Virus record (IMG/VR): IMGVR_UViG_3300027963_000035
Coordinates: 124,001-188,000 of that record
Strand: one strand, 5' to 3'
Length of the DNA: 64,000 nucleotides
Below, one piece after another: positions 1 to 64,000 of this stretch. The notes under the pieces are model-generated. The model was not told where the DNA came from, made no database searches, and was given only the letters and a program-made list of their open reading frames with translations. The position numbers were made by a program, and so were the translations under genes. How positions within the stretch are numbered: position 1 is the stretch's first letter; every line of letters starts with the position of its first letter.

Positions 1-536
1 AATCCCTCGCCCTCTCCTTTGTGATCGAGGTTATAATCACGGATTTGCTTATCTTTTAAATCATAAAAGAGGGCGTTAATGTTGAGATCTCTGCGTTTTG
101 CATCCAAACCCGGGCTGCTATATGAGACTTTATCGGGTCTTCTTCCATCTCCTTTTTCTGGATCGTAAAACTCGGTCCTGAATGTTGCTATTTCGAATTC
201 TTTTCCATTTATAATGGCGCTTATTACACCAAAACTTTCTCCTTTTGGAAAAACTTTTATTCCATTCTCTACTGCTTCTTTAGAACTCAGTATTTTGATC
301 ACCTGATCCGGTGTTTGATCCGTTGCCAGGTCAACATCTTTCGGATTATACGGAACATGCTTTTGATGAAATATGTGATACAAGTAATCTCTTATTGCGC
401 CACCAACTGCGTATAATTTTGCTCCAAATTTTTTAAATATATCACTTAAAATGTCTACTTCTGATGGCATTGGTATGGAAGCACTCATTGCATGGTACTG
501 TTCTTCCTCTTTTAGTAGCCAATTTTTGAATTTCAT
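1..536 (-). CDS. cca: CCA-adding enzyme / poly(A) polymerase family tRNA nucleotidyltransferase, 3' part beyond window edge
   Basis: Manual translation from ATG at 536: MKFKNWLLKEE...YAVGGAIRD...KDVDLAT...FEIATFRTE...DAKRRDLNINALFYD, the class II nucleotidyltransferase head motifs. Absent from the ORF track because it is truncated. Confidence 0.9.
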   Translation of the reverse strand, partial: MKFKNWLLKEEEQYHAMSASIPMPSEVDILSDIFKKFGAKLYAVGGAIRDYLYHIFHQKHVPYNPKDVDLATDQTPDQVIKILSSKEAVENGIKVFPKGESFGVISAIINGKEFEIATFRTEFYDPEKGDGRRPDKVSYSSPGLDAKRRDLNINALFYDLKDKQIRDYNLDHKGEGEG

Positions 537-687
537 GTTATTTTTGCTCAACATTTGATGGTTTCCAATATATACTATGGAAATAGTAATAAAATTGATC
601 AAAATCACTAAAATCAATTGAATATTAGCTTAAAATATACAAATATAAAAGTAAAATTGCTTTACATAGGCCAAAAAAGGATAAAAA

Positions 688-1317
688 ATGAAAATTTTCA
701 AGAGCTTAGTCTTAATTTTGTTGATTTCTTGTGCAATTTTGTGTTTTTTAAATGAAAATCACACCAAACAGAGCAATATCAAGCAATCTTTTGAGGTAAA
801 TAAGCCCTATCTTAGTGTTTTGAAGGATTTTTCAACAAAAAATTCACTAGAAAAAATAGTTGAGCAAAACAATGCTGTTCTACTGGACAAAAAATGGGAG
901 TATTTAAATCTTGAAGTGGTGAGAATCCGCAAACCAAGACAATGGAACGTTGATGGAAGATTAATTTTTACTATTGAGACCAAGGATAGCGACTTGGGCA
1001 AACAAAAATTAAAGTTTTATCAAGATATTAATCTAAAAAACAACGTTATGATCATAAAAACTAGTCTAGTTTCACCTGGCAAGAACATAATTGTATGTGA
1101 AAGAACTATAAAATTCTTTGAAGAAGACCAAAAAGATAAAACCTTAGTTGAAATCGAGAGTAAACTCTTGGTAAAGAAAATGGTTCCAAAGTTTTTTATT
1201 AAGAATATGGATAAAAAAGTTGATGAAAACAATATGAAAGAAGTCGAGAACTTAAAGAATAATATTTTAGAAGCAACTAAAGGCCAAAATGCCATAATTA
1301 GCATACCAATCAATTGA
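688..1317 (+). CDS. hypothetical protein with N-terminal signal/TM segment
   Basis: 209 aa ORF, hydrophobic N-terminus, AAGGA upstream. Confidence 0.7.
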   Translation: MKIFKSLVLILLISCAILCFLNENHTKQSNIKQSFEVNKPYLSVLKDFSTKNSLEKIVEQNNAVLLDKKWEYLNLEVVRIRKPRQWNVDGRLIFTIETKDSDLGKQKLKFYQDINLKNNVMIIKTSLVSPGKNIIVCERTIKFFEEDQKDKTLVEIESKLLVKKMVPKFFIKNMDKKVDENNMKEVENLKNNILEATKGQNAIISIPIN

Positions 1318-1384
1318 ATATTCTCTAAAATATTACTATATAAGATTAAGCATCTTATACAATCAAAGCAAAATGAGGATAAAA

Positions 1385-2197
1385 ATGTCTTTTTTTCAAA
1401 ATTTATTTAATTCGGAATTCAGGGGAAACTGGACCTTAGACGATAAGAAATATTCACTAACGTTCACATGTCCTGCAAATAAAAATAGCTCTAATTTTCA
1501 ATCAACTTATAATGTTGGTCCATGGGATTTAGACGGTAAAGAAATTTTGACATTAAATTACGCATATGACACCGAATTTAGAAATTACTCAGCTCTTTCA
1601 ATTGATGTGTCGGGAACAAATTCATCGGCTACGACACCAAAAGAAATTTGTGATGCATTGAACTCAAATGTAACATTCTCAAGTATGTTTTATGCCAATG
1701 TGAATGGATCCGCTGTAGTTATTACTGCTAAACAAAACAGAAATACAAGAGAAATAAAGTTATGGATAAGCAATACCGGGGCTGAACAATTGTTGGGCTT
1801 TAATAAAAAGGCTGGGGTTTCTGAATTACCCTCTTATTTTGCAAGACACACAATCGAAAACAGATTTAATTTTCCTGATTCGGCTGGACAACTCGTTCTT
1901 CTTGATGAAAATGATTCGGCAGATCAAGATATCATAGAGAGTGCCGGATTCTCGCCTTCCGATATGAAACAAGACTGGGAATTGATAGCAGGCAGAGCAT
2001 CTGGACTATTTACTTGCCAAAAATTGACTGTGGACGGCAGCGATAGAATAACACAAATAATAGAGTATCCCACCGGTGCTGTTGCCGGTGCCTTCGCCAG
2101 AAAGATAACCTACACATACTCTGGAACCAACGTCAATCCGAATACTGTAACAGAGATTCCATATGTGTTGGCCGATGCCGATTTGGTTACTCCGTAA
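1385..2197 (+). CDS. hypothetical protein, possibly virion-associated
   Basis: Long ORF. Start moved to MSFFQ after GAGGA. Gly/Thr/Asn-rich, beta-strand-like composition. Confidence 0.65.
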   Translation: MSFFQNLFNSEFRGNWTLDDKKYSLTFTCPANKNSSNFQSTYNVGPWDLDGKEILTLNYAYDTEFRNYSALSIDVSGTNSSATTPKEICDALNSNVTFSSMFYANVNGSAVVITAKQNRNTREIKLWISNTGAEQLLGFNKKAGVSELPSYFARHTIENRFNFPDSAGQLVLLDENDSADQDIIESAGFSPSDMKQDWELIAGRASGLFTCQKLTVDGSDRITQIIEYPTGAVAGAFARKITYTYSGTNVNPNTVTEIPYVLADADLVTP

Positions 2198-2233
2198 CGC
2201 CTCCTAAAAATCTTTTCATGGAGGTTTTAAAAT

Positions 2234-3178
2234 ATGTCAAAACAACCAAAATCCATCAGAGCCCTATCAGAATGTAACCATGGTAGCCTTGTATTTGGGG
2301 CCAGTGGTAAGTATATTTCTTATGCCGGTAGTAATGATTGGGCTTTGGGGACAGGGGATTTCTGCATCGAATGGTGGCAATATCAAACACAAGCTTCGCC
2401 CCCAATGTATAGCAGATTATTTCAAGTGGGCGAGTGGAGCACTCATTCAATAGCTGTAAGTATTGAAAGTGGCAATTTTTTACTTTGGGTAAATAACGGG
2501 AGTGCGTATGGTCCAGTAACTTTATCAAATTATTTAAATCAATGGGTCCACTTTGCAGTGGTAAGACAAAGCGGAGTCTCCTCTGTCTATAAAAATGGAA
2601 CTAGAATATTAAATGTCTCAACACCTAACAACGTAACAAATTCAAGTGATCAATTACAAATAGGATACGGTAGCGGAAATTACTGGAATGGTAAAATAAC
2701 CAATTTTAGATGGGTCAAGGGAAACTCGGTATACGACGGAACACAGAGCTCAATAACAGTTCCAACTTCTGAATTACCTGTTGTAACTGGCACCAAACTT
2801 TTATTGCTGACTAATAGTTCTGGGGCTTATCTAGATGATAGTAGCGGACTTGGAAAGATTGCCACTAACAACGGATCGGTTTCTTGGGAAGGTTCAAGTT
2901 TTTTATGTGAAGAGACTATAACAACCACAACCACAACAACCACCACAACTACGGCTTCTCCGTTATCTCAAACCAAAATTATTAGATCTCATGGTCATAA
3001 CAAGCTGACAAAGAACGTGAACCATAGATTTTGGAAAAGACCATTATATAGACTTCCAAAACAAATATTAAATTTAAGATTAAGCACAACACATGTTGGC
3101 AGCCCAGTAACAAGGATTTTGGCCGAGAATAGAGACGTAATCTCCGCCGAAGACGGATCCCCAATAGCAGCTGATTGA
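2234..3178 (+). CDS. LamG/concanavalin A-like lectin domain protein with Thr-rich linker
   Basis: GTGDFCIEWW, NQWVHFAVVR, YKNG, GKITNFR pattern; poly-Thr tract. Confidence 0.8.
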   Translation: MSKQPKSIRALSECNHGSLVFGASGKYISYAGSNDWALGTGDFCIEWWQYQTQASPPMYSRLFQVGEWSTHSIAVSIESGNFLLWVNNGSAYGPVTLSNYLNQWVHFAVVRQSGVSSVYKNGTRILNVSTPNNVTNSSDQLQIGYGSGNYWNGKITNFRWVKGNSVYDGTQSSITVPTSELPVVTGTKLLLLTNSSGAYLDDSSGLGKIATNNGSVSWEGSSFLCEETITTTTTTTTTTTASPLSQTKIIRSHGHNKLTKNVNHRFWKRPLYRLPKQILNLRLSTTHVGSPVTRILAENRDVISAEDGSPIAAD

Positions 3179-3214
3179 ATAGATTGATTGATTGCCGGTG
3201 AGTCACAACTGATT

Positions 3215-3682
3215 CTAAGTAGGTTGGACAGGGATAGCTTCAATTAAAATAGCTCTCCAAAAAATATTTTCAATATTTTCTACTTTACGACCATCTACCA
3301 ATATATTTTCTCCTAAAAATTTTTCTATATTCTTATTAGAAGGTAAAAATTTAGCATCGGTTAAAAAATCATAGTCACTATACTTTATTTTTTTAGTATT
3401 ATAATCTTTAGCTAACTGCTCAGCCTCTGCTCTAGTTTTCCAAGACCCTATTACACGTGAACCTATTGCCCATAAATTGATTTTTTGATTTTGATTATAT
3501 TGTGCAATATATGTTTTAATTTTTATGTATACTTCTTTTGATTTTTCTTCAAAATCCTGAAAATTAAAAACTTCTTTTTTATTCTTTATTACTGGTATTT
3601 TAGATAAATTAAGTTTTTCCATCCAAAAAGGGCCGTAAATATCAAATAATTCTTTTTCGGTATAGTTTTTCCCTATTTCCAT
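3215..3682 (-). CDS. putative minimal nucleotidyltransferase (Pol-beta fold)
   Basis: WAIGSRVIG ... SDYD motif. Confidence 0.55.
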   Translation of the reverse strand: MEIGKNYTEKELFDIYGPFWMEKLNLSKIPVIKNKKEVFNFQDFEEKSKEVYIKIKTYIAQYNQNQKINLWAIGSRVIGSWKTRAEAEQLAKDYNTKKIKYSDYDFLTDAKFLPSNKNIEKFLGENILVDGRKVENIENIFWRAILIEAIPVQPT

Positions 3683-3722
3683 AAATAATCAATACCGTCT
3701 CCGTTCTCTGCTACAGAGAGAC

Positions 3723-6700
3723 TCAAATTCCAGGTTCTTCAGTTGTTGTTGTGGTTGTTGTTCCTGGATATGGCATGGTTATTGTCACCGTTGCCGCCGG
3801 TCCACAATTATATATATCATTATTACATGCCGATACGGTAAAAGTGACTTCTGCCCCAGGTACACAGCAGTTGAAAATAGCATCAGCATCCGCCAGATCA
3901 CTATACGATAATGTTCTACTTGATCCGCCGCCCGGCTGGAGCCCAATTCCCTCGTCCACCAGGCCCCCTCCAAGTACACCTATAGCATATGATGATAATT
4001 CGAAATCTCCTGAATCCAAGGGAGCATCCCAACTAAAATATACGCTACTGCTTTCAAAAGATGGAACTGCGTTGAAGTTTTGTGGGGCGCTTGGTTTAAC
4101 ATAAGAATTGGTTATATCAAGCGAATCTTCTGCAAATTCTCCACATAAATAATATGTATCTTCGGTTGAGCCGTGGCAAGCACTCAATTGAGCGGTAATT
4201 AATCCAGAGATTGGCCCTAAATCATTGGCAGGATTAATATTATATGTGTTGCCCGTAATATCTTCGTCTCCATAAATTAACTCCCCAGAATTATAAATTT
4301 CAAATCTGTATGAGTCTACACTTTGCCCTCCATCTGATGACGGCGGATCCCAAGACAAAGATATTAATCCATCTTCTGGATTTGTTATCGAGAAGTTTGT
4401 TGGGCTTCCAGGTGCTTGTGTCGTGGTTGGCTCCTCTGTTGTTGTAGTTGTGGTGGTGGTTGTAGTTGGGGCTACTGTTGTGGTAGTTGGGGCTACTGTT
4501 GTGGTAGTTGGGGCTACTGTTGTGGTAGTTGGGGCTACTGTTGTGGTAGTTGGGGCTACTGTTGTGGTAGTTGGGGCTACTGTTGTCGAAGATACAACTT
4601 TAGAAGGATATGAATACAATACTTGTGAGCATACCGTTACTGCTGGGATCCACGCTCCTCTTCGGGATGACCCAGATGATAGGGATCCTTTTAACTTTGT
4701 GCCCGGATCTACATATTTCCATGTAGAGCATCCACACGAGTTTAAAGTTGAACCTATTTTCAAATCTTTATTATGTTTTAAACATCTTATATTTGTATCA
4801 CAATTTGTGCTTCCACAAGATTTTGGCTCAACTTCATCGTAGATAACATCTAAGAATTTTTTGGCCACTATGGTAGCATTTTCTGTTGTAAGCTCAGTAT
4901 TATTTCCAAGGCTTACTATTAAATAGTAAATATCCTTCCTATCAGATAAACCCTGTAGACAATGGTCATCAAATTCTGACGTTTCGTCGTATAGTTGAGT
5001 TATTCCATCCGGACTTCCCGGAACTATAATTATATGGCTCAACGAAGGATCATCAAGAGGATTTGATGTGGGCGCATCAAAAGAGCATTTTAGGTAACAT
5101 GAGTAACCCTTCCCCCTAGAACTTACCTCAAACACATCAGCAGATATTGTTCTTTCTCCATTGCCCGCAGCACCAGTTATTGAAAATTCTCCCATGTTTA
5201 TATTTCTTGCAACCAAAACAAATAATCCTGGATACATATTGGTGAAATAACTGCTTCCTTCTCCAAAATAATCTGTTCCACTTTTGACTTCTCCGTCGAA
5301 TACTGTTGGTTTATAACCGTAATAATAAATATTATCAAAATCATAATTAGATTGATAGGCTGCTTGTGTGTGAGTGGAGGGCGTGGCGTAAAAAGTGACC
5401 CCAGGCTCATAGGAATCTTGTCCAAATATTCCTCCCTCTTTTAATTCGCTGTATGGGGGCACAACTTCTTCGTTACCATCGATGACATATAGATGGACGT
5501 CCGTGTTAATGAAATTTCCCCAATCATATAAATCATTTCCCCCATCTTTAATTCCAAGAGTGTTGACTTCTATTGGCAATCCAAAGCTGCCGGGAACACC
5601 TAAATGATTTAATTTTACAATATTTCTTCTGGGTTTAGAGAACAGTCCGGCAGCCCATATGCTATTGTCTCCCAAATATTTTATTTGAGTTACTCCGAAA
5701 TCAAAAGAAGTTGAAGTTGCAAACGAACTATCTAATGTGCCATCTGTGTTTAATCTGCATATATTTCTGCTGGGAATTAATTCCTGGCCGTATAGGAGAT
5801 TATTAAAAAATCCGCCCACTAATATCTTGCCATCGTCTTGGGTGTCTATCGCATATACACCACGAGGCAGCCAGTCAATACCGTCTCCAATTTCAAAACC
5901 GGGCGCAAAATCCATGTCAAATCCTTGGAATCCACCGTTCCCATCAGATTTTAAACGCATTAGATCATAGCGTGAATCGCCGTCTTCTGCATTTAATAAA
6001 TTAAAATATCCTCCGATCAAAACGTCTCCGCTAGATTCTTCGTGAAAACAAAAAATCCCAGGAAAAGGACCATCTGCATTAATAGAAATATCAATTTCAA
6101 CTGCATCGCTTGCGTCCGAGTTCATTAAAATCAAAATTGTCTTTGACAATAATTCTGAGTATGTTGGAACTAGTATTTTCCCGTTACTTAGAACCTTTGC
6201 TATTTCTGTATTATTTTCATTAAATTGATAATTTGAACCTGAGTCATATAAATCCAAAAAGTTACTATTAAAGGTGATATCTAGTTCGCCCGGAACATCT
6301 GCATTTGCATCGCTGAGTATTTTGCAAACAGAGGCAACTGGAGTACTGACAGAATTATTTTCATAATTATTTGTATGCGTATTAAAAGTGTCTGCCCAAC
6401 TATTTACAATTATAGAATCATCCTCTGTTACATTTAATTGATGTATTGAGTAATCAAAAGAAACTGAAAATGTTGGGTCTATAGATCCATCCGTGTTTAA
6501 TCTGACTATATTACGATGCTCAACGTCACCAGATGCAGCGATGAATTCAAAATTGCCTCCTACGAGTATCTTACCATCAGATTGTATCGCTGTTGACAGG
6601 CTTTGTCCCCCGCCACCTCCGCCATTGGATCCTTCTCCAAAGTTGAACCAATCTCCAAATTGCGGAGCTTGAAAAGTTTCATCGACAGTGCCATCTTGGT

Positions 6701-6947
6701 TGATTCTAATAACTCCATACCCATGCTCAAAGAAAAAAGTAGTCCCCCACGCTCCTCTTATATCTTCTCCAAAAACTCCTGCTAAAATTAGTTTGCCATC
6801 AGATTGGACAGATATCGATGAAACATTTGTCGATCCCAAATCACTGACTGCTGGGTCGTCACTGAAATAGAATAAGTTGTCTATACTATTCGTTATTTCG
6901 TGATATTTTGAGTTTAAATTGGATAAATTTTTATTTATACTTGTCAT
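3723..6947 (-). CDS. large delta-60 repeat (DUF5122-like) beta-propeller protein with Thr-rich repeat and two FN3-like domains
   Basis: Repeated (V/I)QSDGKILVGG...RLNxDGsxD units; (VAPTTTT)6; PGSPTNF..LSWDPPSSDGG and PSAPQNF..FSWDAP FN3 patterns. Confidence 0.8.
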   Translation of the reverse strand: MTSINKNLSNLNSKYHEITNSIDNLFYFSDDPAVSDLGSTNVSSISVQSDGKLILAGVFGEDIRGAWGTTFFFEHGYGVIRINQDGTVDETFQAPQFGDWFNFGEGSNGGGGGGQSLSTAIQSDGKILVGGNFEFIAASGDVEHRNIVRLNTDGSIDPTFSVSFDYSIHQLNVTEDDSIIVNSWADTFNTHTNNYENNSVSTPVASVCKILSDANADVPGELDITFNSNFLDLYDSGSNYQFNENNTEIAKVLSNGKILVPTYSELLSKTILILMNSDASDAVEIDISINADGPFPGIFCFHEESSGDVLIGGYFNLLNAEDGDSRYDLMRLKSDGNGGFQGFDMDFAPGFEIGDGIDWLPRGVYAIDTQDDGKILVGGFFNNLLYGQELIPSRNICRLNTDGTLDSSFATSTSFDFGVTQIKYLGDNSIWAAGLFSKPRRNIVKLNHLGVPGSFGLPIEVNTLGIKDGGNDLYDWGNFINTDVHLYVIDGNEEVVPPYSELKEGGIFGQDSYEPGVTFYATPSTHTQAAYQSNYDFDNIYYYGYKPTVFDGEVKSGTDYFGEGSSYFTNMYPGLFVLVARNINMGEFSITGAAGNGERTISADVFEVSSRGKGYSCYLKCSFDAPTSNPLDDPSLSHIIIVPGSPDGITQLYDETSEFDDHCLQGLSDRKDIYYLIVSLGNNTELTTENATIVAKKFLDVIYDEVEPKSCGSTNCDTNIRCLKHNKDLKIGSTLNSCGCSTWKYVDPGTKLKGSLSSGSSRRGAWIPAVTVCSQVLYSYPSKVVSSTTVAPTTTTVAPTTTTVAPTTTTVAPTTTTVAPTTTTVAPTTTTTTTTTTEEPTTTQAPGSPTNFSITNPEDGLISLSWDPPSSDGGQSVDSYRFEIYNSGELIYGDEDITGNTYNINPANDLGPISGLITAQLSACHGSTEDTYYLCGEFAEDSLDITNSYVKPSAPQNFNAVPSFESSSVYFSWDAPLDSGDFELSSYAIGVLGGGLVDEGIGLQPGGGSSRTLSYSDLADADAIFNCCVPGAEVTFTVSACNNDIYNCGPAATVTITMPYPGTTTTTTTEEPGI
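4462..4586. repeat. 21-bp tandem repeat x6 encoding VAPTTTT
   Basis: gtagttggggctactgttgtg units at 4462, 4483, 4504, 4525, 4546, 4567. Confidence 0.95.
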
Positions 6948-6956
6948 ATTTCCTCT

Positions 6957-7499
6957 TTATTTCTTGAATTTGGCGTTTAAAGCTTTTCTCTTATTCAAAA
7001 GCGATGTTTTCTTTCGGCAAAGCCAGAGATTCTCCATTAACTTGCTGCGGGATCTCATTGGACCTATATTCAGTATTTTGTCTATCACTTCTTGTCTAGA
7101 CTCAACTGTTTGATGCCTTATATTAAAACCATTTATTACTGATTCTTGATATGCTCTCTTATTCTCTAAGACAAATATGTCTATTGGCATTTTCTTATAT
7201 GAACCAATATATATTTTGACTTCAGGATGAAGATCAAATTTAACTAATTTTATATGTAAATCTTGATAACTTATCTCGGATGCAAAGTTTCCCTCTTCGT
7301 AGGGTATTCCGCACTTAGACAACAATAATTGATAATCTTGCTTATCTATTTCTAAATCAATATCTTTAAATACACCGAAAAATGAGCCGGCACCAGACAA
7401 ATGTATTCTATCGACCAGACTACCAGCAACCACGCTATTGGGTATAAAATTTATTATTTCTGAGACTATCTCCCAATTTTTAGGTAAAATTAATTTCAT
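6957..7499 (-). CDS. putative nucleotidyltransferase-fold protein
   Basis: VVAGS ... KDIDLEI ... IDIF motif spacing. Confidence 0.5.
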   Translation of the reverse strand: MKLILPKNWEIVSEIINFIPNSVVAGSLVDRIHLSGAGSFFGVFKDIDLEIDKQDYQLLLSKCGIPYEEGNFASEISYQDLHIKLVKFDLHPEVKIYIGSYKKMPIDIFVLENKRAYQESVINGFNIRHQTVESRQEVIDKILNIGPMRSRSKLMENLWLCRKKTSLLNKRKALNAKFKK

Positions 7500-7529
7500 T
7501 TTTTCTCCTGTTATCTACTCAGTTATTTA

Positions 7530-8009
7530 GTGCGCAGTAATAAAAAAATAAATAAAAATTATTGGTCTGTTTCTTTGCCTCATCCATTATCGCCCTCAGA
7601 TGGTGACGTGAAAATATATAGAAGTCATTTGATCCCTGGAAAAATTCTACTTCTCGGCTGCACACATAGACTCATAGAGTTTAGTGATCATCAAATGGAT
7701 ATTGATCCTTGGTATAATTCATCTACTGTAATAGTCGGTAATTGGATTAATAATAAGAAAAAATACAGCAATATTATTGGTGATGGTGTATTAAATTTTA
7801 CAAAAGAACTTTGCGACAATGTTTTAAATATGTGTAGTAAATTTTCTGATGTATTTATAACAAGAAGTTTTAACTATAAGTTGAAACCAATGAAGATAGC
7901 CAATCACTTCCCAAGCGAAAATGATTTTCTTATAAAGCCTAGTGAATATATTAAATTTGACGAATACTCTTTTTATATTTGGAGATTCTGTGAACAAAAC
8001 AATTTATGA
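7530..8009 (+). CDS. hypothetical protein, possible degenerate SAM-methyltransferase fold
   Basis: ILLLGCT ... MDID ... IIGDGVLNF. Confidence 0.45.
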   Translation: MRSNKKINKNYWSVSLPHPLSPSDGDVKIYRSHLIPGKILLLGCTHRLIEFSDHQMDIDPWYNSSTVIVGNWINNKKKYSNIIGDGVLNFTKELCDNVLNMCSKFSDVFITRSFNYKLKPMKIANHFPSENDFLIKPSEYIKFDEYSFYIWRFCEQNNL

Positions 8010-9021
8010 TAATGTGAAAAAATTACTTGATATTTTCGAAGAATCTCAATGGAACCACAAAGTTAATTATGAATATTTAAAAAATTTTAAAGTTATGACC
8101 AGAGAAGATCTAAGAAAAGTGGAGATGAGAAAAGACTTGTCTCGAACAAGAACATCTGGTTCGACCGGCGAGCCTGTTACTATTGCAAAAACTTCATTGG
8201 ATTTTATTTGGTATTTAGCAACCAACATAAGAGAAATTAAATGGAGAAAATGGGATGTGTCAAAGAACATAGCCATTATCAGGCCGGGCTCTAAAACTCT
8301 TGATATGAATTCATGGGGCATACCAAGGAACATAGAAAATACTCAGGGTAAAACTTTTAAAATAGGCTATTCCTCTGTCTCGGAACTACAGAAATGGTTA
8401 GAGGAAAAAAATCCTCATTACTTGCATTGTGCTCCATCCATTGTCGCCCAGTTAGACTTATCAAAAATTTCAAATTTAATCGATTATAAAGGAACAAGTG
8501 AAATGGGAGGGTCCATGTACTCCAGCGAGGAGTGCGGAACAATAAGCATCCAGTGCCCAGACAACCCCTCTGTTCAGCATGTGATGGAGAATCAAATTGT
8601 AGAGGTTGACGAAGATGGTGGAATAATAATAACTACTACCACCAATCCTTACATAAAAAGATATAAGCATGGAGACCATATAGAACTTGGAGAATGCACA
8701 TGCGGCAGAAAACTCCAAACAATCAAAAAAATCCACGGTAGAGTAAGAAATATGTTTGTTCTTCCAAATGGAGACAAAAAATGGCCACTTATAGGAAGCA
8801 GAGACTATTATGAGAAGTTTGGAATTAAAAGGTTTAAGATAATACAAACCACCCTGGGGGATCTTGAAATACAAATAATCTCTGAAAACCTTGGAAACAA
8901 AGAGAGTGAACTCAAAGATTTCATAAAAAGTTGGATTGAATCCCCAATAAATGTGCATGTTAAGTATGTGGACGAATTTCCCAACTATAAATTCGAAGAA
9001 TTTGTATCACTGGTTTCATAA
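7990..9021 (+). CDS. phenylacetate-CoA ligase (PaaK)-like ANL adenylating enzyme
   Basis: TSGSTGEP P-loop, YSSEECG, RYKHGD, C.CGR, HGR. GTG start after GGAG. Confidence 0.85.
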   Translation: MNKTIYDNVKKLLDIFEESQWNHKVNYEYLKNFKVMTREDLRKVEMRKDLSRTRTSGSTGEPVTIAKTSLDFIWYLATNIREIKWRKWDVSKNIAIIRPGSKTLDMNSWGIPRNIENTQGKTFKIGYSSVSELQKWLEEKNPHYLHCAPSIVAQLDLSKISNLIDYKGTSEMGGSMYSSEECGTISIQCPDNPSVQHVMENQIVEVDEDGGIIITTTTNPYIKRYKHGDHIELGECTCGRKLQTIKKIHGRVRNMFVLPNGDKKWPLIGSRDYYEKFGIKRFKIIQTTLGDLEIQIISENLGNKESELKDFIKSWIESPINVHVKYVDEFPNYKFEEFVSLVS

Positions 9022-9029
9022 ATAGTATT

Positions 9030-10313
9030 ATGAGTTTTAAAGTTTGGCTTGAAAGAAGCGAAGTATCCTCACCAGCATTATTTGAAAAAGTTAAACAGTT
9101 AAAAGGACTGTACTCTGGGGTTCATTTTTCAAAAACAGACTTCTTGAGTTTAAATCCAAATCCGAGCCACTTCGACCCAATAGGAGTTTATGTTTTCCCA
9201 AAAGATTATGTCTTGGGTCATGGTTTGTTTAAAAATAATATGTTTGCAAGTTACCCTTATGCGTTTTTAATCGAGCCATCAGAAAGTGCAAGAGTTTTAA
9301 ATCTCGATATGGACAGGATTACCGCCGAGAAGCTTTTAAGTGATATGGGAATAGATAAAAGCCTTTTAGATAGCGATGAGGTTTATCACAAGTCAAACAT
9401 GGATTCTCCTGGTCATCTTTTTTGGGGAGTTCTGGAACGAATAAGAAATCAAAAAGGACTACCCAGAAACTCTTCCTGGAACAGTTTCTTTAAAAAGACT
9501 GGGTATAACGTTTTATATGATCCTGGGTTGGGTGTAATTCATAGCAATGAACCCAATCAAGTTGTTTATTTAGATCCCAAGTCGTATAGAGTTGTAGATT
9601 TAATAACTAATGATGGTAATTATAAAATATTATATTCTATAGCTAAAAACTTTCCTGATTACCAATTATTTAAGAAAAAATCAAGGGGGTGGCAAAGTGA
9701 AGGTAGAACAGAAATAACACTTAGAGATAAAGATAGATATTCAACAATAGAATTATCCAACTCCAAAGAACATCCTAATAATGTTTGGGTTTCAATATAT
9801 GGATATAAAGATGAATTTAAAAAACAATTTGTTATAGAAAATAATGATGACTTAGTTGAAGTTATTGAGGAAATTAAAAGTTTCCTCAAGACAGAAAAAA
9901 ATGAAAGAAAGCCTGTATTATCAAATAATTACAGCAAGATGGAAGCTATATCCAATACTTATGGTCTTAAATACGACAAAGAATATCCTGGGATAATAGA
10001 AAAGAATTATAAAAATAATACAAAGTTCATAATCAATTATTATCCAAGTACTAAAAAAATAGAATTTAAAGTCAAAAAAGGATACGCTCCTGGTTCTTAT
10101 TACACGTTTTTTTATTACGTTGATATGGTGTCTTCTGATCCTAATGACCCAGTAGAAGACATTAAAGATTTGATACAAAAAATTAAAGAAAAGATAAAAG
10201 ATGATATAAAGGTTTTTAGATCATCTTCGAATCCTAGTGCTCAATATCAAGCAGAAGACGCTTTAAAGTTTGTTGAATTTCTCGAGAATAGAGTTTTTAT
10301 TAAAAGAAAATAA
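9030..10313 (+). CDS. hypothetical protein with capsid-targeting-like N-terminus
   Basis: 427 aa, starts MSFKVWLERSE, TAAATA just upstream. Confidence 0.7.
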   Translation: MSFKVWLERSEVSSPALFEKVKQLKGLYSGVHFSKTDFLSLNPNPSHFDPIGVYVFPKDYVLGHGLFKNNMFASYPYAFLIEPSESARVLNLDMDRITAEKLLSDMGIDKSLLDSDEVYHKSNMDSPGHLFWGVLERIRNQKGLPRNSSWNSFFKKTGYNVLYDPGLGVIHSNEPNQVVYLDPKSYRVVDLITNDGNYKILYSIAKNFPDYQLFKKKSRGWQSEGRTEITLRDKDRYSTIELSNSKEHPNNVWVSIYGYKDEFKKQFVIENNDDLVEVIEEIKSFLKTEKNERKPVLSNNYSKMEAISNTYGLKYDKEYPGIIEKNYKNNTKFIINYYPSTKKIEFKVKKGYAPGSYYTFFYYVDMVSSDPNDPVEDIKDLIQKIKEKIKDDIKVFRSSSNPSAQYQAEDALKFVEFLENRVFIKRK

Positions 10314-10316
10314 TTA

Positions 10317-10646
10317 ATGAAAGAAAAATATATCATAAACGAGTTTGATGAGTTTGCAAAAGAAATAAGAGAGATAGTCGCACGCAATATGGGAGCAGAT
10401 GATACCGAGGATATTGATAGTTATATAACTATTAATCAAGTAAAAGGCTTAATAATAGAGCACTCATCGAGCGTAAAGAACAACAAACCAGTAATTGATG
10501 AAGAAGGATTGTTTGATGCATGTGAAGACATACAAGGAATGATAATGGACGCAGGATTATCTAAATTAGCAGCCAAGGGAATAATAGAGTGTTGCTGGAG
10601 TGATGAGGACAACGACTTTGTATTTTGGGTGTCAAAAAATAAATGA
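10317..10646 (+). CDS. hypothetical protein (paralog of 54279..54659)
   Basis: C-termini ECCWSDEDNDFVF vs DCSFDNDTNDFHF. Confidence 0.65.
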   Translation: MKEKYIINEFDEFAKEIREIVARNMGADDTEDIDSYITINQVKGLIIEHSSSVKNNKPVIDEEGLFDACEDIQGMIMDAGLSKLAAKGIIECCWSDEDNDFVFWVSKNK

Positions 10647-11233
10647 TTATTATATCTCTTTTATTCTTAACTCCTTTTTTAATATACATTATACTTTGTT
10701 TTTTTTCTGTATTGTTGCGTTATCCATTTTTTCTAAAGAATGTTAAAGGTAATATAAACCTATTTGTCGTTAAAGATAATATCCATTCAGATTTTGTCTT
10801 TGAATCTAAATATTGGAAAGGATTGTTTGATACCAATAGGAAATATGTAATCATCGGATGGGGAGATCGTAAAATATTTTTAGAAACAAGTTCTTGGGAT
10901 AAATTAAAACCAATTAACTTTATAAAAGCTTTTTTTGGACTTAACCCAAGTATCATTAGAATAGAGTATGTTGATGAATTACCAATAAATAAAAAAATTA
11001 AAAAGTATAAAATAAATAAAAGTCAATTATCAATATTGAGAAACTATGTTTTAGTTTCATTTAAGAGTTTTAAAAAAATTAAAAAACTTAAAACATATTA
11101 TCAAAAAGGAGATTTCTATTCTTCTTCATTAAGGTATAGTTGCATATACACCTGCAATAATTGGGTTAATATTGGTCTCAGAAAAATAGGATTGAGCAAT
11201 AAGGTTTGGTGCCCAATTAGCCTTTGGCTTTAA
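10643..11233 (+). CDS. DUF2459 / TIGR02117-like protein
   Basis: IHSDFV, IGWGDR.IFLET..W, Y....TCNNW motifs. Confidence 0.7.
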   Translation: MIIISLLFLTPFLIYIILCFFSVLLRYPFFLKNVKGNINLFVVKDNIHSDFVFESKYWKGLFDTNRKYVIIGWGDRKIFLETSSWDKLKPINFIKAFFGLNPSIIRIEYVDELPINKKIKKYKINKSQLSILRNYVLVSFKSFKKIKKLKTYYQKGDFYSSSLRYSCIYTCNNWVNIGLRKIGLSNKVWCPISLWL

Positions 11234-11250
11234 TTACTATAATATATTAT

Positions 11251-12435
11251 ATGGAAAAAAACATAGATTTACTTATTGAAAAATTAAAGATTAATTTCAC
11301 AGAAAATATAAACTTCGAGAAACCTGAATTTCGGGAATTATTTAATAAGCCAATAAATGAAATAGTAAGTTTAGACGAATACGAAGTTATAAAACTGCAT
11401 AAAAAATGGAAAGAGTCAAAAAAATGTTACACGCTAGATCAGACCAGATCAAATAAGTTTGACTATCCGTTCAGAAACAATGAAAGTTATTTATCTGTGA
11501 TTAAAAATGGAATATCTTGGAACGATCCATTTCATCCAGTTAATTATTTTAATGGTCAAGAAGGGTTATATGGTGTAACATCCGTAGTTTTAAATGAAAG
11601 AAAACAGATAGTAAAACAATTGTCATCTGGACAGATTAATTTGGCATCCGTGACCATACTGCCAGAACCAATTAAATTAAAGGGAAGAGTGGTCTCGCTT
11701 TGTTCTGAGTGGGGTCATAAAGTTTATTATCACTGGTTCTTTGATAGTATTTGTAGGCTACAACTTGTTAAGGATGCCGGAATAGATCTAAAAGATATTG
11801 ATTATTTTATTGTTCATAATTGTCTGTATGATTATTGCCAACAAACTTTTGAATTATTGAATATACCAAGGGATAAGATAATAATAGCAAACAACACCAA
11901 GATAATACAAGCAGATGAATTAATAGTCCCTTCGCACACACATGACTCAGGATGCAGTGTCGAACATTGGGCTTGCAAATTCATGAGAGAAAACTTCTTA
12001 AATAATAACGATGATGGTAATCATGGAGATAAAATATACATAAGTAGAGAAAATGCTTCTTGGAGAAAAGTTATTAATGAAAAAGAAGTATTAGAGTTTT
12101 TATCTAATTATGGATTTGTAAAAGTAAACTTAGAAAATTTTTTAATATCAGAACAAGCTAGGTGTTTTAACAAAGCTAAAGTTGTCGTGTCACCGCATGG
12201 GTCTGGTTTGACTAATTTAGTTTATTGTGATCCCGGGGCAAAAATATATGAGATATTTTCGAGCAACAACATTCATCATGTTCCTCACATGTATTGGAAA
12301 ATAAGTCAAATATCAGATTTAGAATATTACTATTCTATTCAACAAGATGGCTTGAGTGTACACGATTCTTTTAAAATCGATATGAATAAATTAAAAAAAA
12401 CATTAGAGCTTATTTTAAGTAATCAAATCGCATAG
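11251..12435 (+). CDS. glycosyltransferase family 61 (DUF563)
   Basis: YYHWFFD, KIYISR, R.VINE, SPHGSGLTN. Confidence 0.85.
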   Translation: MEKNIDLLIEKLKINFTENINFEKPEFRELFNKPINEIVSLDEYEVIKLHKKWKESKKCYTLDQTRSNKFDYPFRNNESYLSVIKNGISWNDPFHPVNYFNGQEGLYGVTSVVLNERKQIVKQLSSGQINLASVTILPEPIKLKGRVVSLCSEWGHKVYYHWFFDSICRLQLVKDAGIDLKDIDYFIVHNCLYDYCQQTFELLNIPRDKIIIANNTKIIQADELIVPSHTHDSGCSVEHWACKFMRENFLNNNDDGNHGDKIYISRENASWRKVINEKEVLEFLSNYGFVKVNLENFLISEQARCFNKAKVVVSPHGSGLTNLVYCDPGAKIYEIFSSNNIHHVPHMYWKISQISDLEYYYSIQQDGLSVHDSFKIDMNKLKKTLELILSNQIA

Positions 12436-15400
12436 AACTCGGTCACACTAAGACAGTTCCCAGTTGTGTCAACTATTCTTATATATCTTGCCTTAACATT
12501 GACATTATATGTTTGAATAGGTTGTTCAAAAGTCCCAGTATTGAATAAGAATGTATAATTAATACCATCTGTGGAGTATTCCACATTCTTATTCTCGGTG
12601 TATTCTTTACCCCAGTCGCCAATTAATCCGGGAACACTTGTGTCAAAGTGATCGCTATGATTAGGTCCGAACCAATCACATCCAATAACTACTCCCCTTA
12701 CACTATAGACTCCATTGAGATCTATTTGGATATACTCGAAGCCACCACAAACCGTGCCTGTTGCAAGACTCTCGGCGGCCGAACCATTTATCATGGTTTC
12801 CTTTGTTGCAACAACCATCAAAGGATTATACAAACTACTTTGTGTATAGTTGATAGATTGGCTAACTGGTTTTGGATTATTAAAGAAATTGGAACTAACA
12901 CTAAGAGAGCTTCCATCATCAGCAGAAACTACCTTTTTGTTTCCGCAATTATCAGTGAGTTCCAAGTAAGAGGTTCTCTGTATAGATCTACGTTTCCCAT
13001 TAACCGGATCGATTATTATGGCAGTGTCCATATTGCCTTCTCCATCGTAATTATAATTAGATAATAATTCTGGATGGTCCGGACTCAAATCTAGTTCATA
13101 TGTGGTCGTTATTGGATCGCAAACAGAGGTTAAGCCTATAACATCCAAAAATTTAGTTGCAACGTCTTTTGCCTCTGAGGGTGTCATTGCTACTGCATCT
13201 GCTTTACTCAAACAAAGAAAGAAGAGCTTTGTCTTGCCCTCAAGCCCGGTGATACAATGCTCGTCACCCCTAGAAGTTGGATCGTAAAACTGATCGATTC
13301 CATCTCCATTGCCATCAACGATTATGATGTGGTTTATGGAGGGATCATCTTCGCCATAATTAGTCTTAAAATACGCAGTGTAAGTCAATCCACCAACATT
13401 GATCGGATAGATGTCAACTGCATCAACACCATCACCGTCTGTCCCTATGTTTCCAACTATTGAGAACTGTGTGATATTGATGTTGTTTGCCACAAGGACG
13501 AACATTCCGGGAAACATGGCTGTGAAATAGCTGCTTCCGTCTCCGAAATATCCATCTCCAACCATAACATGGCTATCACAGACAGGAAGATATCGATATT
13601 GATCTAATGCTGGATCATAGAAGTCTTCTTCTGGGTCTTCATCCCATGCTTGAGTATGAGTGGAGGGGACACTCTTGCTAAATCTAGGTCCACAACAGTC
13701 CTCGCCACAGATGTGCGAAGGCGGACAAATACATCCTCCTAAGCCACCACTGATCTCGATATCCTCAGGATTATCGTTGGCATAGCACTTTATATCAAGA
13801 TAAGGTTGGGTGAGATTTGTATTTAAAAAATTTGCTCCGTCATACATATCGTTCGTGCCGTCATTTATACCCATTTGTTTGAATGCAAGTGGGACGCTCC
13901 ATTCCTGCAAAGCCCCGTTTGTATCCAACTTAGCATACTGGAATCTTGCAGCATGGTTGTAATCGGTGAAATTTCCTGCGACATATATGCTGCCCACTTG
14001 GCCTAATTTAATGTCATTTGTTTGTGGTGGCCAATTACGAACGGCAGGAGTGAATCCAAAACCGTTGCTGAAGCTTTCGTCCAAAGAACCATCAGTGTTC
14101 AATCGGACTATTTTGTTTAGACTGCCTCCCTCTAAAATGTCAAAGGCCCCGCCTACAAGCAACTTTCCATTTTCTTGTTGGGCAATGGCAACTACAAATC
14201 CAAAGCCCTCAGACTCGTAAAGGTCTGGGGCGTATGTGTTGTCCAAAGATCCGTCACTGTTCAATCTTACCAACCCACGGTTACAACTAGACCCGTCATA
14301 ATCTGTGCCAGAATGTCCAACCAATATCTTTCCGCTTGATAATGGAAGTATTGCAAAAACCCCATTCACCATCTGGCCGGTGAAGCCGTCCCCGGAATCA
14401 AACGAACTGTCCAGTGATCCATCGCCATTAAGCCTGATGATGCTTTTATCAAATCCGCCCCCAATTAGTATTTTCCCACTATCACCAACAGCAATTGCAG
14501 ACACAGAATCACTCAAACTTATGCCCAAGCCTAAAATATTGGCAGCAAAAACTCCATCTATAACTCCATCGCTATCTATTTTTGCCAAATAAGGGGATTC
14601 CACATCGTCATAATGAGTAAAATGCCCCCCGACCAGAACGCTGTCATCGTCCAGTAACTTTATGGTGTAAATAGATACAGGAATGCCACTTATAGCCCTG
14701 TCTTCAAAGCCAATATCTCCGCCATATCTCTTGCTTATTGATCCGTCCGGATTTAAGCAAACCATTCCCCCAATCATGACTGTATTGTCTAATATGATGT
14801 CGGGATCCCAGCTTGGTTGTGATATTGATGTGCCGTTGGATAGTCCATCAAATCTTTCAAAACTAGTAAAAAAACCGCCCACAACCAACCTTCCGTCACT
14901 CATCTGAACAACGCTACTTAATGGGCCATTGAAAACTGGCGGTGTGAACGATTCATCTTCTTTGCCGGAAACATCTATTCTTCTGATATTTTTTGAATAA
15001 TCATTAGTTCCAGAATATCCAGCGACTACAATTTTGCCATCGTCTTGGATGCATATTTCACTACCAAATCCCAATTCACTAAAATTGTAGTCTATTCCAT
15101 CTCCTGTTGGCGAGCCTTCTCCCATGTTAATGTCCACGTCGGCATCGTCTGAGAAACGGTATAGGTCTTCCACAAGATCTGTGACTTGGGCGTATTCTGT
15201 CTTGAGATTATTGAGTTGATTGTTCAACTCTGTGTCGTCCGATATCCCATTTGTTTCATAGACATTTATCGTGAGGTTCTTGAAATACGCAGGGGAATTG
15301 CCAGGGTCTCCTGGCTCTTCGCTGCCGTCACTATCGGCATCAAATCCAATTCGGTATGGGCCTCCATCCATCAATTTTTCATGCAACACTATGGTGTCAA

Positions 15401-15917
15401 CCACGGTTCCGGAGGTGTCTTCGCCTTCGTAAGTGACGGCAGTGACGGTTCTGGCGGCCGGGTTGTAGGTGACCTTGAATGTGTAGATGCCACTTTCTAG
15501 AACATCGGAGCCGTTTCCGCTGTCCGGATTCCAACCCCCATAATACTCGCCAGAATTGTTTACAAACTTGTTTGTGCCGTAAATATGTGGAACTGGACAA
15601 TTTATTTGAAACGCTATTCTTGAAGGATCTGGATCCCAATGCCAGTTGGGAGATTGCCCATCATTGTAAAAACATATGCCTTGATCTGAGCAAAAATTAG
15701 TGTGATCAGCGGTAAATATCACCTCGCAAGCCTGATGCCCAGATATGTTGAAATTGGTTCTTACGCTATAAGCTGGGATCTCATCCCCAGCATTTCCAGT
15801 AAAAAACATGCCATCGGAATTGAAACCAAAATTGAGACCTATGGTTTTCCCGGTTTGATTACCATATTCTGCGAGCCAAGATGGAATTGAGGTAAGATTG
15901 CTGGTGTATGTTTGCAT
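12423..15917 (-). CDS. large delta-60 repeat beta-propeller protein with C-terminal discoidin-like domain; paralog of 3723..6947
   Basis: QxDGK(I/L)(L/V)VGG / RLNxDGSLD repeats; shared GIxDGxNDxYD and PSTHTQA..YFTxMxPGxFVLVA block; YIQIDL..EYSTDG..ARYIRI. Confidence 0.8.
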   Translation of the reverse strand: MQTYTSNLTSIPSWLAEYGNQTGKTIGLNFGFNSDGMFFTGNAGDEIPAYSVRTNFNISGHQACEVIFTADHTNFCSDQGICFYNDGQSPNWHWDPDPSRIAFQINCPVPHIYGTNKFVNNSGEYYGGWNPDSGNGSDVLESGIYTFKVTYNPAARTVTAVTYEGEDTSGTVVDTIVLHEKLMDGGPYRIGFDADSDGSEEPGDPGNSPAYFKNLTINVYETNGISDDTELNNQLNNLKTEYAQVTDLVEDLYRFSDDADVDINMGEGSPTGDGIDYNFSELGFGSEICIQDDGKIVVAGYSGTNDYSKNIRRIDVSGKEDESFTPPVFNGPLSSVVQMSDGRLVVGGFFTSFERFDGLSNGTSISQPSWDPDIILDNTVMIGGMVCLNPDGSISKRYGGDIGFEDRAISGIPVSIYTIKLLDDDSVLVGGHFTHYDDVESPYLAKIDSDGVIDGVFAANILGLGISLSDSVSAIAVGDSGKILIGGGFDKSIIRLNGDGSLDSSFDSGDGFTGQMVNGVFAILPLSSGKILVGHSGTDYDGSSCNRGLVRLNSDGSLDNTYAPDLYESEGFGFVVAIAQQENGKLLVGGAFDILEGGSLNKIVRLNTDGSLDESFSNGFGFTPAVRNWPPQTNDIKLGQVGSIYVAGNFTDYNHAARFQYAKLDTNGALQEWSVPLAFKQMGINDGTNDMYDGANFLNTNLTQPYLDIKCYANDNPEDIEISGGLGGCICPPSHICGEDCCGPRFSKSVPSTHTQAWDEDPEEDFYDPALDQYRYLPVCDSHVMVGDGYFGDGSSYFTAMFPGMFVLVANNINITQFSIVGNIGTDGDGVDAVDIYPINVGGLTYTAYFKTNYGEDDPSINHIIIVDGNGDGIDQFYDPTSRGDEHCITGLEGKTKLFFLCLSKADAVAMTPSEAKDVATKFLDVIGLTSVCDPITTTYELDLSPDHPELLSNYNYDGEGNMDTAIIIDPVNGKRRSIQRTSYLELTDNCGNKKVVSADDGSSLSVSSNFFNNPKPVSQSINYTQSSLYNPLMVVATKETMINGSAAESLATGTVCGGFEYIQIDLNGVYSVRGVVIGCDWFGPNHSDHFDTSVPGLIGDWGKEYTENKNVEYSTDGINYTFLFNTGTFEQPIQTYNVNVKARYIRIVDTTGNCLSVTEFYAI

Positions 15918-15987
15918 TAATTTCTCCTAAATTATTTTAGTATAAAAATATATACTACACTAGGTCTCTTTTTACTAATATAATATT

Positions 15988-16413
15988 ATGCCCTGGTATA
16001 TCACAGCATTACTTACCGCCGTTTGTTGGGCTCTATCCTACAGTTCCACCGAAGTGGTGCTTAAAAGCATAGACCGAAAAATGTATTTAGCTTTAAGCGG
16101 CACCGCTAATTGTATTTTTTGGATGATCTGGTTATTGACCAGTAAAACTAAAATAGATTGCGACTTTACTCCCAGGTCGATATCTTGGATGATATTGGCC
16201 TTTGTCAGTGCTATAGCAGGTAACTATCTTTGCATAAACGCAATACAAAGTAAAAGCGCTACACACGCAAGTATAATTGAAATCTCTTATCCTTTATTTT
16301 GTATTTTATTTGCGTTTTTAGCAACAGGACAATTTCAATTATCTTTAATTTCAACTATTGGAACTTTACTAGTTGTAATTGGTATGGTAGTTTTTATATT
16401 AGGCTCAAACTGA
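15988..16413 (+). CDS. EamA/DMT-family small membrane transporter
   Basis: About 5 hydrophobic helices; W.I.ALL.AV.W start; IEISYPLF motif. Confidence 0.75.
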   Translation: MPWYITALLTAVCWALSYSSTEVVLKSIDRKMYLALSGTANCIFWMIWLLTSKTKIDCDFTPRSISWMILAFVSAIAGNYLCINAIQSKSATHASIIEISYPLFCILFAFLATGQFQLSLISTIGTLLVVIGMVVFILGSN

Positions 16414-16645
16414 AAGGTTAACTATGAATAAAGTAAAATCATATCCCTTGACAAACGGACCCAGAGTCAAAGAACCAGAAAAGAGAAAATTATAATGATT
16501 GTTTTAGTTATAATTCTATCATTATTTGTTTTGGGCGTTCTATCTTTGATTCTTGATTCTGTTTTCACGCCCAAGGAAACAAAGATTATTCGAAGAGATA
16601 TTCCAAAAAATAATTATTACAATAAATATGAGACAAATATTATTT

Positions 16646-17065
16646 TTACCGATGATGACCTTTAATAAGTTTATCTTTGATATTTCCTATTGTTATGTGA
16701 TAACAATTTCTTTTTACTCCGCCAAAGTAAGTATCATCACGATATTCGTTTAAACCAAGTTCTTTTCTTATGCTTCCTATCTCACTACAAACTGAGTCCA
16801 GCCAAAAATAAGTATTATCACTTTGAATAATTGGACTATAATTAAAAGTTAGAATCTCTCCAGAGTATTTCCCCCAAGATTCATAAGATTCTACTTTTTC
16901 TTTTCCTTTTCGCACTATTGTGATGTGCGCTTTTTTCATCTGAGGCTTAACATAAAAGCTTTTAGGTATCAGGCTTCTATAATAGTCGCTAATTCCCTGG
17001 TCTATATTTAGTACGCAATAATCCTCAAAGTATTCAACAATACCTGTAGAGGAGAAAGGGTACAC
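16646..17065 (-). CDS. 2H phosphoesterase superfamily protein
   Basis: Two HxT motifs (AHITIV, YHITIG) about 75 aa apart. Confidence 0.7.
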   Translation of the reverse strand: MYPFSSTGIVEYFEDYCVLNIDQGISDYYRSLIPKSFYVKPQMKKAHITIVRKGKEKVESYESWGKYSGEILTFNYSPIIQSDNTYFWLDSVCSEIGSIRKELGLNEYRDDTYFGGVKRNCYHITIGNIKDKLIKGHHR

Positions 17066-17432
17066 GATAGTTGGCCACTAGTTATCTTTGTCTTTTCCCA
17101 ACAAAACCATCATCATACCACAGGTGAGGCAAAAGCAACCCACACTGAAGACTGTTGTAAAAGAAACTATCAGTACTGTTGCGCAAATTTGTATTATGTC
17201 CATAGCGAATCTCCTTCGCTATTAGATATTAATTATTTTATAATTTTTCTCTTAAATTCCATTGAATGTTATTTGCCCATATTGCAATAAAAACACTTGC
17301 TGCCATCCAAAATCCATCTAATAAGTATAAATTATAATATGCCCATAGTGCCATACCAAAACTAAAAACATACAAATATAGATTTAGATTTTTTTTATTG
17401 TTTTTCATAGTTAAATATTATATAATAAAAAC

Positions 17433-17642
17433 ATGAGTAAATCAAATACCATACACAGATTCTTTCTTGTATTGGCAAGAACAATAGATCATAGAGTGGG
17501 AAAAACAGATTCAGATACCCCAGATATTCCCATACTCACAATGCAAGAAGCACTAATCAGCTTCTTTATTAAGTTCTTTATAGTCCTTGTGAATTTTATA
17601 ACCTGTGCTTTTGTTATAGCAAACGTTATTCATCACTGGTGA
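17433..17642 (+). CDS. small membrane protein
   Basis: 69 aa, C-terminal hydrophobic helix. Confidence 0.55.
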   Translation: MSKSNTIHRFFLVLARTIDHRVGKTDSDTPDIPILTMQEALISFFIKFFIVLVNFITCAFVIANVIHHW

Positions 17643-17643
17643 A

Positions 17644-18009
17644 CTATCTAACGCCAATGTGGGCAAGTAATTTATCTAGTGTATGAGGTTGCATAACAAC
17701 GACCTCATTCTCACTACTTTGAGTGACTAAATGATTAAAGACTGATATGAATTCATTGTAGTAATTCATAGCCACGCTTTTGTTTGGACTCAGATAAGCT
17801 TTAGCCTCACCATGCTGATTTTTGATTAATAACCCAAAATCAGAACTTCTCTCTCCGTAGCTCGGACTATGTTCAAAATCAATTGGAACTAGACTAACAA
17901 CTGTCGAAGCAATTTGCTGAGTTGCTATGGGATGATTTTTAAAACTAAACCCATCAGCACTTTGATTTTCTTCTAACTTACCGGAGAGCCATTCATTAAA
18001 TGTTTTCAT
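17644..18009 (-). CDS. hypothetical protein with capsid-targeting-like N-terminus
   Basis: MKTFNEWLSGKLEE. Confidence 0.7.
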   Translation of the reverse strand: MKTFNEWLSGKLEENQSADGFSFKNHPIATQQIASTVVSLVPIDFEHSPSYGERSSDFGLLIKNQHGEAKAYLSPNKSVAMNYYNEFISVFNHLVTQSSENEVVVMQPHTLDKLLAHIGVR

Positions 18010-18025
18010 AGTAATTTATATATTA

Positions 18026-18232
18026 CTAGCTTTGTATATTTTCACTAATTTTTACCTCGGCTCCATCGAAAACAAAATTATAATCCCCCTCTTTCTCCGA
18101 GAACTCCCGGGCGACTTTAAACTTTATATTAAATATTCCGCTAAGACCTTGAGAGTGATATAAACCTTTAATAATTAAGTTTTCAACATCTTCTGCTGAT
18201 AAAACTATTTCTTTACTTGTTTTGATTTCCAT
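18026..18232 (-). CDS. hypothetical protein
   Basis: 68 aa ORF with GAGG upstream. Confidence 0.55.
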   Translation of the reverse strand: MEIKTSKEIVLSAEDVENLIIKGLYHSQGLSGIFNIKFKVAREFSEKEGDYNFVFDGAEVKISENIQS

Positions 18233-18358
18233 AAAATACCTCAGGTTAAGAAACCATAATAATAAAAAATAGAGAAAAAGTCAAGAAAAACAAAAACCGA
18301 AAACTTTTGTCTTTCGAATGGAAATTAAAATCTAACTATTTGATTCATATATAAAAAC

Positions 18359-18652
18359 ATGAAAACATTTAATGAATGGCTAGAAATTAAAGAAAATAAT
18401 AATGATGGTTGGGCCGAAGATGAAGCATACGGGGAAGCCATGTATGTATTGGAGCAAATTGAATGGTGCAAAGAAAATGACCCACAAGGATTAGAAGATC
18501 TAAAAAAAGATGTGAAGCAATTAGTTCCAAAGTGGAGAAAAATATTTAATAGTCATACCAATGGTGAACACGACGCAGAAGAAGACTTGAAGCTCTTTGT
18601 TAATAAATACAACAGCATGGTCAAAGACCCAGAATATCAAATAGAAATATAA
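18359..18652 (+). CDS. hypothetical protein with capsid-targeting-like N-terminus
   Basis: MKTFNEWLEIKE; CATATATA upstream. Confidence 0.7.
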   Translation: MKTFNEWLEIKENNNDGWAEDEAYGEAMYVLEQIEWCKENDPQGLEDLKKDVKQLVPKWRKIFNSHTNGEHDAEEDLKLFVNKYNSMVKDPEYQIEI

Positions 18653-18655
18653 AAC

Positions 18656-19222
18656 ATGAAAACATTTAAAGATTACTTAATCGATAATCACCCAGAGATA
18701 ATGGATGAAGGAATCTTAGACTCATTAGGAAAGAATAAACTATTAAGAAATGCATTGGTGGCAGGAAGTATTGCCGGAATGGGTTTGGGAATATCAAATA
18801 AAGCAAGTGCAGCTCCTCCCGTTAAAAAACCCGTAGCTTCCAAACTTACAGATGAAGAACAAGATATTGAAGATGAAAAAGCAGAAATGTTGGATATGGC
18901 TAAAAAAGTTCCCATGAAAACAAGTACGCAAAAAGTAAATGGAAAAGATGTGGTTGTTTCAAGGGGAAAAGCTCAAATAATAGGGGGCAAGGTAGTTGCC
19001 AATCCTTCTCAAATAAATAAAAGTGTCCAAAAAGCAACTAAAGCTCCCACTAATAAGTTTGATCCAACAAAAAGACAACTACCACAATTGCCATCAGGAG
19101 TAAAATCAAGTCCAGACTTTGGAAGAGCAGTGGAATCATTTAATAGTTGGTTAATCAACAATCACCCAGAGATCATGGAAGAAAGAATACGCCGAAAAGG
19201 TCTTTCTTTCGAACGGAAATAA
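18656..19222 (+). CDS. hypothetical protein with capsid-targeting-like N-terminus and hydrophobic segment
   Basis: MKTFKDYLIDNHPEIMDE, motif repeated near the C-terminus (SFNSWLINNHPEIMEE). Confidence 0.7.
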   Translation: MKTFKDYLIDNHPEIMDEGILDSLGKNKLLRNALVAGSIAGMGLGISNKASAAPPVKKPVASKLTDEEQDIEDEKAEMLDMAKKVPMKTSTQKVNGKDVVVSRGKAQIIGGKVVANPSQINKSVQKATKAPTNKFDPTKRQLPQLPSGVKSSPDFGRAVESFNSWLINNHPEIMEERIRRKGLSFERK

Positions 19223-19621
19223 AGAATCAACTATTTGAAAATTTTTGATTATCAAGACTCTTTAATATACCAAATACCTCCATTAACTCTTCGGTATTAA
19301 ATTCTTTTTCAAAAGGAAGAAACACCCACTCAGATTCATTCTTTCTAAATAAAAAGTATCCATAAAGGCTTTTGTAATGAAAGTCACTGATTTTTTCTAG
19401 GTTAAGCATAAATTGCCCTCATCGCCCTCCATGGCGAAAACGTTATTCTCTCGAACGGAAATTAAAAATGAAGATTTTAATTTCTCAATACAGATTACTC
19501 AACTAGCATCAGCCTCCGAGAACATATTATAGCAAAGATTAAAGATAAAAAAAGAGTGGGATTTTTAAATGGTAGAACAATATATAATCGTATAAGTTAT
19601 TCTACCATTTAGGATTCATTA

Positions 19622-20305
19622 ATGCAAAAGAAAAGAAAAAAAAGAAGTATTGTATGGTCTATCCCGTCAGAAGAATTTCAAGATTTAGTTAAAAATTCTT
19701 CAACTATAGGTCAAATTTTAAAGTATTTTGGATTAACAAACAAGGGAGGCAACAGCGATACAGTTAAACGTAGAATAAAATATGAAAATATTGATATGTC
19801 TCACATTACATTAGGCAAAGGATCTAATAAAGGAAAAAGATTTAATTATAAAAAATCTGATGATGAGTTCTTTTGTGAAAACTCCACAACTCAAAGAAAT
19901 CATATTAAAAAAAGAATCATCAGAAATAATTTAATCAAACATGAATGCTCTGAGTGCGGATTAGTCGATACATGGAATAATAAGAAAATTATTCTGCAAC
20001 TTGAACATAAAAACGGAATAAATAATGACAATCGTCTAGAAAATCTTACATTTTTATGTCCTAATTGTCATAGCCAAACAGATACTTTTTCTGGAAGAAA
20101 GAAGAACAAACCTGTAAAAATTAAAAAAGGTAGAGGTGGGCCTAAGTTGTGGTTGAGAAAAGTAGAAAGACCAACAAAAGAAAAATTAGATGAATTAATT
20201 AAAAAATATCCCATAACTCAGGTCGGAAAGATGCATGGTGTAAGCGACACAGCTGTTCACAAGTGGATTAAATATTATAATTCCGGGGCTACGACTCGAA
20301 CGTAG
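19622..20305 (+). CDS. HNH homing endonuclease with C-terminal HTH
   Basis: CSECG..LQLEHKNG.NNDNRLENL.FLCPNCH; C-terminal VGKMHGVSDTAVHKW. Confidence 0.9.
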   Translation: MQKKRKKRSIVWSIPSEEFQDLVKNSSTIGQILKYFGLTNKGGNSDTVKRRIKYENIDMSHITLGKGSNKGKRFNYKKSDDEFFCENSTTQRNHIKKRIIRNNLIKHECSECGLVDTWNNKKIILQLEHKNGINNDNRLENLTFLCPNCHSQTDTFSGRKKNKPVKIKKGRGGPKLWLRKVERPTKEKLDELIKKYPITQVGKMHGVSDTAVHKWIKYYNSGATTRT

Positions 20306-20554
20306 AAAAGCAGATCCACTTACCACTATAGTTTTCACTACCATTACTGTTTGTAGTCTGGACTTTATCTTCACCATAGCTTGGCTTTAGGTGTCGCCTG
20401 TTAAGTCTCTACACCTTCCTAAAAATAAATTCTAGGCTTGGCTCGGTATTAGCATTTTAAAGCTTTCACCGAATTTAAGCGATTCTACATTAAAGATTTC
20501 TCTTTAAGCACTCCAGTTTGAAGTCTGCTGTTATACCAATTTAACTACCTCGGA
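20281..20554 (-). tRNA. trnQ: tRNA-Gln(UUG) interrupted by a group I intron; CCA not encoded
   Basis: 5' exon 20554-20521 TCCGAGG..GCAGACTT plus 3' exon 20318-20281 TGGATCTGC..GTTCGAGTC..CCCCGGAA reconstitutes GCAGA CT TTG GA TCTGC. Confidence 0.9.
20319..20520 (-). ncRNA. group I self-splicing intron (IC3-like, 202 nt, no ORF)
   Basis: P1 with U.G at the 5' splice site; P AAATTCGGTGAAA, Q AATACCGAGCCAAG, R GGTGTAGAGACT, S AAGATAAAGTCC; terminal G. Confidence 0.9.
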
Positions 20555-20566
20555 CCATTAAATCTA

Positions 20567-20637
20567 AGCCCACATCTGGAATCGCACCAGAATTTGATGA
20601 TTACAAGTCAACTGTAATGCTTTTATACTATGCGGGC
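20567..20637 (-). tRNA. trnT: tRNA-Thr(UGU)
   Basis: GCCCGCA/TGTGGGC acceptor stem, CT TGT AA loop, T arm TCTGG TGCGATT CCAGA; no CCA. Confidence 0.8.
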
Positions 20638-20696
20638 CAATCATTCAAAAAAACCGAAAACTTTTGCCTCTCGAACGGAAATTAAAAGGGAAGGTT

Positions 20697-22001
20697 TTAA
20701 GTCAAATCTTTCATCAATCGGGCTGCTTTATCGAAAGCAGCCACATTATTTTTTCGAAGAGCTACGAGTTGTTCCATCAAGTTAAAAACAGTGTCACCGA
20801 AAACAACATTCTCAGAAAGATTACTTAAAGTCTTTGGTTCATTACTCAAATTTTTAGCAATCGAATCCTGAATATCACTTCTGCTCCCGGAAGGAGTCTT
20901 TTTTGTTGACTTTTTATTGGGATCAAACTTATTCTCAATGAACGTAACCATAGACTTCAATACATCCTCAGATTCCATTGATTTTTTTACCCAATCACGA
21001 ACCGTTGGTGATTGAAGTTCAATATACTTGATCGATGAATCTGAGCTATCCATTCGCTTGGATACTATCCCATATTTTTGTCTGTTCAAAAAAAATACTT
21101 TGTCATACTCTCGCAAAATACCGTCAGATATATGCCCTGCACCTTCATCGCTATAGATATAGTCTTTGACTAAACTAAATCTATCATCTCCTTCTTTATT
21201 TTCACAAGTATTCCCATGAATGGACAAGTATAAATTAAAAGTCTTGTCTCTGATAGATTTGATCAGAGCGTCATCACTCAAAGATTTTTCGGCCATTTCC
21301 TTGTCGTGCTGGTCTTCTTGTTGGCCATTAGAATCCTTCTTTTTATTTTCACGTTTGTTTTTTGTGCGCTTAATGTACTTAATCTTATCCAAATTCACAA
21401 AGTAAAGTATATACTCTGCAACACTTTTCTTATTCTTTAGAATCCATTGATCAGCAGAAAGTTCCTCTGTTTCTTTCGACATATTAACCTTTCCTTTATT
21501 GTTTAGATTTAAATTGTTTAATCTACCGTTCATTGCATTATAAATAATGTCTTTAATCTTGTCAACATCTTTCAATAAAGAAAATTCTTTAGAATGTTTG
21601 GTGTTTACCTGGCGAGCATAATAAGGCTCGCCAGGGCCATTTCTTTTTTCAATTTCATAGTTTTCAATCACGTCATGCGAATATATCAAAGATCTATTGC
21701 ATGGGTCATTTAACACAATCTCCAAGCAGTTTTTCCTTATGGTTCTTCTTCCATAAAAATCAACAGTCTCATAAGGGAATTTATTTTTCCACTTTTCTAT
21801 TTTTCTTCTTTCAACTTCTATAAGAATATCCTTCTCGGATTCTGGATCGCTTACAATGAAATCCACTTTATTTACTCCATGTGGATGCCTCACAACATTG
21901 AGATTCATTTCCTTGCATATTCGTTTCAAGAATTCATGAAATCTTCTTTCCCCCACATTACCATATGCTAATCTTTTTTTGTTTATTTTTTTATTTCTCA
22001 T
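20697..22001 (-). CDS. protein with N-terminal PD-(D/E)xK-like nuclease domain
   Basis: G..GE..F...L, KVDFIV ... LIEVERR. Confidence 0.55.
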   Translation of the reverse strand: MRNKKINKKRLAYGNVGERRFHEFLKRICKEMNLNVVRHPHGVNKVDFIVSDPESEKDILIEVERRKIEKWKNKFPYETVDFYGRRTIRKNCLEIVLNDPCNRSLIYSHDVIENYEIEKRNGPGEPYYARQVNTKHSKEFSLLKDVDKIKDIIYNAMNGRLNNLNLNNKGKVNMSKETEELSADQWILKNKKSVAEYILYFVNLDKIKYIKRTKNKRENKKKDSNGQQEDQHDKEMAEKSLSDDALIKSIRDKTFNLYLSIHGNTCENKEGDDRFSLVKDYIYSDEGAGHISDGILREYDKVFFLNRQKYGIVSKRMDSSDSSIKYIELQSPTVRDWVKKSMESEDVLKSMVTFIENKFDPNKKSTKKTPSGSRSDIQDSIAKNLSNEPKTLSNLSENVVFGDTVFNLMEQLVALRKNNVAAFDKAARLMKDLT

Positions 22002-22048
22002 AACATATGAGAGTAAATTATCATAGATATTAGATACTGGAGAAACAT

Positions 22049-22142
22049 ATGCTATACGTTAAAACAAAATTAAATGAAAGCTGGGGAAGAGTTAACATAT
22101 GACTATAATGTATTCCAGCCTTCTCCTGATGGGGAATTGTAA
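22049..22142 (+). pseudogene. internally deleted SET-domain gene remnant
   Basis: GGAGA RBS then MLYVKTKLNES, joined out of frame to KAGEELTYDYN (SET C-terminal signature). Confidence 0.55.
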
Positions 22143-22516
22143 AAAACCCTACAGTATCTCAAAAATTATACCCGCCGGATTTTTTTAGAAACCGTTTTTA
22201 GAAAATTATAGGTTTAGTGGGGCGGGTTTAAAGTTAACTCTCATATACTTTGAAAAAATATAGAAACCCCCTTTAAAGTTCATTAAAAAGTTCATGGGTT
22301 GGGAAAAAGAAATATAAAGGGAAAAGAAAAAGGGCGTAATGGCGTTGAACCGGTACCCGTACCAAACCCTACCCCCAGGGTTTTTCAGTTTTAGTTTTTC
22401 AGTTTTTAACTTTGTAAAAATATACCGTACCGAAAACTGTTTTCATTTTTCAAAGAACCGTACCGGATTCTTTCTCACATACCACGAATCCGTACCAGAA
22501 TCCTACCCGCCAGTAA

Positions 22517-22548
22517 TAAGGGGGGAGAGTTTAGCCCCTCCCCCCTTA
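22517..22548 (-). terminator. GC-rich hairpin after gene 22555..23028
   Basis: taaggggggag ... ctcccccctta inverted repeat. Confidence 0.6.
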
Positions 22549-22554
22549 GACAAC

Positions 22555-23028
22555 CTAGACTATCTGCCAATCGCAGACTACCTTGGTTGCCCCCTTGCAA
22601 CTTTGCTTGGGGAGTTGTTTCACCAACTCCCGCTTCACGTTCTCGACGCCCTCTTTGACTTCTGTGACACGATCAAGGATAGACCCTACCGCAGACTCCC
22701 CCTTGACCAACGCCGTTCTAATGCAATCTACGAGCACCCCAGTGGCAAGTGGGCCAGTCTTACGCATGGCAACCAGATCACTACGGGTGATAGTCTCTCC
22801 CTTATCCATGCGACTGATAAGGCTATCCCAAGCAGCACTAGCGGTTTCCTGCCACAGAGCCACCGATTCCAGCCAAGGGATGCTAGTGGTAGCGTCCCTT
22901 TCATAATCGTCGCCAACCTTGACCGTTCCACTGACCCGAACCGTGAAATCAACCGTATGATCCCCAACCGGAATGTTATCCCGGTCGAACTTCACTTTGC
23001 TCAGAGCCAGCATTTGAATGTCGTTCAT
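22555..23028 (-). CDS. hypothetical protein
   Basis: 157 aa, GGAG RBS, promoter motif at about 23070. Confidence 0.75.
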   Translation of the reverse strand: MNDIQMLALSKVKFDRDNIPVGDHTVDFTVRVSGTVKVGDDYERDATTSIPWLESVALWQETASAAWDSLISRMDKGETITRSDLVAMRKTGPLATGVLVDCIRTALVKGESAVGSILDRVTEVKEGVENVKRELVKQLPKQSCKGATKVVCDWQIV

Positions 23029-23085
23029 CTTCTAAACTCCAGAGGGTTGAAGGTTCCTTACACTCAGTAATCGTACCAGATACTA

Positions 23086-23271
23086 TCACCCTGCCATCTT
23101 GATTAGACACTTCAAGGACAGACCATAAAGAAACATCCCCGCACCCGATTCGGGATCAATACCACAAGAAACCATGCTGGCTTCTAATGCGTCTTGGATC
23201 ATTCTCTCTGAAGGATACTTTTTACCCTTCAAGAAGTCTTTGGCCTTAATGGCAATCTCAACAGGAGTCAT
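23086..23271 (-). CDS. hypothetical protein
   Basis: Start MTPVEIA after GGAGA; motif at 23307. Confidence 0.6.
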   Translation of the reverse strand: MTPVEIAIKAKDFLKGKKYPSERMIQDALEASMVSCGIDPESGAGMFLYGLSLKCLIKMAG

Positions 23272-23475
23272 CTGTTTTCTCCAGAGGTTGAAGTTCCTTA
23301 CACTCAACCGTACCAGATTAGAACTTTTCCCGGCGGGTTGCCTTGTTAGCGACCCGCTTGCCAAACTTGCGAAGATGCTTGCAATAACTCATTCCAACCG
23401 CCTTGCCAGCACAACGAGTCTTACGCATTTGAAACTTCCTTTTGGTTAAGGTTACAAACATTAACCGTACCAGAA

Positions 23476-23511
23476 GGAGAGGGGGGAGTTTTTTGTTTCT
23501 CCCCCCTCTCC
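23476..23511 (-). terminator. GC-rich hairpin after HTH paralog
   Basis: ggagaggggggag / ctcccccctctcc. Confidence 0.65.
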
Positions 23512-23516
23512 CCTTT

Positions 23517-23762
23517 TCACTTCCAACCCTTCATTTCCTTGTTGGCAGCGGCCACGATACTTGCCTTGTTCCGGCGAGACTTCAACTCTTTCTTAGTCTT
23601 GGGAACACAAGCACCGTTCTGACGGAGATACTTGAGACGGAGGCAAACCGCTGCCGGAGTGATTCCCAACTCCTTAGCAACACTGGTTTGGTTCCCACCA
23701 TTGTTGAGATGCCGCATGATGACATTGACGAACGTTTCAACGCTAACAGTCTGACGCTTCAT
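23517..23762 (-). CDS. small sigma-region-4-like HTH protein (paralog 1)
   Basis: VSVETFV..GGNQTSVAKELGITPAAVCLRLKYLR; motif at 23811. Confidence 0.75.
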   Translation of the reverse strand: MKRQTVSVETFVNVIMRHLNNGGNQTSVAKELGITPAAVCLRLKYLRQNGACVPKTKKELKSRRNKASIVAAANKEMKGWK

Positions 23763-23935
23763 GGTTTTGGTTCCTTATGGTTATGGTTATGGTTCAATCA
23801 ACGATAATCTACCGTACTAGTTTTCTTCTTCCGTTGGATCATAGTTACATTCATCCTCTGCATCTTCATTGTCATAACTTGGATCGTCAATCCAAGGCCA
23901 GAGGACTGTTTCTTGCATCATATCAAAGTCATCCA

Positions 23936-24124
23936 TTAGACTCTCCTTTGAGTGTTGGGTTCACAACCATCCACCGTACTGAATACTTCAACAGCGACCA
24001 GATGGGGAAGGTATCCTTTCAGAATCTCTTTGAACTCAACCTTGCCGAACTTTTCGACCGCCTCTTTATGAGTCAAGACTATTGTTTTACCCGTGTCACA
24101 ACAGGTTACTTCATACTTCTTCAT
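23936..24124 (-). CDS. hypothetical protein
   Basis: RBS and motif at 24157; reads through the motif at 23973. Confidence 0.6.
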   Translation of the reverse strand: MKKYEVTCCDTGKTIVLTHKEAVEKFGKVEFKEILKGYLPHLVAVEVFSTVDGCEPNTQRRV

Positions 24125-24171
24125 GATGAAACTCCCAGAGTTATCGGCAAGAGTTTACCGTACCGAAAGCC

Positions 24172-24384
24172 TCAGATGACCCCCTCCAAGTAGGATTCAA
24201 ACTGGACAAGCAGTTCAATCTTATTATTCTTAGGCTTGATTCCCTTTTCCTGAAGGATTCTTTTCACAATCTGGCTGACGTTGAACCTTGAGTGCTTGAG
24301 TCCCTTAGTCTCCAACTTCAATGCACTCTTGAGACTGAGCAGACGATACTTTTCAACATTCAGGCCAGTGATAACGGTAGTCAT
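24172..24384 (-). CDS. hypothetical protein
   Basis: Start MTTVITG after GAGGA; motif at 24418. Confidence 0.65.
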   Translation of the reverse strand: MTTVITGLNVEKYRLLSLKSALKLETKGLKHSRFNVSQIVKRILQEKGIKPKNNKIELLVQFESYLEGVI

Positions 24385-24434
24385 TTTTAGTCCTCTTTGT
24401 TGATGGAACAAGAGTTTACCGTACCTGATTCATT

Positions 24435-24656
24435 TCAACCAAGATAACGATACTTAGCGTCCTCAACCTTTTCATCAATATTGTAGACGGTCAAACCGAT
24501 GATGTTATGGTCGTTCCACAAAGTTTCAAAAAGATGACTAATCTTTTTGCGGTCAGTATTCTTGATATAACCCTTTTTACCGTCCTTGAACATGATCTCC
24601 AGAATATAACCACTGACCCAAGACAAACCATCGAACCACTTGATGTTCTTGAACAT
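24435..24656 (-). CDS. hypothetical protein
   Basis: Start MFKNIK after AAGGA; motif at 24694. Confidence 0.6.
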   Translation of the reverse strand: MFKNIKWFDGLSWVSGYILEIMFKDGKKGYIKNTDRKKISHLFETLWNDHNIIGLTVYNIDEKVEDAKYRYLG

Positions 24657-24691
24657 TGTTTTTTCCTTTGGGCTAGGGTTAAGACAAGAGT

Positions 24692-24901
24692 TTACCGTAC
24701 TGGATTCCAAAGATTATCTTCCCTGAGTTCCTTACGGAGCAGGGTTGCTTCCTCCAGCAACTTCCTCTGTTCAATGAGGAAGTTCTTTACTGCGGAGTCA
24801 TACTCCCCACTATTTTGGGTATCCAGAATATTCTTCTTAGTCTCCCAAATAAGAGTGCTAAGAGCCCGGTCGATGATGTTTTTTTGCTCTGGGGTCATCA
24901 C
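24692..24901 (-). CDS. hypothetical protein
   Basis: AGGAG RBS, motif at 24922; ends VR-stop inside the next motif. Confidence 0.6.
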   Translation of the reverse strand: MMTPEQKNIIDRALSTLIWETKKNILDTQNSGEYDSAVKNFLIEQRKLLEEATLLRKELREDNLWNPVR

Positions 24902-25219
24902 TTTTCTCCTTTTGGTTTTTTACCGTACCAAAAACATAAAGTTTAACCCTAGATTTAACTAGGGTTGTTGCTTTTAACACTAGCCAGTTCACCGTATAGG
25001 TTAACTGCAAGATACAGTGCTTCTCTCTTGTTAGCAGCCCATACATACCCGACAACGCCGACTCGCCAGTAAACTTCCCATTCAGTAAGCATGGTATTGG
25101 CTCCGTGGTTAATGGTTCACACCCAATCTACGTACCAAAAACTAAAAAGAAAAATCCCCCGATCATAATGAAAACTCTACGCTTAGCGTGGAATCACCAA
25201 TATGATCGGGGGAGAGTCT

Positions 25220-25624
25220 TTATTCTGCCCCTAGTGCCACTTTCACGGCATTGACCATTTGACCATAGAAACTACCGGCAAAGTTGCCCCCACACATTTC
25301 TGCTAGTTCCCGCTGAAATGCGGTTGGGGTCATTCCGCCCTTACGATTACCCTCTCTGTAGACCGTAGCCTTAGCCTTTACTTTCACAAAGTCCAGTTTG
25401 TGATTCTGACGCTCTACGGTGCGATCTGGAGCCGTAATACTAAAAGTGCCTCTTCCGGCCCGATTAGTATAAACAACCCGCCAGACTTGATCCTCGCTCG
25501 CCTTGGAGTGTCGGATGGTTCCCTTTACCATCAAGCCACCAACACGGCGAAACTCTGTGCCGTTTTCTGTCTCAAAAGGATAGAACTTGATTGGCTTGGG
25601 TTCATCAACGATTTGCCACGGCAT
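25220..25624 (-). CDS. hypothetical protein
   Basis: 134 aa, AAGGA RBS, motif at 25661, long hairpin downstream (25155-25213). Confidence 0.7.
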   Translation of the reverse strand: MPWQIVDEPKPIKFYPFETENGTEFRRVGGLMVKGTIRHSKASEDQVWRVVYTNRAGRGTFSITAPDRTVERQNHKLDFVKVKAKATVYREGNRKGGMTPTAFQRELAEMCGGNFAGSFYGQMVNAVKVALGAE

Positions 25625-25691
25625 TGTCTGATTCCTTAGTGGTGTTGGTTACAACTATAACCCGTACTAGATACTATCCCCGTAGGGATCA

Positions 25692-25907
25692 TCAACCCGT
25701 GATGACACTCAGCACTTCATCGTTGAGCGGGTTGATTACCGGATCGAACTCGACCGGAACTTCAACTTCACGCTGATTCTGGATGATGTTGACAATCGCA
25801 TTGACCAGAACCCGCTCGTTGACAGTGTAGTGACCCCGATTGTGAATCTCCTTTGAGGCTTCCATGTCCTTGAGCAACTTCAGGCGACGAGTCTTAGTAA
25901 CTTTCAT
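25692..25907 (-). CDS. hypothetical protein
   Basis: AGGAG RBS, motif at about 25943. Confidence 0.65.
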   Translation of the reverse strand: MKVTKTRRLKLLKDMEASKEIHNRGHYTVNERVLVNAIVNIIQNQREVEVPVEFDPVINPLNDEVLSVITG

Positions 25908-25955
25908 CTCTAACTCCTGAGAAGTGGAGGGAACAACACTAACCCGTACCGGATT

Positions 25956-26234
25956 CTAGTCATGCCTCTTGATTCGATAGTTCATGCCGCCCTCGACCAG
26001 CAGATTCCATCCGTAGGAATCCAATGAATCAATCAACTCCTCAAATACAAGACGATCCGGCAGGAGTGATAACATGATCTTCGGTCCATTGACCTTGCCG
26101 ATGAGCCAGTGTACCGCCCGTTCACGGTCGAATGCCGCCACCCTTTCGGGGTCGAACCGATGGATGAAGGTGCATGGGAACGGCTCTTCTCCGAACCGCT
26201 GAACCAGATCATCAATAGTGGTTTCTAACGCCAT
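25956..26234 (-). CDS. hypothetical protein
   Basis: AAGGA RBS, motif at 26266. Confidence 0.65.
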   Translation of the reverse strand: MALETTIDDLVQRFGEEPFPCTFIHRFDPERVAAFDRERAVHWLIGKVNGPKIMLSLLPDRLVFEELIDSLDSYGWNLLVEGGMNYRIKRHD

Positions 26235-26278
26235 GATTTCCTTTCGTTTCGGGTAACAACTCCCGACCGTACCGGATT

Positions 26279-26479
26279 CTAGTTGATTTCTAGAATATCT
26301 ACCCTCAAACCATCCTTATGGTAACTCTCACCCCTAGAATATCGGGGGAGGGTTGAATGAGTTACTGACGGGTCAAACTTAATAATCCAATCGTCCGCAC
26401 AACCCACTGCATCATAGTAGTTGTCGAAACTGGTAACACTCTCAGGAACACTGTCACGAATGACCATTGCAAGCCACAT
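26279..26479 (-). CDS. hypothetical protein
   Basis: AGGAG RBS, motif at 26502. Confidence 0.65.
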   Translation of the reverse strand: MWLAMVIRDSVPESVTSFDNYYDAVGCADDWIIKFDPSVTHSTLPRYSRGESYHKDGLRVDILEIN

Positions 26480-26515
26480 TTGGATTCTCCTTTGAAGTTT
26501 TACCGTACCAAATCT

Positions 26516-26722
26516 TTATGATTTGAACTGTCGGTCTTTGCTCATAATCCTGTTAACGGCAGCCCAACTCCACTGAAAACTCTTTGGGCCGTTCAACTGA
26601 GCCACAGTAGGAAACTTCTCAAGGAAGCCCACGATTTTAGCGGGCTCCCCATCAAGCCAGCAAGCATTGTCGTTCTTCCACTGTTCAACAGCAAACTCAT
26701 GATCCTCGATTGTGCTTCTCAT
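26516..26722 (-). CDS. hypothetical protein
   Basis: AGGA RBS, motif at 26769. Confidence 0.65.
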   Translation of the reverse strand: MRSTIEDHEFAVEQWKNDNACWLDGEPAKIVGFLEKFPTVAQLNGPKSFQWSWAAVNRIMSKDRQFKS

Positions 26723-26780
26723 TTTTAATCCTAGTTATTAAAAGTAAAAGTAAGGCTCACAAGTCTTTACCGTACCAAAA

Positions 26781-26827
26781 TCGACCGCTAGGATTGAACC
26801 TAGTGAATCCCCAAACGGGACGGTCGA
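26781..26827 (-). ncRNA. truncated tRNA-like element (acceptor stem, one hairpin, T arm)
   Basis: TCGACCG TCCC GTTTG GGGA TTCA CTAGG TTCAAT CCTAG CGGTCGA. Confidence 0.45.
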
Positions 26828-26990
26828 AGATTGTTTAGCGTGGGTTGTTATTATCAATGATAATAGAAATAATACCGCTACACAATCCAAGGAAGCACAT
26901 CATTTGAAGACTCTTCAGGTATTCACAACCAGTCAGATTCCCGGCTTCGACCAGGAACCAGAAACCGTACCCATGGGAAACCCCGTGGGC

Positions 26991-27026
26991 CTCACCCCCC
27001 GGCCTATTGTTTGGCCGGGGGGTGAG
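26991..27026 (-). terminator. 14-bp GC hairpin after HTH paralog
   Basis: ctcaccccccggcc / ggccggggggtgag. Confidence 0.65.
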
Positions 27027-27037
27027 TGTGACTAACT

Positions 27038-27298
27038 TCAGAGCATCTCGACGCCAAGGCTGGCGAGAATCTCCGTCGCACGCTCCTTGGTATTGCTGGT
27101 GCGACCACCACCCTCAAACTTCGGGATATTCAGCCCGTGCTTCTTCCGCAACTGGCTCAGACGCACCGACACCGAACCCGGAACGATGCCCAACTTGCTT
27201 GCAACGTCCTCGACGCTGCCACCAGCCCGCTGCACTTCGATAACCGTGGTGAGAAACGTCTCAAGATCAACACCCTTCTGACCAACTTGGCGACCCAT
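27038..27298 (-). CDS. small sigma-region-4-like HTH protein (paralog 2)
   Basis: MGRQVGQKG..GGSVEDVASKLGIVPGSVSVRLSQLRKK; AGGAG RBS; motif at 27377. Confidence 0.8.
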   Translation of the reverse strand: MGRQVGQKGVDLETFLTTVIEVQRAGGSVEDVASKLGIVPGSVSVRLSQLRKKHGLNIPKFEGGGRTSNTKERATEILASLGVEML

Positions 27299-27396
27299 AG
27301 TAATCATCTCCTGCTTATAGTTACCAACCCTTTGGTTCCCGCTTGCCTCATTGGCTTGCTGTCGGAACAAACCCTAACCGTACCGAATCTTATCCT

Positions 27397-27660
27397 TTAC
27401 CGATTATGACAACGGAAACCGTCTCTCCGTGTCATATTTGCTTCAATCTCCCTAAAAAGATCCCTCATAGCCAGATAGTTCTTAAACTCTGGCTCCTTTT
27501 CAAACTGTGTAGCGGCTTCGATAAGGCTTGAAACCGGCTTCACAGTCTCCCTTGCGTAATAATCTTCAAGGAAACCAAGAGTGTATCGGTCAAGACCACT
27601 ACTGGTTTTTGTATCGTCTGGCATTTTTTCTCTCCAGAAACCGTAAAAACTGTTTTCCAT
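27397..27660 (-). CDS. hypothetical protein (predicted leaderless)
   Basis: ATG 8 nt after TACGGA. Confidence 0.65.
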   Translation of the reverse strand: MENSFYGFWREKMPDDTKTSSGLDRYTLGFLEDYYARETVKPVSSLIEAATQFEKEPEFKNYLAMRDLFREIEANMTRRDGFRCHNR

Positions 27661-27871
27661 ATCTCTGCTCCGTACTAAAAACTAATCTTCGGGGTGAGGG
27701 CCGGGAACACCGTTGAAAAACGGGTTTGGCATCCAAACATCATAATCAGTTAAAATCCATTGACGTTCTGGATGTTCGGCCCCAACATGAAGTGCGTATT
27801 CCCGCATTGCATCAATAGGTTTTGCAAGTTCATCTGGCATCAATCGTCTCCTTTTTTATTGGAACGATAGT

Positions 27872-28078
27872 CTACCGTACCGAAAAGTCACTCTCACACC
27901 AGCCCATAGCCTCCGCCATGTCCTTCTTTATTCCCGGGATCGTCCAAACATTGGCTTCCTGCCTTGATGCTTGCCAACCCTTGAAGGGAACATATCGGAG
28001 TTGATACACAATATCTCCCTCTTTTGCTTCGTAATACGGCTTTGTATTATACCGATTCTTTTTCTTTTGCCAAAGCAT
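27872..28078 (-). CDS. hypothetical protein
   Basis: GAGGAG RBS; ends SVR-stop inside the motif. Confidence 0.6.
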   Translation of the reverse strand: MLWQKKKNRYNTKPYYEAKEGDIVYQLRYVPFKGWQASRQEANVWTIPGIKKDMAEAMGWCESDFSVR

Positions 28079-28123
28079 TGTTATTCTCCTCTGGTTGATA
28101 ACTGTACCTGATCTTACCTGATC

Positions 28124-28444
28124 TTACCTCTTGTAGAGATAACTACCATAGGGATCACAAACTTCGACCAACCTTTGAATATCGTTCACAACATTAAATC
28201 TTGCTCCATTTTTGGCCGGAGCCTTCCAACTTGCTGCCTTATAAATATCCCCATTTTCGTCTATAAAGGCATGGACACTTTTGTTAGCACCCCACAGCGG
28301 TTCCCCGTTACTATCCAGCCAACGCTCTTGACGAACCACTCTAGTATACTTTCGCCCCGGTTCAAGAATGTATTTAGTCTCAGCCCCAGTGGTGTTAGAC
28401 TTCTCAGTCAAAGCAGCGAGCCAAAGTTCGACTTGTTCTTGCAT
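28124..28444 (-). CDS. conserved phage protein
   Basis: GRKY..V...SVHAFID..GD.YKAASWKAPAK pattern common in large phages. Confidence 0.75.
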   Translation of the reverse strand: MQEQVELWLAALTEKSNTTGAETKYILEPGRKYTRVVRQERWLDSNGEPLWGANKSVHAFIDENGDIYKAASWKAPAKNGARFNVVNDIQRLVEVCDPYGSYLYKR

Positions 28445-28476
28445 TGTTATTTCTCCTCTGTTGCCTATTCACCGTA

Positions 28477-28785
28477 CTAAATCAGATTCCGGCCCTTCAG
28501 CCATTCATAGACAACACCGCTGGCGTTGTTGATCTTCATATTATCATTCTGGCAGTCGTTAATAAGGTTGATTAACAATACCCTATTGATATTAACGCCC
28601 TTAACGGGAAGATGCCACCAATCCCCAATATCACAAAACTCCAGTCTAAGGTATTCTAATACCTTGTCCCGATAGTTTTTCCTTGAGGCAAGATCGTGTT
28701 TATTGTATCCCTTGTGGGCGTCGTGACCCTTCACGTTCTTAGTCCCCCACCAATCTTCATAGAATCCATCGTAGAAGTCGTTCAT
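28477..28785 (-). CDS. hypothetical protein
   Basis: AGGAG RBS; TAG stop overlaps the motif at 28471. Confidence 0.65.
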   Translation of the reverse strand: MNDFYDGFYEDWWGTKNVKGHDAHKGYNKHDLASRKNYRDKVLEYLRLEFCDIGDWWHLPVKGVNINRVLLINLINDCQNDNMKINNASGVVYEWLKGRNLI

Positions 28786-28812
28786 TGTGTTTCTCCTTGA
28801 TGATTGATCGTA

Positions 28813-29025
28813 CTAGAAAAGTTCTCTATAGCCGGGGAACTCGTCAATATATCCCACCTGCCATTCAGTACCATCCTCAGCAATCATGGTTTTAATCTTA
28901 GAGGTTGGCTTGTAAAGTGCATTGACCAAAGTATCAATCGCCCAAAAGAAACTCGCTACGATCACAACCATACCAACAAGACTAGTCAGATACATACCGA
29001 TGATGAAAATGTCTGTTGTTGTCAT
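28813..29025 (-). CDS. small membrane protein
   Basis: N-terminal TM helix; motif at 29062. Confidence 0.6.
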   Translation of the reverse strand: MTTTDIFIIGMYLTSLVGMVVIVASFFWAIDTLVNALYKPTSKIKTMIAEDGTEWQVGYIDEFPGYRELF

Positions 29026-29059
29026 CTTTATTACTCTTTAGTGATGTTAGGACAAATCT

Positions 29060-29242
29060 TTACCGTACCAAAATCTGACGGAGTTCATCAGAGAGAGTTT
29101 TTTCTCGCTCCAGAGTTTCAACAATACTACCCAGCCTCATGCTAATGAAGTTGAGAGTATCAGGCTCAACCATACCCTGACTATTCAGGGGAGCAGTATC
29201 CACAAAAATCCTGAGCATCTTGAGAGTATCAATGGTATCCAT
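29060..29242 (-). CDS. hypothetical protein
   Basis: AAGGA RBS; ends LVR-stop in the motif. Confidence 0.55.
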   Translation of the reverse strand: MDTIDTLKMLRIFVDTAPLNSQGMVEPDTLNFISMRLGSIVETLEREKTLSDELRQILVR

Positions 29243-29575
29243 TAGTTCAATCCTTTAGCGACAGAAATAAAGAGGAATATAGATAAAAAGATAACTAGTC
29301 CAGAAAATCAAGAAAGCCAAAATGCCTAGACCACTAACCATACCAAACGTGTCAACATCATCTGGATGTTCACCAAACAGATTGTAGCAAATCCAGTTTT
29401 TCATTGTGAAAACTTTCCTGCGAGAAATCCAAGACAAAATACAATATTCAGAATCGGTAGAATGAACACAAAAAAGATAAAACAAGCACGATACATTTTC
29501 TTTTCCTTAGAAGTATCCATACTGGTCTAACGTCCAGTGGCGTTTTTGACTTCCACCGCTTATAGGATACCTGTA

Positions 29576-29749
29576 CTAGAAACTTTCAAATGCGTCCCAG
29601 AATCCCACCTTATTGCCGTTAGAGTCTTTGAGAACCCCATCATCCCCTGCTTTAATGTTAGAGGGGATTTGAGTTAGAATCTCACCCAGTTCGTTGGGGT
29701 TATCATTAAAACTAGCGTTGTCCATGTTCACTTCAATAATGATTTTCAT
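29576..29749 (-). CDS. hypothetical protein (predicted leaderless)
   Basis: MKIIIEVNMDNASF..DSNGNKVG, 57 aa, ATG 8 nt after TACGGT at 29758; below ORF-track cutoff. Confidence 0.6.
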   Translation of the reverse strand: MKIIIEVNMDNASFNDNPNELGEILTQIPSNIKAGDDGVLKDSNGNKVGFWDAFESF

Positions 29750-29763
29750 ATTTATTCACCGTA

Positions 29764-29988
29764 CTAAAAAGGATAATCTTCGGGCCACTCTTGACTCTGA
29801 CTATATATTTCCATTTCATCATAGTGGGCATTGAGTTCTGGATCATTAGTAAGTTCAACATAATGACCCCGTTCACAAACGATGTTACGCTTCTCCAGAA
29901 TCTTATAGATGATTCTTTCGGCGTTAGTAAGATCGGCAACGCTAATGCCGATGATAGCCCGTGCGATTTGTTCCAGTTCAGTGTTCAT
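29764..29988 (-). CDS. hypothetical protein
   Basis: AGGAG RBS, motif at 30013. Confidence 0.65.
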   Translation of the reverse strand: MNTELEQIARAIIGISVADLTNAERIIYKILEKRNIVCERGHYVELTNDPELNAHYDEMEIYSQSQEWPEDYPF

Positions 29989-30228
29989 CTTTTGCTCCTT
30001 GGGTAAGGTGGAACCGTACTAGATGTTATTGAACTCTGTGCTAAGATACTTCATATCTTCACCGCACTTTTCGCATACCGGGGTTCCGGCATCTTCATAC
30101 CACCACGGAGTAACATGAGTAACACAATCACAATCTGCACAACGCCAAACGTGACGGAGTTTAGTATCGTCGATAACAGTCCAGTTTTCCATTTTATTCT
30201 CCTTGAGTAAGTTGGAACCGTACCAGAA

Positions 30229-30531
30229 TCAACGAATCGTGTTGTTGGGCGTCTGACAAATCATAATCTGCTGCTGAGATTGTGAGGACTGATTTACCAC
30301 AGCAATCTCCATAGAGCCTTGCTGATTGACCCTGCACCAATATGTTCCGGTAGAATCACTCCAATACCGGTAGTTATTATCATAGCCCCTATAGACATTG
30401 TATTGGGGTTCAACACGATGATACTTCCTTGCCTCCACAATCGTATGAACAACAGGGGCGGCTTCCTTACCACACTGGAGACAAGCAACAAGTAATCCAA
30501 CAACTAAACTGGCAATCTGAAGGTAAAACAT
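30229..30531 (-). CDS. hypothetical protein with signal/TM segment
   Basis: Hydrophobic N-terminus, motif at 30574. Confidence 0.65.
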   Translation of the reverse strand: MFYLQIASLVVGLLVACLQCGKEAAPVVHTIVEARKYHRVEPQYNVYRGYDNNYRYWSDSTGTYWCRVNQQGSMEIAVVNQSSQSQQQIMICQTPNNTIR

Positions 30532-30595
30532 TTTCTAATCCTTTGAAGAATGTTTGTTTCGGAACAACCCACAACCGTACCAAAATCAACTATCT

Positions 30596-30898
30596 TTAAC
30601 AAGCCAAATCTTCATTTTTATCTGCGAGGTAGTTTTTGTTTTCTTCACAATCTTCTACCAAGCGAGAATACAAAAATCTTTGTTCAGGGGTATTTTTGTT
30701 TTTGTATACTAAGCCCTGCCCCCGATTCCAGTTGGGTGCAAGGAATATGGCAGAGGCTAAGAGGTCTAACTCCTCATGCAAGAAGTCAATCGTAAAACCA
30801 TTGTTCCTCAGATCATTCGCAGCATTTTCAATGTTTTGATAAACCTTGAAGTTAGTGTATGGATGAACTGGGTCAAAAACAACAAATACAGTTTTCAT
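30596..30898 (-). CDS. hypothetical protein
   Basis: AAGGA RBS, motif at 30927. Confidence 0.65.
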   Translation of the reverse strand: MKTVFVVFDPVHPYTNFKVYQNIENAANDLRNNGFTIDFLHEELDLLASAIFLAPNWNRGQGLVYKNKNTPEQRFLYSRLVEDCEENKNYLADKNEDLAC

Positions 30899-30938
30899 GT
30901 TATCTTCCTTTATTGTCTTTCACACAACCGTACCAAAA

Positions 30939-31142
30939 TCAACTATCCTTTAGACATTCCCTGATCATTTGGATTAGATTAGAAGCGTCACCCAAAGCCG
31001 CAGATTCAAAATCATTTTCAAGATTTTCAGCGACATTATCAAGGATTGTCTCGATATTTCGTAGTGCAATAGCAGTATCCTTTGACGATACAGGCCAGTC
31101 AATACCAAGAGCCTCTGCTATTTGTTTCTTGGTTATTCTCAT
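30939..31142 (-). CDS. hypothetical protein
   Basis: AAGGA RBS. Confidence 0.6.
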   Translation of the reverse strand: MRITKKQIAEALGIDWPVSSKDTAIALRNIETILDNVAENLENDFESAALGDASNLIQMIRECLKDS

Positions 31143-31187
31143 TATTTTCCTTTTGTATTGATATACCGGCTGAGAATGGATCGACTT

Positions 31188-31266
31188 ATGGAACGATGGG
31201 ATTTGAACCCATAACTCCTCTTGCTTTTAAAGCAAGTGGAACTCTATCCAGTTGAGTTACGCTCCA
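31188..31266 (-). tRNA. atypical tRNA-like RNA with elongated anticodon arm (loop UU UAA AA)
   Basis: TGGAGCG/CGTTCCA acceptor, ACTC/GAGT D stem, ATGGG TTCAAAT CCCAT T arm; anticodon arm 23 nt instead of 17. Confidence 0.7.
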
Positions 31267-31516
31267 CGATAGTTTCACAAATAGTGTCCGGTATCACGCA
31301 CTATTCAACCTTATTTAGGTTTCTATCCGACCCCTGACGCATTTATATTGAATCTGTGCCGGGAATCCAACCCGGATAGAGAGCAGCATAAGCCTCACCA
31401 TAGCCTAGTTCGGCAACCCCATACACCCATTAGATGCAGACGCTGTTTGCTGGGCTATCTCTCTACTGTCGGCAGACACACAGTTTGTATCTCGTTGACT
31501 CCACACCGTACCAAAA

Positions 31517-31795
31517 TCAATCGTTCTCGTATATGCCCTTAGTATATTCTTTTGGAATGATTGGACACCAACCTTTAGCCTTTTCATTATCATAAGGCAT
31601 CCAGAATGGAGCATCACAAGCGTCTACTACTCCGAACTTATTATTCACAAAGATATGAGGACAAAGTTTAGTCCCCTTTATTTCACGTTCTTCATAATGG
31701 TATTTGCCAATACCGATCCCAATATTAGGGCCGAAGTAATAAACTTCCTGATCCTTTTCTGGAGGGAAGTTATGACTGCTTTTCCATGTGTTCAT
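31517..31795 (-). CDS. hypothetical protein (predicted leaderless)
   Basis: ATG 8 nt after TACGGT at 31804. Confidence 0.65.
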   Translation of the reverse strand: MNTWKSSHNFPPEKDQEVYYFGPNIGIGIGKYHYEEREIKGTKLCPHIFVNNKFGVVDACDAPFWMPYDNEKAKGWCPIIPKEYTKGIYEND

Positions 31796-31801
31796 GTTTT
31801 T

Positions 31802-32011
31802 CTACCGTACCGAATACAGACTGGCGATTGTTTCACCGTCAAAGTTTTTGTTTAATTCTTTTATATACTTCTCGGCTGATTCTTTATTCTGCCATTTAAC
31901 TACAAATGGCTTTTGGTGAATATCACCTTTATCGGTAACTGGCTTGTGATCCTTATAAACCACAAACCAGCGGCCTTCTTCTTTCACAGAATAGTTATTT
32001 GATCGTTTCAT
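31802..32011 (-). CDS. hypothetical protein
   Basis: Follows tRNA-Glu; ends SVR-stop in the motif. Confidence 0.55.
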   Translation of the reverse strand: MKRSNNYSVKEEGRWFVVYKDHKPVTDKGDIHQKPFVVKWQNKESAEKYIKELNKNFDGETIASLYSVR

Positions 32012-32023
32012 GTTGTTTAAAAG

Positions 32024-32095
32024 TACCCCGTGCCGGTAACGCTCCGGCGTCCCTGAGATGAAAGCCCAGTATACTAACTTCTATACGAACGGGGC
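32024..32095 (-). tRNA. trnE: tRNA-Glu(UUC)
   Basis: GCCCCGT/ACGGGGT acceptor, CTGGG CT TTC AT CTCAG anticodon arm, T loop AGCGTTA; motif 10 nt upstream. Confidence 0.85.
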
Positions 32096-32136
32096 ATGGT
32101 TGTTTACCGTACCAAAAACAATATAGTCTATAACAA

Positions 32137-32174
32137 ATAAAAAATAAACCCCCTCCGTTTTACGGGAGGGGGTT
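32137..32174 (-). terminator. intrinsic terminator after HTH paralog
   Basis: aaccccctccg / cgggagggggtt hairpin with T-rich tail on the minus strand. Confidence 0.7.
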
Positions 32175-32206
32175 CGTATGGCCGATTATTATATCAGCCT
32201 TTAACT

Positions 32207-32461
32207 TCAACCAACCCCAAGGCTGGCGAGAATCTCAGCCGCCCGCTCTGCGGTGTTGCTGGTGCGGCCCGACCCCTCGAACCGGGGGACGTTCACACCG
32301 TGCTTCTTCCGCAGTTGCGAGAGACGCACCGACACCGAACCGGCCGTGATGCCCAGAGCATCGGCAACGTCCTGCACCGAACCGCCGGCCCGCTGCGTCT
32401 CGACCACCGTGGTCAGGAACTTCTCCAGAGCGACACCCTTCTGTCCAACTTGACGACCCAT
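32207..32461 (-). CDS. small sigma-region-4-like HTH protein (paralog 3)
   Basis: GGSVQDVADALGITAGSVSVRLSQLRKK; very GC-rich codons; motif at 32535. Confidence 0.8.
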   Translation of the reverse strand: MGRQVGQKGVALEKFLTTVVETQRAGGSVQDVADALGITAGSVSVRLSQLRKKHGVNVPRFEGSGRTSNTAERAAEILASLGVG

Positions 32462-32571
32462 AGTAGTAATCTCCTGCGTTATTCAACCCTTTGTTGCCGT
32501 TTGCCGAAGTGGCTCACCGTCGCAACGTCCATCAACCGTACCAAAAGACAAGTTTCTCTGTTTATTTCTTT

Positions 32572-32895
32572 TTATTTCTGGAATGAGTTCAGAGTTATAT
32601 TCGTTAACTCAGTTGAAACTTCTTCAAGTTCCTTCTGTATTTCCTTCTTCCTTCTCGCTAGTCTCTTAACCTTTTCGGCTTCTTTAATCTTCACACTATT
32701 GTCAAACTGTTTAATGCAATCAAGCATTAAAGTTTCAACATCATTGCCTGTACTAAAAGTTACTTCGCCATAATCGCCATCTCTAACCGTAACCCTAAAT
32801 CCACGGACATGATTACCGATTATAAAGTTTCTTCCGAAACCTTTTGATAAGAAAAGTTTTACTTTAGGGTGTAGCATACTCATATTATTCTGCAA
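32572..32895 (-). CDS. hypothetical protein
   Basis: 107 aa, C-terminal coiled coil. Confidence 0.6.
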   Translation of the reverse strand: MQNNMSMLHPKVKLFLSKGFGRNFIIGNHVRGFRVTVRDGDYGEVTFSTGNDVETLMLDCIKQFDNSVKIKEAEKVKRLARRKKEIQKELEEVSTELTNITLNSFQK

Positions 32896-33247
32896 ACCTT
32901 AGTGGACTATTGTTATTATTTTCGTCTACAGGGTTCGCAGAAGAAACAATTTCATTCACAGAAGGTTTGAAACTAACCGTCACAGAACTAGCATCACGGC
33001 GGGTCATGCCAGTCGCTAGGCAGAAACTAAGTTTAGCATCACTTTCTTCCTTCCTAAATTCCTCTAGGATTTGATCCTGAGTTACAGGTTCACCCATAAG
33101 GTTACTAACCGTACCTCCAAAGATTTCCATAACTTCACAGATTCCGCCGTACCACATAGTGGCATCACCGGGATCGCAGTTATAAATATTGAGCCTGTCC
33201 TCAATGTTGTTGAGTTTAACAGTGCAATAATAACGATAATGTTCCAT
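32885..33247 (-). CDS. hypothetical protein
   Basis: AAGGA RBS, motif at 33274. Confidence 0.65.
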   Translation of the reverse strand: MEHYRYYCTVKLNNIEDRLNIYNCDPGDATMWYGGICEVMEIFGGTVSNLMGEPVTQDQILEEFRKEESDAKLSFCLATGMTRRDASSVTVSFKPSVNEIVSSANPVDENNNNSPLRFAE

Positions 33248-33441
33248 TTTTTCTATCCTTTCGTTACTACTCTACCGTACCAAAAACTATCGGGCCGTTT
33301 CTTCCTTAACTGTTTCCATGACAATTAAATTTTCATCATAAGGAAGATTATCCAAAAAATTATGTAATTTTTCTGGATTTTCATATGGGTCGTATTTGAT
33401 TTGCCCTTGTTCATAGTAAATGTGAACGTAAAACATTACTA

Positions 33442-33654
33442 TTATTTAGCAGACCTGTATTCAACCTGAATAGTAGAATTTCTACTAACCATCTTCACAA
33501 AATTTGAAACACTTTCCCAATCAGGACTAGAGTCAATATACAACTCTTTTTCAGACCCGGGGAAGGCACTCAGTAAATATATTTCAAAACCACCGGAAGG
33601 ATACTCACCATCAACATATGGTTTATTTGTATTGATTACAATGTATTGTTTCAT
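33442..33654 (-). CDS. hypothetical protein
   Basis: ATGA overlap with the upstream gene. Confidence 0.6.
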   Translation of the reverse strand: MKQYIVINTNKPYVDGEYPSGGFEIYLLSAFPGSEKELYIDSSPDWESVSNFVKMVSRNSTIQVEYRSAK

Positions 33655-34004
33655 TCAAAACTTTTCAACAGTACCACATTTGGAAAGTAGTTCCAAACAT
33701 TACTGGGGTATTCTGAACTATTGTTTAATATGGGCTCGCCACTAATATACCAGTTGAAATCTTTCTGGTAAATATTTCTACCTTCACAAAATTTACGAAG
33801 GATACAATTAAGCCGGCTCTTGGTAACATATGTAGTGTATCCCTGATTATTAATCCCTACAGTCTTGTTGGTAATTTTAGCAATCAGGTTATTAAACAAA
33901 AAGACAAGAATCACATCATCGGCAACTTCAACCCTAGTGTTGCCACAAGAATGATTCTTCTTGTTCAAGATGCTATCAATCATCTCTTGTTCAATCTTAC
34001 GCAT
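33651..34004 (-). CDS. conserved phage protein
   Basis: MRKIEQEM...GNT.V...G..T..TKSRLN pattern; motif at 34038. Confidence 0.7.
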   Translation of the reverse strand: MRKIEQEMIDSILNKKNHSCGNTRVEVADDVILVFLFNNLIAKITNKTVGINNQGYTTYVTKSRLNCILRKFCEGRNIYQKDFNWYISGEPILNNSSEYPSNVWNYFPNVVLLKSFE

Positions 34005-34127
34005 CTTCTTCCTCAAGAGGGAGGTCGGGAAACTCCAACCGTACCAGAAACTATGTGGTTGAGAGAATGATTTAATGCGTTGATTGGTATATATAATACA
34101 TATAACCAAAAATCAAAAGGAGTATAT

Positions 34128-34595
34128 ATGAATAGCTGTAAATATTGCAATAGAACTATAAACAATAAAGGCTCTCTTGCATCTCATGAATTATGTTGTC
34201 AAAATAATCCCAAAAGAGTCAAAAGAATAAAATCACCAAAAGCAGGTGTTCAAAAAGGTTGCATACCTTGGAACAAAGGCAAAAAATTTGATGAAATAAC
34301 CTCCGCCAGTTTAAAAGAAAAAATAGAAAGTGGACAATATAAAACGTTTTGTGAATATCATGCTCGTAAATTAATAAAAAAATACTTAATACAAACACAT
34401 GGACATAAGTGTATAATGTGCGGATTATCGGAATGGCTAGGAGTCAGAATTCCCTTAGTTTGTGATCATATAGATGGTAATGCTGAAAATCATGATTTAT
34501 CTAACATGAGAATTATATGTAATAATTGCGATTCAATAACTGCAACTTTTAAAGGAAGAAACAGAGGCAAAGGAAGGAAAAATAGATATAAATAA
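34128..34595 (+). CDS. HNH endonuclease
   Basis: CIMCG..W....PL..DHIDGN..N....N.R.ICNNCD. Confidence 0.85.
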   Translation: MNSCKYCNRTINNKGSLASHELCCQNNPKRVKRIKSPKAGVQKGCIPWNKGKKFDEITSASLKEKIESGQYKTFCEYHARKLIKKYLIQTHGHKCIMCGLSEWLGVRIPLVCDHIDGNAENHDLSNMRIICNNCDSITATFKGRNRGKGRKNRYK

Positions 34596-34664
34596 AGTTT
34601 AGAATAGTATATACCTATAGATTAACAATGACGTTAATCATGTTTTTTTAAAAGGAGTTTTATT

Positions 34665-35120
34665 ATGAGTGCAACAACATCACAAGGCACAGGTTTAGGA
34701 ATGGCCCCTAACCAAGTTTGTTTAACAGCCGCTGGCCCTCACATTGTCGCTGCTGGCATTGCCAGAACAGGAACTGTAGGATCAGACGGACAAACTAACA
34801 ATTGGTGGATCACAGTTGATTTAGAAGAAGTATTACCTTTAAATCCAGATATGTATAGTGTTATACTAACACAATGCGACGAAGAAGGTGCTTTACAAGG
34901 CGAGAATGGTCAAAGACCAAACCACGGCCCTCACGTTGAAAAATACGTTAAGGTCAATGGAACTCGTTATAACAAGTATGGTATTGACGATGAGTTCGAT
35001 AACTATGATAACTGGAAGAACAATGGTTTAGCTGGTTTCGTTATTCACTCAGGTGACGGCGATCCACACACCATGCAATACGTTGTAGTAAGAAATGGTT
35101 TCTTAAGACTAAGTAACTAA
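34665..35120 (+). CDS. hypothetical protein, possibly structural
   Basis: AAGGAG RBS, followed by a terminator. Confidence 0.7.
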   Translation: MSATTSQGTGLGMAPNQVCLTAAGPHIVAAGIARTGTVGSDGQTNNWWITVDLEEVLPLNPDMYSVILTQCDEEGALQGENGQRPNHGPHVEKYVKVNGTRYNKYGIDDEFDNYDNWKNNGLAGFVIHSGDGDPHTMQYVVVRNGFLRLSN

Positions 35121-35148
35121 TAATTTAACTAAAAACACATTCGGTGTT

Positions 35149-35178
35149 AACCCCAAGACTAACCTCTTGGGGTTTTTT
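35149..35178 (+). terminator. intrinsic terminator between convergent genes
   Basis: aaccccaag / cttggggtt followed by a T run. Confidence 0.75.
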
Positions 35179-35407
35179 ATTGTACCAAACCCTTTTGTAT
35201 CTGCCAATTCTTATGCTCCATAACAACGTCGATATTATTACGAAGTAGATTATCAGGAGCAGTATCACAATACAAACTAATCATCTCGAGAATATCGTCT
35301 AAACTATTCTTGAGAATATTATCTTGAGTTAAACTCTTTGAATAAGAAAGTTTACTGGCGATCTTGCAAAAGAGTATGGCCTGTTCCTTATCCATAAGAT
35401 TCACCAT
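35177..35407 (-). CDS. hypothetical protein
   Basis: 76 aa, coupled to HTH paralog 4. Confidence 0.55.
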   Translation of the reverse strand: MVNLMDKEQAILFCKIASKLSYSKSLTQDNILKNSLDDILEMISLYCDTAPDNLLRNNIDVVMEHKNWQIQKGLVQ

Positions 35408-35631
35408 TGTGGCACAGGGGCTCCCTTAGCCCGGAGTTTATGACAACGCTGCCTTACTGCTTGAGGAGAGATCCCCAATTCATTTGCAACACTAATACTG
35501 TTTCCGCCATTCTTAACGGCTTCTACAATACTCTTGAGGAAAACGTCAAGGGGGATTCTCTTATTCTTCTTCTGAGTGGCTTCAGTTTCACCACCAAGAA
35601 TGAAATCACTAAAGTCAATATCGTCTAGCAT
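35401..35631 (-). CDS. small sigma-region-4-like HTH protein (paralog 4)
   Basis: IPLDVFL..GGNSISVANELGISPQAVRQRCHKLR; motif at 35659. Confidence 0.75.
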   Translation of the reverse strand: MLDDIDFSDFILGGETEATQKKNKRIPLDVFLKSIVEAVKNGGNSISVANELGISPQAVRQRCHKLRAKGAPVPQW

Positions 35632-35847
35632 CTAGAGTTCTCCGTGTGACACCCTCACACCGTACCAGATTCTACCGTTCTCTCTACCCAGATTTCACAA
35701 CCAAACTTCATTCTGGCGAATCTATTTGCGTCCCATTCGCTATAAGCAGATACATACCCTGCTATTCGGTTGTTCTTCCAAACAATCCAAGTATATTTTT
35801 CCATAATACCTCTATTATAATCTAATAGAGGATATTGGTCAATACAT

Positions 35848-36201
35848 TTAAACACCACTCTTAAGAGCCCGATTAGTAGCAATCTTCACACCCAGTTTAC
35901 GATTAAACATTCCGCCTGCTGGAACATTAAACTTACCCCTCAGATCACGACCATCAGGAGTAGTAATCTCCACAATAGTAAAGCCGCCCTTGCAACTGAG
36001 TTCCCAGTTCACACTTTGAACTAAGTTGTTAAATTGTTCATATTCACGCTTGCTCATATATTCGTGAATAATTTCTGGAGAGTTAGCATGATCCGGAGTA
36101 ACACAACGGAGATAAACCCGTCCGTGATAAACACGAACCTTATAACCAGTCTTACGAAGAACTTCTACGTTTGGCATTTCAATTTTAGTCAAGGTAGTCA
36201 T
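35848..36201 (-). CDS. hypothetical protein
   Basis: 117 aa, AAGGA RBS. Confidence 0.65.
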   Translation of the reverse strand: MTTLTKIEMPNVEVLRKTGYKVRVYHGRVYLRCVTPDHANSPEIIHEYMSKREYEQFNNLVQSVNWELSCKGGFTIVEITTPDGRDLRGKFNVPAGGMFNRKLGVKIATNRALKSGV

Positions 36202-36216
36202 AATTAAATTTCCTTT

Positions 36217-36441
36217 TTACCAGGGGCGGGCAGGGTCACGACGAAGAATTTTTTTCTTCTTCTTATAAAAAGCCTTAGTCTCTGATTCAACTTGTTCTTT
36301 GAACTCTTTGATTCTAGATCGTAAATCTGCGACTTTTTCACTAAATGTAAGTGTCGAAGTTTCAAAGTCCTTGCTAATCTTGTTAAGTGGAGGCATACCA
36401 CTAACAAATTTGTGCCACCAATTAGAATGTTGATCACTCAT
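36217..36441 (-). CDS. hypothetical protein
   Basis: TAATG overlap with the upstream gene. Confidence 0.55.
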   Translation of the reverse strand: MSDQHSNWWHKFVSGMPPLNKISKDFETSTLTFSEKVADLRSRIKEFKEQVESETKAFYKKKKKILRRDPARPW

Positions 36442-36761
36442 TAAAGATCCCTCTTTCTTTTAACATCCTCAACAGTATGATTATACTCTATTCCACTTTC
36501 TCGGCAATATCTGCTGATGGGATAGTATCCACTAAAACGTCCATAACCATTATCAACAAGCCACTTACCGGCATTGTATGACCATTGATCCCCATACCCA
36601 TAAGTGAAAGGAATCTTATGAACCAAATGGTCATTTACCCAAATTTCAACGGTATGGTAGGTATTACCATAAGAGCGTTGAAACCATCGACGAGCATGAA
36701 GATAAATTTTCTTAACTTCAACAAAACTGGTGAGGAGTTTTTCTTTTTGGATTGTTTCCAT
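36441..36761 (-). CDS. conserved phage protein (predicted leaderless)
   Basis: RWF....GNTYH.V....YGYG; ATG 8 nt after TACGGT at 36770. Confidence 0.7.
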   Translation of the reverse strand: METIQKEKLLTSFVEVKKIYLHARRWFQRSYGNTYHTVEIWVNDHLVHKIPFTYGYGDQWSYNAGKWLVDNGYGRFSGYYPISRYCRESGIEYNHTVEDVKRKRDL

Positions 36762-36809
36762 GCTCACTCACCGTACCAGAGGGAAAGAAAATTTTTACTA
36801 TTTTAGGAT

Positions 36810-37421
36810 ATGGATCCTGCTTCAAAATACCCAAATCAATATGATTTATGTTCCTGTGGTAAACACAAAACAATCTTGTCTAAACATTGTATCAAATGCT
36901 GCAATAATGGTCAAATAAAATATCTAACAATCAAAGATGCGATGGTATCAGCACTGCATGGACAAAGTGCAAAATTTAATGTTGTCAGAAACAGAGCCAG
37001 GGTTCAATATAGGAATATAAAGTGTCAATTTTGCGGATACGATAAACACGTTGAAGTTTGTCACATTAAACCAATCCACTCATTCCCAGAAGAAACTTTA
37101 ATATCTGAGGTGAATGACCAGTCTAATATTTTAATTCTTTGTCCCAATTGTCATTGGGAGTTTGACAAAAAGAATCAAAAACCTAGAAAAGAAAAAATAA
37201 AAAAACAAAGACCAAGGAAGGTTGAATGGCCCACAAAAGAATTACTAAAAAAACTTGTATGGGAAATGCCAACCATTCAAATTGCTAAACAATATGGAGT
37301 ATCTGATAAAGCTGTTGGTAAATGGGTAAAGAAATATAATCTAACCAAACCACCAAGAGGATATTGGAGAAAAAACAAAGAGTGCGACCCCTGGGAATCG
37401 AACCCAGAACCCCAAAATTAA
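36810..37421 (+). CDS. HNH endonuclease with C-terminal HTH
   Basis: CQFCGY...VEVCHIKPI...N...LCPNCHWEFD; IAKQYGVSDKAVGKW. Confidence 0.9.
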   Translation: MDPASKYPNQYDLCSCGKHKTILSKHCIKCCNNGQIKYLTIKDAMVSALHGQSAKFNVVRNRARVQYRNIKCQFCGYDKHVEVCHIKPIHSFPEETLISEVNDQSNILILCPNCHWEFDKKNQKPRKEKIKKQRPRKVEWPTKELLKKLVWEMPTIQIAKQYGVSDKAVGKWVKKYNLTKPPRGYWRKNKECDPWESNPEPQN

Positions 37422-37455
37422 AAGTTTCGTGCTCTGCCAATTGAGCTAGGGTCGC
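37383..37455 (-). tRNA. trnK: tRNA-Lys(UUU)
   Basis: GCGACCC/GGGTCGC acceptor, GCTC/GAGC D stem, CT TTT AA loop, CTGGG TTCGATT CCCAG. Confidence 0.92.
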
Positions 37456-37511
37456 CCGACTTAATCAACAACAAAACACTACCGTACCAGAAACAAACTT
37501 TTCGTCAACCC

Positions 37512-37543
37512 CTCCCCTCCCCCACATTAAAGGGGGAGGGGAG
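37512..37543 (-). terminator. GC hairpin after HTH paralog
   Basis: ctcccctccccc / gggggaggggag. Confidence 0.65.
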
Positions 37544-37556
37544 AAGATTAAATCCT

Positions 37557-37811
37557 TCACTCAACCCCAAGCGAGGCAAGGATAGCCGCTGCCCGTTCAG
37601 CGGTGTTGCTAGTCCGACCACCACCCTCAAAGCGGGGGATATTCAGACCATGCTTCTTCCGCAACTGCGAAAGACGCACCGAAACCGAACCGGCCACAAT
37701 GCCCAGTTCGTTCGCAACATCTTCAACACTACCGCCAGCCCGCTGCGTCTCGATGACACAGGTGAGGAAACGCTCCAGCGACACACCAGCCTGACCCTTA
37801 GCACGACCCAT
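37557..37811 (-). CDS. small sigma-region-4-like HTH protein (paralog 5)
   Basis: MGRAKGQAG..GGSVEDVANELGIVAGSVSVRLSQLRKK; motif at 37877. Confidence 0.8.
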   Translation of the reverse strand: MGRAKGQAGVSLERFLTCVIETQRAGGSVEDVANELGIVAGSVSVRLSQLRKKHGLNIPRFEGGGRTSNTAERAAAILASLGVE

Positions 37812-37894
37812 AGTATTAAACTCCCTCTTTAACAACCCTTTCTTCCAGACTCACGTTGAATCGGGAACAACCACCAACCGTACCAAAAGGAAAC

Positions 37895-38380
37895 TTACTT
37901 CTTTCTTAAACTACCTAAAAACCTGTCTTTGACACTATAAAGAACTTTTTCGTAATCTTTAATGAAAACTTCAATTTGATCGTGTTCACCTGGTGCTGAT
38001 ACATCCATACTCACATAATCCTCGCCCTGCATACCCTGTTCACTATAGTCTACTGCGTTGAGTCCCTTTTTACTGAAACCTAAATCAATAAGACTTTTCT
38101 TAAAGGTAGTCAGCCAAAGTTTATCGGTATAAATCAAACCATGCTTTTCAACATTCCAAGTTTTCTTGGAAAAATACGCCCTTAATTCAAAACAATCATC
38201 GTGTCCTTCGTAAGTGTTCAAATCAAGTTCGATTATCTTCACAAAGTCTTTAACTACACCACTCCAATAACCGCTACCTTCAGTAGAGGTGACTAGACTC
38301 ACTTTACGAATATAATGATAACAATCTGGACGCACTTTAAGGCCAGTTTCAATCCAGTCAGGACGAGGATTAATCTTCAT
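37895..38380 (-). CDS. conserved phage protein
   Basis: G.GYWS...EL..YF...W....HGLIYTD...DYSEQGMQG..YVS. Confidence 0.7.
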   Translation of the reverse strand: MKINPRPDWIETGLKVRPDCYHYIRKVSLVTSTEGSGYWSGVVKDFVKIIELDLNTYEGHDDCFELRAYFSKKTWNVEKHGLIYTDKLWLTTFKKSLIDLGFSKKGLNAVDYSEQGMQGEDYVSMDVSAPGEHDQIEVFIKDYEKVLYSVKDRFLGSLRKK

Positions 38381-38585
38381 CGTAATCATTCTCCGGTGGA
38401 AACAAGTTGTCGAAACAGGTTCCACAAGTCTGACTAATCATCAATTCCCGATCATCTGCACTAAGATGGGGAAACAAGTCTTGAATAAAACCTTGTCCCA
38501 TACTCCACTTCACATATGTGGAGGGATCAACACTAATAAGTTTCTTCACACCGCAGAGTCGGCAGGAGATACTAATGTTTTGCAT
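38370..38585 (-). CDS. small zinc-ribbon protein (predicted leaderless)
   Basis: CxxC ... IQD.FP.LS...RE..IS..CxxC; ATG 8 nt after TACGCT. Confidence 0.7.
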   Translation of the reverse strand: MQNISISCRLCGVKKLISVDPSTYVKWSMGQGFIQDLFPHLSADDRELMISQTCGTCFDNLFPPENDYDED

Positions 38586-38612
38586 GGTCAAAAAGCGTAC
38601 CAGAGGGAAACT

Positions 38613-38903
38613 CTAGACTTTAAAAGGAGGAGTTGAACAAGAGGGATTACCAGTGTGTGAAAAACTAGTCTTAAAACACCCCTCATTAAAATGCTTCTGG
38701 TATTCCTCGTTAAACAGGATCTGGTAAGCCAAACCACCAAACTCTGCAATTTCTTTCAGACGCTTGAGGTTCTGTTCACCATTACGCCAGACCCTATTAT
38801 CGTCGCTCCAACTGTAATACCAGTCGTGATTCTCTAGGAGAGTCTTGTATTCAGCGAGTTTCTGGTCGAAACTGGCAAGCATACTGTTTTTACTAGTTTC
38901 CAT
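38613..38903 (-). CDS. hypothetical protein (predicted leaderless)
   Basis: HDWYY..SDD..VW..G pattern; ATG 8 nt after TACGGT at 38912. Confidence 0.7.
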   Translation of the reverse strand: METSKNSMLASFDQKLAEYKTLLENHDWYYSWSDDNRVWRNGEQNLKRLKEIAEFGGLAYQILFNEEYQKHFNEGCFKTSFSHTGNPSCSTPPFKV

Positions 38904-38939
38904 GACAAGAGACCGTACCAAAAAGAAAAGAAGAAACCT

Positions 38940-39230
38940 TCAAAACTTGACTCCAAGATTAGCTAGTTCTGTCAAATAATTGTCTAATAGTTTCACAATT
39001 TGATCATTATTATAAAATCCGCTCAATGCTTCACTTCCTATTAAAACATCATTCAGAATTGAATTCTTCATTTTTGAAAGATAGTCTTGAACTTTTTTTT
39101 CATCTGGTTTGAAACTGTATCTGTCAAAGTTCTTTGGATGATATTCACCATGAGGTATTTTGTTATGACTAAGGAATCCTGATCTGCTCATCACATCTTC
39201 ACTAATTTTCCATTCTTTATATGTTTTCAT
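38940..39230 (-). CDS. hypothetical protein with capsid-targeting-like N-terminus
   Basis: MKTYKEWKISE after GAGGA. Confidence 0.65.
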   Translation of the reverse strand: MKTYKEWKISEDVMSRSGFLSHNKIPHGEYHPKNFDRYSFKPDEKKVQDYLSKMKNSILNDVLIGSEALSGFYNNDQIVKLLDNYLTELANLGVKF

Positions 39231-39338
39231 ATTATTCCTCACTTTCGTCAGGCATGTCAACAAAGTCTATAAATGTTATATAATACATCATAAGTTTATA
39301 TAGAACGTGCAAAACATTTTTTCAAGCAGAAACCAAGA

Positions 39339-39430
39339 AATTCTCCTAAATGCTTGTGAAATAAGGACTTAGGGAAAATAGGAAAAAGCCAATTCTCCTA
39401 AGTCCTTGTGAACAAAAGACTTAGGGAAAA
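39339..39430. repeat. two 40-bp direct repeats, each an imperfect palindrome
   Basis: aattctcctaaatgcttgtgaaataaggacttagggaaaa (39339-39378) and aattctcctaagtccttgtgaacaaaagacttagggaaaa (39391-39430). Confidence 0.9.
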
Positions 39431-39631
39431 ATTCAAAAAACTATGAACACTATAGTCATCATCATGTCCGGCAAAGTTGAGACTTGCAGGTATGAAACAT
39501 TTATAAATTATATTTTTAATACAAAAAAAATAAAATAACTCAAATGTGGTACCTTGACTAGGGGGTTTGGACAGCATAGAGTGTTTATGCGGAGGATGGT
39601 TTCACAAGGAAGTGAGAAGAGGAACTAAAGA

Positions 39632-40021
39632 ATGAAAACTCAAGGTGAAGCAGAAGAACTGATGTGTAAGGATTTTTCAAGGTTCTACATTGTGTTCTTA
39701 GGCAGAGGACCCAAAGACATTAAAGTCCATTCAGTTGATAACAATATACTAGTGGTCACACAGAATAATTTTACAAATTGTGAAAAACTTCTCCTAAGCA
39801 CAGAAAGAGGTAATATAATCGCAAAAGAGATGCGAAAGAGCTTAATTGAATCTGGTGAGTGTGAACTATTGAAAATAGTAACTAAAGCCACAAATGAGAA
39901 AGTAAACAATTTCCACCATGACTTTTCAACAAAGAATGGTGAAGAAGCACTCCTATTCAGTTTATGTGGTGTTCCGGGATATCGTTTGAAAAATAATAAA
40001 TATACTAAGTTAGGAGCATGA
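39632..40021 (+). CDS. DUF2294 (MpsC-like) protein
   Basis: MKTQGE.E...SRF....LGRGPKDI....HHD.ST..GEE pattern. Confidence 0.75.
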   Translation: MKTQGEAEELMCKDFSRFYIVFLGRGPKDIKVHSVDNNILVVTQNNFTNCEKLLLSTERGNIIAKEMRKSLIESGECELLKIVTKATNEKVNNFHHDFSTKNGEEALLFSLCGVPGYRLKNNKYTKLGA

Positions 40022-40746
40022 GTCTCAAGTTCAACCAGAGTTCAAGAATTAATTATATAAATTTAAAAGAAAGCAAGGATCGCTTTCTGTTTATGGAGAA
40101 TCAATTCAAAGAATATAATATCACAAATTATAAAAGATTCTCTACAGAAAGATTTGAAGAATACAAGGAACTGGTCAAAATAACTGGCCCTTATATTGAA
40201 AGTGTCAATCATCATGGCACAAACATAACGTTTTTAAGGTGCATTAAGAATTGGCTAGATGAAACAAGTGAGGAATACGGAATATTCCTAGAAGATGATA
40301 CCAGTTTCATTACTAGTCATTATTGGAATTTTACTTGGAATGAATTCCTCTATAGTTTACCAAAAGATTGGGAAGTTGTTCAATTAATCAGAATTAATAG
40401 TATTAACGCAAATAAGCCAGAATTAAACATTCGTACCCGAGATAGTTATGATTGGGGTGCAAGTTGTATGATGAAGAGGACCTATGCAGAAAAACTATTA
40501 AAGAGTTATATGGTGAATCACAATGAATTTTTGTTTGATATCAAGGGTACAGATCTTATGCCCATAGTTGAAAATCTTTTATTCACTAGTGGAGTTTGTT
40601 TAAACGTACCTTTATTCATTGAAACATGTCTCCCTAGCACATACAACAGGGGATATGATCCAATACATGAATATAGCAGATTAAAGTATATGGAACTCTG
40701 GGAAAAACAGGGATTAAGCAAGAGTATAAAAGAGTTTCTTGTTTAA
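40018..40746 (+). CDS. glycosyltransferase family 25-like protein
   Basis: YINL....DR...M..QF, IFLEDD, LP.DWE.VQL. Confidence 0.75.
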   Translation: MSLKFNQSSRINYINLKESKDRFLFMENQFKEYNITNYKRFSTERFEEYKELVKITGPYIESVNHHGTNITFLRCIKNWLDETSEEYGIFLEDDTSFITSHYWNFTWNEFLYSLPKDWEVVQLIRINSINANKPELNIRTRDSYDWGASCMMKRTYAEKLLKSYMVNHNEFLFDIKGTDLMPIVENLLFTSGVCLNVPLFIETCLPSTYNRGYDPIHEYSRLKYMELWEKQGLSKSIKEFLV

Positions 40747-41328
40747 AGCCTATTAGAGGCTGTTTAAAGCCTTATTAAAAATCAGGCTATGGGATGATTA
40801 AAAAAGATTAAAAAGCCGTCAAAAGCTAAAAATGGAGATAATAGAGGGAATAAAGAGCGGCTATAAAGCGGAGGGGCCACGCCAACCCTTTTTCATCTTT
40901 TTATTTTCTTTTTATTTTCTTTCTATATGCCCATAAAAAAAGGCACTTTAAACAAACATGAAAAAATCTTTTTTTTGATTTTGGGCCTATAACCCACAAA
41001 GTTATTCATTATATTTCTGACTTTGGGTCTATAACCCACAAAGAAGTCTTTTGTTAAAGTCTATCACGCTTCACAGTTTAGTTTTTATGAAAGAAAAAGA
41101 CAAAATTCTGGAGATAATTAAACTCTGTGAGAGTGCAATAAACAAACAAACTGAGAAGAATAAAAAAGGTGGCTATGGTTTGGATGATTATACAGACGGC
41201 CGAATGATAGGAAGTGCTAGTCTAGCCAGAAATATACTGAGGATTATTAAAAAATCAGTTTGAGAAATAGTGAAGGGTCAAGCCTTTTAAAACTTGACCC
41301 TTCATGTTCTTTAATCCATCTTCCAATT

Positions 41329-42210
41329 CTACTGATTTTTTAATTTTTCTAATTCTTCTTTTAGTTTTAGATTTTCTTTTAAAAGAAAATCTAATTCTTT
41401 TTGCTTTTTTTGTTCTTCTATTTGTTTCCTAAGATCTTCGTTTTCTTTTTCTATTTTTATTTTGATATTTTCTTTATCTGATGTAACATGCACAGGATAA
41501 GATCCATTGATACGCTTTGTTCCTTGTAAAAATAATTTTAAAGTAACAAAATCAGATTCTAAATCAATTGAGACTTCATAAAAATTTTGCTGCGTTGGTT
41601 TGCCTTCAACTGTAGCCCCGTCCTTGATATCGCTATTAAGAATTAGATCATGGGTTGGATATGAATTTTGGATTCCAGAGTGATCTGAATTATTATTTCT
41701 GTGTAGGGATCGAGGAGCGTGTTTATTGTATGTGTGTGAATCACAAGTAGCATTCCAACTACATGGGGTAGTTGATGACATCCAATAGGTATTTGAGGTA
41801 TTTGGCCACTTATTGTTATTCCAAATTGAAGGATTGTATGTATAAGTAACAGGAAGTTGCTTTTCTAAATAAAAAACAGATTCAATCAAACCTTTTACTT
41901 TATCATCATTATTTCCGTTTTTTCCAAAATCTATTGCTTCTTCACTGTCTAAAGAAACAAACTTGAATGCACAATCTTTATGGGCATATCTTTTTATGTC
42001 TATAAAACTGTTGGCGTTTATAACATAACCATCAGCACTTGCATTTTCACCGTCTATTTTAAATTTAACGACTGCTCTGCGGTCGTTTTTATTTCTAAAC
42101 CTGATTGTGTATTCACTTCCAAAGGGTATGATGACGGTTCCATTTGCTAATTCTTTTTGAATTTTACCGTCAATAATAATACACATTACAAACTTGTTTG
42201 AATAAACCAT
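41329..42210 (-). CDS. hypothetical protein
   Basis: 293 aa, GGAGG RBS, hairpin at 41271-41305 downstream. Confidence 0.75.
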   Translation of the reverse strand: MVYSNKFVMCIIIDGKIQKELANGTVIIPFGSEYTIRFRNKNDRRAVVKFKIDGENASADGYVINANSFIDIKRYAHKDCAFKFVSLDSEEAIDFGKNGNNDDKVKGLIESVFYLEKQLPVTYTYNPSIWNNNKWPNTSNTYWMSSTTPCSWNATCDSHTYNKHAPRSLHRNNNSDHSGIQNSYPTHDLILNSDIKDGATVEGKPTQQNFYEVSIDLESDFVTLKLFLQGTKRINGSYPVHVTSDKENIKIKIEKENEDLRKQIEEQKKQKELDFLLKENLKLKEELEKLKNQ

Positions 42211-42248
42211 ACGAACCTCCTTTAAACCTAAAAATTATACTCAATTCC

Positions 42249-42525
42249 TCATCTTGAGCGATGGTTCTTTGTTCGCATAAAGAACCTAGACAATAGGTCA
42301 TTTGTCGAGGATATGTTATTTATAGTTAAATTATAGATTTTTTCAATAGGTCTTTGACAAAATTCAAATATTCTGCAATAATAGACTCTATGAAAAACAG
42401 GTTTGATTTTACCAGCGGCTCCTAATCCTGCCATTCCTATTAGTCCAGCCGTTATTAAGTTTTTGCCCCATCCTTCTTCAATAGTTTCTGGATGATTCTC
42501 TTCTAAATTGTTGGAATGTTTTCAT
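42249..42525 (-). pseudogene. frameshifted paralog of 18656..19222
   Basis: MKTFQQ, frameshift, then LEENHPETIEEGWGKNLITAGLIGMAGLG; 3' part overlaps a duplicated promoter. Confidence 0.6.
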
Positions 42526-43040
42526 CTGATTGCAACCCTTACTATAGGACTTTTCTGTAGAGCTTCCTGCATTTTACTTATTTTTTGTTTTATTATTTCG
42601 TTTACTAGTTCTTGTGCAAAGCCAGGAACTATCGTATTATTGTTAACAGCTTGAATTATTGAGTTTATAACTCCCTGTTTTTCTTCTGCGGTTAAACAAG
42701 CTTGAGATTCAGGGGTTGAGCCAGTTCTAGATTCTATTTCAGCTTCAAGATGTCCTGGTCTGAGTGCTTTATTGCCTGCTTTACCACTACGAATATCTTG
42801 TTCTATATTTTGTCTTATTGTTTGTTTTGCTTTATTTAAAGCGTTGCTGTTCTGCATATTTTGAGATACTACATCTTTTCCACCCCAAACAGCTGTTATT
42901 ATAGACTTGGCTAAACCACCATATGGAACGGCGTTTGCCACAATTTCCGTTCCTATTTCCTTGGCGGCAGATTTAACTATATCGCCAACTGGTTTTTGAT
43001 CTAGCATATTATCTTCTAAATATTGTTGAAATGTTTTCAT
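42522..43040 (-). CDS. hypothetical protein with capsid-targeting-like N-terminus
   Basis: MKTFQQYLEDN. Confidence 0.7.
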   Translation of the reverse strand: MKTFQQYLEDNMLDQKPVGDIVKSAAKEIGTEIVANAVPYGGLAKSIITAVWGGKDVVSQNMQNSNALNKAKQTIRQNIEQDIRSGKAGNKALRPGHLEAEIESRTGSTPESQACLTAEEKQGVINSIIQAVNNNTIVPGFAQELVNEIIKQKISKMQEALQKSPIVRVAIR

Positions 43041-43272
43041 AAAAATATATAAGCATGAAAAGTATTTTCTATATTAATATGTGCTAGAACTACATATTAA
43101 AAGTATTAGTCTACTGGGATCAGGAATATCCTGATAAAAGAATAGGTGATAATCTATTTGAAGTCTATGAAAATAAAGCCCTCAGAAAATCAATAGAAGA
43201 ATGCTGTGACTTTGGATTAAATGTCCAGAATTGCTGTGGGGAGATAAACAGAACGTTTTTTTAAATATGAAT

Positions 43273-43301
43273 TGACAAAAGTATAGAGTTCTGCAATAAT
43301 A
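43273..43301 (+). promoter_or_regulatory. sigma70-like promoter, duplicated at 42355-42383
   Basis: TTGACA-17 nt-AATAAT, 6 nt before ATG 43308. Confidence 0.55.
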
Positions 43302-43307
43302 GACTCT

Positions 43308-43535
43308 ATGAAAAACAATAACGCACATTTAATTCTAATATTAATATCCTATCTTGCTATAGGATCTATTCTTGCTAGTAACAGTGTTCATGATAAGACC
43401 TTAAAATTAACTCAAGACTCTATTGAAACTCTATTAAAGATAGAAATCATAACAGAAAAGCAGTTTAATAATCTTCAAAATAGAGTTGAACATCTAGAGA
43501 GAGGGGAGAGAATAATTGCTAGAGTTAACTATTAG
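43308..43535 (+). CDS. small membrane-anchored protein
   Basis: TM helix plus coiled coil. Confidence 0.6.
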   Translation: MKNNNAHLILILISYLAIGSILASNSVHDKTLKLTQDSIETLLKIEIITEKQFNNLQNRVEHLERGERIIARVNY

Positions 43536-43566
43536 GTAATTTTTTTGAATTTACTATAATAGTGTA

Positions 43567-44388
43567 ATGAAAAAACCATCTATTGCTCCTGATAAATCAT
43601 TACCAACTCCTTGGGAAGGATCAGTTATTAAAAAGCCCTGGGAATATAAGGTCACAGCGGTCATACCTTGTATCAATGCTATGGATAGTTTACCATTAGT
43701 GATTGAAACTCTCAGACTACAAACTGAAAGACCTTATATTGTGATCGTTGATACTGGGAGCGAGGATACTAGTAGTATTGAAGATTTAAGGGATGAGGAT
43801 GTTGAGATTCATTTTATTCGTTCCAATAGTTGGCGGCATCCAAGTGAACCAGTAACAGCAGCAATGGATTTAAGTTTATCATTCGTTCACACTAGGTTCT
43901 TGTTTTGCACCCATTCAGACTGTTTTCTTAAAAGAAAAGAATTATTAGCTGAAATGGTTGAACTGTGCGAATTGCATAAAGCAGTTGGCTATCAACTTAG
44001 TCCTAGGCCACATCCAGATTGGGAATGGATGCTAGGACATACTTGCACTATGTTTGATGTAATGACACTAGACAAAATTGATGCAACTTGGGGTCTCCGA
44101 AGATTATGTAATAATCGTGGAGTAGAACTCAAACCAGCAGTATGTGGTCCAAATTGGCCTGATACAGAACTATTAATTAACTATCAACTTAAACAAAACG
44201 GTATAAATTCTCTACTAATAGGTTCAGAGCAGAACTATGAGAGAACAAATGATAATAACATTGATCATTGTCGCTCACTTCCTAGTTCTATGATTTATTT
44301 TGAACAATACGCTCAAAATGCTAAATTATGGATGAATGATGCTATAGAACAAGCAAAGAAAAGAATTGAAGAGTGGTCAGAGAAATGA
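43567..44388 (+). CDS. glycosyltransferase family 2
   Basis: TAVIP, IVIVDTGS, THSD. Confidence 0.8.
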   Translation: MKKPSIAPDKSLPTPWEGSVIKKPWEYKVTAVIPCINAMDSLPLVIETLRLQTERPYIVIVDTGSEDTSSIEDLRDEDVEIHFIRSNSWRHPSEPVTAAMDLSLSFVHTRFLFCTHSDCFLKRKELLAEMVELCELHKAVGYQLSPRPHPDWEWMLGHTCTMFDVMTLDKIDATWGLRRLCNNRGVELKPAVCGPNWPDTELLINYQLKQNGINSLLIGSEQNYERTNDNNIDHCRSLPSSMIYFEQYAQNAKLWMNDAIEQAKKRIEEWSEK

Positions 44389-45509
44389 GTAGATTTTCAA
44401 AAGACGAAGAAGTATATTTTTACAATAAAGAAACCAACGAAATACTAGCGGGCAAAATATTCGACATTAAAGATAAAAATGAATATCAAATAATTTGTTA
44501 TATTGATATGAAATCTAGAGTGACGCCCTATACGCCAATAGTATCAGAATCAGAAATCAGTCACAATAAAGATGAACTTGAGTATTTAGTAAAAAACACT
44601 CAAATATACAAACGCTATAAACTATTACTTAGAAACATATCAAAAACAGATAAAGGATTGGAAATTGGACCTTTTTATCATCCAATTGCACCAAAAAAAG
44701 ACGGATGGCAAACAACAATAGTCGATATATGTTCTAAAGAAGATTTAATCAAAAAACTATCGCCAGAAATCATGTCGCATGGATTGTCTAAAAATATAGA
44801 AGATATAGACATTTTGTGGGATTGGAAAAATGAGTCTTTAGAGGAAGCGGTAAAAAATAAAGTTGGTAACAATTTAGATTATATAATAAGTAGTCATTCA
44901 ATAGAACATGTGGTTGATATTCTTGATTTTTTAAAATCTTGCTCTAACCTGCTTAAAGAGAGTGGAGTATTTAACTTGGCAGTCCCAGATTTAAGATATA
45001 ACTTTGATTTTTTTAGAAATCCTTCCTCTCTTGGTCAAGTATTATCGGTATATAACAATAAAACCAAAAGACATTCTTCTGAAGTCTACTTAGATTCCAT
45101 AAATCATCAATCTTGGGCTGACAAACAAAGTGCTTGGAGGCCACATTCTTCTCAAGAAGTTGTTCTTTATCCTCAAAAACTTGAAGTTTCATGGAAGTTA
45201 TACCAAGATAATTTGATTTCTGAAAATCATACTGATTGTCACAATTGGGCTTTCACACCCAGCAGTTTCAAGCTTTTATTTTTTGAGTTGTTGGTTTTAG
45301 GTTTTATTGATCTAATGGTAAATAAAATAGTTCAAGATGACTCCGAAAATGGTTCAGAGTTTATTGTTCAACTCATAAAAATAGACAAAACAAGCATAGA
45401 AATGAAATCTGAAGAAATACATGAACATCGTTTAAAATTATTGTCTAATATCGTAATTGAACTTGCACAAAGAGTAGAAATAGGAAAGTTAAAATACCAT
45501 TATCTTTAA
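44385..45509 (+). CDS. class I SAM-dependent methyltransferase
   Basis: GLEIGP, DYIISSHSIEH, LK..G....AVPD. Confidence 0.8.
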   Translation: MSRFSKDEEVYFYNKETNEILAGKIFDIKDKNEYQIICYIDMKSRVTPYTPIVSESEISHNKDELEYLVKNTQIYKRYKLLLRNISKTDKGLEIGPFYHPIAPKKDGWQTTIVDICSKEDLIKKLSPEIMSHGLSKNIEDIDILWDWKNESLEEAVKNKVGNNLDYIISSHSIEHVVDILDFLKSCSNLLKESGVFNLAVPDLRYNFDFFRNPSSLGQVLSVYNNKTKRHSSEVYLDSINHQSWADKQSAWRPHSSQEVVLYPQKLEVSWKLYQDNLISENHTDCHNWAFTPSSFKLLFFELLVLGFIDLMVNKIVQDDSENGSEFIVQLIKIDKTSIEMKSEEIHEHRLKLLSNIVIELAQRVEIGKLKYHYL

Positions 45510-45862
45510 TATCCACAATATAATATTCTATTAGCGTCAAAATATATAGAATAAACTGTTGGGGGGTGAATTCACAATTTCCATTAATACTATTTATAAG
45601 CTCTTTTTCTGTTATACAACCAATTAGTATGGGTGTAAACTTGGTTTAATAGGGACATCAAAAGGTCTTTTTGCAATCCTCAATGGTTTTCTTACGGAGC
45701 AACTCACAATCCTCTCAGGACAGCAGTTATTATCCCCGCATCCATGATTTTCAAGATCAGAATATATTAAATTTAAATCATTATAATCTTTGGCAATTAC
45801 AGCATATTCTCTTTGGCCGATTTGTTCGTTGGTGGTCATATACCTATATAGGATTATCTAAT

Positions 45863-46534
45863 TTATTTTACAAGTTCCATTAGGTAATCAACACTATCTC
45901 TGAATTCTTTTTCTGGTATATAACCAATTGTTTCAGTGTAATAATTAATTGGGATCTTATTTTTAATTTTTAAATCAATTGATTTTTCTGGGTCTGCATC
46001 GAGTATCTTTTTGGCCCTAGAGTGTTCAAACATTCTATTCTCAAGCAGTTCATCGCTTAATGACTCTAGTATCATATACCAGGCATCAACTTCTTTGCTT
46101 TTATCTTCAATTACTTTTGGGGTTTTGTAGATGTCTGAGTATGTATCATTGACTAGTTTTCGGTATTTAAATTTTTCTCTTTTATGTTCTACTGAAAATA
46201 TCTCAAAACTAATAGAATTTACAAGACTTTCGAATACAGAATATATTGCACTGTCACTCCATTGATGAGGATGAAGAATTTCTTCGTCTGTTAATAGTGC
46301 CTTAGAAACTTTGGCAACACTGTATAGTTTTTCTTTGGTATTTATATCATTAAAAGGTCTATGATATATCGGACACTTATTAAGATAAAATGTGTCCCTC
46401 TCTTTTATTATTTCTTTTAAATATTCTTCACTATAATCTAAAAAGAAATATTCAAAGTTCTCATACACCCCTATTATATAAAGATTTTTGAGTTTACCCT
46501 CTAATTTAATATCTTGATGATCATGACTCCACAT
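45863..46534 (-). CDS. hypothetical protein
   Basis: 223 aa, AGGAGG RBS. Confidence 0.7.
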   Translation of the reverse strand: MWSHDHQDIKLEGKLKNLYIIGVYENFEYFFLDYSEEYLKEIIKERDTFYLNKCPIYHRPFNDINTKEKLYSVAKVSKALLTDEEILHPHQWSDSAIYSVFESLVNSISFEIFSVEHKREKFKYRKLVNDTYSDIYKTPKVIEDKSKEVDAWYMILESLSDELLENRMFEHSRAKKILDADPEKSIDLKIKNKIPINYYTETIGYIPEKEFRDSVDYLMELVK

Positions 46535-46550
46535 TATCCTCCTAGTGTAT

Positions 46551-46578
46551 AAAAAAACCCTGCCTTTTGGGCAGGGTT
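46551..46578 (-). terminator. intrinsic terminator
   Basis: aaccctgcc / ggcagggtt hairpin with an A7 run on the plus strand. Confidence 0.75.
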
Positions 46579-46584
46579 AGTAAT

Positions 46585-46800
46585 TTACTTTTTTGTGTTG
46601 TCGTGGTTTTTCCACTTCATTTCACCATGATCTACTTCATCATCATCTAATTTCGGCCCCATTTTCTGAATAGCGTCAGCGGCAACTGGGGTGAAATAAC
46701 TTGCGGGGTAATGCGAGCGAATATAACTATCGGGATATGCCCAGTGCATAGTCCCTGCTCTTGTTGTTTTTTCGCTTAATAGCCATTCCTTAAAATTCAT
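46585..46800 (-). CDS. hypothetical protein with capsid-targeting-like N-terminus
   Basis: MNFKEWLLSE; CATATATA upstream. Confidence 0.65.
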   Translation of the reverse strand: MNFKEWLLSEKTTRAGTMHWAYPDSYIRSHYPASYFTPVAADAIQKMGPKLDDDEVDHGEMKWKNHDNTKK

Positions 46801-46827
46801 ACATTATATATGAACCAAACTCTTTTT

Positions 46828-47499
46828 TTATGGCATTAAAGTATCTTTTGTATGATGATCAAAAGATACATTTTTCATATCTCTAAACTTCTTTTTAACT
46901 TCAGCCAGAGATATTGGATATGGGCAATTCTCTACACCAACATCAATAATTTTGGCTTTATAGAGAATCTTGCCAATTTCGCTTTTGTATAGATTTGCGT
47001 GACAATGACTGTGGATCATAAATGAACCTTTGCTTTGGCGGTTCCAACTTGCCAAAGGATAATGGCTCATTACAATTTCTTGTCCACCTATGGTTGCTTC
47101 AAGATAATTAGGAACAAAGATCACCTTTTTATCTTCTTCTGGAAGATAAACATTTTCTTCAATGCTTTCAAAGATCTGCTTATATCCGCCCTGATGATTT
47201 CCAGGCATAACATAGAGTTTCTTAAAACTTATGTCTTTTAGAAACTTAATGAATTTTTCTTCGGCATTATGTCCGAAGATACTATCGCCAAGAAGAAATC
47301 CGATAGTATTATGGTTTGCCTTATTGTTCCAGTTGTTGACTAGGCCAAGATTATATTCTTCAATGCTATTATAGCCTCTGTGCTTCCAAATTGGAATTGT
47401 CCAATGTTCTGATAGATGGTCAAGATGAACACATCCCCAAAAAAGAACATTATTTTCTTTTTCGTTTTCTTTTATTGCTTTGTAGAAATAATCTTTCAT
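46828..47499 (-). CDS. calcineurin-like metallophosphoesterase
   Basis: (G)CVHLDH, LLGD, PGNH, MSHYP, HSHCH, DVGV. Confidence 0.85.
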   Translation of the reverse strand: MKDYFYKAIKENEKENNVLFWGCVHLDHLSEHWTIPIWKHRGYNSIEEYNLGLVNNWNNKANHNTIGFLLGDSIFGHNAEEKFIKFLKDISFKKLYVMPGNHQGGYKQIFESIEENVYLPEEDKKVIFVPNYLEATIGGQEIVMSHYPLASWNRQSKGSFMIHSHCHANLYKSEIGKILYKAKIIDVGVENCPYPISLAEVKKKFRDMKNVSFDHHTKDTLMP

Positions 47500-47667
47500 G
47501 ACAGTGATGAATAATCCTAGTTTAGATCTATTCCTTAATAGTTTCCTCTAGTAGACCAATAGCCGTTTCCAAAAATATCGGCCAATCCCATAAATCTACT
47601 TCGTAATCTATAGTATTATTCCAACTAGAGATAAAGTCCTTAATTCTATTCTTGAGTTCATTAGTCA

Positions 47668-47928
47668 TTATTTTTCTCCCTTTTCGGCAGTTAGTGTGAA
47701 ACAAGGACAATCAGGATGATGAATAATATCATGCCCATCTCTTATAAAAAGATGGTTGTCGTGCTTCACAGTAACAAAGTTATACATCCGACCATCTGGC
47801 GTAGACTTCTCACCATTCTCTATGCGTTTATTGTTGATAGATTGAATTGCCGGGACTAATAGTCCAATAAGAGTTAAAACAATAAACAAACAAACCAAAG
47901 CCTCTACAAGTGTAAATCCTTTTTTCAT
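47668..47928 (-). CDS. prepilin-type N-terminal cleavage/methylation domain protein
   Basis: MKKGFTLVEALVCLFIVLTLIGLLVPAIQ. Confidence 0.8.
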   Translation of the reverse strand: MKKGFTLVEALVCLFIVLTLIGLLVPAIQSINNKRIENGEKSTPDGRMYNFVTVKHDNHLFIRDGHDIIHHPDCPCFTLTAEKGEK

Positions 47929-47954
47929 TTTAATATAAGAGTAATTATCTCCCA

Positions 47955-48191
47955 TTAGTTATTCTCCAAATAGTTATCATGTTTAATAGCCTTTAAAGGA
48001 TAAGGAACAAATACTATTTCTGTTAGAAGTTTTCCCTCTATAGTTCGAGGTGGTTTACCAGACCCATCTAATACATATCTTTCTATTTGACCAGTTTCCG
48101 TATCCGCCCTAACAACATAGTCTAATCTGTTACCATTTGCATCAAATAGTTCATAATTATAATGGTCAAAGATATTAACGTCTAGTATCAT
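47955..48191 (-). CDS. hypothetical protein
   Basis: GGAGA RBS, part of a coupled small-gene run. Confidence 0.6.
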   Translation of the reverse strand: MILDVNIFDHYNYELFDANGNRLDYVVRADTETGQIERYVLDGSGKPPRTIEGKLLTEIVFVPYPLKAIKHDNYLENN

Positions 48192-48410
48192 TATTTTTCT
48201 CCAAAGTATTATTCACTTCAATTACCTCGTTAGTATATTGATAGTGAATATTTGTCCAAAACTCGCCCTGTTCAATAATTAGTTCATAATTATGAAACTT
48301 ACCTTCGTGAAACATAGGAACAACAGAGGGTATTCTACCATCTTTAGCAGTTAAACTATTTCCACACGATGGGCCACCGACTAAGGAGATTATTGTGTTG
48401 TACTCTTTAT

Positions 48411-49690
48411 CCATAAGTTTTATCAATATAATGTTTTGATTCATTTTTGACAATCATTATTTATTCTCCAATAAATTCACTATTAATCCAATGATTGTAC
48501 CTACCACAATACAAGCGTTGTTTTACGGTTACCATAGTTAACCATCTTGTTTCACGAATATCTTCTTCTATGATACTAACTGGAAACCATGCAAAAAACG
48601 TATGTATCCTAGTATCACCATCACGATAATTGGGGCTGATCCATCTCATCATTTATTCTCCATACCTAAGTTTCCACTCTGATAAATCAACATCAATACC
48701 AGCGGCCTCTTTAATTTTATTTACTATGTCTAGCCCACTATTTACAATCACATTCATTCTATCTCGACCTATTTGGGGAGATAACCCTAGTTCTAACATG
48801 GCAATATCATTTACAATATGCCGAATAATAGATTCCCACTGGTCTTTAGTAAGAGATAATGTTGCTGTAATCATATTTTGTTCGTTAGTCATTATTTTTC
48901 TCCTCAGTATCATACCACAAAATTACTTTGGTTCCATAGTCTGTACTAATCATTATTTTTCTAGGATTATATTCAACTCCTAGTTCTTCACAATAATCTT
49001 CTGCTTCTCTCGTCAAGTCCTTGAGAGAAACGGGTGCGGACAATTCTATAAGATTATCTTCGTTCATTTCTTTTCTCCAATATAATAATAACTTTAATCT
49101 ACGATACAACTTTCAATAGTCATATCTTCATAACCACCTTTATAGTAAGAAGTATCTCCATATCGCTCTTTTTTAGGTTTGGCTAATTTGGCATTTTCAA
49201 CAAAGTTTTTGGCTTTATTTTCGTCAGAGAATATTTTTACAATTTCTTTGTCTGGATGGGGTTCAAATGGCCCCCCAATAGTATCTTGATAAACATTTTG
49301 TTTTGTTCCAACAACAACATGAACATTCATTAGTTTTTTCTCCAAATTTTGCAAAATAAAAACAGCAACACTCAAAAGATAACTACATTGACCATGACTC
49401 ATTGGTCTAATAATAGGAAGTTCATTAGCCATTTCATAAGTGGTCAAAAAAGTTTGTATAGTTTCTTTAAGTTCGTTAGTCATTATTATTCTCCAATGGT
49501 CTTATAAAGAAAATCGGCCAACCTCTTGATTCCCTCATTGTCTACGCTAAATGACACGTTAGATTCTTTCTTGTCATTGTATAAGGAAACATGGTGAAGA
49601 TCATCATTAGAAAAAATTTCCATATAAATTCCATAAGTTTTATCAATATAATGTTTTGATTCATTTTTGACAATCATTAGTTATTCTCCA
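48411..49690. repeat. 60-bp direct duplication (48411-48470 and 49631-49690, one mismatch)
   Basis: ccataagttttatcaatataatgttttgattcatttttgacaatcatta(t/g)ttattctcca. Confidence 0.9.
49094..49483 (-). CDS. hypothetical protein
   Basis: 129 aa, GGAGA RBS. Confidence 0.6.
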   Translation of the reverse strand: MTNELKETIQTFLTTYEMANELPIIRPMSHGQCSYLLSVAVFILQNLEKKLMNVHVVVGTKQNVYQDTIGGPFEPHPDKEIVKIFSDENKAKNFVENAKLAKPKKERYGDTSYYKGGYEDMTIESCIVD

Positions 49691-49951
49691 TATTGGAATT
49701 AGTTTACTTTATAATCATCTACAAGTAAAGATACATCCCTGACATAATCATGGCTACAACGCACAACATCAACAAAATGGTTTGCACTTGACGCCCGAGT
49801 AATAAATCTGCCGTTACCGCAACGGATTAAGACCATATGATCGGGTAAAAAATCAGATAATCGCTCAATATCGCCAGAGGTTAAAAACCCATGCTGTTCT
49901 TCTATTTTACTAGCAAGGTGATGATCATATTTTTTGATTTTGTTTATCTGG

Positions 49952-50455
49952 CTAGTCATAATACATGAATCCTTGTTCAAATCCCCAATCTACAGTCACA
50001 TTTCTATCTTCTACTTGAACTGTAAAGAACTGATTCTTTTGGTGAAGTTTTTCAAATACTTTAAATGTATTTGAAAAACACACCAATAGATTTGACATGT
50101 GATTACGGTCATGTAAGTCAAAGTCTGATTCATCCCAACTAAAATCAAATACGAATCCATCATTATCAATAACTATTTCTTTCGCTACAGAAATCAAATC
50201 TCTTGCAATACCGGGAAATTGTCCTGTAGTATCAACATTGTTTACTTCGATAATATCGGTTATATCTGGGTTGGCCTTAACGAATTTATTGTATATCTTA
50301 TAAAAATCATTTGATAGTTTTTCACTATCTTTTTTCTTTTGGAGAATATACTTTAGATCTTTTTTAGCAGCATCTTCTAACTGAATTTCTAATGGAAGAA
50401 AACTATTGAGAAGTTTGGATTTAGACATGGCAATAAGTGCAATTTGGATCTTCAC
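49952..50455 (-). CDS. hypothetical protein
   Basis: 167 aa ORF. Confidence 0.6.
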   Translation of the reverse strand: MKIQIALIAMSKSKLLNSFLPLEIQLEDAAKKDLKYILQKKKDSEKLSNDFYKIYNKFVKANPDITDIIEVNNVDTTGQFPGIARDLISVAKEIVIDNDGFVFDFSWDESDFDLHDRNHMSNLLVCFSNTFKVFEKLHQKNQFFTVQVEDRNVTVDWGFEQGFMYYD

Positions 50456-50656
50456 AAGGAAGAATTCCAGTCCCTATTTGATCTTTAAGAATCTTATATG
50501 TCTTTTCAACATCTTCATACAATGGAGCATCTGCCAAATGAAGATAACTAGCATCAAATACATTTCCGATTGGCGGATATGCTACTATAGATTTTTTGCC
50601 TTTATAGATTGATATTCCAAATATCTCAGAAAGTTTTTCTACACTCTCTTGATATG

Positions 50657-51043
50657 TCATTTGATATGGATAGGTGGGTTAATTTGGATAGGTGGGCTTG
50701 GACGACCGATTGGCCTATCAGGAAACTTTATTTCAATAAAAAGCGGGAAAGGCCGAGTAGGCGTAGGTGGAATATAATTTATAATCTGACCAGACTTGGT
50801 GATTATTATTTGTGACTGATTTGGATTTTTAATATTATAATTATTTTGAAAGTAATTGCCATGCTCTTTCCACAAGCAATTATGCAATTGAGAAGAAAAT
50901 TTCGTTTCCTTTATATGTTTTTGCTGTAAGTGATAAACTTCTTGCTTTTCTGGCCGACTATGAGTAGAGGCGGAAACAGAAAGATTAATAGAACTCAGAG
51001 TAATCTTATTTTCAAGTTTTTCAAAAGAAAGTTTAGTTTTCAT
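50657..51043 (-). CDS. protein with planctomycete LEPR-XLL-like N-terminal signal and Pro-rich tail
   Basis: MKTKLSFEKLENKITLS. Confidence 0.55.
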   Translation of the reverse strand: MKTKLSFEKLENKITLSSINLSVSASTHSRPEKQEVYHLQQKHIKETKFSSQLHNCLWKEHGNYFQNNYNIKNPNQSQIIITKSGQIINYIPPTPTRPFPLFIEIKFPDRPIGRPSPPIQINPPIHIK

Positions 51044-51267
51044 GTTACTTTGTGAGGCGTTTGAGGTCTTTTGCGAAAAGTTCTGCATCTTCCCTGTTGA
51101 GGAATTTTACGGTGACGCAGTTGTTGTTGTCAACTGATATTTGTCGGCATCTGGCCCTAGCGATCATATTTTCTACATCATCTGTATTATTATCGAAATT
51201 AACCACACCCATCGTCCAAAGATAAAAAGTGAAAAGTAGATACAACATAGCAGACTCCTTTGAGGAA

Positions 51268-51285
51268 ACCGTACCGGAAGGAAAC
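51268..51285 (-). promoter_or_regulatory. outlying promoter motif with GTTTCC extension
   Basis: Minus strand GTTTCCTTCCGGTACGGT. Confidence 0.75.
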
Positions 51286-51984
51286 AACATCACTTTAGTT
51301 TCTGTTCTTCTTGATAATCAATAAATTTGTTATCCGTTATTTTATTGAAAATCTTGCGAGCCATTTCATTCAAGTCATCATCGGTGTTCTTTTCATCTGT
51401 GCCTTCTTTATTCCATTCATAGCCAACACCCTTTACAGTTTTGACTATGTAGCCATTCTTCTTCGCCCAGGATTTAATTTCGCTGACTAACATTTGGATT
51501 TCTCAGGGAAGAATATCATCAATATTTTCTCCGGATAGAATCCGGTCAAAATAAAATCTAACATACCAATCTTTGGCATTAATCATACCGTGTAATGTCA
51601 TTGCATCGTGCAAATCTTTTGGCAATTTGCCTTTTGATTTTTGAAACGAGTATTTGCACAAAAGATACGGGGAATCTTTGATTTGTTCGATTGTATAAGA
51701 TTCCATTGAATTGGTTTCAACCATAGGGAATCTAGGTGCTAGTATCTCGCTCATAGATAATATCCCACCAAGCAGGCCAGTAAGAAACCAAGTATAGCAC
51801 CTAATGATAGAGAGGCAATACCAGAGGCAATGCCACTATTTTTTTCAACTATCTCCCAAGATTCATTTCTTTTCAACAAAATATAGAGATTCCATTCCCA
51901 CATATTCCTCCTTAAATTTTAAATATTAGATTTTGCTCTCCATAAAGTTATTTATTCATCACGCTGTGATATATGTTATTATAT

Positions 51985-52515
51985 TTAAAATAACCAACGA
52001 GACTTGATAAACTTAAGCCGGTCTATAAATAAATTTACTGCTATCATGGTATCAATTGGTGTTGCAATTATTATTCTTTTTCCCAAAATAACTTGCTCAA
52101 CAGCCCAACAAGGATATTCTCGAAAAGCATATCTGTATTCGTGTTCTTGGATTATTGGATATATTCTGATGAATTCATTGCCAATTTCGGCTTTATTATA
52201 GTCGATATTAATTTTGTTGATTGGGTCACTTAGATTAATCACAAGAATCTTAAAATCTTTTTTAAATTCTTCTAGTTTAGGTTTATTTCCATTGTCATCA
52301 ACCATCAAAGGTTCAAAAACTTTCACCAAATCTTTGTTTACTGCTAGTTCTTTTCCATCTATTTCAACTAGGATAGTTTTATTATCTGAAAAACTACCCA
52401 GCATTTCAAATTTTTTGGGAGTTTCTAATTTTTTACCAACTAGCCACTCTCCATTTATGTTGGCTTTTACTGGTGTGCCAGCCGCCAAGTATGGGTAATG
52501 CAAGTATGTGCTCAT
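51985..52515 (-). CDS. hypothetical protein
   Basis: 176 aa ORF. Confidence 0.65.
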   Translation of the reverse strand: MSTYLHYPYLAAGTPVKANINGEWLVGKKLETPKKFEMLGSFSDNKTILVEIDGKELAVNKDLVKVFEPLMVDDNGNKPKLEEFKKDFKILVINLSDPINKINIDYNKAEIGNEFIRIYPIIQEHEYRYAFREYPCWAVEQVILGKRIIIATPIDTMIAVNLFIDRLKFIKSRWLF

Positions 52516-52952
52516 TATATTGGCAAATCTAGCATTTCGTTGCCATTTTTGTCTGGATAACCGTATGTCATATTCTCTACAATTTCGTGAACACGATCAC
52601 GATATTCATTGTCATCAACATTCTCAAGCCAAGAATCCAAAAGTGATTCTGCTATTTCTTTGTGAATCCAGTTCTTAAATGGTTCGGGCCAATCACTAAT
52701 GGGACTTGCGTATATTTGCCTTAATTCATATGCACTATATTTATCGAAGATATTCATGGTCATACGTCAATAAGATTGAATTCTCTAACAATAAGATAAT
52801 CTTCAAGAACTTCAACGAGTTCTGGATCAACCCCGCAGTAAACCACCTTGCCGCTTGGGCCGCAAAGATCATAGCCATTTCCACAGGCGACAATGCTAAG
52901 TTTATGCTCATTCCTATCGTCAAAAATCCTCATGAAATTATTAGAATCCATT

Positions 52953-53156
52953 TCAGCCTCTCCCTATTTCCTTTGAAGATAAAATGCTAATAATGGCGTT
53001 AATTGTGTCTTTATTCCAATCGTAAAGTCTAGCGTCCAACTCCAAATTAGATTGAGCCTCACTACTAAGACTTTCATAGCCCATAGTAAAGTTCTCTACG
53101 GCGATTCTTTTCGCTTTCGGGAAACGAACGAGGGCTTTTTCAATCAAGTCGTTCAT
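52953..53156 (-). CDS. hypothetical protein
   Basis: Start MNDLIEK after GAGGA; motif at 53199. Confidence 0.65.
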   Translation of the reverse strand: MNDLIEKALVRFPKAKRIAVENFTMGYESLSSEAQSNLELDARLYDWNKDTINAIISILSSKEIGRG

Positions 53157-53198
53157 ATTAAATAGTTTCCTCTGGGGCTTCTCTCTCAACACCCCTAG

Positions 53199-53216
53199 AC
53201 CGTACCGGAGGGAAAC
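53199..53216 (-). promoter_or_regulatory. outlying promoter motif
   Basis: Minus strand GTTTCCCTCCGGTACGGT. Confidence 0.75.
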
Positions 53217-53358
53217 TATTTGTCAAGATATTCTTCTATATAAATTTCTGCTAATTTATTATTAATTTCTTCCAATTCATAACAATACATTATTTCCGAC
53301 ATTGCAACGTATTCGCTATACAGATCTTGTTCTTCAATGTGAATCTCGTCTTTCATTT

Positions 53359-54282
53359 TTACTCCTTTAAATGCTGTTTGAATAGAGAGGTGAATCTTGA
53401 ATTTTGCAAAAATTGTGGTGCTAACGCATGAATTTCATTCTTATCATCTTTGTCTATGAATTTATTTACGATATCTTCTGTTGTTTTTTCTAAGTCAAAA
53501 TCTATAATTTTATCAAAAGTGTTTGCGAATTCTTGATGTGCAAAACATTTTACTTTTGTGTTATTATCTGAGTGACAAGACATAGATGATACATGCCAAC
53601 CAATTGGTGAGTAAATAATGCTAATGTCTTGGATAGGGGCCCTGTATGAATTATACACCATGTGATTTTGATCTTGATCATCGAATCTAAAATCTGCCGG
53701 GGTGATATGACTTAAGTAAAAATAATCATCATGCTTATTTATATTCCTGTAGTCGTGTATATTGATTTTTTGTAAATTTTCAAAAGAAGTTACAAAGCCT
53801 TTGTGCCATGAATTCGATAACGGATCATCTAAAATAGTGAATCTAAAATCATAGTATGATAAATAATTTATGCAATTTAGATTGTCGATTTTGTTTAAAG
53901 AATCTATATTTTGAATCTCATCAATATCCTGGGTGCAAATTAAATCTCCTTCTTTGGCAATCTGCAGTATTGCATTTTGTAAATAGTTTCTATGGTAAAA
54001 TTCAACTATCCAACGATTTTCTTTTGCCTTGAAATTATTATGTCCTAAAAAATTACCCTTGTATGGTTTTGGTAAATTTTCGAGTTTAACATATAAGATC
54101 CTATCTTCATATTTTTTAAATATGTCTTTATATTTTTCATAGAAAAAGGGCTTACTTAAACCGCTAAAAGTAGAATTTGCTTCGGCTAAAATTATAAAAT
54201 CAAAGTATTTTAAGTCATACTCCAGTCTAGCCTCCAGGAGCCAGACCTCATTATTCATTATTAAGCAATTATATTTTTTCAT
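53359..54282 (-). CDS. glycosyltransferase family 17-like
   Basis: NE..LLE.RL, AEAN.TFSG..KP, E..HRN, DIDEI, GWH.S. Confidence 0.8.
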   Translation of the reverse strand: MKKYNCLIMNNEVWLLEARLEYDLKYFDFIILAEANSTFSGLSKPFFYEKYKDIFKKYEDRILYVKLENLPKPYKGNFLGHNNFKAKENRWIVEFYHRNYLQNAILQIAKEGDLICTQDIDEIQNIDSLNKIDNLNCINYLSYYDFRFTILDDPLSNSWHKGFVTSFENLQKINIHDYRNINKHDDYFYLSHITPADFRFDDQDQNHMVYNSYRAPIQDISIIYSPIGWHVSSMSCHSDNNTKVKCFAHQEFANTFDKIIDFDLEKTTEDIVNKFIDKDDKNEIHALAPQFLQNSRFTSLFKQHLKE

Positions 54283-54659
54283 TGTTTCATATTGAAATGA
54301 AAATCATTAGTATCATTGTCGAAACTGCAGTCTAACACATCTTCTCTTGCCATAATATTCAATATATTATTTACACCTCTTTGGAAAAGATCATTAGCTA
54401 TTTTCTCTGCTGTTTTTTCATCATCGCTTATGATTAGTAGATCATTTTTCTTTTTGCAGAAGGCTCTCATAATTAGAACAGTTTCTTCAAGCATTAAAAA
54501 CGAGTCTAATTTGCTTTTTTCAAGATATTCTTGAACCTTTCCAACTAAATCCTTAGCCTTTCTTCCTGATTTTATTTGTTTTATCATATTTCTATGAATA
54601 TTTTTTCTTATTTTATTTGCCGCTAGCACTAAATCATCTTCTGTCATTTCTATTTTCAT
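54279..54659 (-). CDS. hypothetical protein (paralog of 10317..10646)
   Basis: Shared C-terminal motif. Confidence 0.65.
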   Translation of the reverse strand: MKIEMTEDDLVLAANKIRKNIHRNMIKQIKSGRKAKDLVGKVQEYLEKSKLDSFLMLEETVLIMRAFCKKKNDLLIISDDEKTAEKIANDLFQRGVNNILNIMAREDVLDCSFDNDTNDFHFNMKQ

Positions 54660-54755
54660 GATTCTTGGTTATATCATGGATCATAAAAAAAGAAAACACC
54701 CACAGGATTTTACTCCCATGGGTGCATTTATAATCTAAATTATAAATTAAAAATA

Positions 54756-54968
54756 TCAGTCAGCGATAAAACCTGGGGTAACTGTTAGTGCATCATTTGT
54801 TGAAAAACCGGCTCCGTCCTTAACAACAACAACGATTTCTTCTTGTGTTGAAATCATGTTGAGTGTTCTTTGTAGACTAACGCCTCCATAAACACTGGAA
54901 TCTAAGCAACCTTCGGTTGTGTATCCGTCATTTGGAGTAACATAGAGCTTAGCAATGTAATCGTTCAT
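54756..54968 (-). CDS. hypothetical protein
   Basis: AGGAGG RBS, downstream hairpin. Confidence 0.65.
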   Translation of the reverse strand: MNDYIAKLYVTPNDGYTTEGCLDSSVYGGVSLQRTLNMISTQEEIVVVVKDGAGFSTNDALTVTPGFIAD

Positions 54969-55068
54969 AAATAAACCTCCTTGTAATTGGATGGATTATT
55001 CCATCCAATATTATATATGCTTGCTATAAATGATTTTTATTCCTTACTAGTTGAAACTATATTATTTC

Positions 55069-55761
55069 ATGTCAAATCTGGCATTTCATCATATTTACGC
55101 ACCGTCAGAGAGAAGTCTAGGGGTGATAAAGCCTATACTAGAAAGAACTGTTAATTCTGGGATTTTAGATAGACTTGATTATTTTAATATAATCATAACT
55201 GGCGTTTCTAGAGAGTTTGTAGCAAACAATATCAGAGGAATTTCTCCCAAGTTCACTATAAACCTAACAGATGAAAACCTAGCAGAAAGAACCACCCTTC
55301 ATAAACTATATTTGACGGCTAAGCCCGAGGATAAAGTATTATACTTTCACTCAAAAGGAACAAGTAAGATCAACAATCCCTTTTTAAAGTCATGGACTGA
55401 CAAACTGATATATTTCGTTATAGATAAACACCAAGAATGCCTAGATTTTTTAAATGAATACGACTTAGTTGGCCCAAATTATTGGGGAGAGTTCACTCCG
55501 GATAGTTGTAGAATAAGTTGTGATTTAGACGATAATCCACCGCCCCATTATTCTGGAAATTTCTGGTGGGCTAAAGGATCCCATATTAAGAGATTAGATA
55601 TACCAATAGGACCAGATTATAACGACCCAGAGTTTTGGGTTTTTACAAAGAGGCCTTTAAAGGCAGTTGCCATGAGCGTTATAGTAACTAATCCCTATAC
55701 CGATAGGCATGATTTTGAAAGTTATAAGGATGAGAAACCTAGATTTTCTTTGTTAAATTAA
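55069..55761 (+). CDS. putative glycan-modifying protein (GT-A-like)
   Basis: E..TL, LYFHSKG, HYSGNFWWA motifs. Confidence 0.6.
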   Translation: MSNLAFHHIYAPSERSLGVIKPILERTVNSGILDRLDYFNIIITGVSREFVANNIRGISPKFTINLTDENLAERTTLHKLYLTAKPEDKVLYFHSKGTSKINNPFLKSWTDKLIYFVIDKHQECLDFLNEYDLVGPNYWGEFTPDSCRISCDLDDNPPPHYSGNFWWAKGSHIKRLDIPIGPDYNDPEFWVFTKRPLKAVAMSVIVTNPYTDRHDFESYKDEKPRFSLLN

Positions 55762-55764
55762 CAA

Positions 55765-56352
55765 TTAAAATGGATGCTTGTCATACCAATTTCTTCCAAC
55801 ATATTTAAATTCTTTTTTCTCGCAACATTCAATATACTTTTTAAGACCATATTTATCTCCAGATTCTTCAAAACTTGAAAGGATAAGCATTCTGTGAATA
55901 CTATCTGGGAATTTGTCCCCGATTATCTCGCAAGCATAGCGATATGCAAAGTCGTAATTTTTGAGGAAAACGCCTTCATGTTCTTCTGGTATTCTGGACT
56001 TTAGAACACTACGAGCATAGCAGTATGATAGGCGGGGATCATTGTAGATCTTCTTATCAAGTCTTTTCTGCAACTTTTCGTCTTGAACTTTATGATTTCC
56101 GGTGTGCTGAAAATAAGAAAAAAGATAATGAATGTTTTTGCTCAGAACCTTCTCAATCTCAGGAGAGGCTTTATCCCCTTTTTCAAGAAACACTTTTAGA
56201 TACTTATAGGCAAGTGCTGGACTGGTGCAGAAATAATCATCAAGTTCTTTGGTTCTGTCGATATTATCTTTAAAATACCAAAGAACATTCCTTACCAAAT
56301 GATTGCGAAGGTGCTTATTATCCGTCAAATCAAGATCAAATTTAAGTTTCAT
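55765..56352 (-). CDS. helical repeat protein
   Basis: About 24-aa P..(A/S)Y.YA..(V/I)...R/K.P..E repeats. Confidence 0.7.
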   Translation of the reverse strand: MKLKFDLDLTDNKHLRNHLVRNVLWYFKDNIDRTKELDDYFCTSPALAYKYLKVFLEKGDKASPEIEKVLSKNIHYLFSYFQHTGNHKVQDEKLQKRLDKKIYNDPRLSYCYARSVLKSRIPEEHEGVFLKNYDFAYRYACEIIGDKFPDSIHRMLILSSFEESGDKYGLKKYIECCEKKEFKYVGRNWYDKHPF

Positions 56353-56355
56353 TTT

Positions 56356-56946
56356 TTATTCAACAAAAGAAAGAACTGGGATTTGAAGTTTAATCATTTC
56401 TTGGGCATATTTTCTTGAAAGTTCACCGTATTCTACCAACTTACTCTCTGCCTCATGCCAGCGGCCCTTAATAACTTCACTGGCATAAGGAAGAATGAGT
56501 GTTGGAACCTGCATTATAAAGGGCTCTGCTTCTTCCCACCTGCCCCCAATTATAGATGCGGCATAAAGAGCGGCCAGTTTAACATCTTTTCCTCTACGAG
56601 CAGAATCTAAGATTGCTTGCTCTCCCATTTTAAATCGACCACCAATAATGTCTAGAGCATACTCATAAGAACTTTTGGCATCTTTTGAAATTACAGGTTC
56701 GCCAAGTTTAAAACGGCCCTCTAATACTTTTTTAGCATAGTTCAAAGAGCAAACAGGGTCTTTGGAAATACTTTCCTCTCCTTCTTTAAAACTATCGCCT
56801 TGCGAGGCTTTAAGATGGATGGCATAAGACACACTCGATTCTGGTGAAATCGCTATCAGTTTTTCAAGTTCGGGATGCCTTCCCTTCTTAATTGCAATAT
56901 CATATGCTTCAAAGGCAAATACCCTATCAATTTGATCGCACATCAC
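56356..56946 (-). CDS. helical repeat protein
   Basis: YA..(V/I)(L/I).GR(F/W)..(G/A)E..I repeats. Confidence 0.75.
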   Translation of the reverse strand: MMCDQIDRVFAFEAYDIAIKKGRHPELEKLIAISPESSVSYAIHLKASQGDSFKEGEESISKDPVCSLNYAKKVLEGRFKLGEPVISKDAKSSYEYALDIIGGRFKMGEQAILDSARRGKDVKLAALYAASIIGGRWEEAEPFIMQVPTLILPYASEVIKGRWHEAESKLVEYGELSRKYAQEMIKLQIPVLSFVE

Positions 56947-57404
56947 TTGTTCCTTTCATACTGACGCTTGCTATCGTGCCAATCATATATTTGCTTTTCA
57001 CTAACCTCCATCCCATAGGCCATAAGTAAGCCCTTCAACTTCTTGCTGATACTGTTCTTTTTATTGATCATTTGATAATAATTGGCTTCCCCATCGCAAC
57101 TCAAATTTTCGGGACTAAGTTCTCCATAGCAACAAAGAACAGCCTCAAGAATCAAATTATCAACATGGGTGAATGGATTATATTTAATTTCCTTCTCAAC
57201 AACCGTCCCATTATCATCGACCATTTGGAGCAGAGGATAAGGAACAGTCCAAATCGTACCTGCATCATGCTTATATCCACGACTTTCGGTTGTTCTAACC
57301 TTGGCTTTAGTTGGATTTACTTTAACTACTACTCCACGAGTTTTCTCGCCATTGCCACTACCGAAAATAACATTCATACCAACACGACATTCTTCACGAT
57401 TCAT
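56943..57404 (-). CDS. conserved phage protein, SH3-like N-terminal domain
   Basis: G.VVKVN.TKAKV...W.VP; LSPENLSCDGE. Confidence 0.7.
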   Translation of the reverse strand: MNREECRVGMNVIFGSGNGEKTRGVVVKVNPTKAKVRTTESRGYKHDAGTIWTVPYPLLQMVDDNGTVVEKEIKYNPFTHVDNLILEAVLCCYGELSPENLSCDGEANYYQMINKKNSISKKLKGLLMAYGMEVSEKQIYDWHDSKRQYERNK

Positions 57405-57636
57405 TTTATATCCCCTTATAGTGTATAATCAGATCGAAAACTATTATGAAAATAAAACGCAGCATTAGGGATCGGAGTATTATTAGTCCAAAGATGCAAG
57501 AAGCATTTTTTCATAGGCTCTGTCATCTCTGTGTATTCTGTCATATATTCCATTCGGATATAAGACAAGAGATTAGAATAATAATCTTCCAACATATAAG
57601 ACGGAATCTTATCTTCCATGATATATCTCCCTATTA

Positions 57637-57969
57637 TTACTGGTTGATGCCGAGTTTAGCGAGAATAGCAGCCGCCTCAACAGCAGTATCGCTAGAACGG
57701 TTATCAATCTTAGGAAGCGTTGGGACTGTTTCCCTCAACTTATTGACCCTGCTATAGACGGCACTATTGGTGACGCCAAGTTCCTTGGCAACATCAGAAT
57801 AGTCGCCGCCGTTACCAAAAACTGCATTGATGGTATGAATAAACTGATTCAGACTAACCTTGTAATTACGGCCGCTGGTCTTAGCCTTGGGGCTATAGAA
57901 GTTAGATTCAGGCTTAAAATCAACGTCACGACAGCCAGTAGAAAGATTCAGACCATACTGGATTTCCAT
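57637..57969 (-). CDS. small sigma-region-4-like HTH protein (paralog 6)
   Basis: VSLNQFI..GGDYSDVAKELGVTNSAVYSRVNKLR..EAAAILAKLG; motif at 58036. Confidence 0.75.
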   Translation of the reverse strand: MEIQYGLNLSTGCRDVDFKPESNFYSPKAKTSGRNYKVSLNQFIHTINAVFGNGGDYSDVAKELGVTNSAVYSRVNKLRETVPTLPKIDNRSSDTAVEAAAILAKLGINQ

Positions 57970-58035
57970 TTCGATTCCTCCGGTAGAGATTTGTGTTGCG
58001 GCAACCTAAACGATTGCTAATCGCAACACCAGAGA

Positions 58036-58053
58036 ACCGTACCGGAGGGAAAC
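58036..58053 (-). promoter_or_regulatory. outlying promoter motif
   Basis: Minus strand GTTTCCCTCCGGTACGGT. Confidence 0.75.
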
Positions 58054-58371
58054 GGAGTGTCTACATTTCCTTTTCTCTATTTTGTCTCTTCTTTATCTTG
58101 ACTACGTTTCTCTCGCAGTCATTGCAAAAAGTATTCATGCGTCTTTCAATCCCAATATCATCTAATGGGAAGTTTACCACGTGAGTTCGGTCGCAAAAAC
58201 CACAGTGTTTTTTAACTCTGGCTATGCCGTTATTTACTGCCAATAATTTGTGATAAGGGCCTGGCTTTTTATTTTTCATTTACCCTCCCAGTTGATAAAA
58301 AGTTATTATATCAACTAGAAGAGATTTGGCAATAGATGTTTTATATATCTTTTATTTTATAATTCAAGATT

Positions 58372-58863
58372 CTAGGAACTCTTTTTTCCTTTTCTAATAT
58401 CATCTACTGTTAATCCTGGTTGAAATTTACCAATCATTCTTTCAACAACTTCTCTTGGAAGAGCTTTGTTTATATTTTTTCTACTTTCTTGACGTTTCAT
58501 TAATTCATCAATATCCGGAATTGGAAGTTCTTCTATTCTAACCGAATAACCGTACTTATCGGCAAGCCTGACATACTCTGAACCTTCCCATGCTTGAGTC
58601 ATAGTATTATCAACAACTATTGGAGATAAACCATTCTTCATGGCCTCTTCAGTTCTTTCTTGATTTAGTTTATGATAATGACCTATTTTAGTCACATCAA
58701 AATTATATTTTCCATCCTGCATAAAGAAATCATCGGTGGAAAATATCTTGCCATTTCCAACTAATTTTTTAGCAACCGTACTTTTTCCGGAACCTGATAT
58801 TCCCCTCATAAGTATTAGTTGTTTATTTTCTTTATTTTCTAGCCAATTTGTGAATTTTTTCAT
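58372..58863 (-). CDS. P-loop kinase (AAA_33 / N4BP2-like, polynucleotide kinase family) with capsid-targeting-like N-terminus
   Basis: MKKFTNWLENKE; MRGISGSGKST, STDDFF, VVDNT. Confidence 0.85.
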   Translation of the reverse strand: MKKFTNWLENKENKQLILMRGISGSGKSTVAKKLVGNGKIFSTDDFFMQDGKYNFDVTKIGHYHKLNQERTEEAMKNGLSPIVVDNTMTQAWEGSEYVRLADKYGYSVRIEELPIPDIDELMKRQESRKNINKALPREVVERMIGKFQPGLTVDDIRKGKKSS

Positions 58864-58893
58864 AGTAAAAATATGTAGAATTGAGCGATTGAA

Positions 58894-59763
58894 TTATTGT
58901 TTAAGTTTTTCTATGTTTTCTAGCAACTCTTTGTCATCTGCAATAGTTGCTTCTTTTATAAAATCACCTAGATTTAATACTTTTTGACTTAATGAGAACA
59001 CATTTGCTTTTCTTTTATTTTGATTCTCGGTATCTTTGATATCTATAAAAACTTCTGGGTCTTCCCCTAAAAATTTCATAATATCTTTATAAAAAACAAC
59101 ATGATCATCGCCAATTAAATTTTCATAGGCCACACGATGATATTCTATATTGTTTAATAAACAAAAACAAACCGCATCAGCTTCTTCTTTTAATAAATTT
59201 ATTTTATATTTAGTGTATTTATCATACGATACATTTACGCTAACTATGTTATTTTTATCGCTGTTGATCTTATTACCCCACGAACAAGAACTAACTCTTG
59301 TGACTTGACTTGTCAACCATGAAATATATTTTAATAAAATATTATCACGAGTCAAATGTATTATTTTTATATTATTTTTTTTTATATATTTTAAAAAATC
59401 ATCAAGTTTGATAGAATCCTCTGGCGGTAGCCAATAATTCTTAAGATGATATTCAAAAAATGCTTTAAATCCAAAGTATTTTGACGGAACAACATCTTCC
59501 CATAGTTTTAAGTATTCTTCAAAATTTCTATTTCTATTGATTACGAATTTAGATGGATCGTTTCCAAGTATATTGGCCAATTTTTTTTGAATCTCTATAT
59601 TATTAAATAGTTCTGCTTTTTTTTGTAGTGATGTGTATTTTATCTCTTTATCCGGCTGTAACAACTCATATTCGCATATTATATTTTTTTGATTTGTTAA
59701 AAACTCACATAACATTTGCGATCCACTTCGATGTGTCGTGATAATTATAAATTTTTTTGCCAT
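58894..59763 (-). CDS. sulfotransferase (Stf0-like)
   Basis: HRSGS PAPS-binding loop, GFK, IIHLTR.N.L..Y.S, V.YE.L. Confidence 0.8.
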   Translation of the reverse strand: MAKKFIIITTHRSGSQMLCEFLTNQKNIICEYELLQPDKEIKYTSLQKKAELFNNIEIQKKLANILGNDPSKFVINRNRNFEEYLKLWEDVVPSKYFGFKAFFEYHLKNYWLPPEDSIKLDDFLKYIKKNNIKIIHLTRDNILLKYISWLTSQVTRVSSCSWGNKINSDKNNIVSVNVSYDKYTKYKINLLKEEADAVCFCLLNNIEYHRVAYENLIGDDHVVFYKDIMKFLGEDPEVFIDIKDTENQNKRKANVFSLSQKVLNLGDFIKEATIADDKELLENIEKLKQ

Positions 59764-59806
59764 AATTTTAAATCTATTAATAAAAATTAGCAAATATATA
59801 TATCAT

Positions 59807-60388
59807 ATGATCAAAACAAAAAATAGAGATGAATTTTTAGAAACAATTTCACATCACATGCCCAAAAATCCTCAATGTATAGAATTGGGTGTTTATAAGG
59901 GAGAGTTCTCAAGAAAGATTTTAAATATACTCAAGCCAAGTAAACTTTATTTGGTTGATCCATGGTTATCCGGAAGTGATAAAAATGGAAAAAATGAAAC
60001 ATATGGGTCTGCTTTAGGCAATATGAACACAGCATATTCGGGTGAAGGAGAATATCAACAAGTAATTCAAGGCTTCTCCGATGAAATAAAGTCAGAACAA
60101 GTTATCATAGATAGAAATTTTTCATATGATGCGGTTAAAAATTTCCCAGATAATTTTTTTGATTTAATTTACATAGACTCTTGTCATTTATATGATTGCG
60201 TAAAATCTGATCTGAATGATTATCTTTGTAAACTAAAAAAAGAAGGAATAATGGCTGGGCACGACTATTCAAGGTTTGATGATTTTGGAGTCATAGAGGC
60301 TGTAGATGAATTTGTGATCAAAAATAATTTCAATTTTTTTGTATTAAACGAAGAAGATCATGATTGGGCATTAAAAAGATTGACTTGA
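59807..60388 (+). CDS. class I SAM-dependent methyltransferase (Methyltransf_24-like)
   Basis: IELGVYKG, LVDPW, DLIYID..H.Y, GHDY. Confidence 0.85.
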   Translation: MIKTKNRDEFLETISHHMPKNPQCIELGVYKGEFSRKILNILKPSKLYLVDPWLSGSDKNGKNETYGSALGNMNTAYSGEGEYQQVIQGFSDEIKSEQVIIDRNFSYDAVKNFPDNFFDLIYIDSCHLYDCVKSDLNDYLCKLKKEGIMAGHDYSRFDDFGVIEAVDEFVIKNNFNFFVLNEEDHDWALKRLT

Positions 60389-60391
60389 TTT

Positions 60392-61084
60392 ATGATATCT
60401 GTTTTAACTTTAACTTATCAAAGAAAAAATCTATTAGAAGAAGCAATCTCCTCCTACTTACAGCAGGATTATAAACAAGAATCTGAGATGGTTGTGGTCA
60501 ACGATAGCCCTGATGTTGAATATGAATATGATCACCCAAGAATAAGAATAATCAACTCTAAAGAGAGATTTGGTTCAATAGGAAATAAACTAAAGTATTC
60601 GTACCAAAAATGCAGGGGAGATTACATCTTTCGATTAGATGATGATGATTTGATGATGAACTTTGCGTTATCGAACACTATGGAAACAATAAACAAAAAT
60701 CCTGATTATGAGTTATACAGACCAATTTATAATTATCTGTTTTTTAACAATGAGTTTGAAAAAATTAACTCAGGAACCAATACAGGTAATGTTTATAGTA
60801 AGAAATACTTAGACAGAATAGTATTTCCAGATAAGATGGTCGGTGAAGATATTGATATCACGTTTGGTAACAACGTAAAATCTTTCAAGATGGAAAAGAT
60901 ACATCTAATATACAGATGGTTTAAAAGAGAGAATAAAAACTATTATCATGCTTCAAGAGAAAACAATCAGGAGGAAATTGATAAGAGATTGGTTTTTGAA
61001 AAAGGCAAGATATTCTTAAATCCACACTTTGAAAAAGACTATCAAAATAGTCTTTTGATTAGCTCAGAGGATTCTCCCCAATAA
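60392..61084 (+). CDS. glycosyltransferase family 2
   Basis: ISVLT.TY.R, VVVND, RLDDDD, GED. Confidence 0.85.
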   Translation: MISVLTLTYQRKNLLEEAISSYLQQDYKQESEMVVVNDSPDVEYEYDHPRIRIINSKERFGSIGNKLKYSYQKCRGDYIFRLDDDDLMMNFALSNTMETINKNPDYELYRPIYNYLFFNNEFEKINSGTNTGNVYSKKYLDRIVFPDKMVGEDIDITFGNNVKSFKMEKIHLIYRWFKRENKNYYHASRENNQEEIDKRLVFEKGKIFLNPHFEKDYQNSLLISSEDSPQ

Positions 61085-61878
61085 GCGTCCACATCGTATG
61101 TGTCTCTGCTGTATATGCTAAAATGTGACGTGAAGTGCTTTCCGTGGTTCACATGAATGGCCGGGTTACGGCAAACCCATTTCTGTCTGTTTCTTCCTGG
61201 TTCAAGTAGAACTCCACCGTTTCTGATTGCTTCTTTAAATAAGCTTTCAAAGTGGTCTACTGCTTGACTAAATATCATGGTCATTTGATGAAGTGGCTCA
61301 TGATCGGCTGTCTTTTTTTGAAAACCTCTATCGCATATCCCCATATAGTTCATATTTGTGGTTACACCATTGTCGAAATCTGGGTAATCAAAATAACCAT
61401 CTGGGTATAGGACATCATGCTCCAAAAAACTTACATATTTATAATTTCCTGTTTGCTTGGCAACATAAAGAAGTTGTAGAATTTGGATTATGATATTCAA
61501 ATGACTGCTGCTTTTTGTTAAAGCCTGAGTCTCATAAAATTTGTTGCCCATTATTGGCTGCCAAACACAAGTTAATATGTCAACATTTTCAAATTTTTCC
61601 AGGGATTTTAAACTTTGACTTACAACTTTGTTTACATTATTATTTGTGTAAAAAATACCTAATTTTTCATTATTGGTATCAGGTAAAGATAGGTAAGCAT
61701 TTTCGGGAATTTTTCTAGATCCATGGCTAGACTCTACTTCTAAATGTTTGAACACACCAGGTCTTGGATCTCCAAATAAATCATTACTAACCTTTACTTT
61801 CAAAGTTCCATTGGCTATCTTTGAATCAAGTATTGATTTTACGTCTTTTCCGCCATAAGTGGCCTTGTATATTATCAT
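61042..61878 (-). CDS. putative glycosyltransferase with N-terminal lectin-like domain
   Basis: KATYG..VSNDLFGDP.PG..K.L; FLEHDVLYP. Confidence 0.65.
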   Translation of the reverse strand: MIIYKATYGGKDVKSILDSKIANGTLKVKVSNDLFGDPRPGVFKHLEVESSHGSRKIPENAYLSLPDTNNEKLGIFYTNNNVNKVVSQSLKSLEKFENVDILTCVWQPIMGNKFYETQALTKSSSHLNIIIQILQLLYVAKQTGNYKYVSFLEHDVLYPDGYFDYPDFDNGVTTNMNYMGICDRGFQKKTADHEPLHQMTMIFSQAVDHFESLFKEAIRNGGVLLEPGRNRQKWVCRNPAIHVNHGKHFTSHFSIYSRDTYDVDAYWGESSELIKRLF

Positions 61879-61913
61879 TCAAATATATAGTAGTATAAAA
61901 CTAAATATAAATT

Positions 61914-62165
61914 ATGATATCATTAGCTGTTTTAGCGTGTGCCGTATTACTTTTCACACTATTGTGCGGACCTGTTGTTTATCTTATTTCCAAAATTGAA
62001 TTTATTCCTCAAGTAATTAGAAATATACTGGGGTTTGTTTGTCTTTTATTTTCTGGTTATTTATTGGTGACTGTACCGATACCGATAATCCAACTTTTTT
62101 GTTTTATTTCAATTATTTTTTCATACGCATCTATAAAAATAAAAAAACCCACTAGGCTCAATTAA
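61914..62165 (+). CDS. small membrane protein
   Basis: Three hydrophobic segments. Confidence 0.6.
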   Translation: MISLAVLACAVLLFTLLCGPVVYLISKIEFIPQVIRNILGFVCLLFSGYLLVTVPIPIIQLFCFISIIFSYASIKIKKPTRLN

Positions 62166-62180
62166 GAACCTAGTGGGTTT
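62141..62180 (-). terminator. intrinsic (probably bidirectional) terminator
   Basis: aaacccactagg / cctagtgggttt with an A run. Confidence 0.75.
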
Positions 62181-62205
62181 GAAATGAGGATACTAGTTCC
62201 GTTTT

Positions 62206-62898
62206 TTAACGGAAGATGCCACTCTTGTTCACAATATCGCAAATTGCGAACTTGCTTGCGGTGGGATCATCGCCAAGGCTAGGGTTGGCAATAGCAATCG
62301 TGCTAACCTTCTCCAAATAACGATTAACAACAACCGGATCACTCACCTTGCGGAAAAGATCATCAAGGGTTCGCTCACCGGCCGTATACTTAACCGTACG
62401 ATCAAGAAGATCACCAACATTGAATCCACCATGCTCTTGAAGAACTTCAATAATATTCTGGACTGTTTCCTCATTATCAAGAACGCTTTTCTTGAAACTA
62501 ACAGTCTCCTTGCACTCAACATCAATGCCCATTGATTCAAGATCACTAACCGTGCCTTGATCCAAAGTGCTAACGCTACGGCGGCAATCACATCGTGCAG
62601 TAGCAATATCACCATGACCCTCAATACTTTCAGGCTTGGCTCCATCACGAATACCAATCTCGGCAAACTTGGCCCGAATCTGCTCCTTGAGTTCATCCTC
62701 AAAAATCTTGAGTTCATTTTCAAGCATGGCCTTAGCCTGCTTCAAAGCACTGACCTTATCGAAAAGATTTACACCATCAACACTACTGGTAGTATTGAAA
62801 TCAATCTTTTCGTAATCCTTCTTCTTACTAGCGGCACTGGTCGCCTTAGTATCAACAACGCCACCGAAACCACTACCGGAAGTCTTAGCCTTAGCCAT
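62206..62898 (-). CDS. hypothetical protein
   Basis: 230 aa, motif at 62954, own terminator. Confidence 0.75.
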   Translation of the reverse strand: MAKAKTSGSGFGGVVDTKATSAASKKKDYEKIDFNTTSSVDGVNLFDKVSALKQAKAMLENELKIFEDELKEQIRAKFAEIGIRDGAKPESIEGHGDIATARCDCRRSVSTLDQGTVSDLESMGIDVECKETVSFKKSVLDNEETVQNIIEVLQEHGGFNVGDLLDRTVKYTAGERTLDDLFRKVSDPVVVNRYLEKVSTIAIANPSLGDDPTASKFAICDIVNKSGIFR

Positions 62899-62953
62899 TG
62901 TATTTTTATCCCTATATGATTTATCTTGCTACACGGAACACCCGCATAGCACC

Positions 62954-62971
62954 ACCGTACCAGAAAGAAAC
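62954..62971 (-). promoter_or_regulatory. outlying promoter motif
   Basis: Minus strand GTTTCTTTCTGGTACGGT. Confidence 0.75.
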
Positions 62972-63243
62972 TACTTCGAGTTAATAGTCAAACTACCAAT
63001 AAAAGGCTTCAGTTTAAGTTTAGCCAATTTTGTAGTAGAACCAAGTTTAATATCAGAATCTTCTGAATGAACCACAATACCAACATTTTTCTTATCTGTA
63101 ATCATCCACAATACTTGTTTAGGATGATCTTCCCATTCAACAATCTTAGATTGTTCCAATAGCAATTGAACTTTAGCTTCTTTGCTTAATTCGATCACAG
63201 ATGGAATATCTGGTTGAACATCTGGATTATGAGGATCAGTCAT
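62971..63243 (-). CDS. hypothetical protein
   Basis: AAGGA RBS. Confidence 0.6.
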   Translation of the reverse strand: MTDPHNPDVQPDIPSVIELSKEAKVQLLLEQSKIVEWEDHPKQVLWMITDKKNVGIVVHSEDSDIKLGSTTKLAKLKLKPFIGSLTINSK

Positions 63244-63252
63244 TTTGTTTCC

Positions 63253-64000
63253 TTACTGTAAGTCATTGTATCGAATAACATCACCAAAAGGAGGCTTAAC
63301 ATCACTGGTCAATACCCACAATGTATTGAACTTTTTAGGATCTTCTCCAAATTCCCCATAACCATCTGTGAAAAATACACAATAATCAGGGCGAATCTTT
63401 TTGTCAACAAGATGCTTGAACACCGGAACGAAATCAGTCCCGCCACCACCCTGCAAACAAGGCAGGGGTTGATTGCTATTAATCCAACGACCAGTGTAAA
63501 CATCTGCATCGCAGTCCATAAAGTAAATATTAGCATTCAATTGCTTTCGGATACCATCAAGTTCCGAAATAGCATTTTTGAGATCTTCTTCACTCATGCT
63601 GCCACTTGTATCAATGGCGTATGCAATCTTAGGCTGATTAGGCCCGTGATAACTCGGGAACACGAAATCACGATCAAGGAATCGCTTGTTAGGCATACTC
63701 CAATTAGTATCGGCCTTGGCAAGACGGTCAGTTCCAAACCTGAGTTTCTCACGCAACTTACTAAGCCAATCAATCTTGGGACGAAGATGACTGACAATCA
63801 TACGCTCCATACCAGCAGGAAGCAAACCCTGACTCTTACTGATGTTGAAGGCGTCCGAAACTGCTCGACGTACATAGTCTTTCATTTCACGACTAATTTG
63901 TTCCTTATTCTTACCGTTCTTCTTAGGAAGAGGAACTCGTCGCTCACGAATATCTACATACTTCTTGCCATCACCATCACCATCTTGATTATCTTCGCCT
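63253..64000 (-). CDS. DUF2201-type VWA-domain protein (putative metallopeptidase), 5' part beyond window edge
   Basis: IDW...LR, AIDTSGSM MIDAS motif, GGGGTDF, FTDGYG; frame stays open to the window end. Confidence 0.85.
   Translation of the reverse strand, partial: GEDNQDGDGDGKKYVDIRERRVPLPKKNGKNKEQISREMKDYVRRAVSDAFNISKSQGLLPAGMERMIVSHLRPKIDWLSKLREKLRFGTDRLAKADTNWSMPNKRFLDRDFVFPSYHGPNQPKIAYAIDTSGSMSEEDLKNAISELDGIRKQLNANIYFMDCDADVYTGRWINSNQPLPCLQGGGGTDFVPVFKHLVDKKIRPDYCVFFTDGYGEFGEDPKKFNTLWVLTSDVKPPFGDVIRYNDLQ

What the first reader, a model, noticed from the sequence alone, without database searches (positions are those of the whole stretch)
1..58863. T4-like capsid-targeting leader on at least nine proteins, including a CCA-adding enzyme and a PNK-like kinase
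Seen: N-termini MKFKNWLLKEE (cca, 536), MSFKVWLERSE (9030), MKTFNEWL (18009, 18359), MKTFKDYL (18656), MKTYKEWKISE (39230), MKTFQQYLE (43040), MNFKEWLLSE (46800) and MKKFTNWLENKE (58863) on otherwise unrelated proteins, several preceded by ATATATA or TAAATA. Established: T4 internal proteins use an MKTYQEFIAE-type leader for packaging, cleaved after Glu by the prohead protease. Inference: tRNA-repair enzymes are packaged and injected with the DNA, pre-empting tRNA-cleaving defences.
Basis: partly seen in the sequence, partly recalled or inferred. Interest (0 to 1): 0.7.

Follow-up and report, generated by a model that had tools for sequence, protein, structure and literature searches.

The report
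T4-like capsid tag, hugely expanded
About one gene in nine of this uncultivated freshwater huge phage starts with a short peptide that closely resembles the tag phage T4 uses to load proteins into its capsid, so the phage probably injects a large and varied set of proteins with its DNA, though packaging itself is not shown.

Summary
All nine N-termini are in the window as described. The motif is far wider than reported. It sits on 34 of about 291 genes of the 251-kb contig, against 0.4-0.7% at internal or off-frame ATGs. It also sits on 41 of 887 genes of the nearest relative, a 595-kb uncultured phage.

Selection acts on the protein: synonymous codons vary freely. The carriers are unrelated apart from one paralogue pair.

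The consensus M-K-x-[FY]-x-[ED]-[WYF]-[LI]-x(0-3)-E places aromatic, aliphatic and Glu residues where T4 mutagenesis mapped targeting and processing. A profile trained here ranks T4 IPIII third and IPII seventh among 1326 T4 ORFs. The contig encodes a gp23-type capsid protein, an S77 prohead protease and a likely scaffold.

The tag is a detachable extension. Cellular CCA enzymes lack it, kinase homologues occur with and without it, and AlphaFold2 leaves it outside the fold. Tagged genes cluster by the head genes, are enriched for late-type TATATA boxes, and encode basic proteins.

A T4-type capsid-targeting sequence is the best explanation (about 0.65). Packaging and cleavage remain untested. 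The tRNA-repair reading is weak: no RNA ligase was found, and the phage's own tRNA genes need CCA addition.

The parts
1..536 (-). 5' part of a class-II tRNA nucleotidyltransferase (CCA-adding or poly(A) polymerase family) gene. The full gene is G000:C1:123304-124536 (410 aa). Tag MKFKNWLLKEEE = window 501-536.
   Evidence: PF01743 E 1.6e-22; full length also matches PF12627. Solved cellular CCA enzymes align only from residue 28-34. Most of the 120 closest homologues (45-91% identical) carry F[KR]x[WF][LF]Exx(E)E at the N-terminus.
9030..10313 (+). 427-aa tagged protein (MSFKVWLERSE). Its N-terminal domain (about residues 15-195) may have an ADP-ribosyltransferase-like fold. It belongs to a large uncharacterised family.
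   Evidence: N-terminus. ATAAATA box 5 nt before the ATG. 911 representative homologues, many with the same kind of N-terminus, and the domain also occurs inside 1000-4100-aa proteins. AlphaFold2 pLDDT 91, with residues 1-6 below 50. Atlas lead to ART-PolyVal/AcrIF11, score 0.85. VIA-align Z 7.2 to a cyanophage A4 pre-ejectosome chain, 5.1 to MbcT, 4.9 to an anti-CRISPR protein chain (6kyf_A). No Pfam match.
17644..18009 (-). 121-aa tagged protein with no known family (MKTFNEWLSGKLEE)
   Evidence: TATATAAAT box 4-7 nt before the ATG. No Pfam or PHROG match. 99% identical in a 323-kb related contig.
18359..18652 (+). 97-aa tagged protein with no known family (MKTFNEWLEIKE)
   Evidence: CATATATAAAA box 2-6 nt before the ATG. 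No family match.
18656..19222 (+). 188-aa tagged protein (MKTFKDYLIDNHPEIMDE). A second copy of the motif lies near the C-terminus (SFNSWLINNHPEIMEE, residues 161-176, window 19136-19183).
   Evidence: The orthologue in a 323-kb contig reads MKTFNEWLIEKHPEIIDE, so the substitutions stay inside the motif (Y to W, D to E).
38940..39230 (-). 96-aa tagged protein with no known family (MKTYKEWKISE). It has a Shine-Dalgarno site rather than a TATA box.
   Evidence: No family match.
42522..43040 (-). 172-aa tagged protein with no known family (MKTFQQYLED)
   Evidence: TATATAT box 4 nt before the ATG. No family match.
46585..46800 (-). 71-aa tagged protein with no known family (MNFKEWLLSE)
   Evidence: CATATATAA box 3-5 nt before the ATG. 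No family match.
58372..58863 (-). 163-aa P-loop kinase of the polynucleotide-kinase type, kinase domain only. Tag MKKFTNWLENKEN = residues 1-13, directly before strand beta-1.
   Evidence: AAA_33 E 1.3e-17. PHROG 505 'polynucleotide kinase' E 7e-16. AlphaFold2 pLDDT 92; residues 1-10 have pLDDT 53 and form a detached helix at 4-9, with beta-1 starting at residue 15. Best solved match is T4 Pnk 2ia5. Homologues occur with the tag (P-loop at about 19-22) and without it (MKLILMRG..., P-loop at 8-10).

Best explanation
The peptide is a T4-type capsid (prohead-core) targeting sequence, used on a very large scale by a lineage of freshwater huge phages.

Proposed mechanism:
1. A 10-14-residue N-terminal amphipathic helix forms, with consensus M-K-x-[FY]-x-[ED]-[WYF]-[LI]-x(0-3)-E. 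The aromatic and aliphatic residues sit at i, i+3 and i+4.
2. The helix docks the protein onto the scaffolding core of the assembling prohead.
3. The gp23-type shell closes around the core.
4. The S77 (gp21-type) prohead protease cuts the tag off after a nearby Glu.
5. The mature, mostly basic cargo stays in the head with the DNA and enters the next host with it.

Cargo on this contig includes two CCA/poly(A)-type nucleotidyltransferases, a Pnk-like kinase, an SNF2 helicase, a possible ADP-ribosyltransferase-like protein, DUF5662 and DUF5872 proteins, and about 25 small proteins of no known family, many of them next to the head genes.

Shown here: the motif, its enrichment, selection at the protein level, its modularity, the T4-type head genes, the promoter and location bias, and the basic charge.

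Inferred: binding to the core, cleavage, packaging and injection.
For: (1) Enrichment. 34 of 291 genes carry the motif, against 0.4% of internal in-frame Met and 0.7% of other ATGs. The sister genome LR756511.1 has 41 of 887.

(2) Selection on the protein. At the conserved F, E, L and Y positions, codon use equals genome usage: TTT 22 to TTC 10, GAA 13 to GAG 5, and Leu spread over five codons. The tag occurs behind both Shine-Dalgarno and TATA-type upstream regions.

(3) Unrelated carriers. Only one paralogue pair is found.

(4) Match to T4. The T4 CTS is MKTYQEFIAE. Targeting depends on residues 4 and 7, and processing on residues 8 and 10 (PMC9026906). Here position 4 is F/Y, 7 is W/Y/F and 8 is L/I/V. 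Glu lies at positions 8-14 in 30 of 34 carriers against 105 of 257 other genes (p 1.6e-7). A profile built only from this contig ranks T4 gp61.1 first, IPIII third and IPII seventh among 1326 T4 ORFs. The same pipeline recovers ipII and ipIII in T4.

(5) Head machinery. The contig has an S77 prohead protease (E 2e-28), a gp23-family capsid protein (E 1.9e-90, aligning to solved T4 gp23 at E 1e-33), and between them a 298-aa Glu/Lys-rich protein with 18 [LIVM]xE sites. The open frame next to the protease gene, read as the portal by its position, has no Pfam match.

(6) Detachable module. Solved cellular CCA enzymes align only from residue 28-34. Kinase homologues exist with and without the tag, and the boundary falls exactly before beta-1. 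The sister phage keeps the tag on its CCA orthologue but not on its kinase or DUF5662 homologues. AlphaFold2 gives pLDDT 47-53 for the first ten residues beside cores at pLDDT above 90.

(7) Timing and place. A TATATA-type box lies within 30 nt upstream in 14 of 34 tagged genes against 24 of 257 others (odds ratio 6.8, p 9e-6). 11 of the 31 genes in the 25-50 kb bin that holds the head genes are tagged.

(8) Charge. The mature parts are basic, median pI 8.8 against 6.1 (p 9e-5), as T4 internal proteins are.

(9) Cargo types. They fit proteins known or predicted to be injected: an ART-like domain also found in polyvalent proteins, and a helicase.
Against: - There is no direct evidence that any of these proteins is in a virion or is cleaved.
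- Twelve per cent of genes is far above T4, where 3 CTS-like genes were found among 244. It is also far above the T4-like jumbo phage XacN1, with 3 unique hits among 450 genes.
- Only 16 of 34 tags have a canonical [LIVM]-x-Glu at positions 8-14. The commonest spacing is W-L-E (offset +2), not the +3 of T4.
- A CCA enzyme would be expected to work throughout infection.
- In some kinase homologues the motif lies internally, after about 75 residues.
- Motif copies also occur near C-termini, so strict N-terminality is not absolute.
- The capsid protein is only about 30% identical to those of T4-like cyanophages, and its relation to T4 gp23 rests on profile and HMM matches. Homology of the tag, as opposed to convergence, is therefore not established.
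Confidence: 0.65

Rival explanations
1. The peptide is a shared address or docking helix for some other phage-specific partner or compartment, not for the capsid. Examples would be a chaperone, the membrane, or a replication or translation factory. The likeness to the T4 CTS would then be convergent.
For: The motif is an amphipathic helix and nothing here shows where it binds. It sits on enzymes such as CCA transferases and a kinase that would be useful in the cytoplasm throughout infection. Internal and C-terminal copies exist. Spacing to Glu is variable. The complex prediction with the putative scaffold gave no verdict either way.
Against: The match falls on exactly the four positions mapped functionally in T4. 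A T4-type protease, scaffold and capsid protein are present. Tagged genes cluster around the head genes and behind late-type boxes. The cargo is basic. The Glu enrichment just after the helix has no role in a pure docking model.
Confidence: 0.17
2. The peptide is a timed-degradation or processing tag, read by a host or phage protease in the cytoplasm to limit the lifetime of late proteins.
For: It is N-terminal, short, and followed by Glu. It is attached to diverse proteins.
Against: No ClpP is found on the contig. M-K-x-F is not an N-end-rule residue (own knowledge). The tag is conserved on enzymes across more than 100 divergent homologues, which argues for a positive function. The only protease identified is the prohead S77 type, which in T4 acts inside proheads.
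Confidence: 0.06
3. The conservation is at the nucleic-acid level. It would be a promoter-plus-start cassette, giving leaderless late mRNAs or favourable first codons, and spread by recombination.
For: In 11 tagged genes a TATATA box ends 4-7 nt before the ATG with no Shine-Dalgarno site, so those mRNAs may be leaderless. Codon 2 is AAA in 19 of 19 Lys cases.
Against: Synonymous sites at F, E, L and Y vary at genome frequencies, and Leu uses both codon families. An invariant TGG (Trp) is not explained by AT-richness. Eleven tagged genes have ordinary Shine-Dalgarno sites. Homologues in genomes of 42% GC keep the peptide.
Confidence: 0.04
4. The pattern arises by chance, as a gene-calling artefact, or from a single paralogous family.
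For: The starts were chosen by a home-made gene caller.
Against: Enrichment is about 25-fold over internal and off-frame ATGs. Independent gene calls in public databases give the same N-termini for three families. Only one paralogue pair is found.
Confidence: 0.01

Closest known systems
Phage T4 capsid targeting sequence (CTS) of internal proteins IPI, IPII, IPIII and Alt (Mullaney and Black 1996; reviewed in PMC9026906 and PMC3012670)
   Same: A tag of about 10 residues on unrelated, mostly basic proteins. Aromatic residues at positions 4 and 7, an aliphatic residue at 8, and Glu close behind. The genome has a gp21-type protease, a scaffold and a gp23-type capsid protein. Cargo evolves fast and many carriers have no recognisable relatives.
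   Different: Here 34 genes in half a genome carry it, against 3 CTS-like genes recovered by the same pipeline in T4. W is preferred to F at position 7. Glu is most often at +2 rather than +3. Cargo includes housekeeping-type RNA enzymes and a 971-aa helicase. The host phage is only distantly related to T4. Packaging and cleavage are not demonstrated.
Propeptide-dependent loading of ejection proteins in phiKZ-like giant phages such as SPN3US (PMC5694885)
   Same: Giant phages whose heads hold many different proteins. These are loaded through N-terminal propeptides that a T4-related prohead protease removes after Glu.
   Different: SPN3US propeptides are mostly longer than 100 residues and are not a short shared motif. 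Here the tag is short and shared, as in T4.
Polyvalent proteins and MuF- or portal-fused effectors predicted to be injected (PMC5512222, PMC9503650)
   Same: Enzymatic effectors (ART, SNF2 helicase, kinases, RNA-repair domains) delivered with the DNA. The N-terminal domain of the 427-aa tagged protein also occurs inside 1000-4100-aa proteins.
   Different: In those systems delivery is inferred from fusion to structural domains or to each other. Here each effector is a separate gene with its own short address tag.
Phage P1 Dar anti-restriction proteins and encapsulin cargo-loading peptides (own knowledge, not tested here)
   Same: Proteins are sorted into an HK97-fold shell by dedicated signals or partners. 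P1 packs a large helicase-methyltransferase as anti-restriction cargo.
   Different: The signals and partners differ, and there is no sequence relation to this motif.

Membership tests
T4-type capsid targeting sequence system | Short (10-20 aa) N-terminal peptide shared by otherwise unrelated proteins | tested here: met
   34 of 291 genes. About 25-fold enriched at true N-termini. One paralogue pair only.
T4-type capsid targeting sequence system | Residues 4 and 7 aromatic (targeting), residue 8 aliphatic and Glu at about 10 (processing) | tested here: met
   T4 determinants from PMC9026906. Motif table. Glu statistics. The profile trained here ranks T4 IPIII third and IPII seventh of 1326 ORFs. 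The Glu offset is more variable than in T4.
T4-type capsid targeting sequence system | Same genome encodes a gp21-type (S77) prohead protease, a scaffold core and a gp23-type capsid protein | tested here: met
   PF03420 E 2e-28 and PF07068 E 1.9e-90. Alignment to solved T4 gp23 at E 1e-33. The scaffold is identified only by position and composition.
T4-type capsid targeting sequence system | The tag is a separable extension, not part of the cargo fold, and is absent from cellular homologues | tested here: met
   Solved CCA enzymes align from residue 28-34. Kinase homologues occur with and without it. pLDDT is 47-53 for residues 1-10. The sister phage shows gain and loss.
T4-type capsid targeting sequence system | Cargo made late, together with head proteins | tested here: inconclusive
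   TATATA-type boxes are enriched (odds ratio 6.8, p 9e-6) and tagged genes cluster at the head module. The box is assumed, not shown, to be a late promoter. No RNA data were found.
T4-type capsid targeting sequence system | Cargo physically present inside virions | not testable with these tools
   Uncultivated phage from freshwater metagenomes. No proteome available.
T4-type capsid targeting sequence system | Tag removed by the prohead protease after Glu | not testable with these tools
   Only the presence of Glu and of the protease is shown.
Class II tRNA nucleotidyltransferase (CCA-adding / poly(A) polymerase) | PolyA_pol head domain with GGxxRD and DxD motifs | tested here: met
   PF01743. 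AVGGAIRD and PKDVDLAT align to human TRNT1.
Class II tRNA nucleotidyltransferase (CCA-adding / poly(A) polymerase) | CCA-adding rather than A-adding or poly(A) specificity | not testable with these tools
   The best solved matches are CCA enzymes (E 1e-23), but poly(A) polymerases also match.
T4 Pnk-type polynucleotide kinase / RNA repair | P-loop kinase fold of the Pnk clade | tested here: met
   AAA_33. PHROG 505. Best solved matches are T4 Pnk, Clostridium thermocellum Pnk and mammalian PNKP.
T4 Pnk-type polynucleotide kinase / RNA repair | 3'-phosphatase domain and a partner RNA ligase | tested here: not met
   The protein is 163 aa, kinase domain only. No PF09414 or PF01139 match on the contig; the PF09511 search found nothing either, but its control also rang nowhere, so it shows no absence. 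The contig is about 50% complete, so absence from the whole genome is not shown.
ART-PolyVal / AcrIF11-like ADP-ribosyltransferase (for window 9030-10313) | Recognisable ART fold or family match | tested here: inconclusive
   No Pfam match. Atlas score 0.85, a lead only. VIA-align Z 4.9-7.2 to an anti-CRISPR protein chain (6kyf_A), MbcT and a cyanophage ejectosome chain. Foldseek found nothing significant.

The most novel reading that the evidence does not exclude
A lineage of freshwater huge phages loads roughly a tenth of its gene products into the capsid through a 10-residue T4-type address tag. The cargo would include tRNA 3'-end (CCA) enzymes, a Pnk-like kinase, an SNF2 helicase and an ART-like effector. 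If so, the 'injected proteome' of uncultivated phages could be read directly from sequence, and gain or loss of the tag would be the evolutionary switch that turns a cytoplasmic enzyme into an injected one.
Probability: 0.45. Interest if true: 0.8.

Novelty: new variant of a known kind. Interest (0 to 1): 0.66.

Why it matters
If the tag works as in T4, it gives a sequence-only way to list the proteins that huge, uncultivated phages deliver with their DNA. This class is usually found only by virion proteomics of cultured phages, and it is rich in anti-defence and take-over functions.

It would show that the T4 internal-protein system is an old, portable sorting mechanism rather than a T-even curiosity. 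One lineage has expanded it about ten-fold and applied it to RNA-processing enzymes, a helicase, and dozens of small proteins that are candidate inhibitors of host defence.

Homologous kinases with and without the tag offer a natural experiment on how enzymes are recruited into the injected set.

Practically, a second, divergent CTS could widen the protein-packaging tools already built on the T4 tag.

Tried and rejected
- **Nucleotide search.** Megablast of window 1-20000, and tblastn of the 1074-aa protein, against the phage collection found no match. Only the capsid protein found relatives.
- **Complex prediction.** Two copies of the putative scaffold plus the 97-aa tagged protein scored 0.01. 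This gives no verdict and is not evidence either way.
- **Fold search of the 427-aa model.** Foldseek against the PDB gave nothing at E <= 0.001. The wider structural search gave only middling Z values.
- **DNA-cassette, paralogy and chance explanations.** All rejected.
- **Transmembrane segments.** They are not enriched in tagged proteins, 2 of 34 against 24 of 257.
- **XacN1 as a route to published proteomics.** Dropped, because XacN1 has only 3 unique motif hits among 450 genes.
- **RNA ligase and ClpP searches.** Negative on this half genome.
- **Literature.** Searches for LR756511, for CTS in huge or jumbo phages, and for packaged CCA enzymes found no prior description. A paper on a T4-core aquatic lineage ('moraphages') does not mention N-terminal motifs.
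- **RNA data.** No RNA runs were seen among the runs that hold the sequence, so transcript starts were not examined.

Full report
**What the window is**

The window is bases 124001-188000 of a single 251,265-bp viral contig (35.7% GC). The record lists it as linear and about 50% complete. Near-identical sequence occurs in several freshwater and lake metagenomes.

The contig encodes a gp23-family major capsid protein (PF07068, E 1.9e-90) and a T4-type prohead serine protease (PF03420, E 2e-28). The capsid protein is 75% identical to that of an unannotated 595-kb 'uncultured phage' record, LR756511.1. It is only 30-36% identical to those of XacN1, T4-like cyanophages and other isolates. This is therefore about half the genome of a huge freshwater phage with a T4-type head, very distant from T4 itself.

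**The observation**

All nine N-termini are present at the stated coordinates.
- The ORF ending at 536(-) has the PolyA_pol head domain of class-II CCA-adding enzymes.
- The 163-aa ORF at 58372-58863(-) is a P-loop kinase. Its AlphaFold2 model (pLDDT 92) matches T4 polynucleotide kinase best among solved structures.

With a simple home-made gene caller (291 genes), a strict pattern finds 34 carriers over the whole contig. At ATG codons that are not gene starts, the pattern occurs at 0.4% (internal, in frame) and 0.7% (other frames), against 10% at called starts. The starts are not an artefact of my caller. Public gene calls for homologues of three carrier families give the same N-termini.

**What it is not**

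- *Not a DNA-level cassette.* At the conserved Phe, Glu, Tyr and Leu positions the synonymous codons appear at genome-wide frequencies (TTT 22 to TTC 10 against 69:31; GAA 13 to GAG 5 against 76:24). Leu uses five codons from both families. The peptide follows both ordinary Shine-Dalgarno sites and TATA-type boxes.
- *Not a paralogous family.* With the first 15 residues removed, all-against-all BLASTP links only the two PolyA_pol enzymes.

**Likeness to the T4 capsid targeting sequence**

The T4 CTS is MKTYQEFIAE. Suppressor mutagenesis placed the targeting determinants at residues 4 and 7 and the processing determinants at residues 8 and 10. Asp at position 10 blocks cleavage but not targeting (PMC9026906).

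The consensus here is M-K-x-[FY]-x-[ED]-[WYF]-[LIV]-x(0-3)-E.
- Glu occurs at positions 8-14 in 30 of 34 carriers, against 105 of 257 other proteins (p 1.6e-7).
- The first Glu is most often two residues after the second aromatic.
- A position matrix built only from the 34 carriers, run over all 1326 ATG ORFs of at least 50 aa in T4, ranks gp61.1 (MKTFKEFIKED) first, IPIII third and IPII seventh.
- As a positive control, the same gene caller and pattern recover ipII and ipIII in T4.

Density of strong matches per 100 kb:

| Genome | Matches per 100 kb |
|---|---|
| This contig | 11.1 |
| LR756511.1 | 4.4 |
| T4 | 1.8 |
| XacN1 (T4-like jumbo phage) | 0.5 |

The tag is T4-like in kind but expanded several-fold in this lineage.

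**The machinery that would read it**

Four genes lie in a row on the minus strand: a 595-aa open frame at the position where the portal gene lies (41821-43608; it has no Pfam match, so the assignment rests on position alone), the S77 protease (41113-41802), a 298-aa Glu/Lys-rich protein (40220-41116) and the capsid protein (38750-40174).
- The 298-aa protein has 18 [LIVM]-x-Glu sites. This is what one expects of a gp22-like scaffold that is chopped up during maturation. That assignment rests on position and composition only.
- The capsid protein aligns to solved T4 gp23 (E 1e-33). The T4 mature N-terminus falls near residue 34, between the candidate sites LLE-25 and LLE-41.

**The tag is a detachable module**

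- *CCA enzyme.* Solved cellular CCA-adding enzymes and poly(A) polymerases align to the phage enzyme only from residue 28-34. The tag and a short linker are therefore an N-terminal extension. The phage enzyme has 3440 detected homologues. Most of the 120 closest (45-91% identical, many on contigs of 100-600 kb) keep F-[KR]-x-[WF]-[LF]-E-x-x-(E)-E at the N-terminus.
- *Kinase.* The family shows both states. In tagged members the P-loop starts at residue 19-22. In bare members the sequence begins MKLILMRG..., with the P-loop at residue 8-10. The boundary falls exactly before the first strand.
- *Sister phage.* The CCA orthologue is tagged (MRTTFLEFMGLKE). The kinase homologue (MSQILVIMQGPSGGGKST) and the DUF5662 homologue are not.
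- *Structure models.* In the AlphaFold2 models of the kinase and of the 427-aa protein, the first ten residues have pLDDT 53 and 47, beside cores above 90. In the kinase they form a short free helix at residues 4-9.
- *A close relative.* In a 323-kb contig the tag of one orthologue differs at five positions, all within the motif's allowed set (MKTFKDYLIDNHPE against MKTFNEWLIEKHPE).

**Timing, place and charge**

- A TATATA/TATAAAT-type box, like the T4 late promoter TATAAATA (own knowledge), lies within 30 nt upstream of 14 of 34 tagged genes and 24 of 257 others (odds ratio 6.8, p 9e-6).
- The box is common in the structural half of the contig and rare in the half made of small minus-strand genes.
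- Eleven of the 31 genes in the 25-50 kb bin that holds the head genes are tagged.
- The mature parts of tagged proteins are basic (median pI 8.8 against 6.1, p 9e-5). T4 internal proteins are also described as basic.

I did not choose any of these properties to fit the hypothesis. All are what a prohead-core cargo should show.

**The cargo**

Besides the CCA enzyme and the kinase, carriers include:
- a second PolyA_pol enzyme (401 aa)
- a 971-aa SNF2 helicase
- DUF5662 and DUF5872 proteins
- many 70-240-aa proteins with no family match

A 519-aa RNase T-family exonuclease next to the capsid gene starts MKNYQEAIVD. This is close to the T4 sequence but scores below my threshold.

The 427-aa protein at 9030-10313 belongs to a family of at least 911 representative sequences. 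Many have the same kind of N-terminus. Its N-terminal domain also occurs inside proteins of 1000-4100 aa. Several weak leads point to an ADP-ribosyltransferase-like effector: a language-model match to ART-PolyVal and AcrIF11 families (0.85), and structural Z values of 5-7 to MbcT, to an anti-CRISPR protein chain (6kyf_A) and to a cyanophage pre-ejectosome protein. No Pfam or Foldseek match supports this. If it holds, it would parallel T4 Alt, the packaged ADP-ribosyltransferase (PMC5512222).

**The tRNA-repair inference**

- The kinase is a kinase domain only.
- No Rnl2-type, RtcB or Rnl1-type ligase is detected on this half genome.
- The tag on the kinase is not conserved in the sister phage.
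- At least four of the five typed phage tRNA genes (Thr, Leu, Glu, Lys) lack an encoded CCA. Maturing the phage's own tRNAs is therefore a sufficient ordinary role for the nucleotidyltransferases.

Injection of a CCA enzyme is still implied if the tag works as proposed, and the tag's conservation across that family is striking. Its purpose, whether repair of host tRNAs, a head start for phage tRNAs or something else, is open.

**What is not shown, and rivals**

Nothing here demonstrates binding to the core, cleavage or presence in particles. The one structural test of binding gave no verdict.

The main rival (about 0.17) is that the helix addresses proteins to some other shared partner and the T4 likeness is convergent. 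Points in its favour:
- the cytoplasmic nature of some cargo
- the variable Glu spacing
- only 16 of 34 tags having a canonical [LIVM]-x-Glu
- the motif lying internally in some kinase homologues
- motif copies near the C-termini of three proteins here

On the last point, T4 Alt is processed at both ends. A degradation tag (about 0.06) has no identified protease, and no ClpP was found. Nucleic-acid-level and chance explanations are essentially excluded.

**Known or new**

The T4 CTS, and CTS-like leaders in close T-even relatives, are established. Giant phiKZ-like phages load many head proteins through long, dissimilar propeptides. Comparative work predicts injected effectors from fusions to MuF or portal domains or to each other.

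I found no description of a short T4-type tag in a distant huge-phage lineage, of its expansion to about a tenth of the genes, or of its presence on CCA-adding enzymes. I rate it a new variant of a known kind.

**Verdict**

| Claim | Rating |
|---|---|
| Observation | confirmed, and larger than reported |
| Capsid-targeting interpretation | probable (about 0.65), untested |
| tRNA-defence interpretation | speculative |

Noticed in passing
window 20338-20530 (-): Group I catalytic intron (Rfam RF00028, 68.6 bits, E 2.6e-15), lying just 3' of the tRNA-Thr gene at 20566-20638 (-). The gene that hosts it was not identified.
   Followed up: no
window 9017-9024, 18014-18023, 18346-18356, 18648-18654, 43045-43051, 46804-46812, and many genes at C1:25-125 kb: TATATA/ATAAATA-type boxes end only 1-7 nt before the ATG, with no Shine-Dalgarno site. 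If they are T4-type late promoters, these mRNAs would be leaderless or nearly so. Other structural genes have the box about 20-25 nt upstream, followed by a Shine-Dalgarno site.
   Followed up: partly
window 20566-20638, 31187-31267, 32023-32095, 37382-37455 (all -); also C1:212602-212683: Phage tRNA genes for Thr(UGU), Leu(UAA), Glu(UUC) and Lys(UUU) lack an encoded 3' CCA. tRNA-Tyr may have one. This gives the phage's CCA-type enzymes an ordinary substrate.
   Followed up: partly
window 24001-28000: A GC-rich stretch (46% against about 35% elsewhere) with only short minus-strand ORFs and no Rfam match. It may be a foreign insert or a distinct gene set.
   Followed up: no
window 3723-6947 (-) and 12423-15917 (-): Two very large proteins (1074 and 1164 aa) with repeated DUF5122 beta-propeller units plus fn3 or F5/8 type C domains. 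They are likely surface or fibre proteins. Glycosyltransferase and methyltransferase genes lie nearby.
   Followed up: no
kinase homologues P0169, P0179, P0186, P0192, P0199, P0203; also P0153-P0157, P0163, P0164, P0167: Some homologues of the kinase carry a different conserved N-terminal peptide, MNWYKKAQ, which may be another lineage's tag. Others have the SFKNWLES motif internally, after an extension of about 75 residues with no Met before it.
   Followed up: no
window 19136-19183 (+); C1:101370-104285 (residue 955 of 971); C1:229476-229847 (residue 110 of 123): Tag-like motifs also occur near the C-termini of three proteins, two of which also carry the N-terminal tag. There are 6 internal matches in all, against 1.9 +/- 1.4 in shuffled proteins. 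This recalls T4 Alt, which is processed at both ends.
   Followed up: partly
T4 NC_000866 18966-19130 (-), gene 61.1: The 54-aa T4 hypothetical protein gp61.1 starts MKTFKEFIKED. It is the best T4 match to the profile built from this contig, ahead of IPIII and IPII.
   Followed up: no
C1:36070-37629 (+), outside the window: An RNase T-family exonuclease (519 aa) next to the capsid gene starts MKNYQEAIVD. It also has an internal Met at residue 149 followed by a tag-like MDFKKFISNQESEE, which may be an internal start or a fusion.
   Followed up: no
C1:1-100 and C1:251166-251265 (contig ends): Both contig ends consist of short tandem repeats (for example CCCAAGGTTTACAAGGAA repeated), which probably caused the assembly to break there.
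   Followed up: no

What the first reader, a model, noticed from the sequence alone, without database searches (positions are those of the whole stretch)
19622..37455. Free-standing HNH-HTH endonucleases converge on and overlap tRNA 3' ends, twice
Seen: HNH 19622-20305 runs antisense into the 3' exon of the intron-containing tRNA-Gln, and HNH 36810-37421 runs antisense into tRNA-Lys. Both end in a similar KVExPTKExL...GVSDxAVxKW HTH and take their stop codon from inside the tRNA. Established: free-standing homing endonucleases occur in phage tRNA clusters (T4 SegB), and collaborative homing pairs an ORF-less intron with a neighbouring endonuclease. Inference: these enzymes cut tRNA alleles of competing phages, and the intron immunises the Gln allele.
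Basis: partly seen in the sequence, partly recalled or inferred. Interest (0 to 1): 0.6.

Follow-up and report, generated by a model that had tools for sequence, protein, structure and literature searches.

The report
Homing endonucleases docked on phage tRNAs
In a huge freshwater phage, selfish HNH nuclease genes sit tail-to-tail against tRNA genes, four of which carry self-splicing introns, and comparison with a near-identical phage shows that nuclease and tRNA allele come and go together as mobile cassettes.

Summary
The window is part of a 251-kb contig of a T4-like-portal huge phage. Both HNH ORFs end inside a convergent tRNA: 25 nt into the 3' exon of tRNA-Gln(UUG), which is split by a group I intron, and 40 nt into tRNA-Lys. 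On the whole contig all four group I introns lie in tRNA anticodon loops (Gln, Met, Leu, Arg). Each has a convergent HNH gene on its 3' side, though the Arg one is 244 nt away beyond another tRNA. A relative with 90-98% identical flanks (G001) lacks these HNH genes or holds remnants. Where an intact HNH is present in only one phage, the neighbouring tRNA allele is replaced too. The P0001 family (annotated F-TflIV/hegA-like) lies next to a tRNA, mostly Gln or Leu, in 68 of 80 IMG/VR loci. This intron family occurs in 12 of 131 HNH-adjacent tRNAs and 0 of 274 others. Best reading: tRNA-gene-targeting free-standing homing endonucleases with a hitch-hiking ORF-less intron. Intron-based immunity is plausible but unproven. 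Introns persist without HNH, and near-identical HNHs sit beside intron-less tRNAs. No cleavage or splicing was tested. New variant of a known kind.

The parts
19566..19611 (+). Inverted repeat (21-nt arms, 4-nt loop) just upstream of the HNH ribosome-binding site. It is the first feature of the variable cassette, whose left boundary against G001 is at about 19563/19564.
   Evidence: I5; cassette boundary from the blastn comparison
19622..20305 (+). Free-standing HNH endonuclease P0001 (227 aa): N-terminal helical/HTH domain, Cys4 beta-beta-alpha-metal core, C-terminal HTH. phrog_10822, F-TflIV/hegA-like. The last 25 nt are antisense to tRNA-Gln.
20281..20318 (-). 3' exon of tRNA-Gln(UUG), positions 35-73; overlapped by the end of the HNH ORF.
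   Evidence: hand reading by the omega-G rule
20319..20520 (-). ORF-less group I intron (202 nt) between anticodon positions 34 and 35. It is 87% identical to the tRNA-Arg intron of the same genome.
20521..20554 (-). 5' exon of tRNA-Gln(UUG), positions 1-34, ending ...GCAGACUU.
20566..20638 (-). tRNA-Thr(UGU), part of the same variable cassette. The right boundary against G001 is at 20637.
36777..37375 (+). About 600-bp insertion relative to the empty site in G001. It carries the P0002 gene without a stop codon of its own and starts 6 nt beyond the 3' end of tRNA-Lys.
36810..37421 (+). Free-standing HNH endonuclease P0002 (203 aa; Pfam HNH_2 1.2e-9; C-terminal HTH plus RGYW tail). Its last 15 codons are pre-existing spacer plus antisense tRNA-Lys.
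37382..37455 (-). tRNA-Lys(UUU), no intron. This allele is only about 77% identical to G001's, with compensatory stem changes, while the flanks are 90-94% identical.
34011..35133 (+). Third HNH gene of the P0001 family (34128-34595, no C-terminal HTH) plus a 151-aa passenger ORF (34665-35120). The block is absent from G001 and is not next to a tRNA.
32023..32095 (-). tRNA-Glu(UUC), the HNH-less allele of a locus where G001 carries a convergent HNH overlapping an unalignable tRNA-Glu allele.
   Evidence: (L193)

Best explanation
The HNH ORFs are free-standing homing endonuclease genes of phage tRNA clusters. P0001, the Leu-locus HNH and two further copies belong to the F-TflIV/hegA-like phrog_10822 family. 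P0002 and the Met-locus HNH share phrog_15471. The Arg-locus HNH is phrog_6050. I infer that each enzyme cuts a cognate tRNA gene in co-infecting relatives that lack it. Repair then copies the endonuclease gene together with the adjoining, resistant tRNA allele, so endonuclease and tRNA move as one cassette. The gene is inserted within 0-6 nt of the tRNA 3' end and has no stop codon of its own, so translation runs on into the antisense tRNA until a chance stop. The overlap is a by-product of the insertion and not a designed feature. The ORF-less group I introns in the anticodon loops lie about 40 bp from the endonuclease gene and are carried along by the same repair events (collaborative or trans homing). 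They may also split the recognition site and so protect the Gln and Leu alleles, but sequence divergence of the tRNA does that job elsewhere (Lys here, Glu in G001). Shown here: anatomy, family membership, presence/absence polymorphism, replacement of the tRNA allele, the statistical link between intron and HNH, and conserved intron structure. Inferred: cleavage of tRNA genes, the position of the cut, immunity through the intron, and splicing.
For: All four RF00028 introns on the contig are in tRNAs, and each has a convergent HNH on its 3' side. Against G001, whose flanks are 90-98% identical: the Lys site is empty there, our insert starts 6 nt after the tRNA, and the tRNA is only 77% identical. 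The Gln cassette [HNH + intron-tRNA-Gln + tRNA-Thr] is replaced by [unrelated intron-less tRNA-Gln + a different convergent endonuclease-like ORF]. The Leu cassette [HNH + intron-tRNA-Leu] is replaced by [114-aa ORF + intron-less tRNA-Leu + tmRNA]. The Glu locus shows the reverse polymorphism. At the Met and Arg loci G001 keeps only remnants of the HNH genes. In the family survey, 68 of 80 loci have a tRNA within 150 nt, mostly Gln or Leu, and the intron is found only in HNH-adjacent tRNAs (12/131 against 0/274, p = 9e-7). Orthologous Gln cassettes occur in four other contigs with the stop inside the tRNA, and a Leu cassette occurs in L129. HNHs of the same family lie inside tRNA-Leu introns in L227 and L247, and L247 is the nearest relative of our Leu HNH. 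The catalytic Cys4/His/Asn columns are invariant. The AF2 model has pLDDT 87 with a beta-beta-alpha core. The intron shows compensatory changes at 19 of 47 pairs. Precedents: SegB recognises the T-arm and cuts at tRNA 3' ends, and the T5 F-Tfl genes lie in the tRNA cluster (PMC2330249). F-CphI and the psbA intron define collaborative homing (PMC6083498).
Against: No cleavage, splicing or co-infection data exist. The HNH family is also found away from tRNAs (genome 32610-33332, window 34128-34595, and 12 of 80 survey loci). Introns persist without HNH (G001 Met and Arg; Atu_ph07, LR756501 and Microcoleus phage tRNA introns). HNHs sit next to intron-less tRNAs (Lys; L213, L214, L245, L228; LR756511.1). 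So immunity through the intron is not general. Cassette differences could come from ordinary recombination at a variable locus. The survey loci are phylogenetically related, so the p-value is optimistic. The Arg-locus HNH is 244 nt from tRNA-Arg, with another tRNA in between.
Confidence: 0.6

Rival explanations
1. Strict collaborative homing. The HNH recognises the anticodon-loop region of the intron-less tRNA, the intron splits that site, and this is the (main) reason the host allele survives. Intron and HNH would then be an obligate partnership.
For: All five Gln-clade HNHs sit with an intron-tRNA-Gln. Ours and L129 pair a Leu HNH with an intron-tRNA-Leu, while G001 lacks both at that locus. 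Family members lie inside the intron in L227 and L247. The intron is found only in HNH-adjacent tRNAs. In the HNH-identical pairs L206/L213 and L236/L245, the intron-less partner has a different anticodon stem or a different tRNA altogether, which fits two alternative routes to resistance.
Against: tRNA-Lys and many other HNH-adjacent tRNAs have no intron. G001 keeps the Met and Arg introns without HNH. Many phage tRNA introns have no HNH nearby. The insertion point is at the tRNA 3' end, as for SegB, whose site is the T-arm.
Confidence: 0.3
2. Coincidental neighbours. HNH genes and introns each accumulate independently in tRNA clusters because these are permissive, recombination-prone regions. 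The HNHs target something other than tRNA genes.
For: HNH genes are common everywhere in phage genomes. Some paralogues here are not near tRNAs. tRNA regions are known hot spots of variability.
Against: The insertion point is always within a few nt of a tRNA end. Gln and Leu neighbours dominate in one HNH clade. Replacement of the tRNA allele stops at the tRNA 5' end in four loci. The intron is restricted to HNH-adjacent tRNAs.
Confidence: 0.07
3. The antisense overlap is itself functional. Convergent transcription, or pairing of the HNH mRNA tail with the pre-tRNA, would throttle a toxic nuclease or control tRNA maturation.
For: Expression of homing endonucleases in tRNA clusters is thought to be kept low by transcript processing (PMC2330249). 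The overlap is kept in five Gln orthologues.
Against: The stop position, the reading frame and the tail differ among orthologues (TAG or TGA, overlap 13-25 nt). The Met, Leu and Arg loci have gaps of 43, 1 and 38 nt, and the Met locus has a terminator-like hairpin in between. Co-directional arrangements are three times more common in the family.
Confidence: 0.03

Closest known systems
Phage T5 F-TflI/II/IV (hegA-type) HNH endonucleases of the tRNA gene region
   Same: Same catalytic family and the same habitat. P0001 hits a hegA-annotated HNH gene in the Bf23 record over its HNH core only (49% over 22% of the query). Its 39%-identical full-length homologue in Enterococcus phage Bop is annotated 'H-N-H endonuclease F-TflIV' and lies between tRNA-Asn and tRNA-Ser. 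PMC2330249 states that the T5 ORFs lie in the tRNA cluster.
   Different: Here the genes converge on the tRNA and overlap it. They sit beside intron-containing tRNAs. Their mobility is documented by empty sites in a near-identical phage. No biochemical data exist for these proteins.
Phage T4 SegB (GIY-YIG) and preferred inheritance of the tRNA region
   Same: A free-standing endonuclease gene in a tRNA cluster. SegB recognises the T-psi-C arm and cuts at the 3' end of tRNA genes, and neighbouring tRNA genes are co-inherited (PMC2330249). This matches the insertion point at the tRNA 3' end and the replacement of tRNA alleles seen here.
   Different: A different nuclease fold (GIY-YIG against HNH), so this is not the same family. 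The T4 tRNA genes have no introns.
Collaborative homing: cyanophage S-PM2 F-CphI with the psbA group I intron; T4 mobE with the I-TevIII intron (trans homing)
   Same: An ORF-less or defunct group I intron sits in a gene next to a free-standing endonuclease gene. In S-PM2 the intron blocks self-cleavage and is mobilised in return (PMC6083498; PMC2790892).
   Different: The host genes here are tRNAs, not protein-coding genes. The arrangement recurs four times in one genome, with three HNH families. The same HNH family is also found inside the intron on the opposite strand and co-directionally downstream of the tRNA. Immunity through the intron has not been shown.
Bacterial tRNA group I introns (cyanobacterial tRNA-Leu(UAA) and tRNA-fMet, Azoarcus tRNA-Ile, Agrobacterium tRNA-Arg)
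   Same: Small introns of about 200 nt in the anticodon loop, placed after a U (position 34/35 for Leu, 36/37 for CAU anticodons). RF00028 matches. The sites and sizes of the bacterial introns are from my own knowledge, together with PMC3984707.
   Different: These are carried by a phage. The 2014 review states that all phage group I introns then known were in protein-coding genes (PMC3984707). tRNA-Gln(UUG) and tRNA-Arg(UCU) hosts are, to my knowledge, unusual.
Jug huge phages: many ~206-nt ORF-less group I introns plus stand-alone HNH genes
   Same: Huge phages rich in small ORF-less group I introns and free-standing HNH genes (PMC12880540).
   Different: There the introns interrupt protein-coding genes (terL, nrdD). 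tRNA hosts and paired cassettes are not described in the passages I read.

Membership tests
HNH / His-Me finger endonuclease | Beta-beta-alpha-metal core with a catalytic His, a conserved Asn and (here) two CxxC zinc pairs | tested here: met
   PHROG phrog_10822 'HNH endonuclease', 9.2e-46. P0002 matches Pfam HNH_2 at 1.2e-9. C109, C112, H129, N141, C146 and C149 are invariant in 32 sequences. The AF2 model has strands 126-129 and 142-145 and helix 147-151, pLDDT above 90. The top Foldseek hits are all HNH nucleases but weak (best E 0.064).
Free-standing homing endonuclease gene | Own ORF outside any intron or intein, present or absent at the same locus in close relatives | tested here: met
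   Empty or remnant sites in G001 at the Lys, Met, Arg and window-34-kb loci, and the reverse case at Glu, with flanks 90-98% identical.
Free-standing homing endonuclease gene | Site-specific cleavage of the allele that lacks the gene, and super-Mendelian inheritance | not testable with these tools
   Needs enzyme assays and mixed infections. The only indirect footprint is the replaced tRNA allele.
F-TflIV/hegA-like tRNA-cluster HNH | Sequence homology to hegA/F-TflIV-annotated genes, and residence in phage tRNA clusters | tested here: met
   39% identity over 93% of the length to the Enterococcus phage Bop hegA (annotated F-TflIV), which lies between two tRNAs. The Bf23 hegA is hit over the HNH core. 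68 of 80 IMG/VR family loci are next to a tRNA. Identity to T5 F-TflIV itself was not measured.
SegB-type (GIY-YIG) tRNA-region endonuclease | GIY-YIG catalytic domain | tested here: not met
   Pfam and PHROGs give only HNH families. It may work like SegB but is not a member.
Collaborative homing pair (F-CphI/psbA type) | ORF-less self-splicing intron in the gene next to a free-standing endonuclease gene | tested here: met
   Four loci on the contig. The introns are 191-202 nt, too short to hold an endonuclease ORF.
Collaborative homing pair (F-CphI/psbA type) | The endonuclease cuts the intron-less allele at the intron insertion site, and the intron prevents self-cleavage | not testable with these tools
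Intron-internal family members (L227, L247) make an anticodon-loop target plausible.
Collaborative homing pair (F-CphI/psbA type) | Intron and endonuclease distributed together among relatives | tested here: inconclusive
   For: Gln clade 5 of 5, the Leu locus in ours against G001, and 12/131 against 0/274. Against: G001 has the Met and Arg introns without HNH, and L213, L214, L245 and L228 have the HNH without an intron.
Group I intron | Conserved catalytic core, U before the 5' splice site, terminal G, structure kept by covariation | tested here: met
   RF00028 at 68.6, 59.3, 59.2 and 50.8 bits, all above the cut-off. The exon ends U| and the intron ends G| in all copies. 19 of 47 consensus pairs have compensatory changes. 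Self-splicing itself was not tested.
tRNA-Gln(UUG) | Cloverleaf with anticodon UUG after removal of the intron | tested here: inconclusive
   ARAGORN in intron mode finds the cloverleaf but places the intron so that it reads tca, tga or tta in different orthologues. The U|...G| splice rule gives UUG in all five.

The most novel reading that the evidence does not exclude
Huge phages may hold a three-way mobile module: a tRNA allele, an ORF-less anticodon-loop group I intron and an HNH endonuclease. The endonuclease gene can sit inside the intron on the opposite strand, downstream in the same direction, or convergent and overlapping. In this reading the endonucleases are not mere parasites. They drive rapid exchange, and possibly amplification, of phage tRNA alleles, which would help the phage escape host defences that target tRNAs. 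The intron would be one of two interchangeable ways of making the resident allele uncuttable.
Probability: 0.15. Interest if true: 0.75.

Novelty: new variant of a known kind. Interest (0 to 1): 0.6.

Why it matters
A 2014 review (PMC3984707) stated that every phage group I intron then known was in a protein-coding gene, despite the many phage tRNA genes. Here one phage carries four in tRNA genes, and dozens of IMG/VR contigs carry related ones. Each of the four is paired with a free-standing HNH gene. A near-identical phage with empty or remnant sites gives ready-made substrate pairs for testing collaborative homing on very short targets. The data also show that endonuclease-linked cassette replacement turns over tRNA alleles in huge phages. 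That matters because phage tRNAs are now seen as counter-measures to host defences that cleave tRNAs, and because SegB was recently reported to amplify such loci (PMC13096335, abstract seen).

Tried and rejected
- Organelle or giant-virus origin: considered because of the low GC content, the tRNAs and a tRNA intron. Rejected because the contig encodes a T4-type portal (gp20, 3e-75) and its nearest record is the 595-kb uncultured phage LR756511.1.
- search_dna_similar failed four times with a service error before it worked.
- PDB sequence searches with P0001 and P0002 found nothing meaningful. Foldseek against PDB gave no hit at E <= 0.001.
- Promoter and terminator scans were no better than shuffled sequence.
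- Public reads: only Logan contigs of freshwater metagenomes were available. They break inside the repeated intron and gave no intron-less or HNH-less joints. An apparent joint from 20687 to 18651 is explained by the D1 and D3 repeats lying just outside the stretch I laid. No RNA run holds the locus, so splicing could not be checked.
- ARAGORN's anticodon calls for the split tRNAs (SeC, Ser, Stop, Tyr) were rejected, because its intron placement violates the rule that the intron ends in G.
- The window's own intron-less tRNA-Leu(UAA) was checked as a possible self-target. It is unrelated in sequence to the intron-bearing copy.
- The large protein searches were not used, because family scans and locus searches had already settled the identity of the proteins.
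The joined-exon tRNA was neither built nor searched.

Full report
**Context.** The window is bases 124001-188000 of a 251,265-bp IMG/VR virus contig that CheckV rates about 50% complete. The contig encodes a T4-type portal protein (Pfam Portal_T4, 3.1e-75) that carries an intein. Its nearest GenBank record is the 595-kb uncultured huge phage LR756511.1, with 50.8% portal identity. Public runs that hold the locus are freshwater metagenomes.

**Checking the observation.**
- ORF 19622-20305(+) gives P0001 (227 aa) and ORF 36810-37421(+) gives P0002 (203 aa).
- Rfam places a group I intron at 20338-20530(-), 68.6 bits against a cut-off of 50.
- ARAGORN in intron mode finds a split tRNA at window 20281-20554(-).
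- I read the sequence by the group I rule that the 5' exon ends in a U paired to the guide sequence and the intron ends in G. This gives a 5' exon at 20521-20554 (...GCAGACUU), an intron at 20319-20520 (202 nt, ending ...GGUAAG) and a 3' exon at 20281-20318 (UGGAUCUGC...). The anticodon is then UUG (Gln).
- ARAGORN places the intron elsewhere and reads tca here and tga or tta in orthologues. The splice rule gives UUG in all five orthologous loci.
- P0001's TAG stop lies in the T-arm, an overlap of 25 nt. P0002's TAA stop lies 40 nt inside tRNA-Lys(UUU), which is at 37382-37455(-).
- The two proteins share the second half of the HNH domain and the C-terminal helix-turn-helix (41% identity, E 1e-18).

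**The pattern is wider than reported.** A search of the whole contig finds four RF00028 introns, and all are in tRNA anticodon loops:

| tRNA | Genome coordinates | Splice site (hand reading) |
|---|---|---|
| Gln | window 20281-20554 | CUU\|UGGA (34/35) |
| Met(CAU) | 208765-209029 | CAU\|AA (36/37) |
| Leu(UAA) | 213430-213716 | CUU\|AAAA (34/35) |
| Arg(UCU) | 227768-228046 | CUU\|CUAA (34/35) |

Each has an HNH ORF on the opposite strand converging on its 3' side:

| Locus | HNH ORF | Position of the stop relative to the tRNA 3' end |
|---|---|---|
| Gln | P0001 | 25 nt overlap |
| Leu | 212970-213428 | 1 nt gap |
| Met | 208059-208721 | 43 nt gap, containing a terminator-like hairpin |
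| Arg | 226831-227523 | 38 nt from an interrupted tRNA-Asn; 244 nt from tRNA-Arg |
| Lys (no intron) | P0002 | 40 nt overlap |

PHROGs sorts the nucleases into three HNH families. phrog_10822 holds P0001, the Leu HNH, a copy at 32610-33332 and window 34128-34595. phrog_15471 holds P0002 and the Met HNH. phrog_6050 holds the Arg HNH.

**The introns.** They are 191-202 nt long, too short to hold an endonuclease ORF. The Gln, Arg and Leu copies are 79-87% identical to one another. The Gln copy is closer to the Arg copy of the same genome (87%) than to the Gln introns of other phages (77-78%). An alignment of eight copies shows compensatory changes at 19 of 47 consensus pairs, so the ribozyme structure is under selection.

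**A near-identical relative gives empty sites.** IMG/VR contig IMGVR_UViG_3300023174_000040 (G001, 323 kb) has flanks 90-98% identical to ours around these loci.

| Locus | Our phage | G001 |
|---|---|---|
| Lys | ~600-bp insert (window ~36777-37375) carrying P0002 | Flank resumes 8 nt after tRNA-Lys; no HNH |
| Gln | [hairpin + P0001 + intron-tRNA-Gln + tRNA-Thr], window 19564-20637 | [unrelated intron-less tRNA-Gln + a different convergent endonuclease-like ORF, P0003] |
| Leu | [HNH + intron-tRNA-Leu] | [114-aa ORF + intron-less tRNA-Leu(UAA), ~80% like our exons + a tmRNA] |
| Glu | tRNA-Glu allele only (window 32023-32095) | HNH of the P0001 family convergent on, and overlapping, an unalignable tRNA-Glu allele |
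| Met | Intron-tRNA-Met + HNH | Identical intron-tRNA-Met; only the HNH's ATG, first 9 codons and last 5 codons remain (deletion with CTT microhomology) |
| Arg | Intron-tRNA-Arg + HNH | Only the last ~130 nt of the HNH remain |
| Window 34 kb | HNH 34128-34595 + 151-aa passenger ORF (34011-35133) | Block absent |

At the Lys locus the insert begins 6 nt after the tRNA, after a shared CTCTTT. P0002's last 15 codons are therefore pre-existing spacer plus antisense tRNA, and the inserted gene has no stop of its own. The two tRNA-Lys alleles are only 77% identical, with compensatory stem changes, while identity returns to 90-94% about 20 nt upstream of the tRNA.

Every HNH gene is thus polymorphic between two very close phages. 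Wherever an intact HNH is present in only one of them, the whole adjacent tRNA gene is replaced as well, up to its 5' end. This is the footprint expected if the break falls within or at the tRNA gene and repair copies both the HNH and the donor's tRNA allele.

**Wider surveys.**
- P0001 orthologues (63-70% identical) in four other IMG/VR contigs (L025, L026, L027, L132) show the same cassette: tRNA-Thr, intron-tRNA-Gln, convergent HNH. In each the stop lies inside the tRNA (13-19 nt), but at different codons (TAG or TGA). Two of them (L026, L027) carry an extra ...RGYWQKLNS tail that P0001 and L025 have lost. The C-terminal tail is therefore incidental.
- A Leu-HNH orthologue converges on an intron-tRNA-Leu(UAA) in L129.
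- The best 80 of more than 531 IMG/VR relatives of the family were examined. A tRNA lies within 150 nt in 68 of them. The downstream tRNA is co-directional in 30 and convergent in 10. Gln (about 29) and Leu (about 19) neighbours dominate.
- This intron family is found in 12 of 131 HNH-adjacent tRNAs and in 0 of 274 other tRNAs of the same loci (Fisher p = 9e-7). The loci are not phylogenetically independent, so this value is optimistic.
- On a quick maximum-likelihood tree the intron-associated HNHs are clustered (8 changes against 15.7 expected, reached by 0 of 500 shuffles). Intron presence nevertheless flips between near-identical HNHs (L236/L245, L206/L213, L239/L214).
- In those pairs the spacer and the start of the HNH gene are almost the same, while the tRNA has a different anticodon stem or is a different tRNA altogether.
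- In L227 and L247 the HNH ORF sits inside a tRNA-Leu(UAA) intron of about 670 nt, on the opposite strand. L247 is the nearest relative of our Leu HNH, with support 85.
- P0002-like HNHs converge on intron-less tRNAs in L029, L031 and L035. Atu_ph07 gp460 ends 2 nt from a convergent tRNA-Leu(UAG).
- Group I introns in tRNA genes also occur without a neighbouring HNH in Atu_ph07, LR756501 and Microcoleus phage My-WqHQDG, and in most of the 22 tRNA-borne intron loci of a motif scan.

**What the proteins are.**
- Thirty-two family members keep C109, C112, H129, G132, N141, C146, P147, N148 and C149 invariant.
- The AlphaFold2 model (pLDDT 87.3) shows an N-terminal helical domain, a beta-beta-alpha core at residues 126-151, a floppy linker, and a three-helix C-terminal HTH at 186-221.
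- Foldseek gives only weak hits, but the top ones are all HNH nucleases.
- The full-length homologue in Enterococcus phage Bop is annotated hegA / 'H-N-H endonuclease F-TflIV' and lies between two tRNAs. A hegA-annotated HNH gene in the Bf23 record is also hit, over the HNH core.

**Interpretation.** The best-supported reading is that these are free-standing homing endonucleases specialised on tRNA genes. This ecology is already known for T5 F-TflI/II/IV and T4 SegB. SegB recognises the T-psi-C arm and cuts at tRNA 3' ends (PMC2330249). The ORF-less intron, about 40 bp from the HNH gene, would be carried along by the same repair tracts. The arrangement corresponds formally to collaborative homing as defined for F-CphI and the psbA intron (PMC6083498).

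Whether the intron protects the allele remains open.
- In favour: the intron-internal family members, the 5-of-5 Gln clade and the Leu contrast with G001.
- Against it as a general rule: intron-less tRNAs next to an HNH, and HNH-less intron alleles.
- These counter-cases are, however, also what a cycle of gain, fixation and endonuclease loss would leave behind.

The overlap of the stop codon with the tRNA is a by-product of insertion hard against the tRNA end.

**Novelty.** The 2014 review states that all phage group I introns then known were in protein-coding genes (PMC3984707). My searches of the held library found no report of phage tRNA introns paired with HNH genes. A 2026 paper describes many small ORF-less introns and stand-alone HNH genes in Jug phages, but in protein-coding genes (PMC12880540). 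I rate this a new variant of a known kind. Nothing here was tested biochemically.

Noticed in passing
L008:1237-1377 (-) = genome 227562-227703; counterpart in G001 at L040:1811-1951: A tRNA-Asn(GUU)-like gene (Rfam tRNA 53.8 bits) with a ~70-nt structured insert in the anticodon loop. The insert contains a T-arm-like hairpin flanked by CCACUG/CAGUGG. The whole folds with z = -3.7. It is far too small for a group I intron, is conserved at ~91% in G001, and lies between the Arg-locus HNH and tRNA-Arg. How, or whether, it is removed is unknown.
   Followed up: partly
L019:12665-12763 (-) = genome 220664-220763: tRNA-Gly(UCC) with a 27-nt insertion according to ARAGORN. Rfam tRNA 38.2 bits over 99 nt. 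No endonuclease gene next to it.
   Followed up: no
L050:2140-2499 (+) in relative G001: A phage-borne tmRNA (tag GTVNYAMAA) directly after the intron-less tRNA-Leu(UAA). In our phage this segment is replaced by the HNH and the intron-tRNA-Leu. ARAGORN found no tmRNA on our 251-kb contig.
   Followed up: partly
window 18292-18350, 19187-19245, 19429-19487, 20649-20707: Four copies of a ~59-nt intergenic element (AAAAACCGAAAAC...TCTCGAACGGAAATTAAAA, 64-80% identical). One copy marks the right edge of the Gln cassette and two lie upstream of the HNH. It could be a phage-specific promoter, a terminator or a recombination motif.
   Followed up: no
L011:11459-13969 (+) (genome, outside the window): The T4-type portal protein gp20 is interrupted by an intein (Pfam Intein_splicing, 1.5e-11). 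The same architecture is matched end to end in LR756511.1.
   Followed up: no
L227:~1875-2545 and L247:~1870-2550 (IMG/VR contigs): tRNA-Leu(UAA) genes whose group I intron (~670 nt) holds an HNH ORF of the P0001 family on the strand opposite to the intron. I know such antisense intron-borne endonuclease genes from nuclear rDNA introns, not from phages.
   Followed up: partly
window 32023-32095 (-): The tRNA-Glu(UUC) found by ARAGORN has a non-canonical T-loop (CCGG-AGCGUUA-CCGG in place of the GTTCRANYC motif) and does not reach Rfam's tRNA threshold. G001 has a canonical tRNA-Glu, with an HNH, at this site.
   Followed up: no
L028:5482-6342 (-) in G001 (protein P0003): A different endonuclease-like ORF occupies the same slot against an intron-less tRNA-Gln. 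Only its C-terminal ~50 aa match an HNH-annotated PHROG (phrog_2081, 2.6e-11). It has no Pfam hit and its catalytic family is unresolved.
   Followed up: partly
window 3723-6947 (-) and 12423-15917 (-): Two proteins of more than 1000 aa with DUF5122 beta-propeller repeats plus fn3 or F5/8 type C domains. A GT61 glycosyltransferase (11224-12435) and laminin-G lectin-like proteins lie nearby. These are probably receptor-binding or surface structures.
   Followed up: no

What the first reader, a model, noticed from the sequence alone, without database searches (positions are those of the whole stretch)
22356..38921. A ~45-copy phage-specific promoter regulon (TYYRG-TACGGT) driving an array of small genes and tRNAs
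Seen: the motif recurs every 200-500 bp, always on the minus strand and nearly always just upstream of a gene or tRNA. Four more copies lie at 51268, 53199, 58036 and 62954, and I saw no intergenic copy in the first 22 kb. Exactly 8 nt after the hexamer there is usually a pyrimidine/purine step (TT|GT, TC|GT, C|A, T|A). A subset has an upstream GTTTCC extension, and I saw no consistent TTGACA-type -35. Inference: the hexamer sits at -14..-9 of a fixed start site, which fits neither sigma70 (-12..-7) nor sigma54 (-24/-12) geometry. It would be read by a phage RNA polymerase, a phage sigma factor or a remodelled host holoenzyme, and would define an early host-takeover region.
Basis: partly seen in the sequence, partly recalled or inferred. 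Interest (0 to 1): 0.9.

Follow-up and report, generated by a model that had tools for sequence, protein, structure and literature searches.

The report
Jumbo-phage early promoter regulon
An uncultured 251-kb freshwater phage puts the same short DNA signal (GGTACGGT, start site 9 bases later) in front of about 60 early genes and tRNAs; this is a real, clean, lineage-specific promoter set of a familiar kind, but I could not identify the enzyme that reads it.

Summary
TACGGT occurs 56 times against 13 expected. The full pattern T-YYRG-TACGGT-N7-YR occurs 30 times against 0.03 expected. A weight matrix finds 45 sites, all on the minus strand.

The window is bases 124,001-188,000 of a 251,265-bp phage contig. 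In the 158.6 kb I could place, there are 62 sites, and every one points the same way as the gene after it.

The start site is well supported in silico. A pyrimidine/purine step lies exactly 8/9 nt after the hexamer. Nine ATGs begin exactly on that purine (seven open ORFs of at least 40 aa). No ATG opening such an ORF lies at +1 to +10. One tRNA begins 2 nt after it.

There are two sub-classes: a short form in the dense array, and a long form with a GTTTCC box elsewhere. A 187-kb relative uses the same architecture with TACGCT.

Promoters coincide with mosaic junctions between strains, as in T4 PeSLs.

The "fits neither sigma-70" claim is overstated. TACGGT is TAnnnT, and a start 9 nt after a -10 element is the rrnB P1 geometry.

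Verdict: a new member of a known kind, of moderate interest.

The parts
22415..38930 (-). Dense array: 41 class A promoters (median spacing 310 nt) before small ORFs and 3 tRNAs; G+C 41-48% against 29-34% for most of the rest
22415..22442 (-). promoter (-27..+1), TACGGT; first of 3 tandem copies; about 410-nt untranslated stretch, then 434-aa ORF 22001-20697
   Evidence: 23.6 bits
22448..22475 (-). promoter, TACGGT, tandem copy 2
   Evidence: 18.4 bits
22480..22507 (-). promoter, variant TACGGA, tandem copy 3
   Evidence: 17.0 bits
23061..23088 (-). promoter, variant TACGAT; 33-nt leader to ORF 23028-22555 (157 aa)
23298..23325 (-). promoter; 27-nt leader to ORF 23271-23086; G+C hairpin 23333-23357 just upstream
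23455..23482 (-). promoter; 27-nt leader; long G+C hairpin 23476-23514 just upstream
23802..23829 (-). promoter (AGTACGGT); ORF 23762-23517
23964..23991 (-). promoter (AGTACGGT); ORF 23936-23817
24148..24175 (-). promoter; ORF 24124-23936
24409..24436 (-). promoter; ORF 24384-24172
24685..24712 (-). promoter; ORF 24656-24435
24913..24940 (-). promoter; ORF 24898-24692; hairpin 24945-24966 just upstream
25120..25147 (-). weak variant (TACGTA); ORF 25092-24955; doubtful
   Evidence: 12.5 bits
25652..25679 (-). promoter, variant TACGGG; ORF 25624-25220 (134 aa)
25934..25961 (-). promoter, variant TACGGG; ORF 25907-25692
26257..26284 (-). promoter; ORF 26234-25956
26493..26520 (-). promoter; 14-nt leader; ORF 26479-26279
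26760..26787 (-). promoter; ORF 26722-26516
26955..26982 (-). weak copy without the YR step and without a following ORF; doubtful
   Evidence: 10.3 bits
27368..27395 (-). promoter; about 65-nt leader to the first of 3 paralogous small G+C-rich ORFs (27307-27038), possibly HTH
27660..27687 (-). promoter, variant TACGGA; leaderless: ATG of ORF 27660-27397 starts at +1
27865..27892 (-). promoter; ORF 27840-27682
28462..28489 (-). promoter (AGTACGGT); ORF 28444-28124
29053..29080 (-). promoter; ORF 29025-28813
29749..29776 (-). promoter; leaderless ORF 29749-29576
30004..30031 (-). promoter; ORF 29988-29764
30208..30235 (-). promoter; ORF 30192-30019
30565..30592 (-). promoter; ORF 30531-30229
30918..30945 (-). 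promoter; ORF 30898-30596
31496..31523 (-). promoter; no ORF; tRNA-Leu(UAA) 31267-31187 lies 229 nt downstream
31795..31822 (-). promoter; leaderless ORF 31795-31517
32097..32124 (-). promoter; tRNA-Glu 32095-32023 begins 2 nt after +1; strong terminator 32146-32175 just upstream
32526..32553 (-). promoter; second paralogous small ORF 32461-32207
33265..33292 (-). promoter; ORF 33247-32885
34029..34056 (-). promoter that restarts minus-strand transcription after a plus-strand island (34080-35120); ORF 34004-33651
35650..35677 (-). promoter; ORF 35631-35401
36761..36788 (-). promoter; leaderless ORF 36761-36441; strain mosaic junction at 36776
37472..37499 (-). promoter; tRNA-Lys 37455-37382 begins 17 nt after +1; TTGACG lies 16 nt upstream of the hexamer; mosaic junction at 37469
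37868..37895 (-). long-form promoter (GTTTCC box); third paralogous small ORF 37811-37557
38585..38612 (-). long-form promoter, variant TACGCT (the relative's form); leaderless ORF 38585-38370
38903..38930 (-). promoter; leaderless ORF 38903-38613
51259..51286 (-). long-form promoter; 11-nt leader; ORF 51248-51045
53190..53217 (-). long-form promoter with a perfect TTGACA 16 nt upstream of the hexamer; ORF 53156-52953
58027..58054 (-). long-form promoter; ORF 57969-57637
62945..62972 (-). long-form promoter; ORF 62898-62206 (230 aa)

Best explanation
The motif is the promoter of the phage's pre-replicative ('early') gene class. Consensus: (A)GTTTCC-YT-YYGG-TACGGT, then 7 unconstrained bases, then Y(-1) R(+1). 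The conserved block spans -27..-9 and transcription starts on the purine 9 nt after the hexamer. About one transcript in eight is leaderless (AUG at +1); the rest have 11-65-nt leaders with a Shine-Dalgarno sequence, or are tRNA precursors. All copies drive one strand of a block of about 101 kb (contig 146.4-247.5 kb). The window holds the far end of that block, where small ORFs each have their own short-form promoter. Larger enzyme genes further upstream use the long form with the GTTTCC box. Shown in silico: position, polarity, start site, conservation and lineage specificity. Inferred: the signal is read by a multisubunit RNA polymerase, most simply the host core enzyme with a sigma-70-family factor. 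That enzyme would use TGG-TACGGT as an extended -10-like element (T, A and last T of TAnnnT kept), need no -35, and start 9 nt downstream as at rrnB P1, a geometry that favours fast promoter escape. The GTTTCC box at -26..-21 would be a second contact, either for the same holoenzyme or for a phage DNA-binding protein, as the MotA box is at T4 middle promoters. This would give two tiers of early expression. The repeated promoters also act as recombination points that swap gene cassettes between strains.
For: Enrichment and absolute strand bias. There are 62 co-oriented sites in 158.6 kb and none in the structural region 83-146 kb, apart from one that is also co-oriented with its gene. Start site: Y 54/61 and R 59/61 at fixed distance; 9 ATGs (7 with an ORF of at least 40 aa) exactly at +1 and no ORF-opening ATG at +1..+10; tRNA-Glu starts 2 nt after +1. 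Several copies sit directly after terminator hairpins, and terminator-like sites are enriched, 26 against 13.9 +/- 4.2. The same architecture and spacing occur in a 187-kb relative with TACGCT: 30 sites, none on the other strand. The block evolves more slowly than its flanks between strains: 1.1% (core 0.4%) against 2.8-3.0%. Multisubunit and sigma-70-like reading: Y-1/R+1, +1 is G or A, TAnnnT pattern, TG two bases upstream in about half of copies, four long-form copies have T[TA]GA[CG][AG] exactly 16 nt upstream, and the position that differs between lineages is the 5th of the hexamer. Nine-base spacing is documented for rrnB P1 (PMC7822876). No phage RNAP was found in about 82% of the genome (and the Pfam tables). 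Mosaic junctions at promoters: 4 of 7 in the array and 4-5 of 31 orthologous sites.
Against: There are no transcript data, so the start site is inferred. C-G-G in the middle of the hexamer and the G at the 'n' of TGn are invariant, which ordinary sigma-70 recognition does not require. Six copies change the last T (TACGGA, TACGGG) or another base yet keep a correctly spaced gene, one of them leaderless. Sigma-70 needs that T. The conserved block runs contiguously to -27, where sigma-70 holoenzymes normally read nothing. All roughly 30 copies in the relative share the G-to-C change, which looks like co-evolution with a dedicated reader, although homogenisation by recombination could also do it. 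About 45 kb of the genome (contig 1-45,246) was never seen, the host is unknown, and canonical sigma-70-like promoters are not enriched in the array.
Confidence: 0.55

Rival explanations
1. The sites are the same promoters with the same start sites, but they are read by a phage-encoded RNA polymerase or a dedicated phage specificity factor. This would be delivered with the DNA or made very early. It would be encoded in the unseen 45 kb or be too divergent for Pfam and phmmer. The parallel is phiKZ/AR9 virion RNAPs or N4.
For: The architecture is a long, nearly invariant contiguous block, a fixed unconstrained spacer and a conserved start. It parallels the AR9 early promoter AAATATATATTAT-N6-G+1 read by a virion RNAP (PMC5312081). 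There is a concerted TACGGT to TACGCT change between lineages. The hexamer centre is invariant and the last T can be lost. There is no general -35. The phage belongs to a very divergent huge-phage clade in which many large proteins have no match.
Against: There is no beta/beta' homologue, no DFDGD-type motif and no RpoB/RpoC hit in about 206 kb of this genome, nor in about 4 Mb of loci from related contigs. The remaining 45 kb must also hold the DNA polymerase and other replication genes, and probably some head and tail genes, since none of these could be identified in what was read. +1 is G or A with Y at -1, which does not point to a T7-like enzyme. The only transcription gene found in the clade is a sigma-70-family factor, which implies use of the host core enzyme.
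Confidence: 0.25
2. The motif acts in RNA, as a recognition site for an endoribonuclease that cuts 9 nt downstream. Long polycistronic early transcripts would be processed into monocistronic, sometimes leaderless, mRNAs and tRNA precursors.
For: The strand specificity, the intergenic position before every gene, the fixed distance to a 5' end and the ATG at that end would all be produced by precise cleavage too. YYG-GUA-CGG can form a 3-bp stem in which C/U alternation keeps G-C or G-U pairs.
Against: Several sites lie directly after intrinsic-terminator hairpins, so little read-through RNA would reach them. One site restarts the strand after a plus-strand island. Three copies sit in tandem 32-33 nt apart. 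The A variant at -16 breaks the inner pair of the putative stem. The stem has only 3 bp. The Y-1/R+1 rule and a T-rich upstream flank are DNA-level start-site features.
Confidence: 0.07
3. The sites are protein-binding or recombination sites without promoter activity of their own. They could be 'stoperator'-like repressor sites, as in mycobacteriophage L5, or pure cassette-exchange sequences.
For: It is an asymmetric motif with one orientation relative to transcription and an intergenic location. Junctions of strain-specific segments fall on it. The array encodes several small HTH-type proteins.
Against: A binding site alone does not explain the conserved YR step at a fixed distance, the ATG spike at exactly that purine, the empty +1..+10 zone, or the position right after terminators. 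No integrase or repressor module was seen.
Confidence: 0.05

Closest known systems
T4-type early promoters and PeSL cassettes (promoter-early stem-loop; PMC2839356, PMC4122927)
   Same: Dozens of near-identical early promoters, each before a small ORF of unknown function, lie in a hyperplastic region. Some are paired with an upstream terminator hairpin. Insertions and replacements between close strains begin or end at the promoter.
   Different: T4 early promoters are strong canonical sigma-70 promoters with -35 and -10 elements. Here there is no -35, the hexamer is TACGGT, and the start is 9 nt downstream rather than 7. Only a minority of copies (about 5 of 39) have the stem-loop. No T4 gp55/gp45/gp44/gp46/gp47 homologue was found.
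Early promoters of phiKZ-like jumbo phages, e.g. AR9 AAATATATATTAT-N6-G+1 (PMC5312081)
   Same: A jumbo phage has a long, highly conserved contiguous element, a fixed spacer and a conserved start nucleotide. There are about 40 copies and they were found by over-representation.
   Different: Those elements are A+T-rich and are read by a virion multisubunit RNAP whose genes are recognisable. Here the core is G+C-rich, the spacer is 7+1 nt, many transcripts are leaderless (AR9 UTRs are 26-491 nt), and no RNAP genes were found in 82% of the genome.
T4 middle promoters (MotA box at -30 plus a sigma-70 -10 element, no -35)
   Same: The long form combines a TAnnnT-type hexamer with a second conserved box upstream in place of a -35. 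This parallel rests on my own knowledge of T4 and on the T4 background summarised in PMC5780444.
   Different: The box is GTTTCC at -26..-21 and is contiguous with the hexamer block, not centred at -30. No MotA or AsiA homologue is known here. This is a functional analogy only.
E. coli rrnB P1 (PMC7822876)
   Same: The start site is nine bases downstream of the -10-type hexamer. At rrnB P1 this requires a pre-scrunched open complex and speeds promoter escape.
   Different: rrnB P1 has a consensus TATAAT, a -35, an UP element and a G+C-rich discriminator. Class A has none of these apart from the spacing.
Mycobacteriophage L5/Bxb1 stoperators (own knowledge)
   Same: About 30 asymmetric 13-bp sites, in one orientation relative to transcription, lie in short intergenic gaps.
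   Different: Stoperators are repressor sites of temperate phages and have no fixed distance to a start site or start codon.

Membership tests
sigma-70-type promoter (extended -10 class) | -10 hexamer of form TAnnnT | tested here: met
   TACGGT: T, A and last T are present in 57-61 of 61 sites. However, the middle CGG is invariant, which the family does not require.
sigma-70-type promoter (extended -10 class) | TG two bases upstream of the hexamer (TGn) | tested here: inconclusive
   G is present in 54/61 and T in 34/61 sites, so TG occurs in about half. The 'n' is always G.
sigma-70-type promoter (extended -10 class) | start 6-9 nt (mode 7) after the hexamer | tested here: inconclusive
   The start is always at 9, the upper edge of the range. 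This is the rrnB P1 case (PMC7822876).
sigma-70-type promoter (canonical) | -35 TTGACA 16-18 nt upstream | tested here: not met
   No column is conserved. At least 5/6 matches occur in 5 of 62 sites against 0-4 in shifted controls.
sigma-70-type promoter | initiation by a sigma-70-family holoenzyme | not testable with these tools
   This needs in vitro transcription or infection data. The host is unknown.
sigma-54 promoter | GG at -24 and GC at -12, 10 nt apart, with the start about 12 nt after GC | tested here: not met
   YGGTACG resembles TGGCACG, but the downstream TTGY is 4 nt too far away and the start would lie beyond the leaderless ATGs.
T7-like single-subunit RNAP promoter | contiguous conservation from about -17 through +6, with G at +1 | tested here: not met
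   Conservation stops at -9; positions -8..-2 are free; +1 is G 35 and A 24.
T7-like single-subunit RNAP promoter | phage gene for the polymerase | tested here: inconclusive
   None was found in about 206 of 251 kb (Pfam tables). 45 kb was not seen.
phiKZ/AR9-type virion-RNAP early promoter | long invariant element, fixed spacer and conserved start | tested here: met
   compare PMC5312081.
phiKZ/AR9-type virion-RNAP early promoter | A+T-rich element | tested here: not met
   The core is GGTACGGT.
phiKZ/AR9-type virion-RNAP early promoter | split beta/beta'-like genes in the genome | tested here: inconclusive
   There is no RpoB/RpoC phmmer hit and no DFDGD motif in the fetched 82% or in related loci. 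The rest was not seen.
PeSL (T4-like promoter-terminator cassette border) | early promoter repeated before small ORFs in a variable region | tested here: met
PeSL (T4-like promoter-terminator cassette border) | adjacent stem-loop terminator in the composite motif | tested here: not met
   Only about 5 of 39 array promoters have a hairpin directly upstream.
PeSL (T4-like promoter-terminator cassette border) | indel and replacement junctions between close relatives fall at the motif | tested here: met
   Junctions lie at 37469, 36776, 34010 and 32107, which is 4 of 7 in the array. Homology ends at -15..+19 in 4-5 of 31 sites. The sample is small.

The most novel reading that the evidence does not exclude
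A widespread clade of uncultured freshwater huge phages runs its whole pre-replicative programme from a private promoter type. There would be two tiers: a short form for a fast-evolving array of small takeover genes, and a long form with a GTTTCC box bound by one of the phage's own small DNA-binding proteins. Leaderless mRNAs would be used routinely. Specificity would have shifted in concert (TACGGT to TACGCT) between sister lineages.
Probability: 0.25. Interest if true: 0.75.

Novelty: new member of a known kind. Interest (0 to 1): 0.5.

Why it matters
Huge phages are known almost only from metagenomes, and how they take control of transcription is unknown outside the phiKZ group. Here the regulatory layout can be read from sequence alone:
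- about 60 precisely placed start sites;
- a clear split between an early strand and a late, TATATA-marked gene set;
- leaderless messages;
- a promoter whose sequence has shifted between sister lineages.

This gives exact predictions for metatranscriptome 5' ends. It gives a compact 28-bp element to test with purified polymerases. It also gives a marker (GGTACGGT or GGTACGCT at fixed polarity) for annotating early genes and tracking cassette exchange in this clade.

Tried and rejected
- Cultured relatives: DNA and protein searches against 50,697 phage records gave no close hit.
Contig 1-45,246 was never read.
- Weak Sigma70_r4 hit (3e-5) among the relative's ORFs: I never located it, and it is probably a generic HTH.
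- The 1682-aa protein as a possible virion RNAP: no support; it sits in the baseplate module.
- T4-type late promoter TATAAATA: not enriched.
- Host inference: a PfkB query found nothing and MscL gave only about 30% matches to assorted MAGs. The relative's sigma is nearest to Planctomycetes sigmas, and one array ORF matches a Kyanoviridae family. These hints conflict, so the host is left open.
- The four other IMG/VR contigs with one copy of the 18-mer: judged to be chance.
- Doron et al. 2016 (Syn9 promoters): could not be read.
- N4-like hairpin promoter: rejected, because the stem has only 3 bp.
- ECF-sigma reading: rejected, because there is nothing conserved at -35.

Full report
OBSERVATION. 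TACGGT occurs 56 times in the window against 13.0 +/- 3.7 in dinucleotide-preserving shuffles, and 50 of these are on the minus strand. Printing the flanks shows a longer signal, tTTYYGG-TACGGT. GGTACGGT is 33 minus and 0 plus. The full pattern T-YYRG-TACGGT-N7-YR has 30 exact matches against 0.03 expected, all on the minus strand. A weight matrix over -24..+2 finds 45 minus-strand sites at 10 bits or more and none on the plus strand. Of these, 41 lie between 22415 and 38930, and the others are at 51277, 53208, 58045 and 62963. The first 22 kb has no copy of the extended motif.

WHERE THE WINDOW COMES FROM. The window is 100% identical to bases 124,001-188,000 of JGI contig 3300027963 Ga0209400_1000004, also held as IMGVR_UViG_3300027963_000035 (251,265 bp).
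- A 323-kb contig is a 90-99% identical mosaic relative.
- A 187-kb contig is a more distant relative; its DNA ligase is 74% identical at the protein level.
- There is no cultured relative.
- Conserved genes (terminase, a 222-aa structural-module protein and an actin-like protein) tie it to a large clade of uncultured phages with contigs up to 532 kb.
By walking outwards I read contig positions 45-251 kb, partly from near-identical strains. Of that, 158.6 kb from the contig itself could be laid on its coordinates.

DISTRIBUTION. In those 158.6 kb there are 61 sites on the minus strand and one on the plus strand. The plus-strand site sits 71 nt upstream of a plus-strand gene, so all 62 are co-oriented with the next gene. 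Fourteen and twenty sites fall in the two 10-kb bins that make up the window's array. One to six per 10 kb continue up to 247.5 kb. There are none from 83 to 146 kb, where the baseplate, fibre-like and glycosyltransferase genes lie, other than that single plus-strand copy.

Genes from window position 22 kb to contig position 247.5 kb are almost all on the minus strand. The first gene after the most upstream promoter pair encodes a 92-aa winged-helix protein. Recognisable products in the block are a GHKL ATPase, DNA and RNA ligases, AAA+/VWA proteins, a PP-loop ATPase and tRNAs. This is a pre-replicative gene set. That fits 'early', but the timing itself is not shown.

START SITE. Aligning the 61 minus-strand sites gives G-T-T-T-(C/G)-n-T-T-Y-Y-G-G-T-A-C-G-G-T. 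Seven positions with little information follow, then pyrimidine in 54/61 and purine in 59/61. I take that purine as +1.
- Nine sites have an ATG whose A is exactly +1, and seven of these open ORFs of at least 40 aa.
- No ATG opening an ORF of at least 40 aa lies at +1..+10 or at -5..-1; the few other ATGs there open none.
- ORF starts with a Shine-Dalgarno sequence resume from +11.
This is the pattern expected of a true 5' end: messages are either leaderless or have a leader long enough for a ribosome-binding site. In addition, tRNA-Glu begins 2 nt after its +1 and tRNA-Lys 17 nt after. Several sites lie immediately after G+C hairpins with a T-run (23333-23357, 23476-23514, 24945-24966, 32146-32175). 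Terminator-like sites are enriched in the array, 26 against 13.9 +/- 4.2. One site (34047) restarts the strand after a plus-strand island.

TWO FORMS. Outside the array, 21 of 22 sites carry GTTTCC (at least 5/6) at -26..-21. Inside the array only 4 of 39 do. The long form precedes larger genes spread along the block. The short form precedes the small ORFs, with a median spacing of 310 nt.

RELATIVES. The 187-kb relative has at least 30 distinct sites, all on one strand. Their consensus is aAGTTTCCTCCCGGTACGCT-N7-T-G. The block, spacing and YR step are the same, but the fifth hexamer base is C instead of G in every copy. The retrieval pattern favoured the long form. A 125-kb contig shares this variant. 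One copy in the window (38603) already has TACGCT.

Between the window's genome and the 323-kb strain, substitutions are 1.1% in the block and 0.4% in GGTACGGT. They are 2.8% in the upstream flank and 3.0% at -8..-2. Homology between the two strains breaks at promoters. Junctions at 37469, 36776, 34010 and 32107 are 4 of the 7 in the array, where about 10% would be expected by chance. In addition, 4-5 of 31 orthologous sites have an alignment end between -15 and +19. This is the behaviour described for T4-type PeSLs (PMC2839356, PMC4122927), although only about 5 of 39 copies here have the stem-loop half.

WHO READS IT.
- Sigma-54 is excluded by spacing and by the leaderless ATGs.
- A T7-like enzyme is unlikely, because conservation stops at -9 and +1 is G or A.
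TACGGT retains T, A and the final T of TAnnnT. TG lies two bases upstream in about half of the copies. Four long-form copies have TTGACA, TTGACG, TAGACA or TTGAGA exactly 16 nt upstream, although -35-like matches are not enriched overall. A start nine bases after the -10 element is the documented geometry of E. coli rrnB P1, where it needs a scrunched open complex and speeds escape (PMC7822876).
- Against a plain host sigma-70 reading: CGG and the G before the hexamer are invariant; conservation is contiguous to -27; six working-looking copies lack the final T or another hexamer base; and the hexamer change in the relative is concerted.

I looked for a phage enzyme. Pfam annotations and scans covering contig 45-251 kb show no RNAP or sigma domain. 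phmmer with E. coli RpoB, RpoC, RpoD and RpoE, and with T4 gp55, gp45, gp44, gp46 and gp47, finds nothing in this genome. No DFDGD-type motif occurs in any fetched locus of the clade.

The same search did find a 288-aa sigma-70-family protein in the 187-kb relative (L034:18619-19485). It matches RpoD regions 2 and 4 with E 2e-15. It has a family of phage homologues, and its nearest cellular relatives are Planctomycetes sigmas. It lies inside an operon driven by a class A promoter. A profile of its family finds no copy in the fetched parts of this genome. None of the listed homologue clusters sits on a 251-kb or 323-kb contig.

My ranking is: host core enzyme with a sigma-70-type reading, 0.55; an unseen phage polymerase or specificity factor, 0.25; RNA-processing sites, 0.07; binding or recombination sites without promoter activity, 0.05.

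SECOND PROMOTER CLASS. Genes without class A, which include structural genes and the plus-strand islands, are preceded by TATATA. It is 10.8-fold enriched, in 28 of 137 upstream regions. It often lies 3-8 nt from the ATG and in divergent gaps. This is probably the late class and suggests further leaderless or near-leaderless messages. Canonical sigma-70-like promoters are not enriched in the array, 47 against 37.6 +/- 7.1.

COMPARISON AND NOVELTY. Conserved private promoters before early genes are a classic phage feature: T4, T5, SPO1, N4, and phiKZ/AR9 (AR9: AAATATATATTAT-N6-G+1, 41 copies; PMC5312081). What is new here is the sequence, the G+C-rich core, the uniform 9-nt start distance, the short and long forms, and the frequent leaderless starts. 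It is also new that it belongs to an uncultured huge-phage clade with no recognisable polymerase. I file it as a new member of a known kind.

LIMITS. There is no transcript evidence. The host is unknown. Contig positions 1-45,246 were not read. Gene calls are my own simple ORF picks, apart from the JGI calls. The mosaic statistics rest on few junctions. The relative's site set is biased by the search pattern.

Noticed in passing
window 20281-20554 (-), next to tRNA-Thr 20566-20638: A group I intron (Rfam RF00028, 68.6 bits, E 8e-16, at 20338-20530) interrupts a long-variable-arm tRNA in its anticodon loop. The anticodon assignment depends on the exact splice sites (Leu, Ser or Sec-like).
   Followed up: partly
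contig-wide; in the window e.g. upstream of 15917(-), 15988(+), 17408(-), 17433(+), 18009(-), 18359(+), 43040(-), 45839(-), 46800(-), 61878(-): A second motif class, (a/c)aTATATA(a/t), is 10.8-fold enriched before genes that lack class A. It is often 3-8 nt from the ATG and shared by divergent gene pairs. It is probably the late promoter and suggests more leaderless or near-leaderless mRNAs.
   Followed up: partly
window 27038-27395, 32207-32553, 37557-37895 (-): Three paralogous cassettes, each with a class A promoter, a leader of about 65 nt and an 84-89-aa G+C-rich ORF. Mean column identity of the DNA alignment is 82%. Several weak HTH-family Pfam hits among the array ORFs, which I could not assign to particular members, may belong to them. 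They are candidate regulators.
   Followed up: partly
window 22001-39000 against the rest: The promoter array has 41-48% G+C, while most of the window has 29-34%. The phage tRNAs read A/U-rich codons (Thr-UGU, Leu-UAA, Glu-UUC, Lys-UUU). Early genes may be tuned to the host tRNA pool, or they may be of foreign origin.
   Followed up: no
window 22000-22415 (-): Three tandem promoters (starts 22480, 22448, 22415) feed about 410 nt without an ORF. This stretch holds a 14-nt direct repeat (22380-22406) and a further GGTACGGG copy at 22363. The 434-aa ORF 22001-20697 follows, with no family match. It could be a long leader or a small RNA.
   Followed up: no
window 34080-35120 (+): A plus-strand island of two ORFs (171 and 151 aa) with a terminator at 35149-35174 is absent from the 323-kb strain, where 153 nt replace 1126 nt. 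It looks like an inserted mobile module.
   Followed up: no
L156:10001-11056 (+), contig 65.2-66.3 kb, outside the window: A 351-aa protein matches Pfam PF25216 'Volactin' (actin-like) over its full length, E 6e-63. It is 64-77% identical across at least 133 IMG/VR contigs up to 532 kb. It appears to be a conserved actin homologue of this huge-phage clade.
   Followed up: no
L034:18619-19485 (+) = L051:4514-5380, 187-kb relative: A sigma-70-family gene (288 aa, regions 2 and 4) lies inside the relative's early block. Phage homologues occur on contigs up to 357 kb, and the nearest cellular relatives are Planctomycetes sigmas. No copy was detected in the window's genome.
   Followed up: yes
window array ORFs (member not identified): One array ORF matches Pfam Kyano_Gp96, a T4-like cyanophage family, at E 4e-26, and another matches DUF7717 at E 4e-18. 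A 994-aa structural protein upstream of the window shares a domain with S-PM2 and S-SKS1 virion proteins.
   Followed up: no
L018:1856-3022 (-), L018:7669-8913 (-), 323-kb relative: The Pfam survey gave two hits to the TnpB family (OrfB_IS605 plus Cas12f1-like TNB). They most likely belong to these two ORFs of 388 and 414 aa, which lie in stretches of the 323-kb strain that do not align to the window's genome.
   Followed up: no
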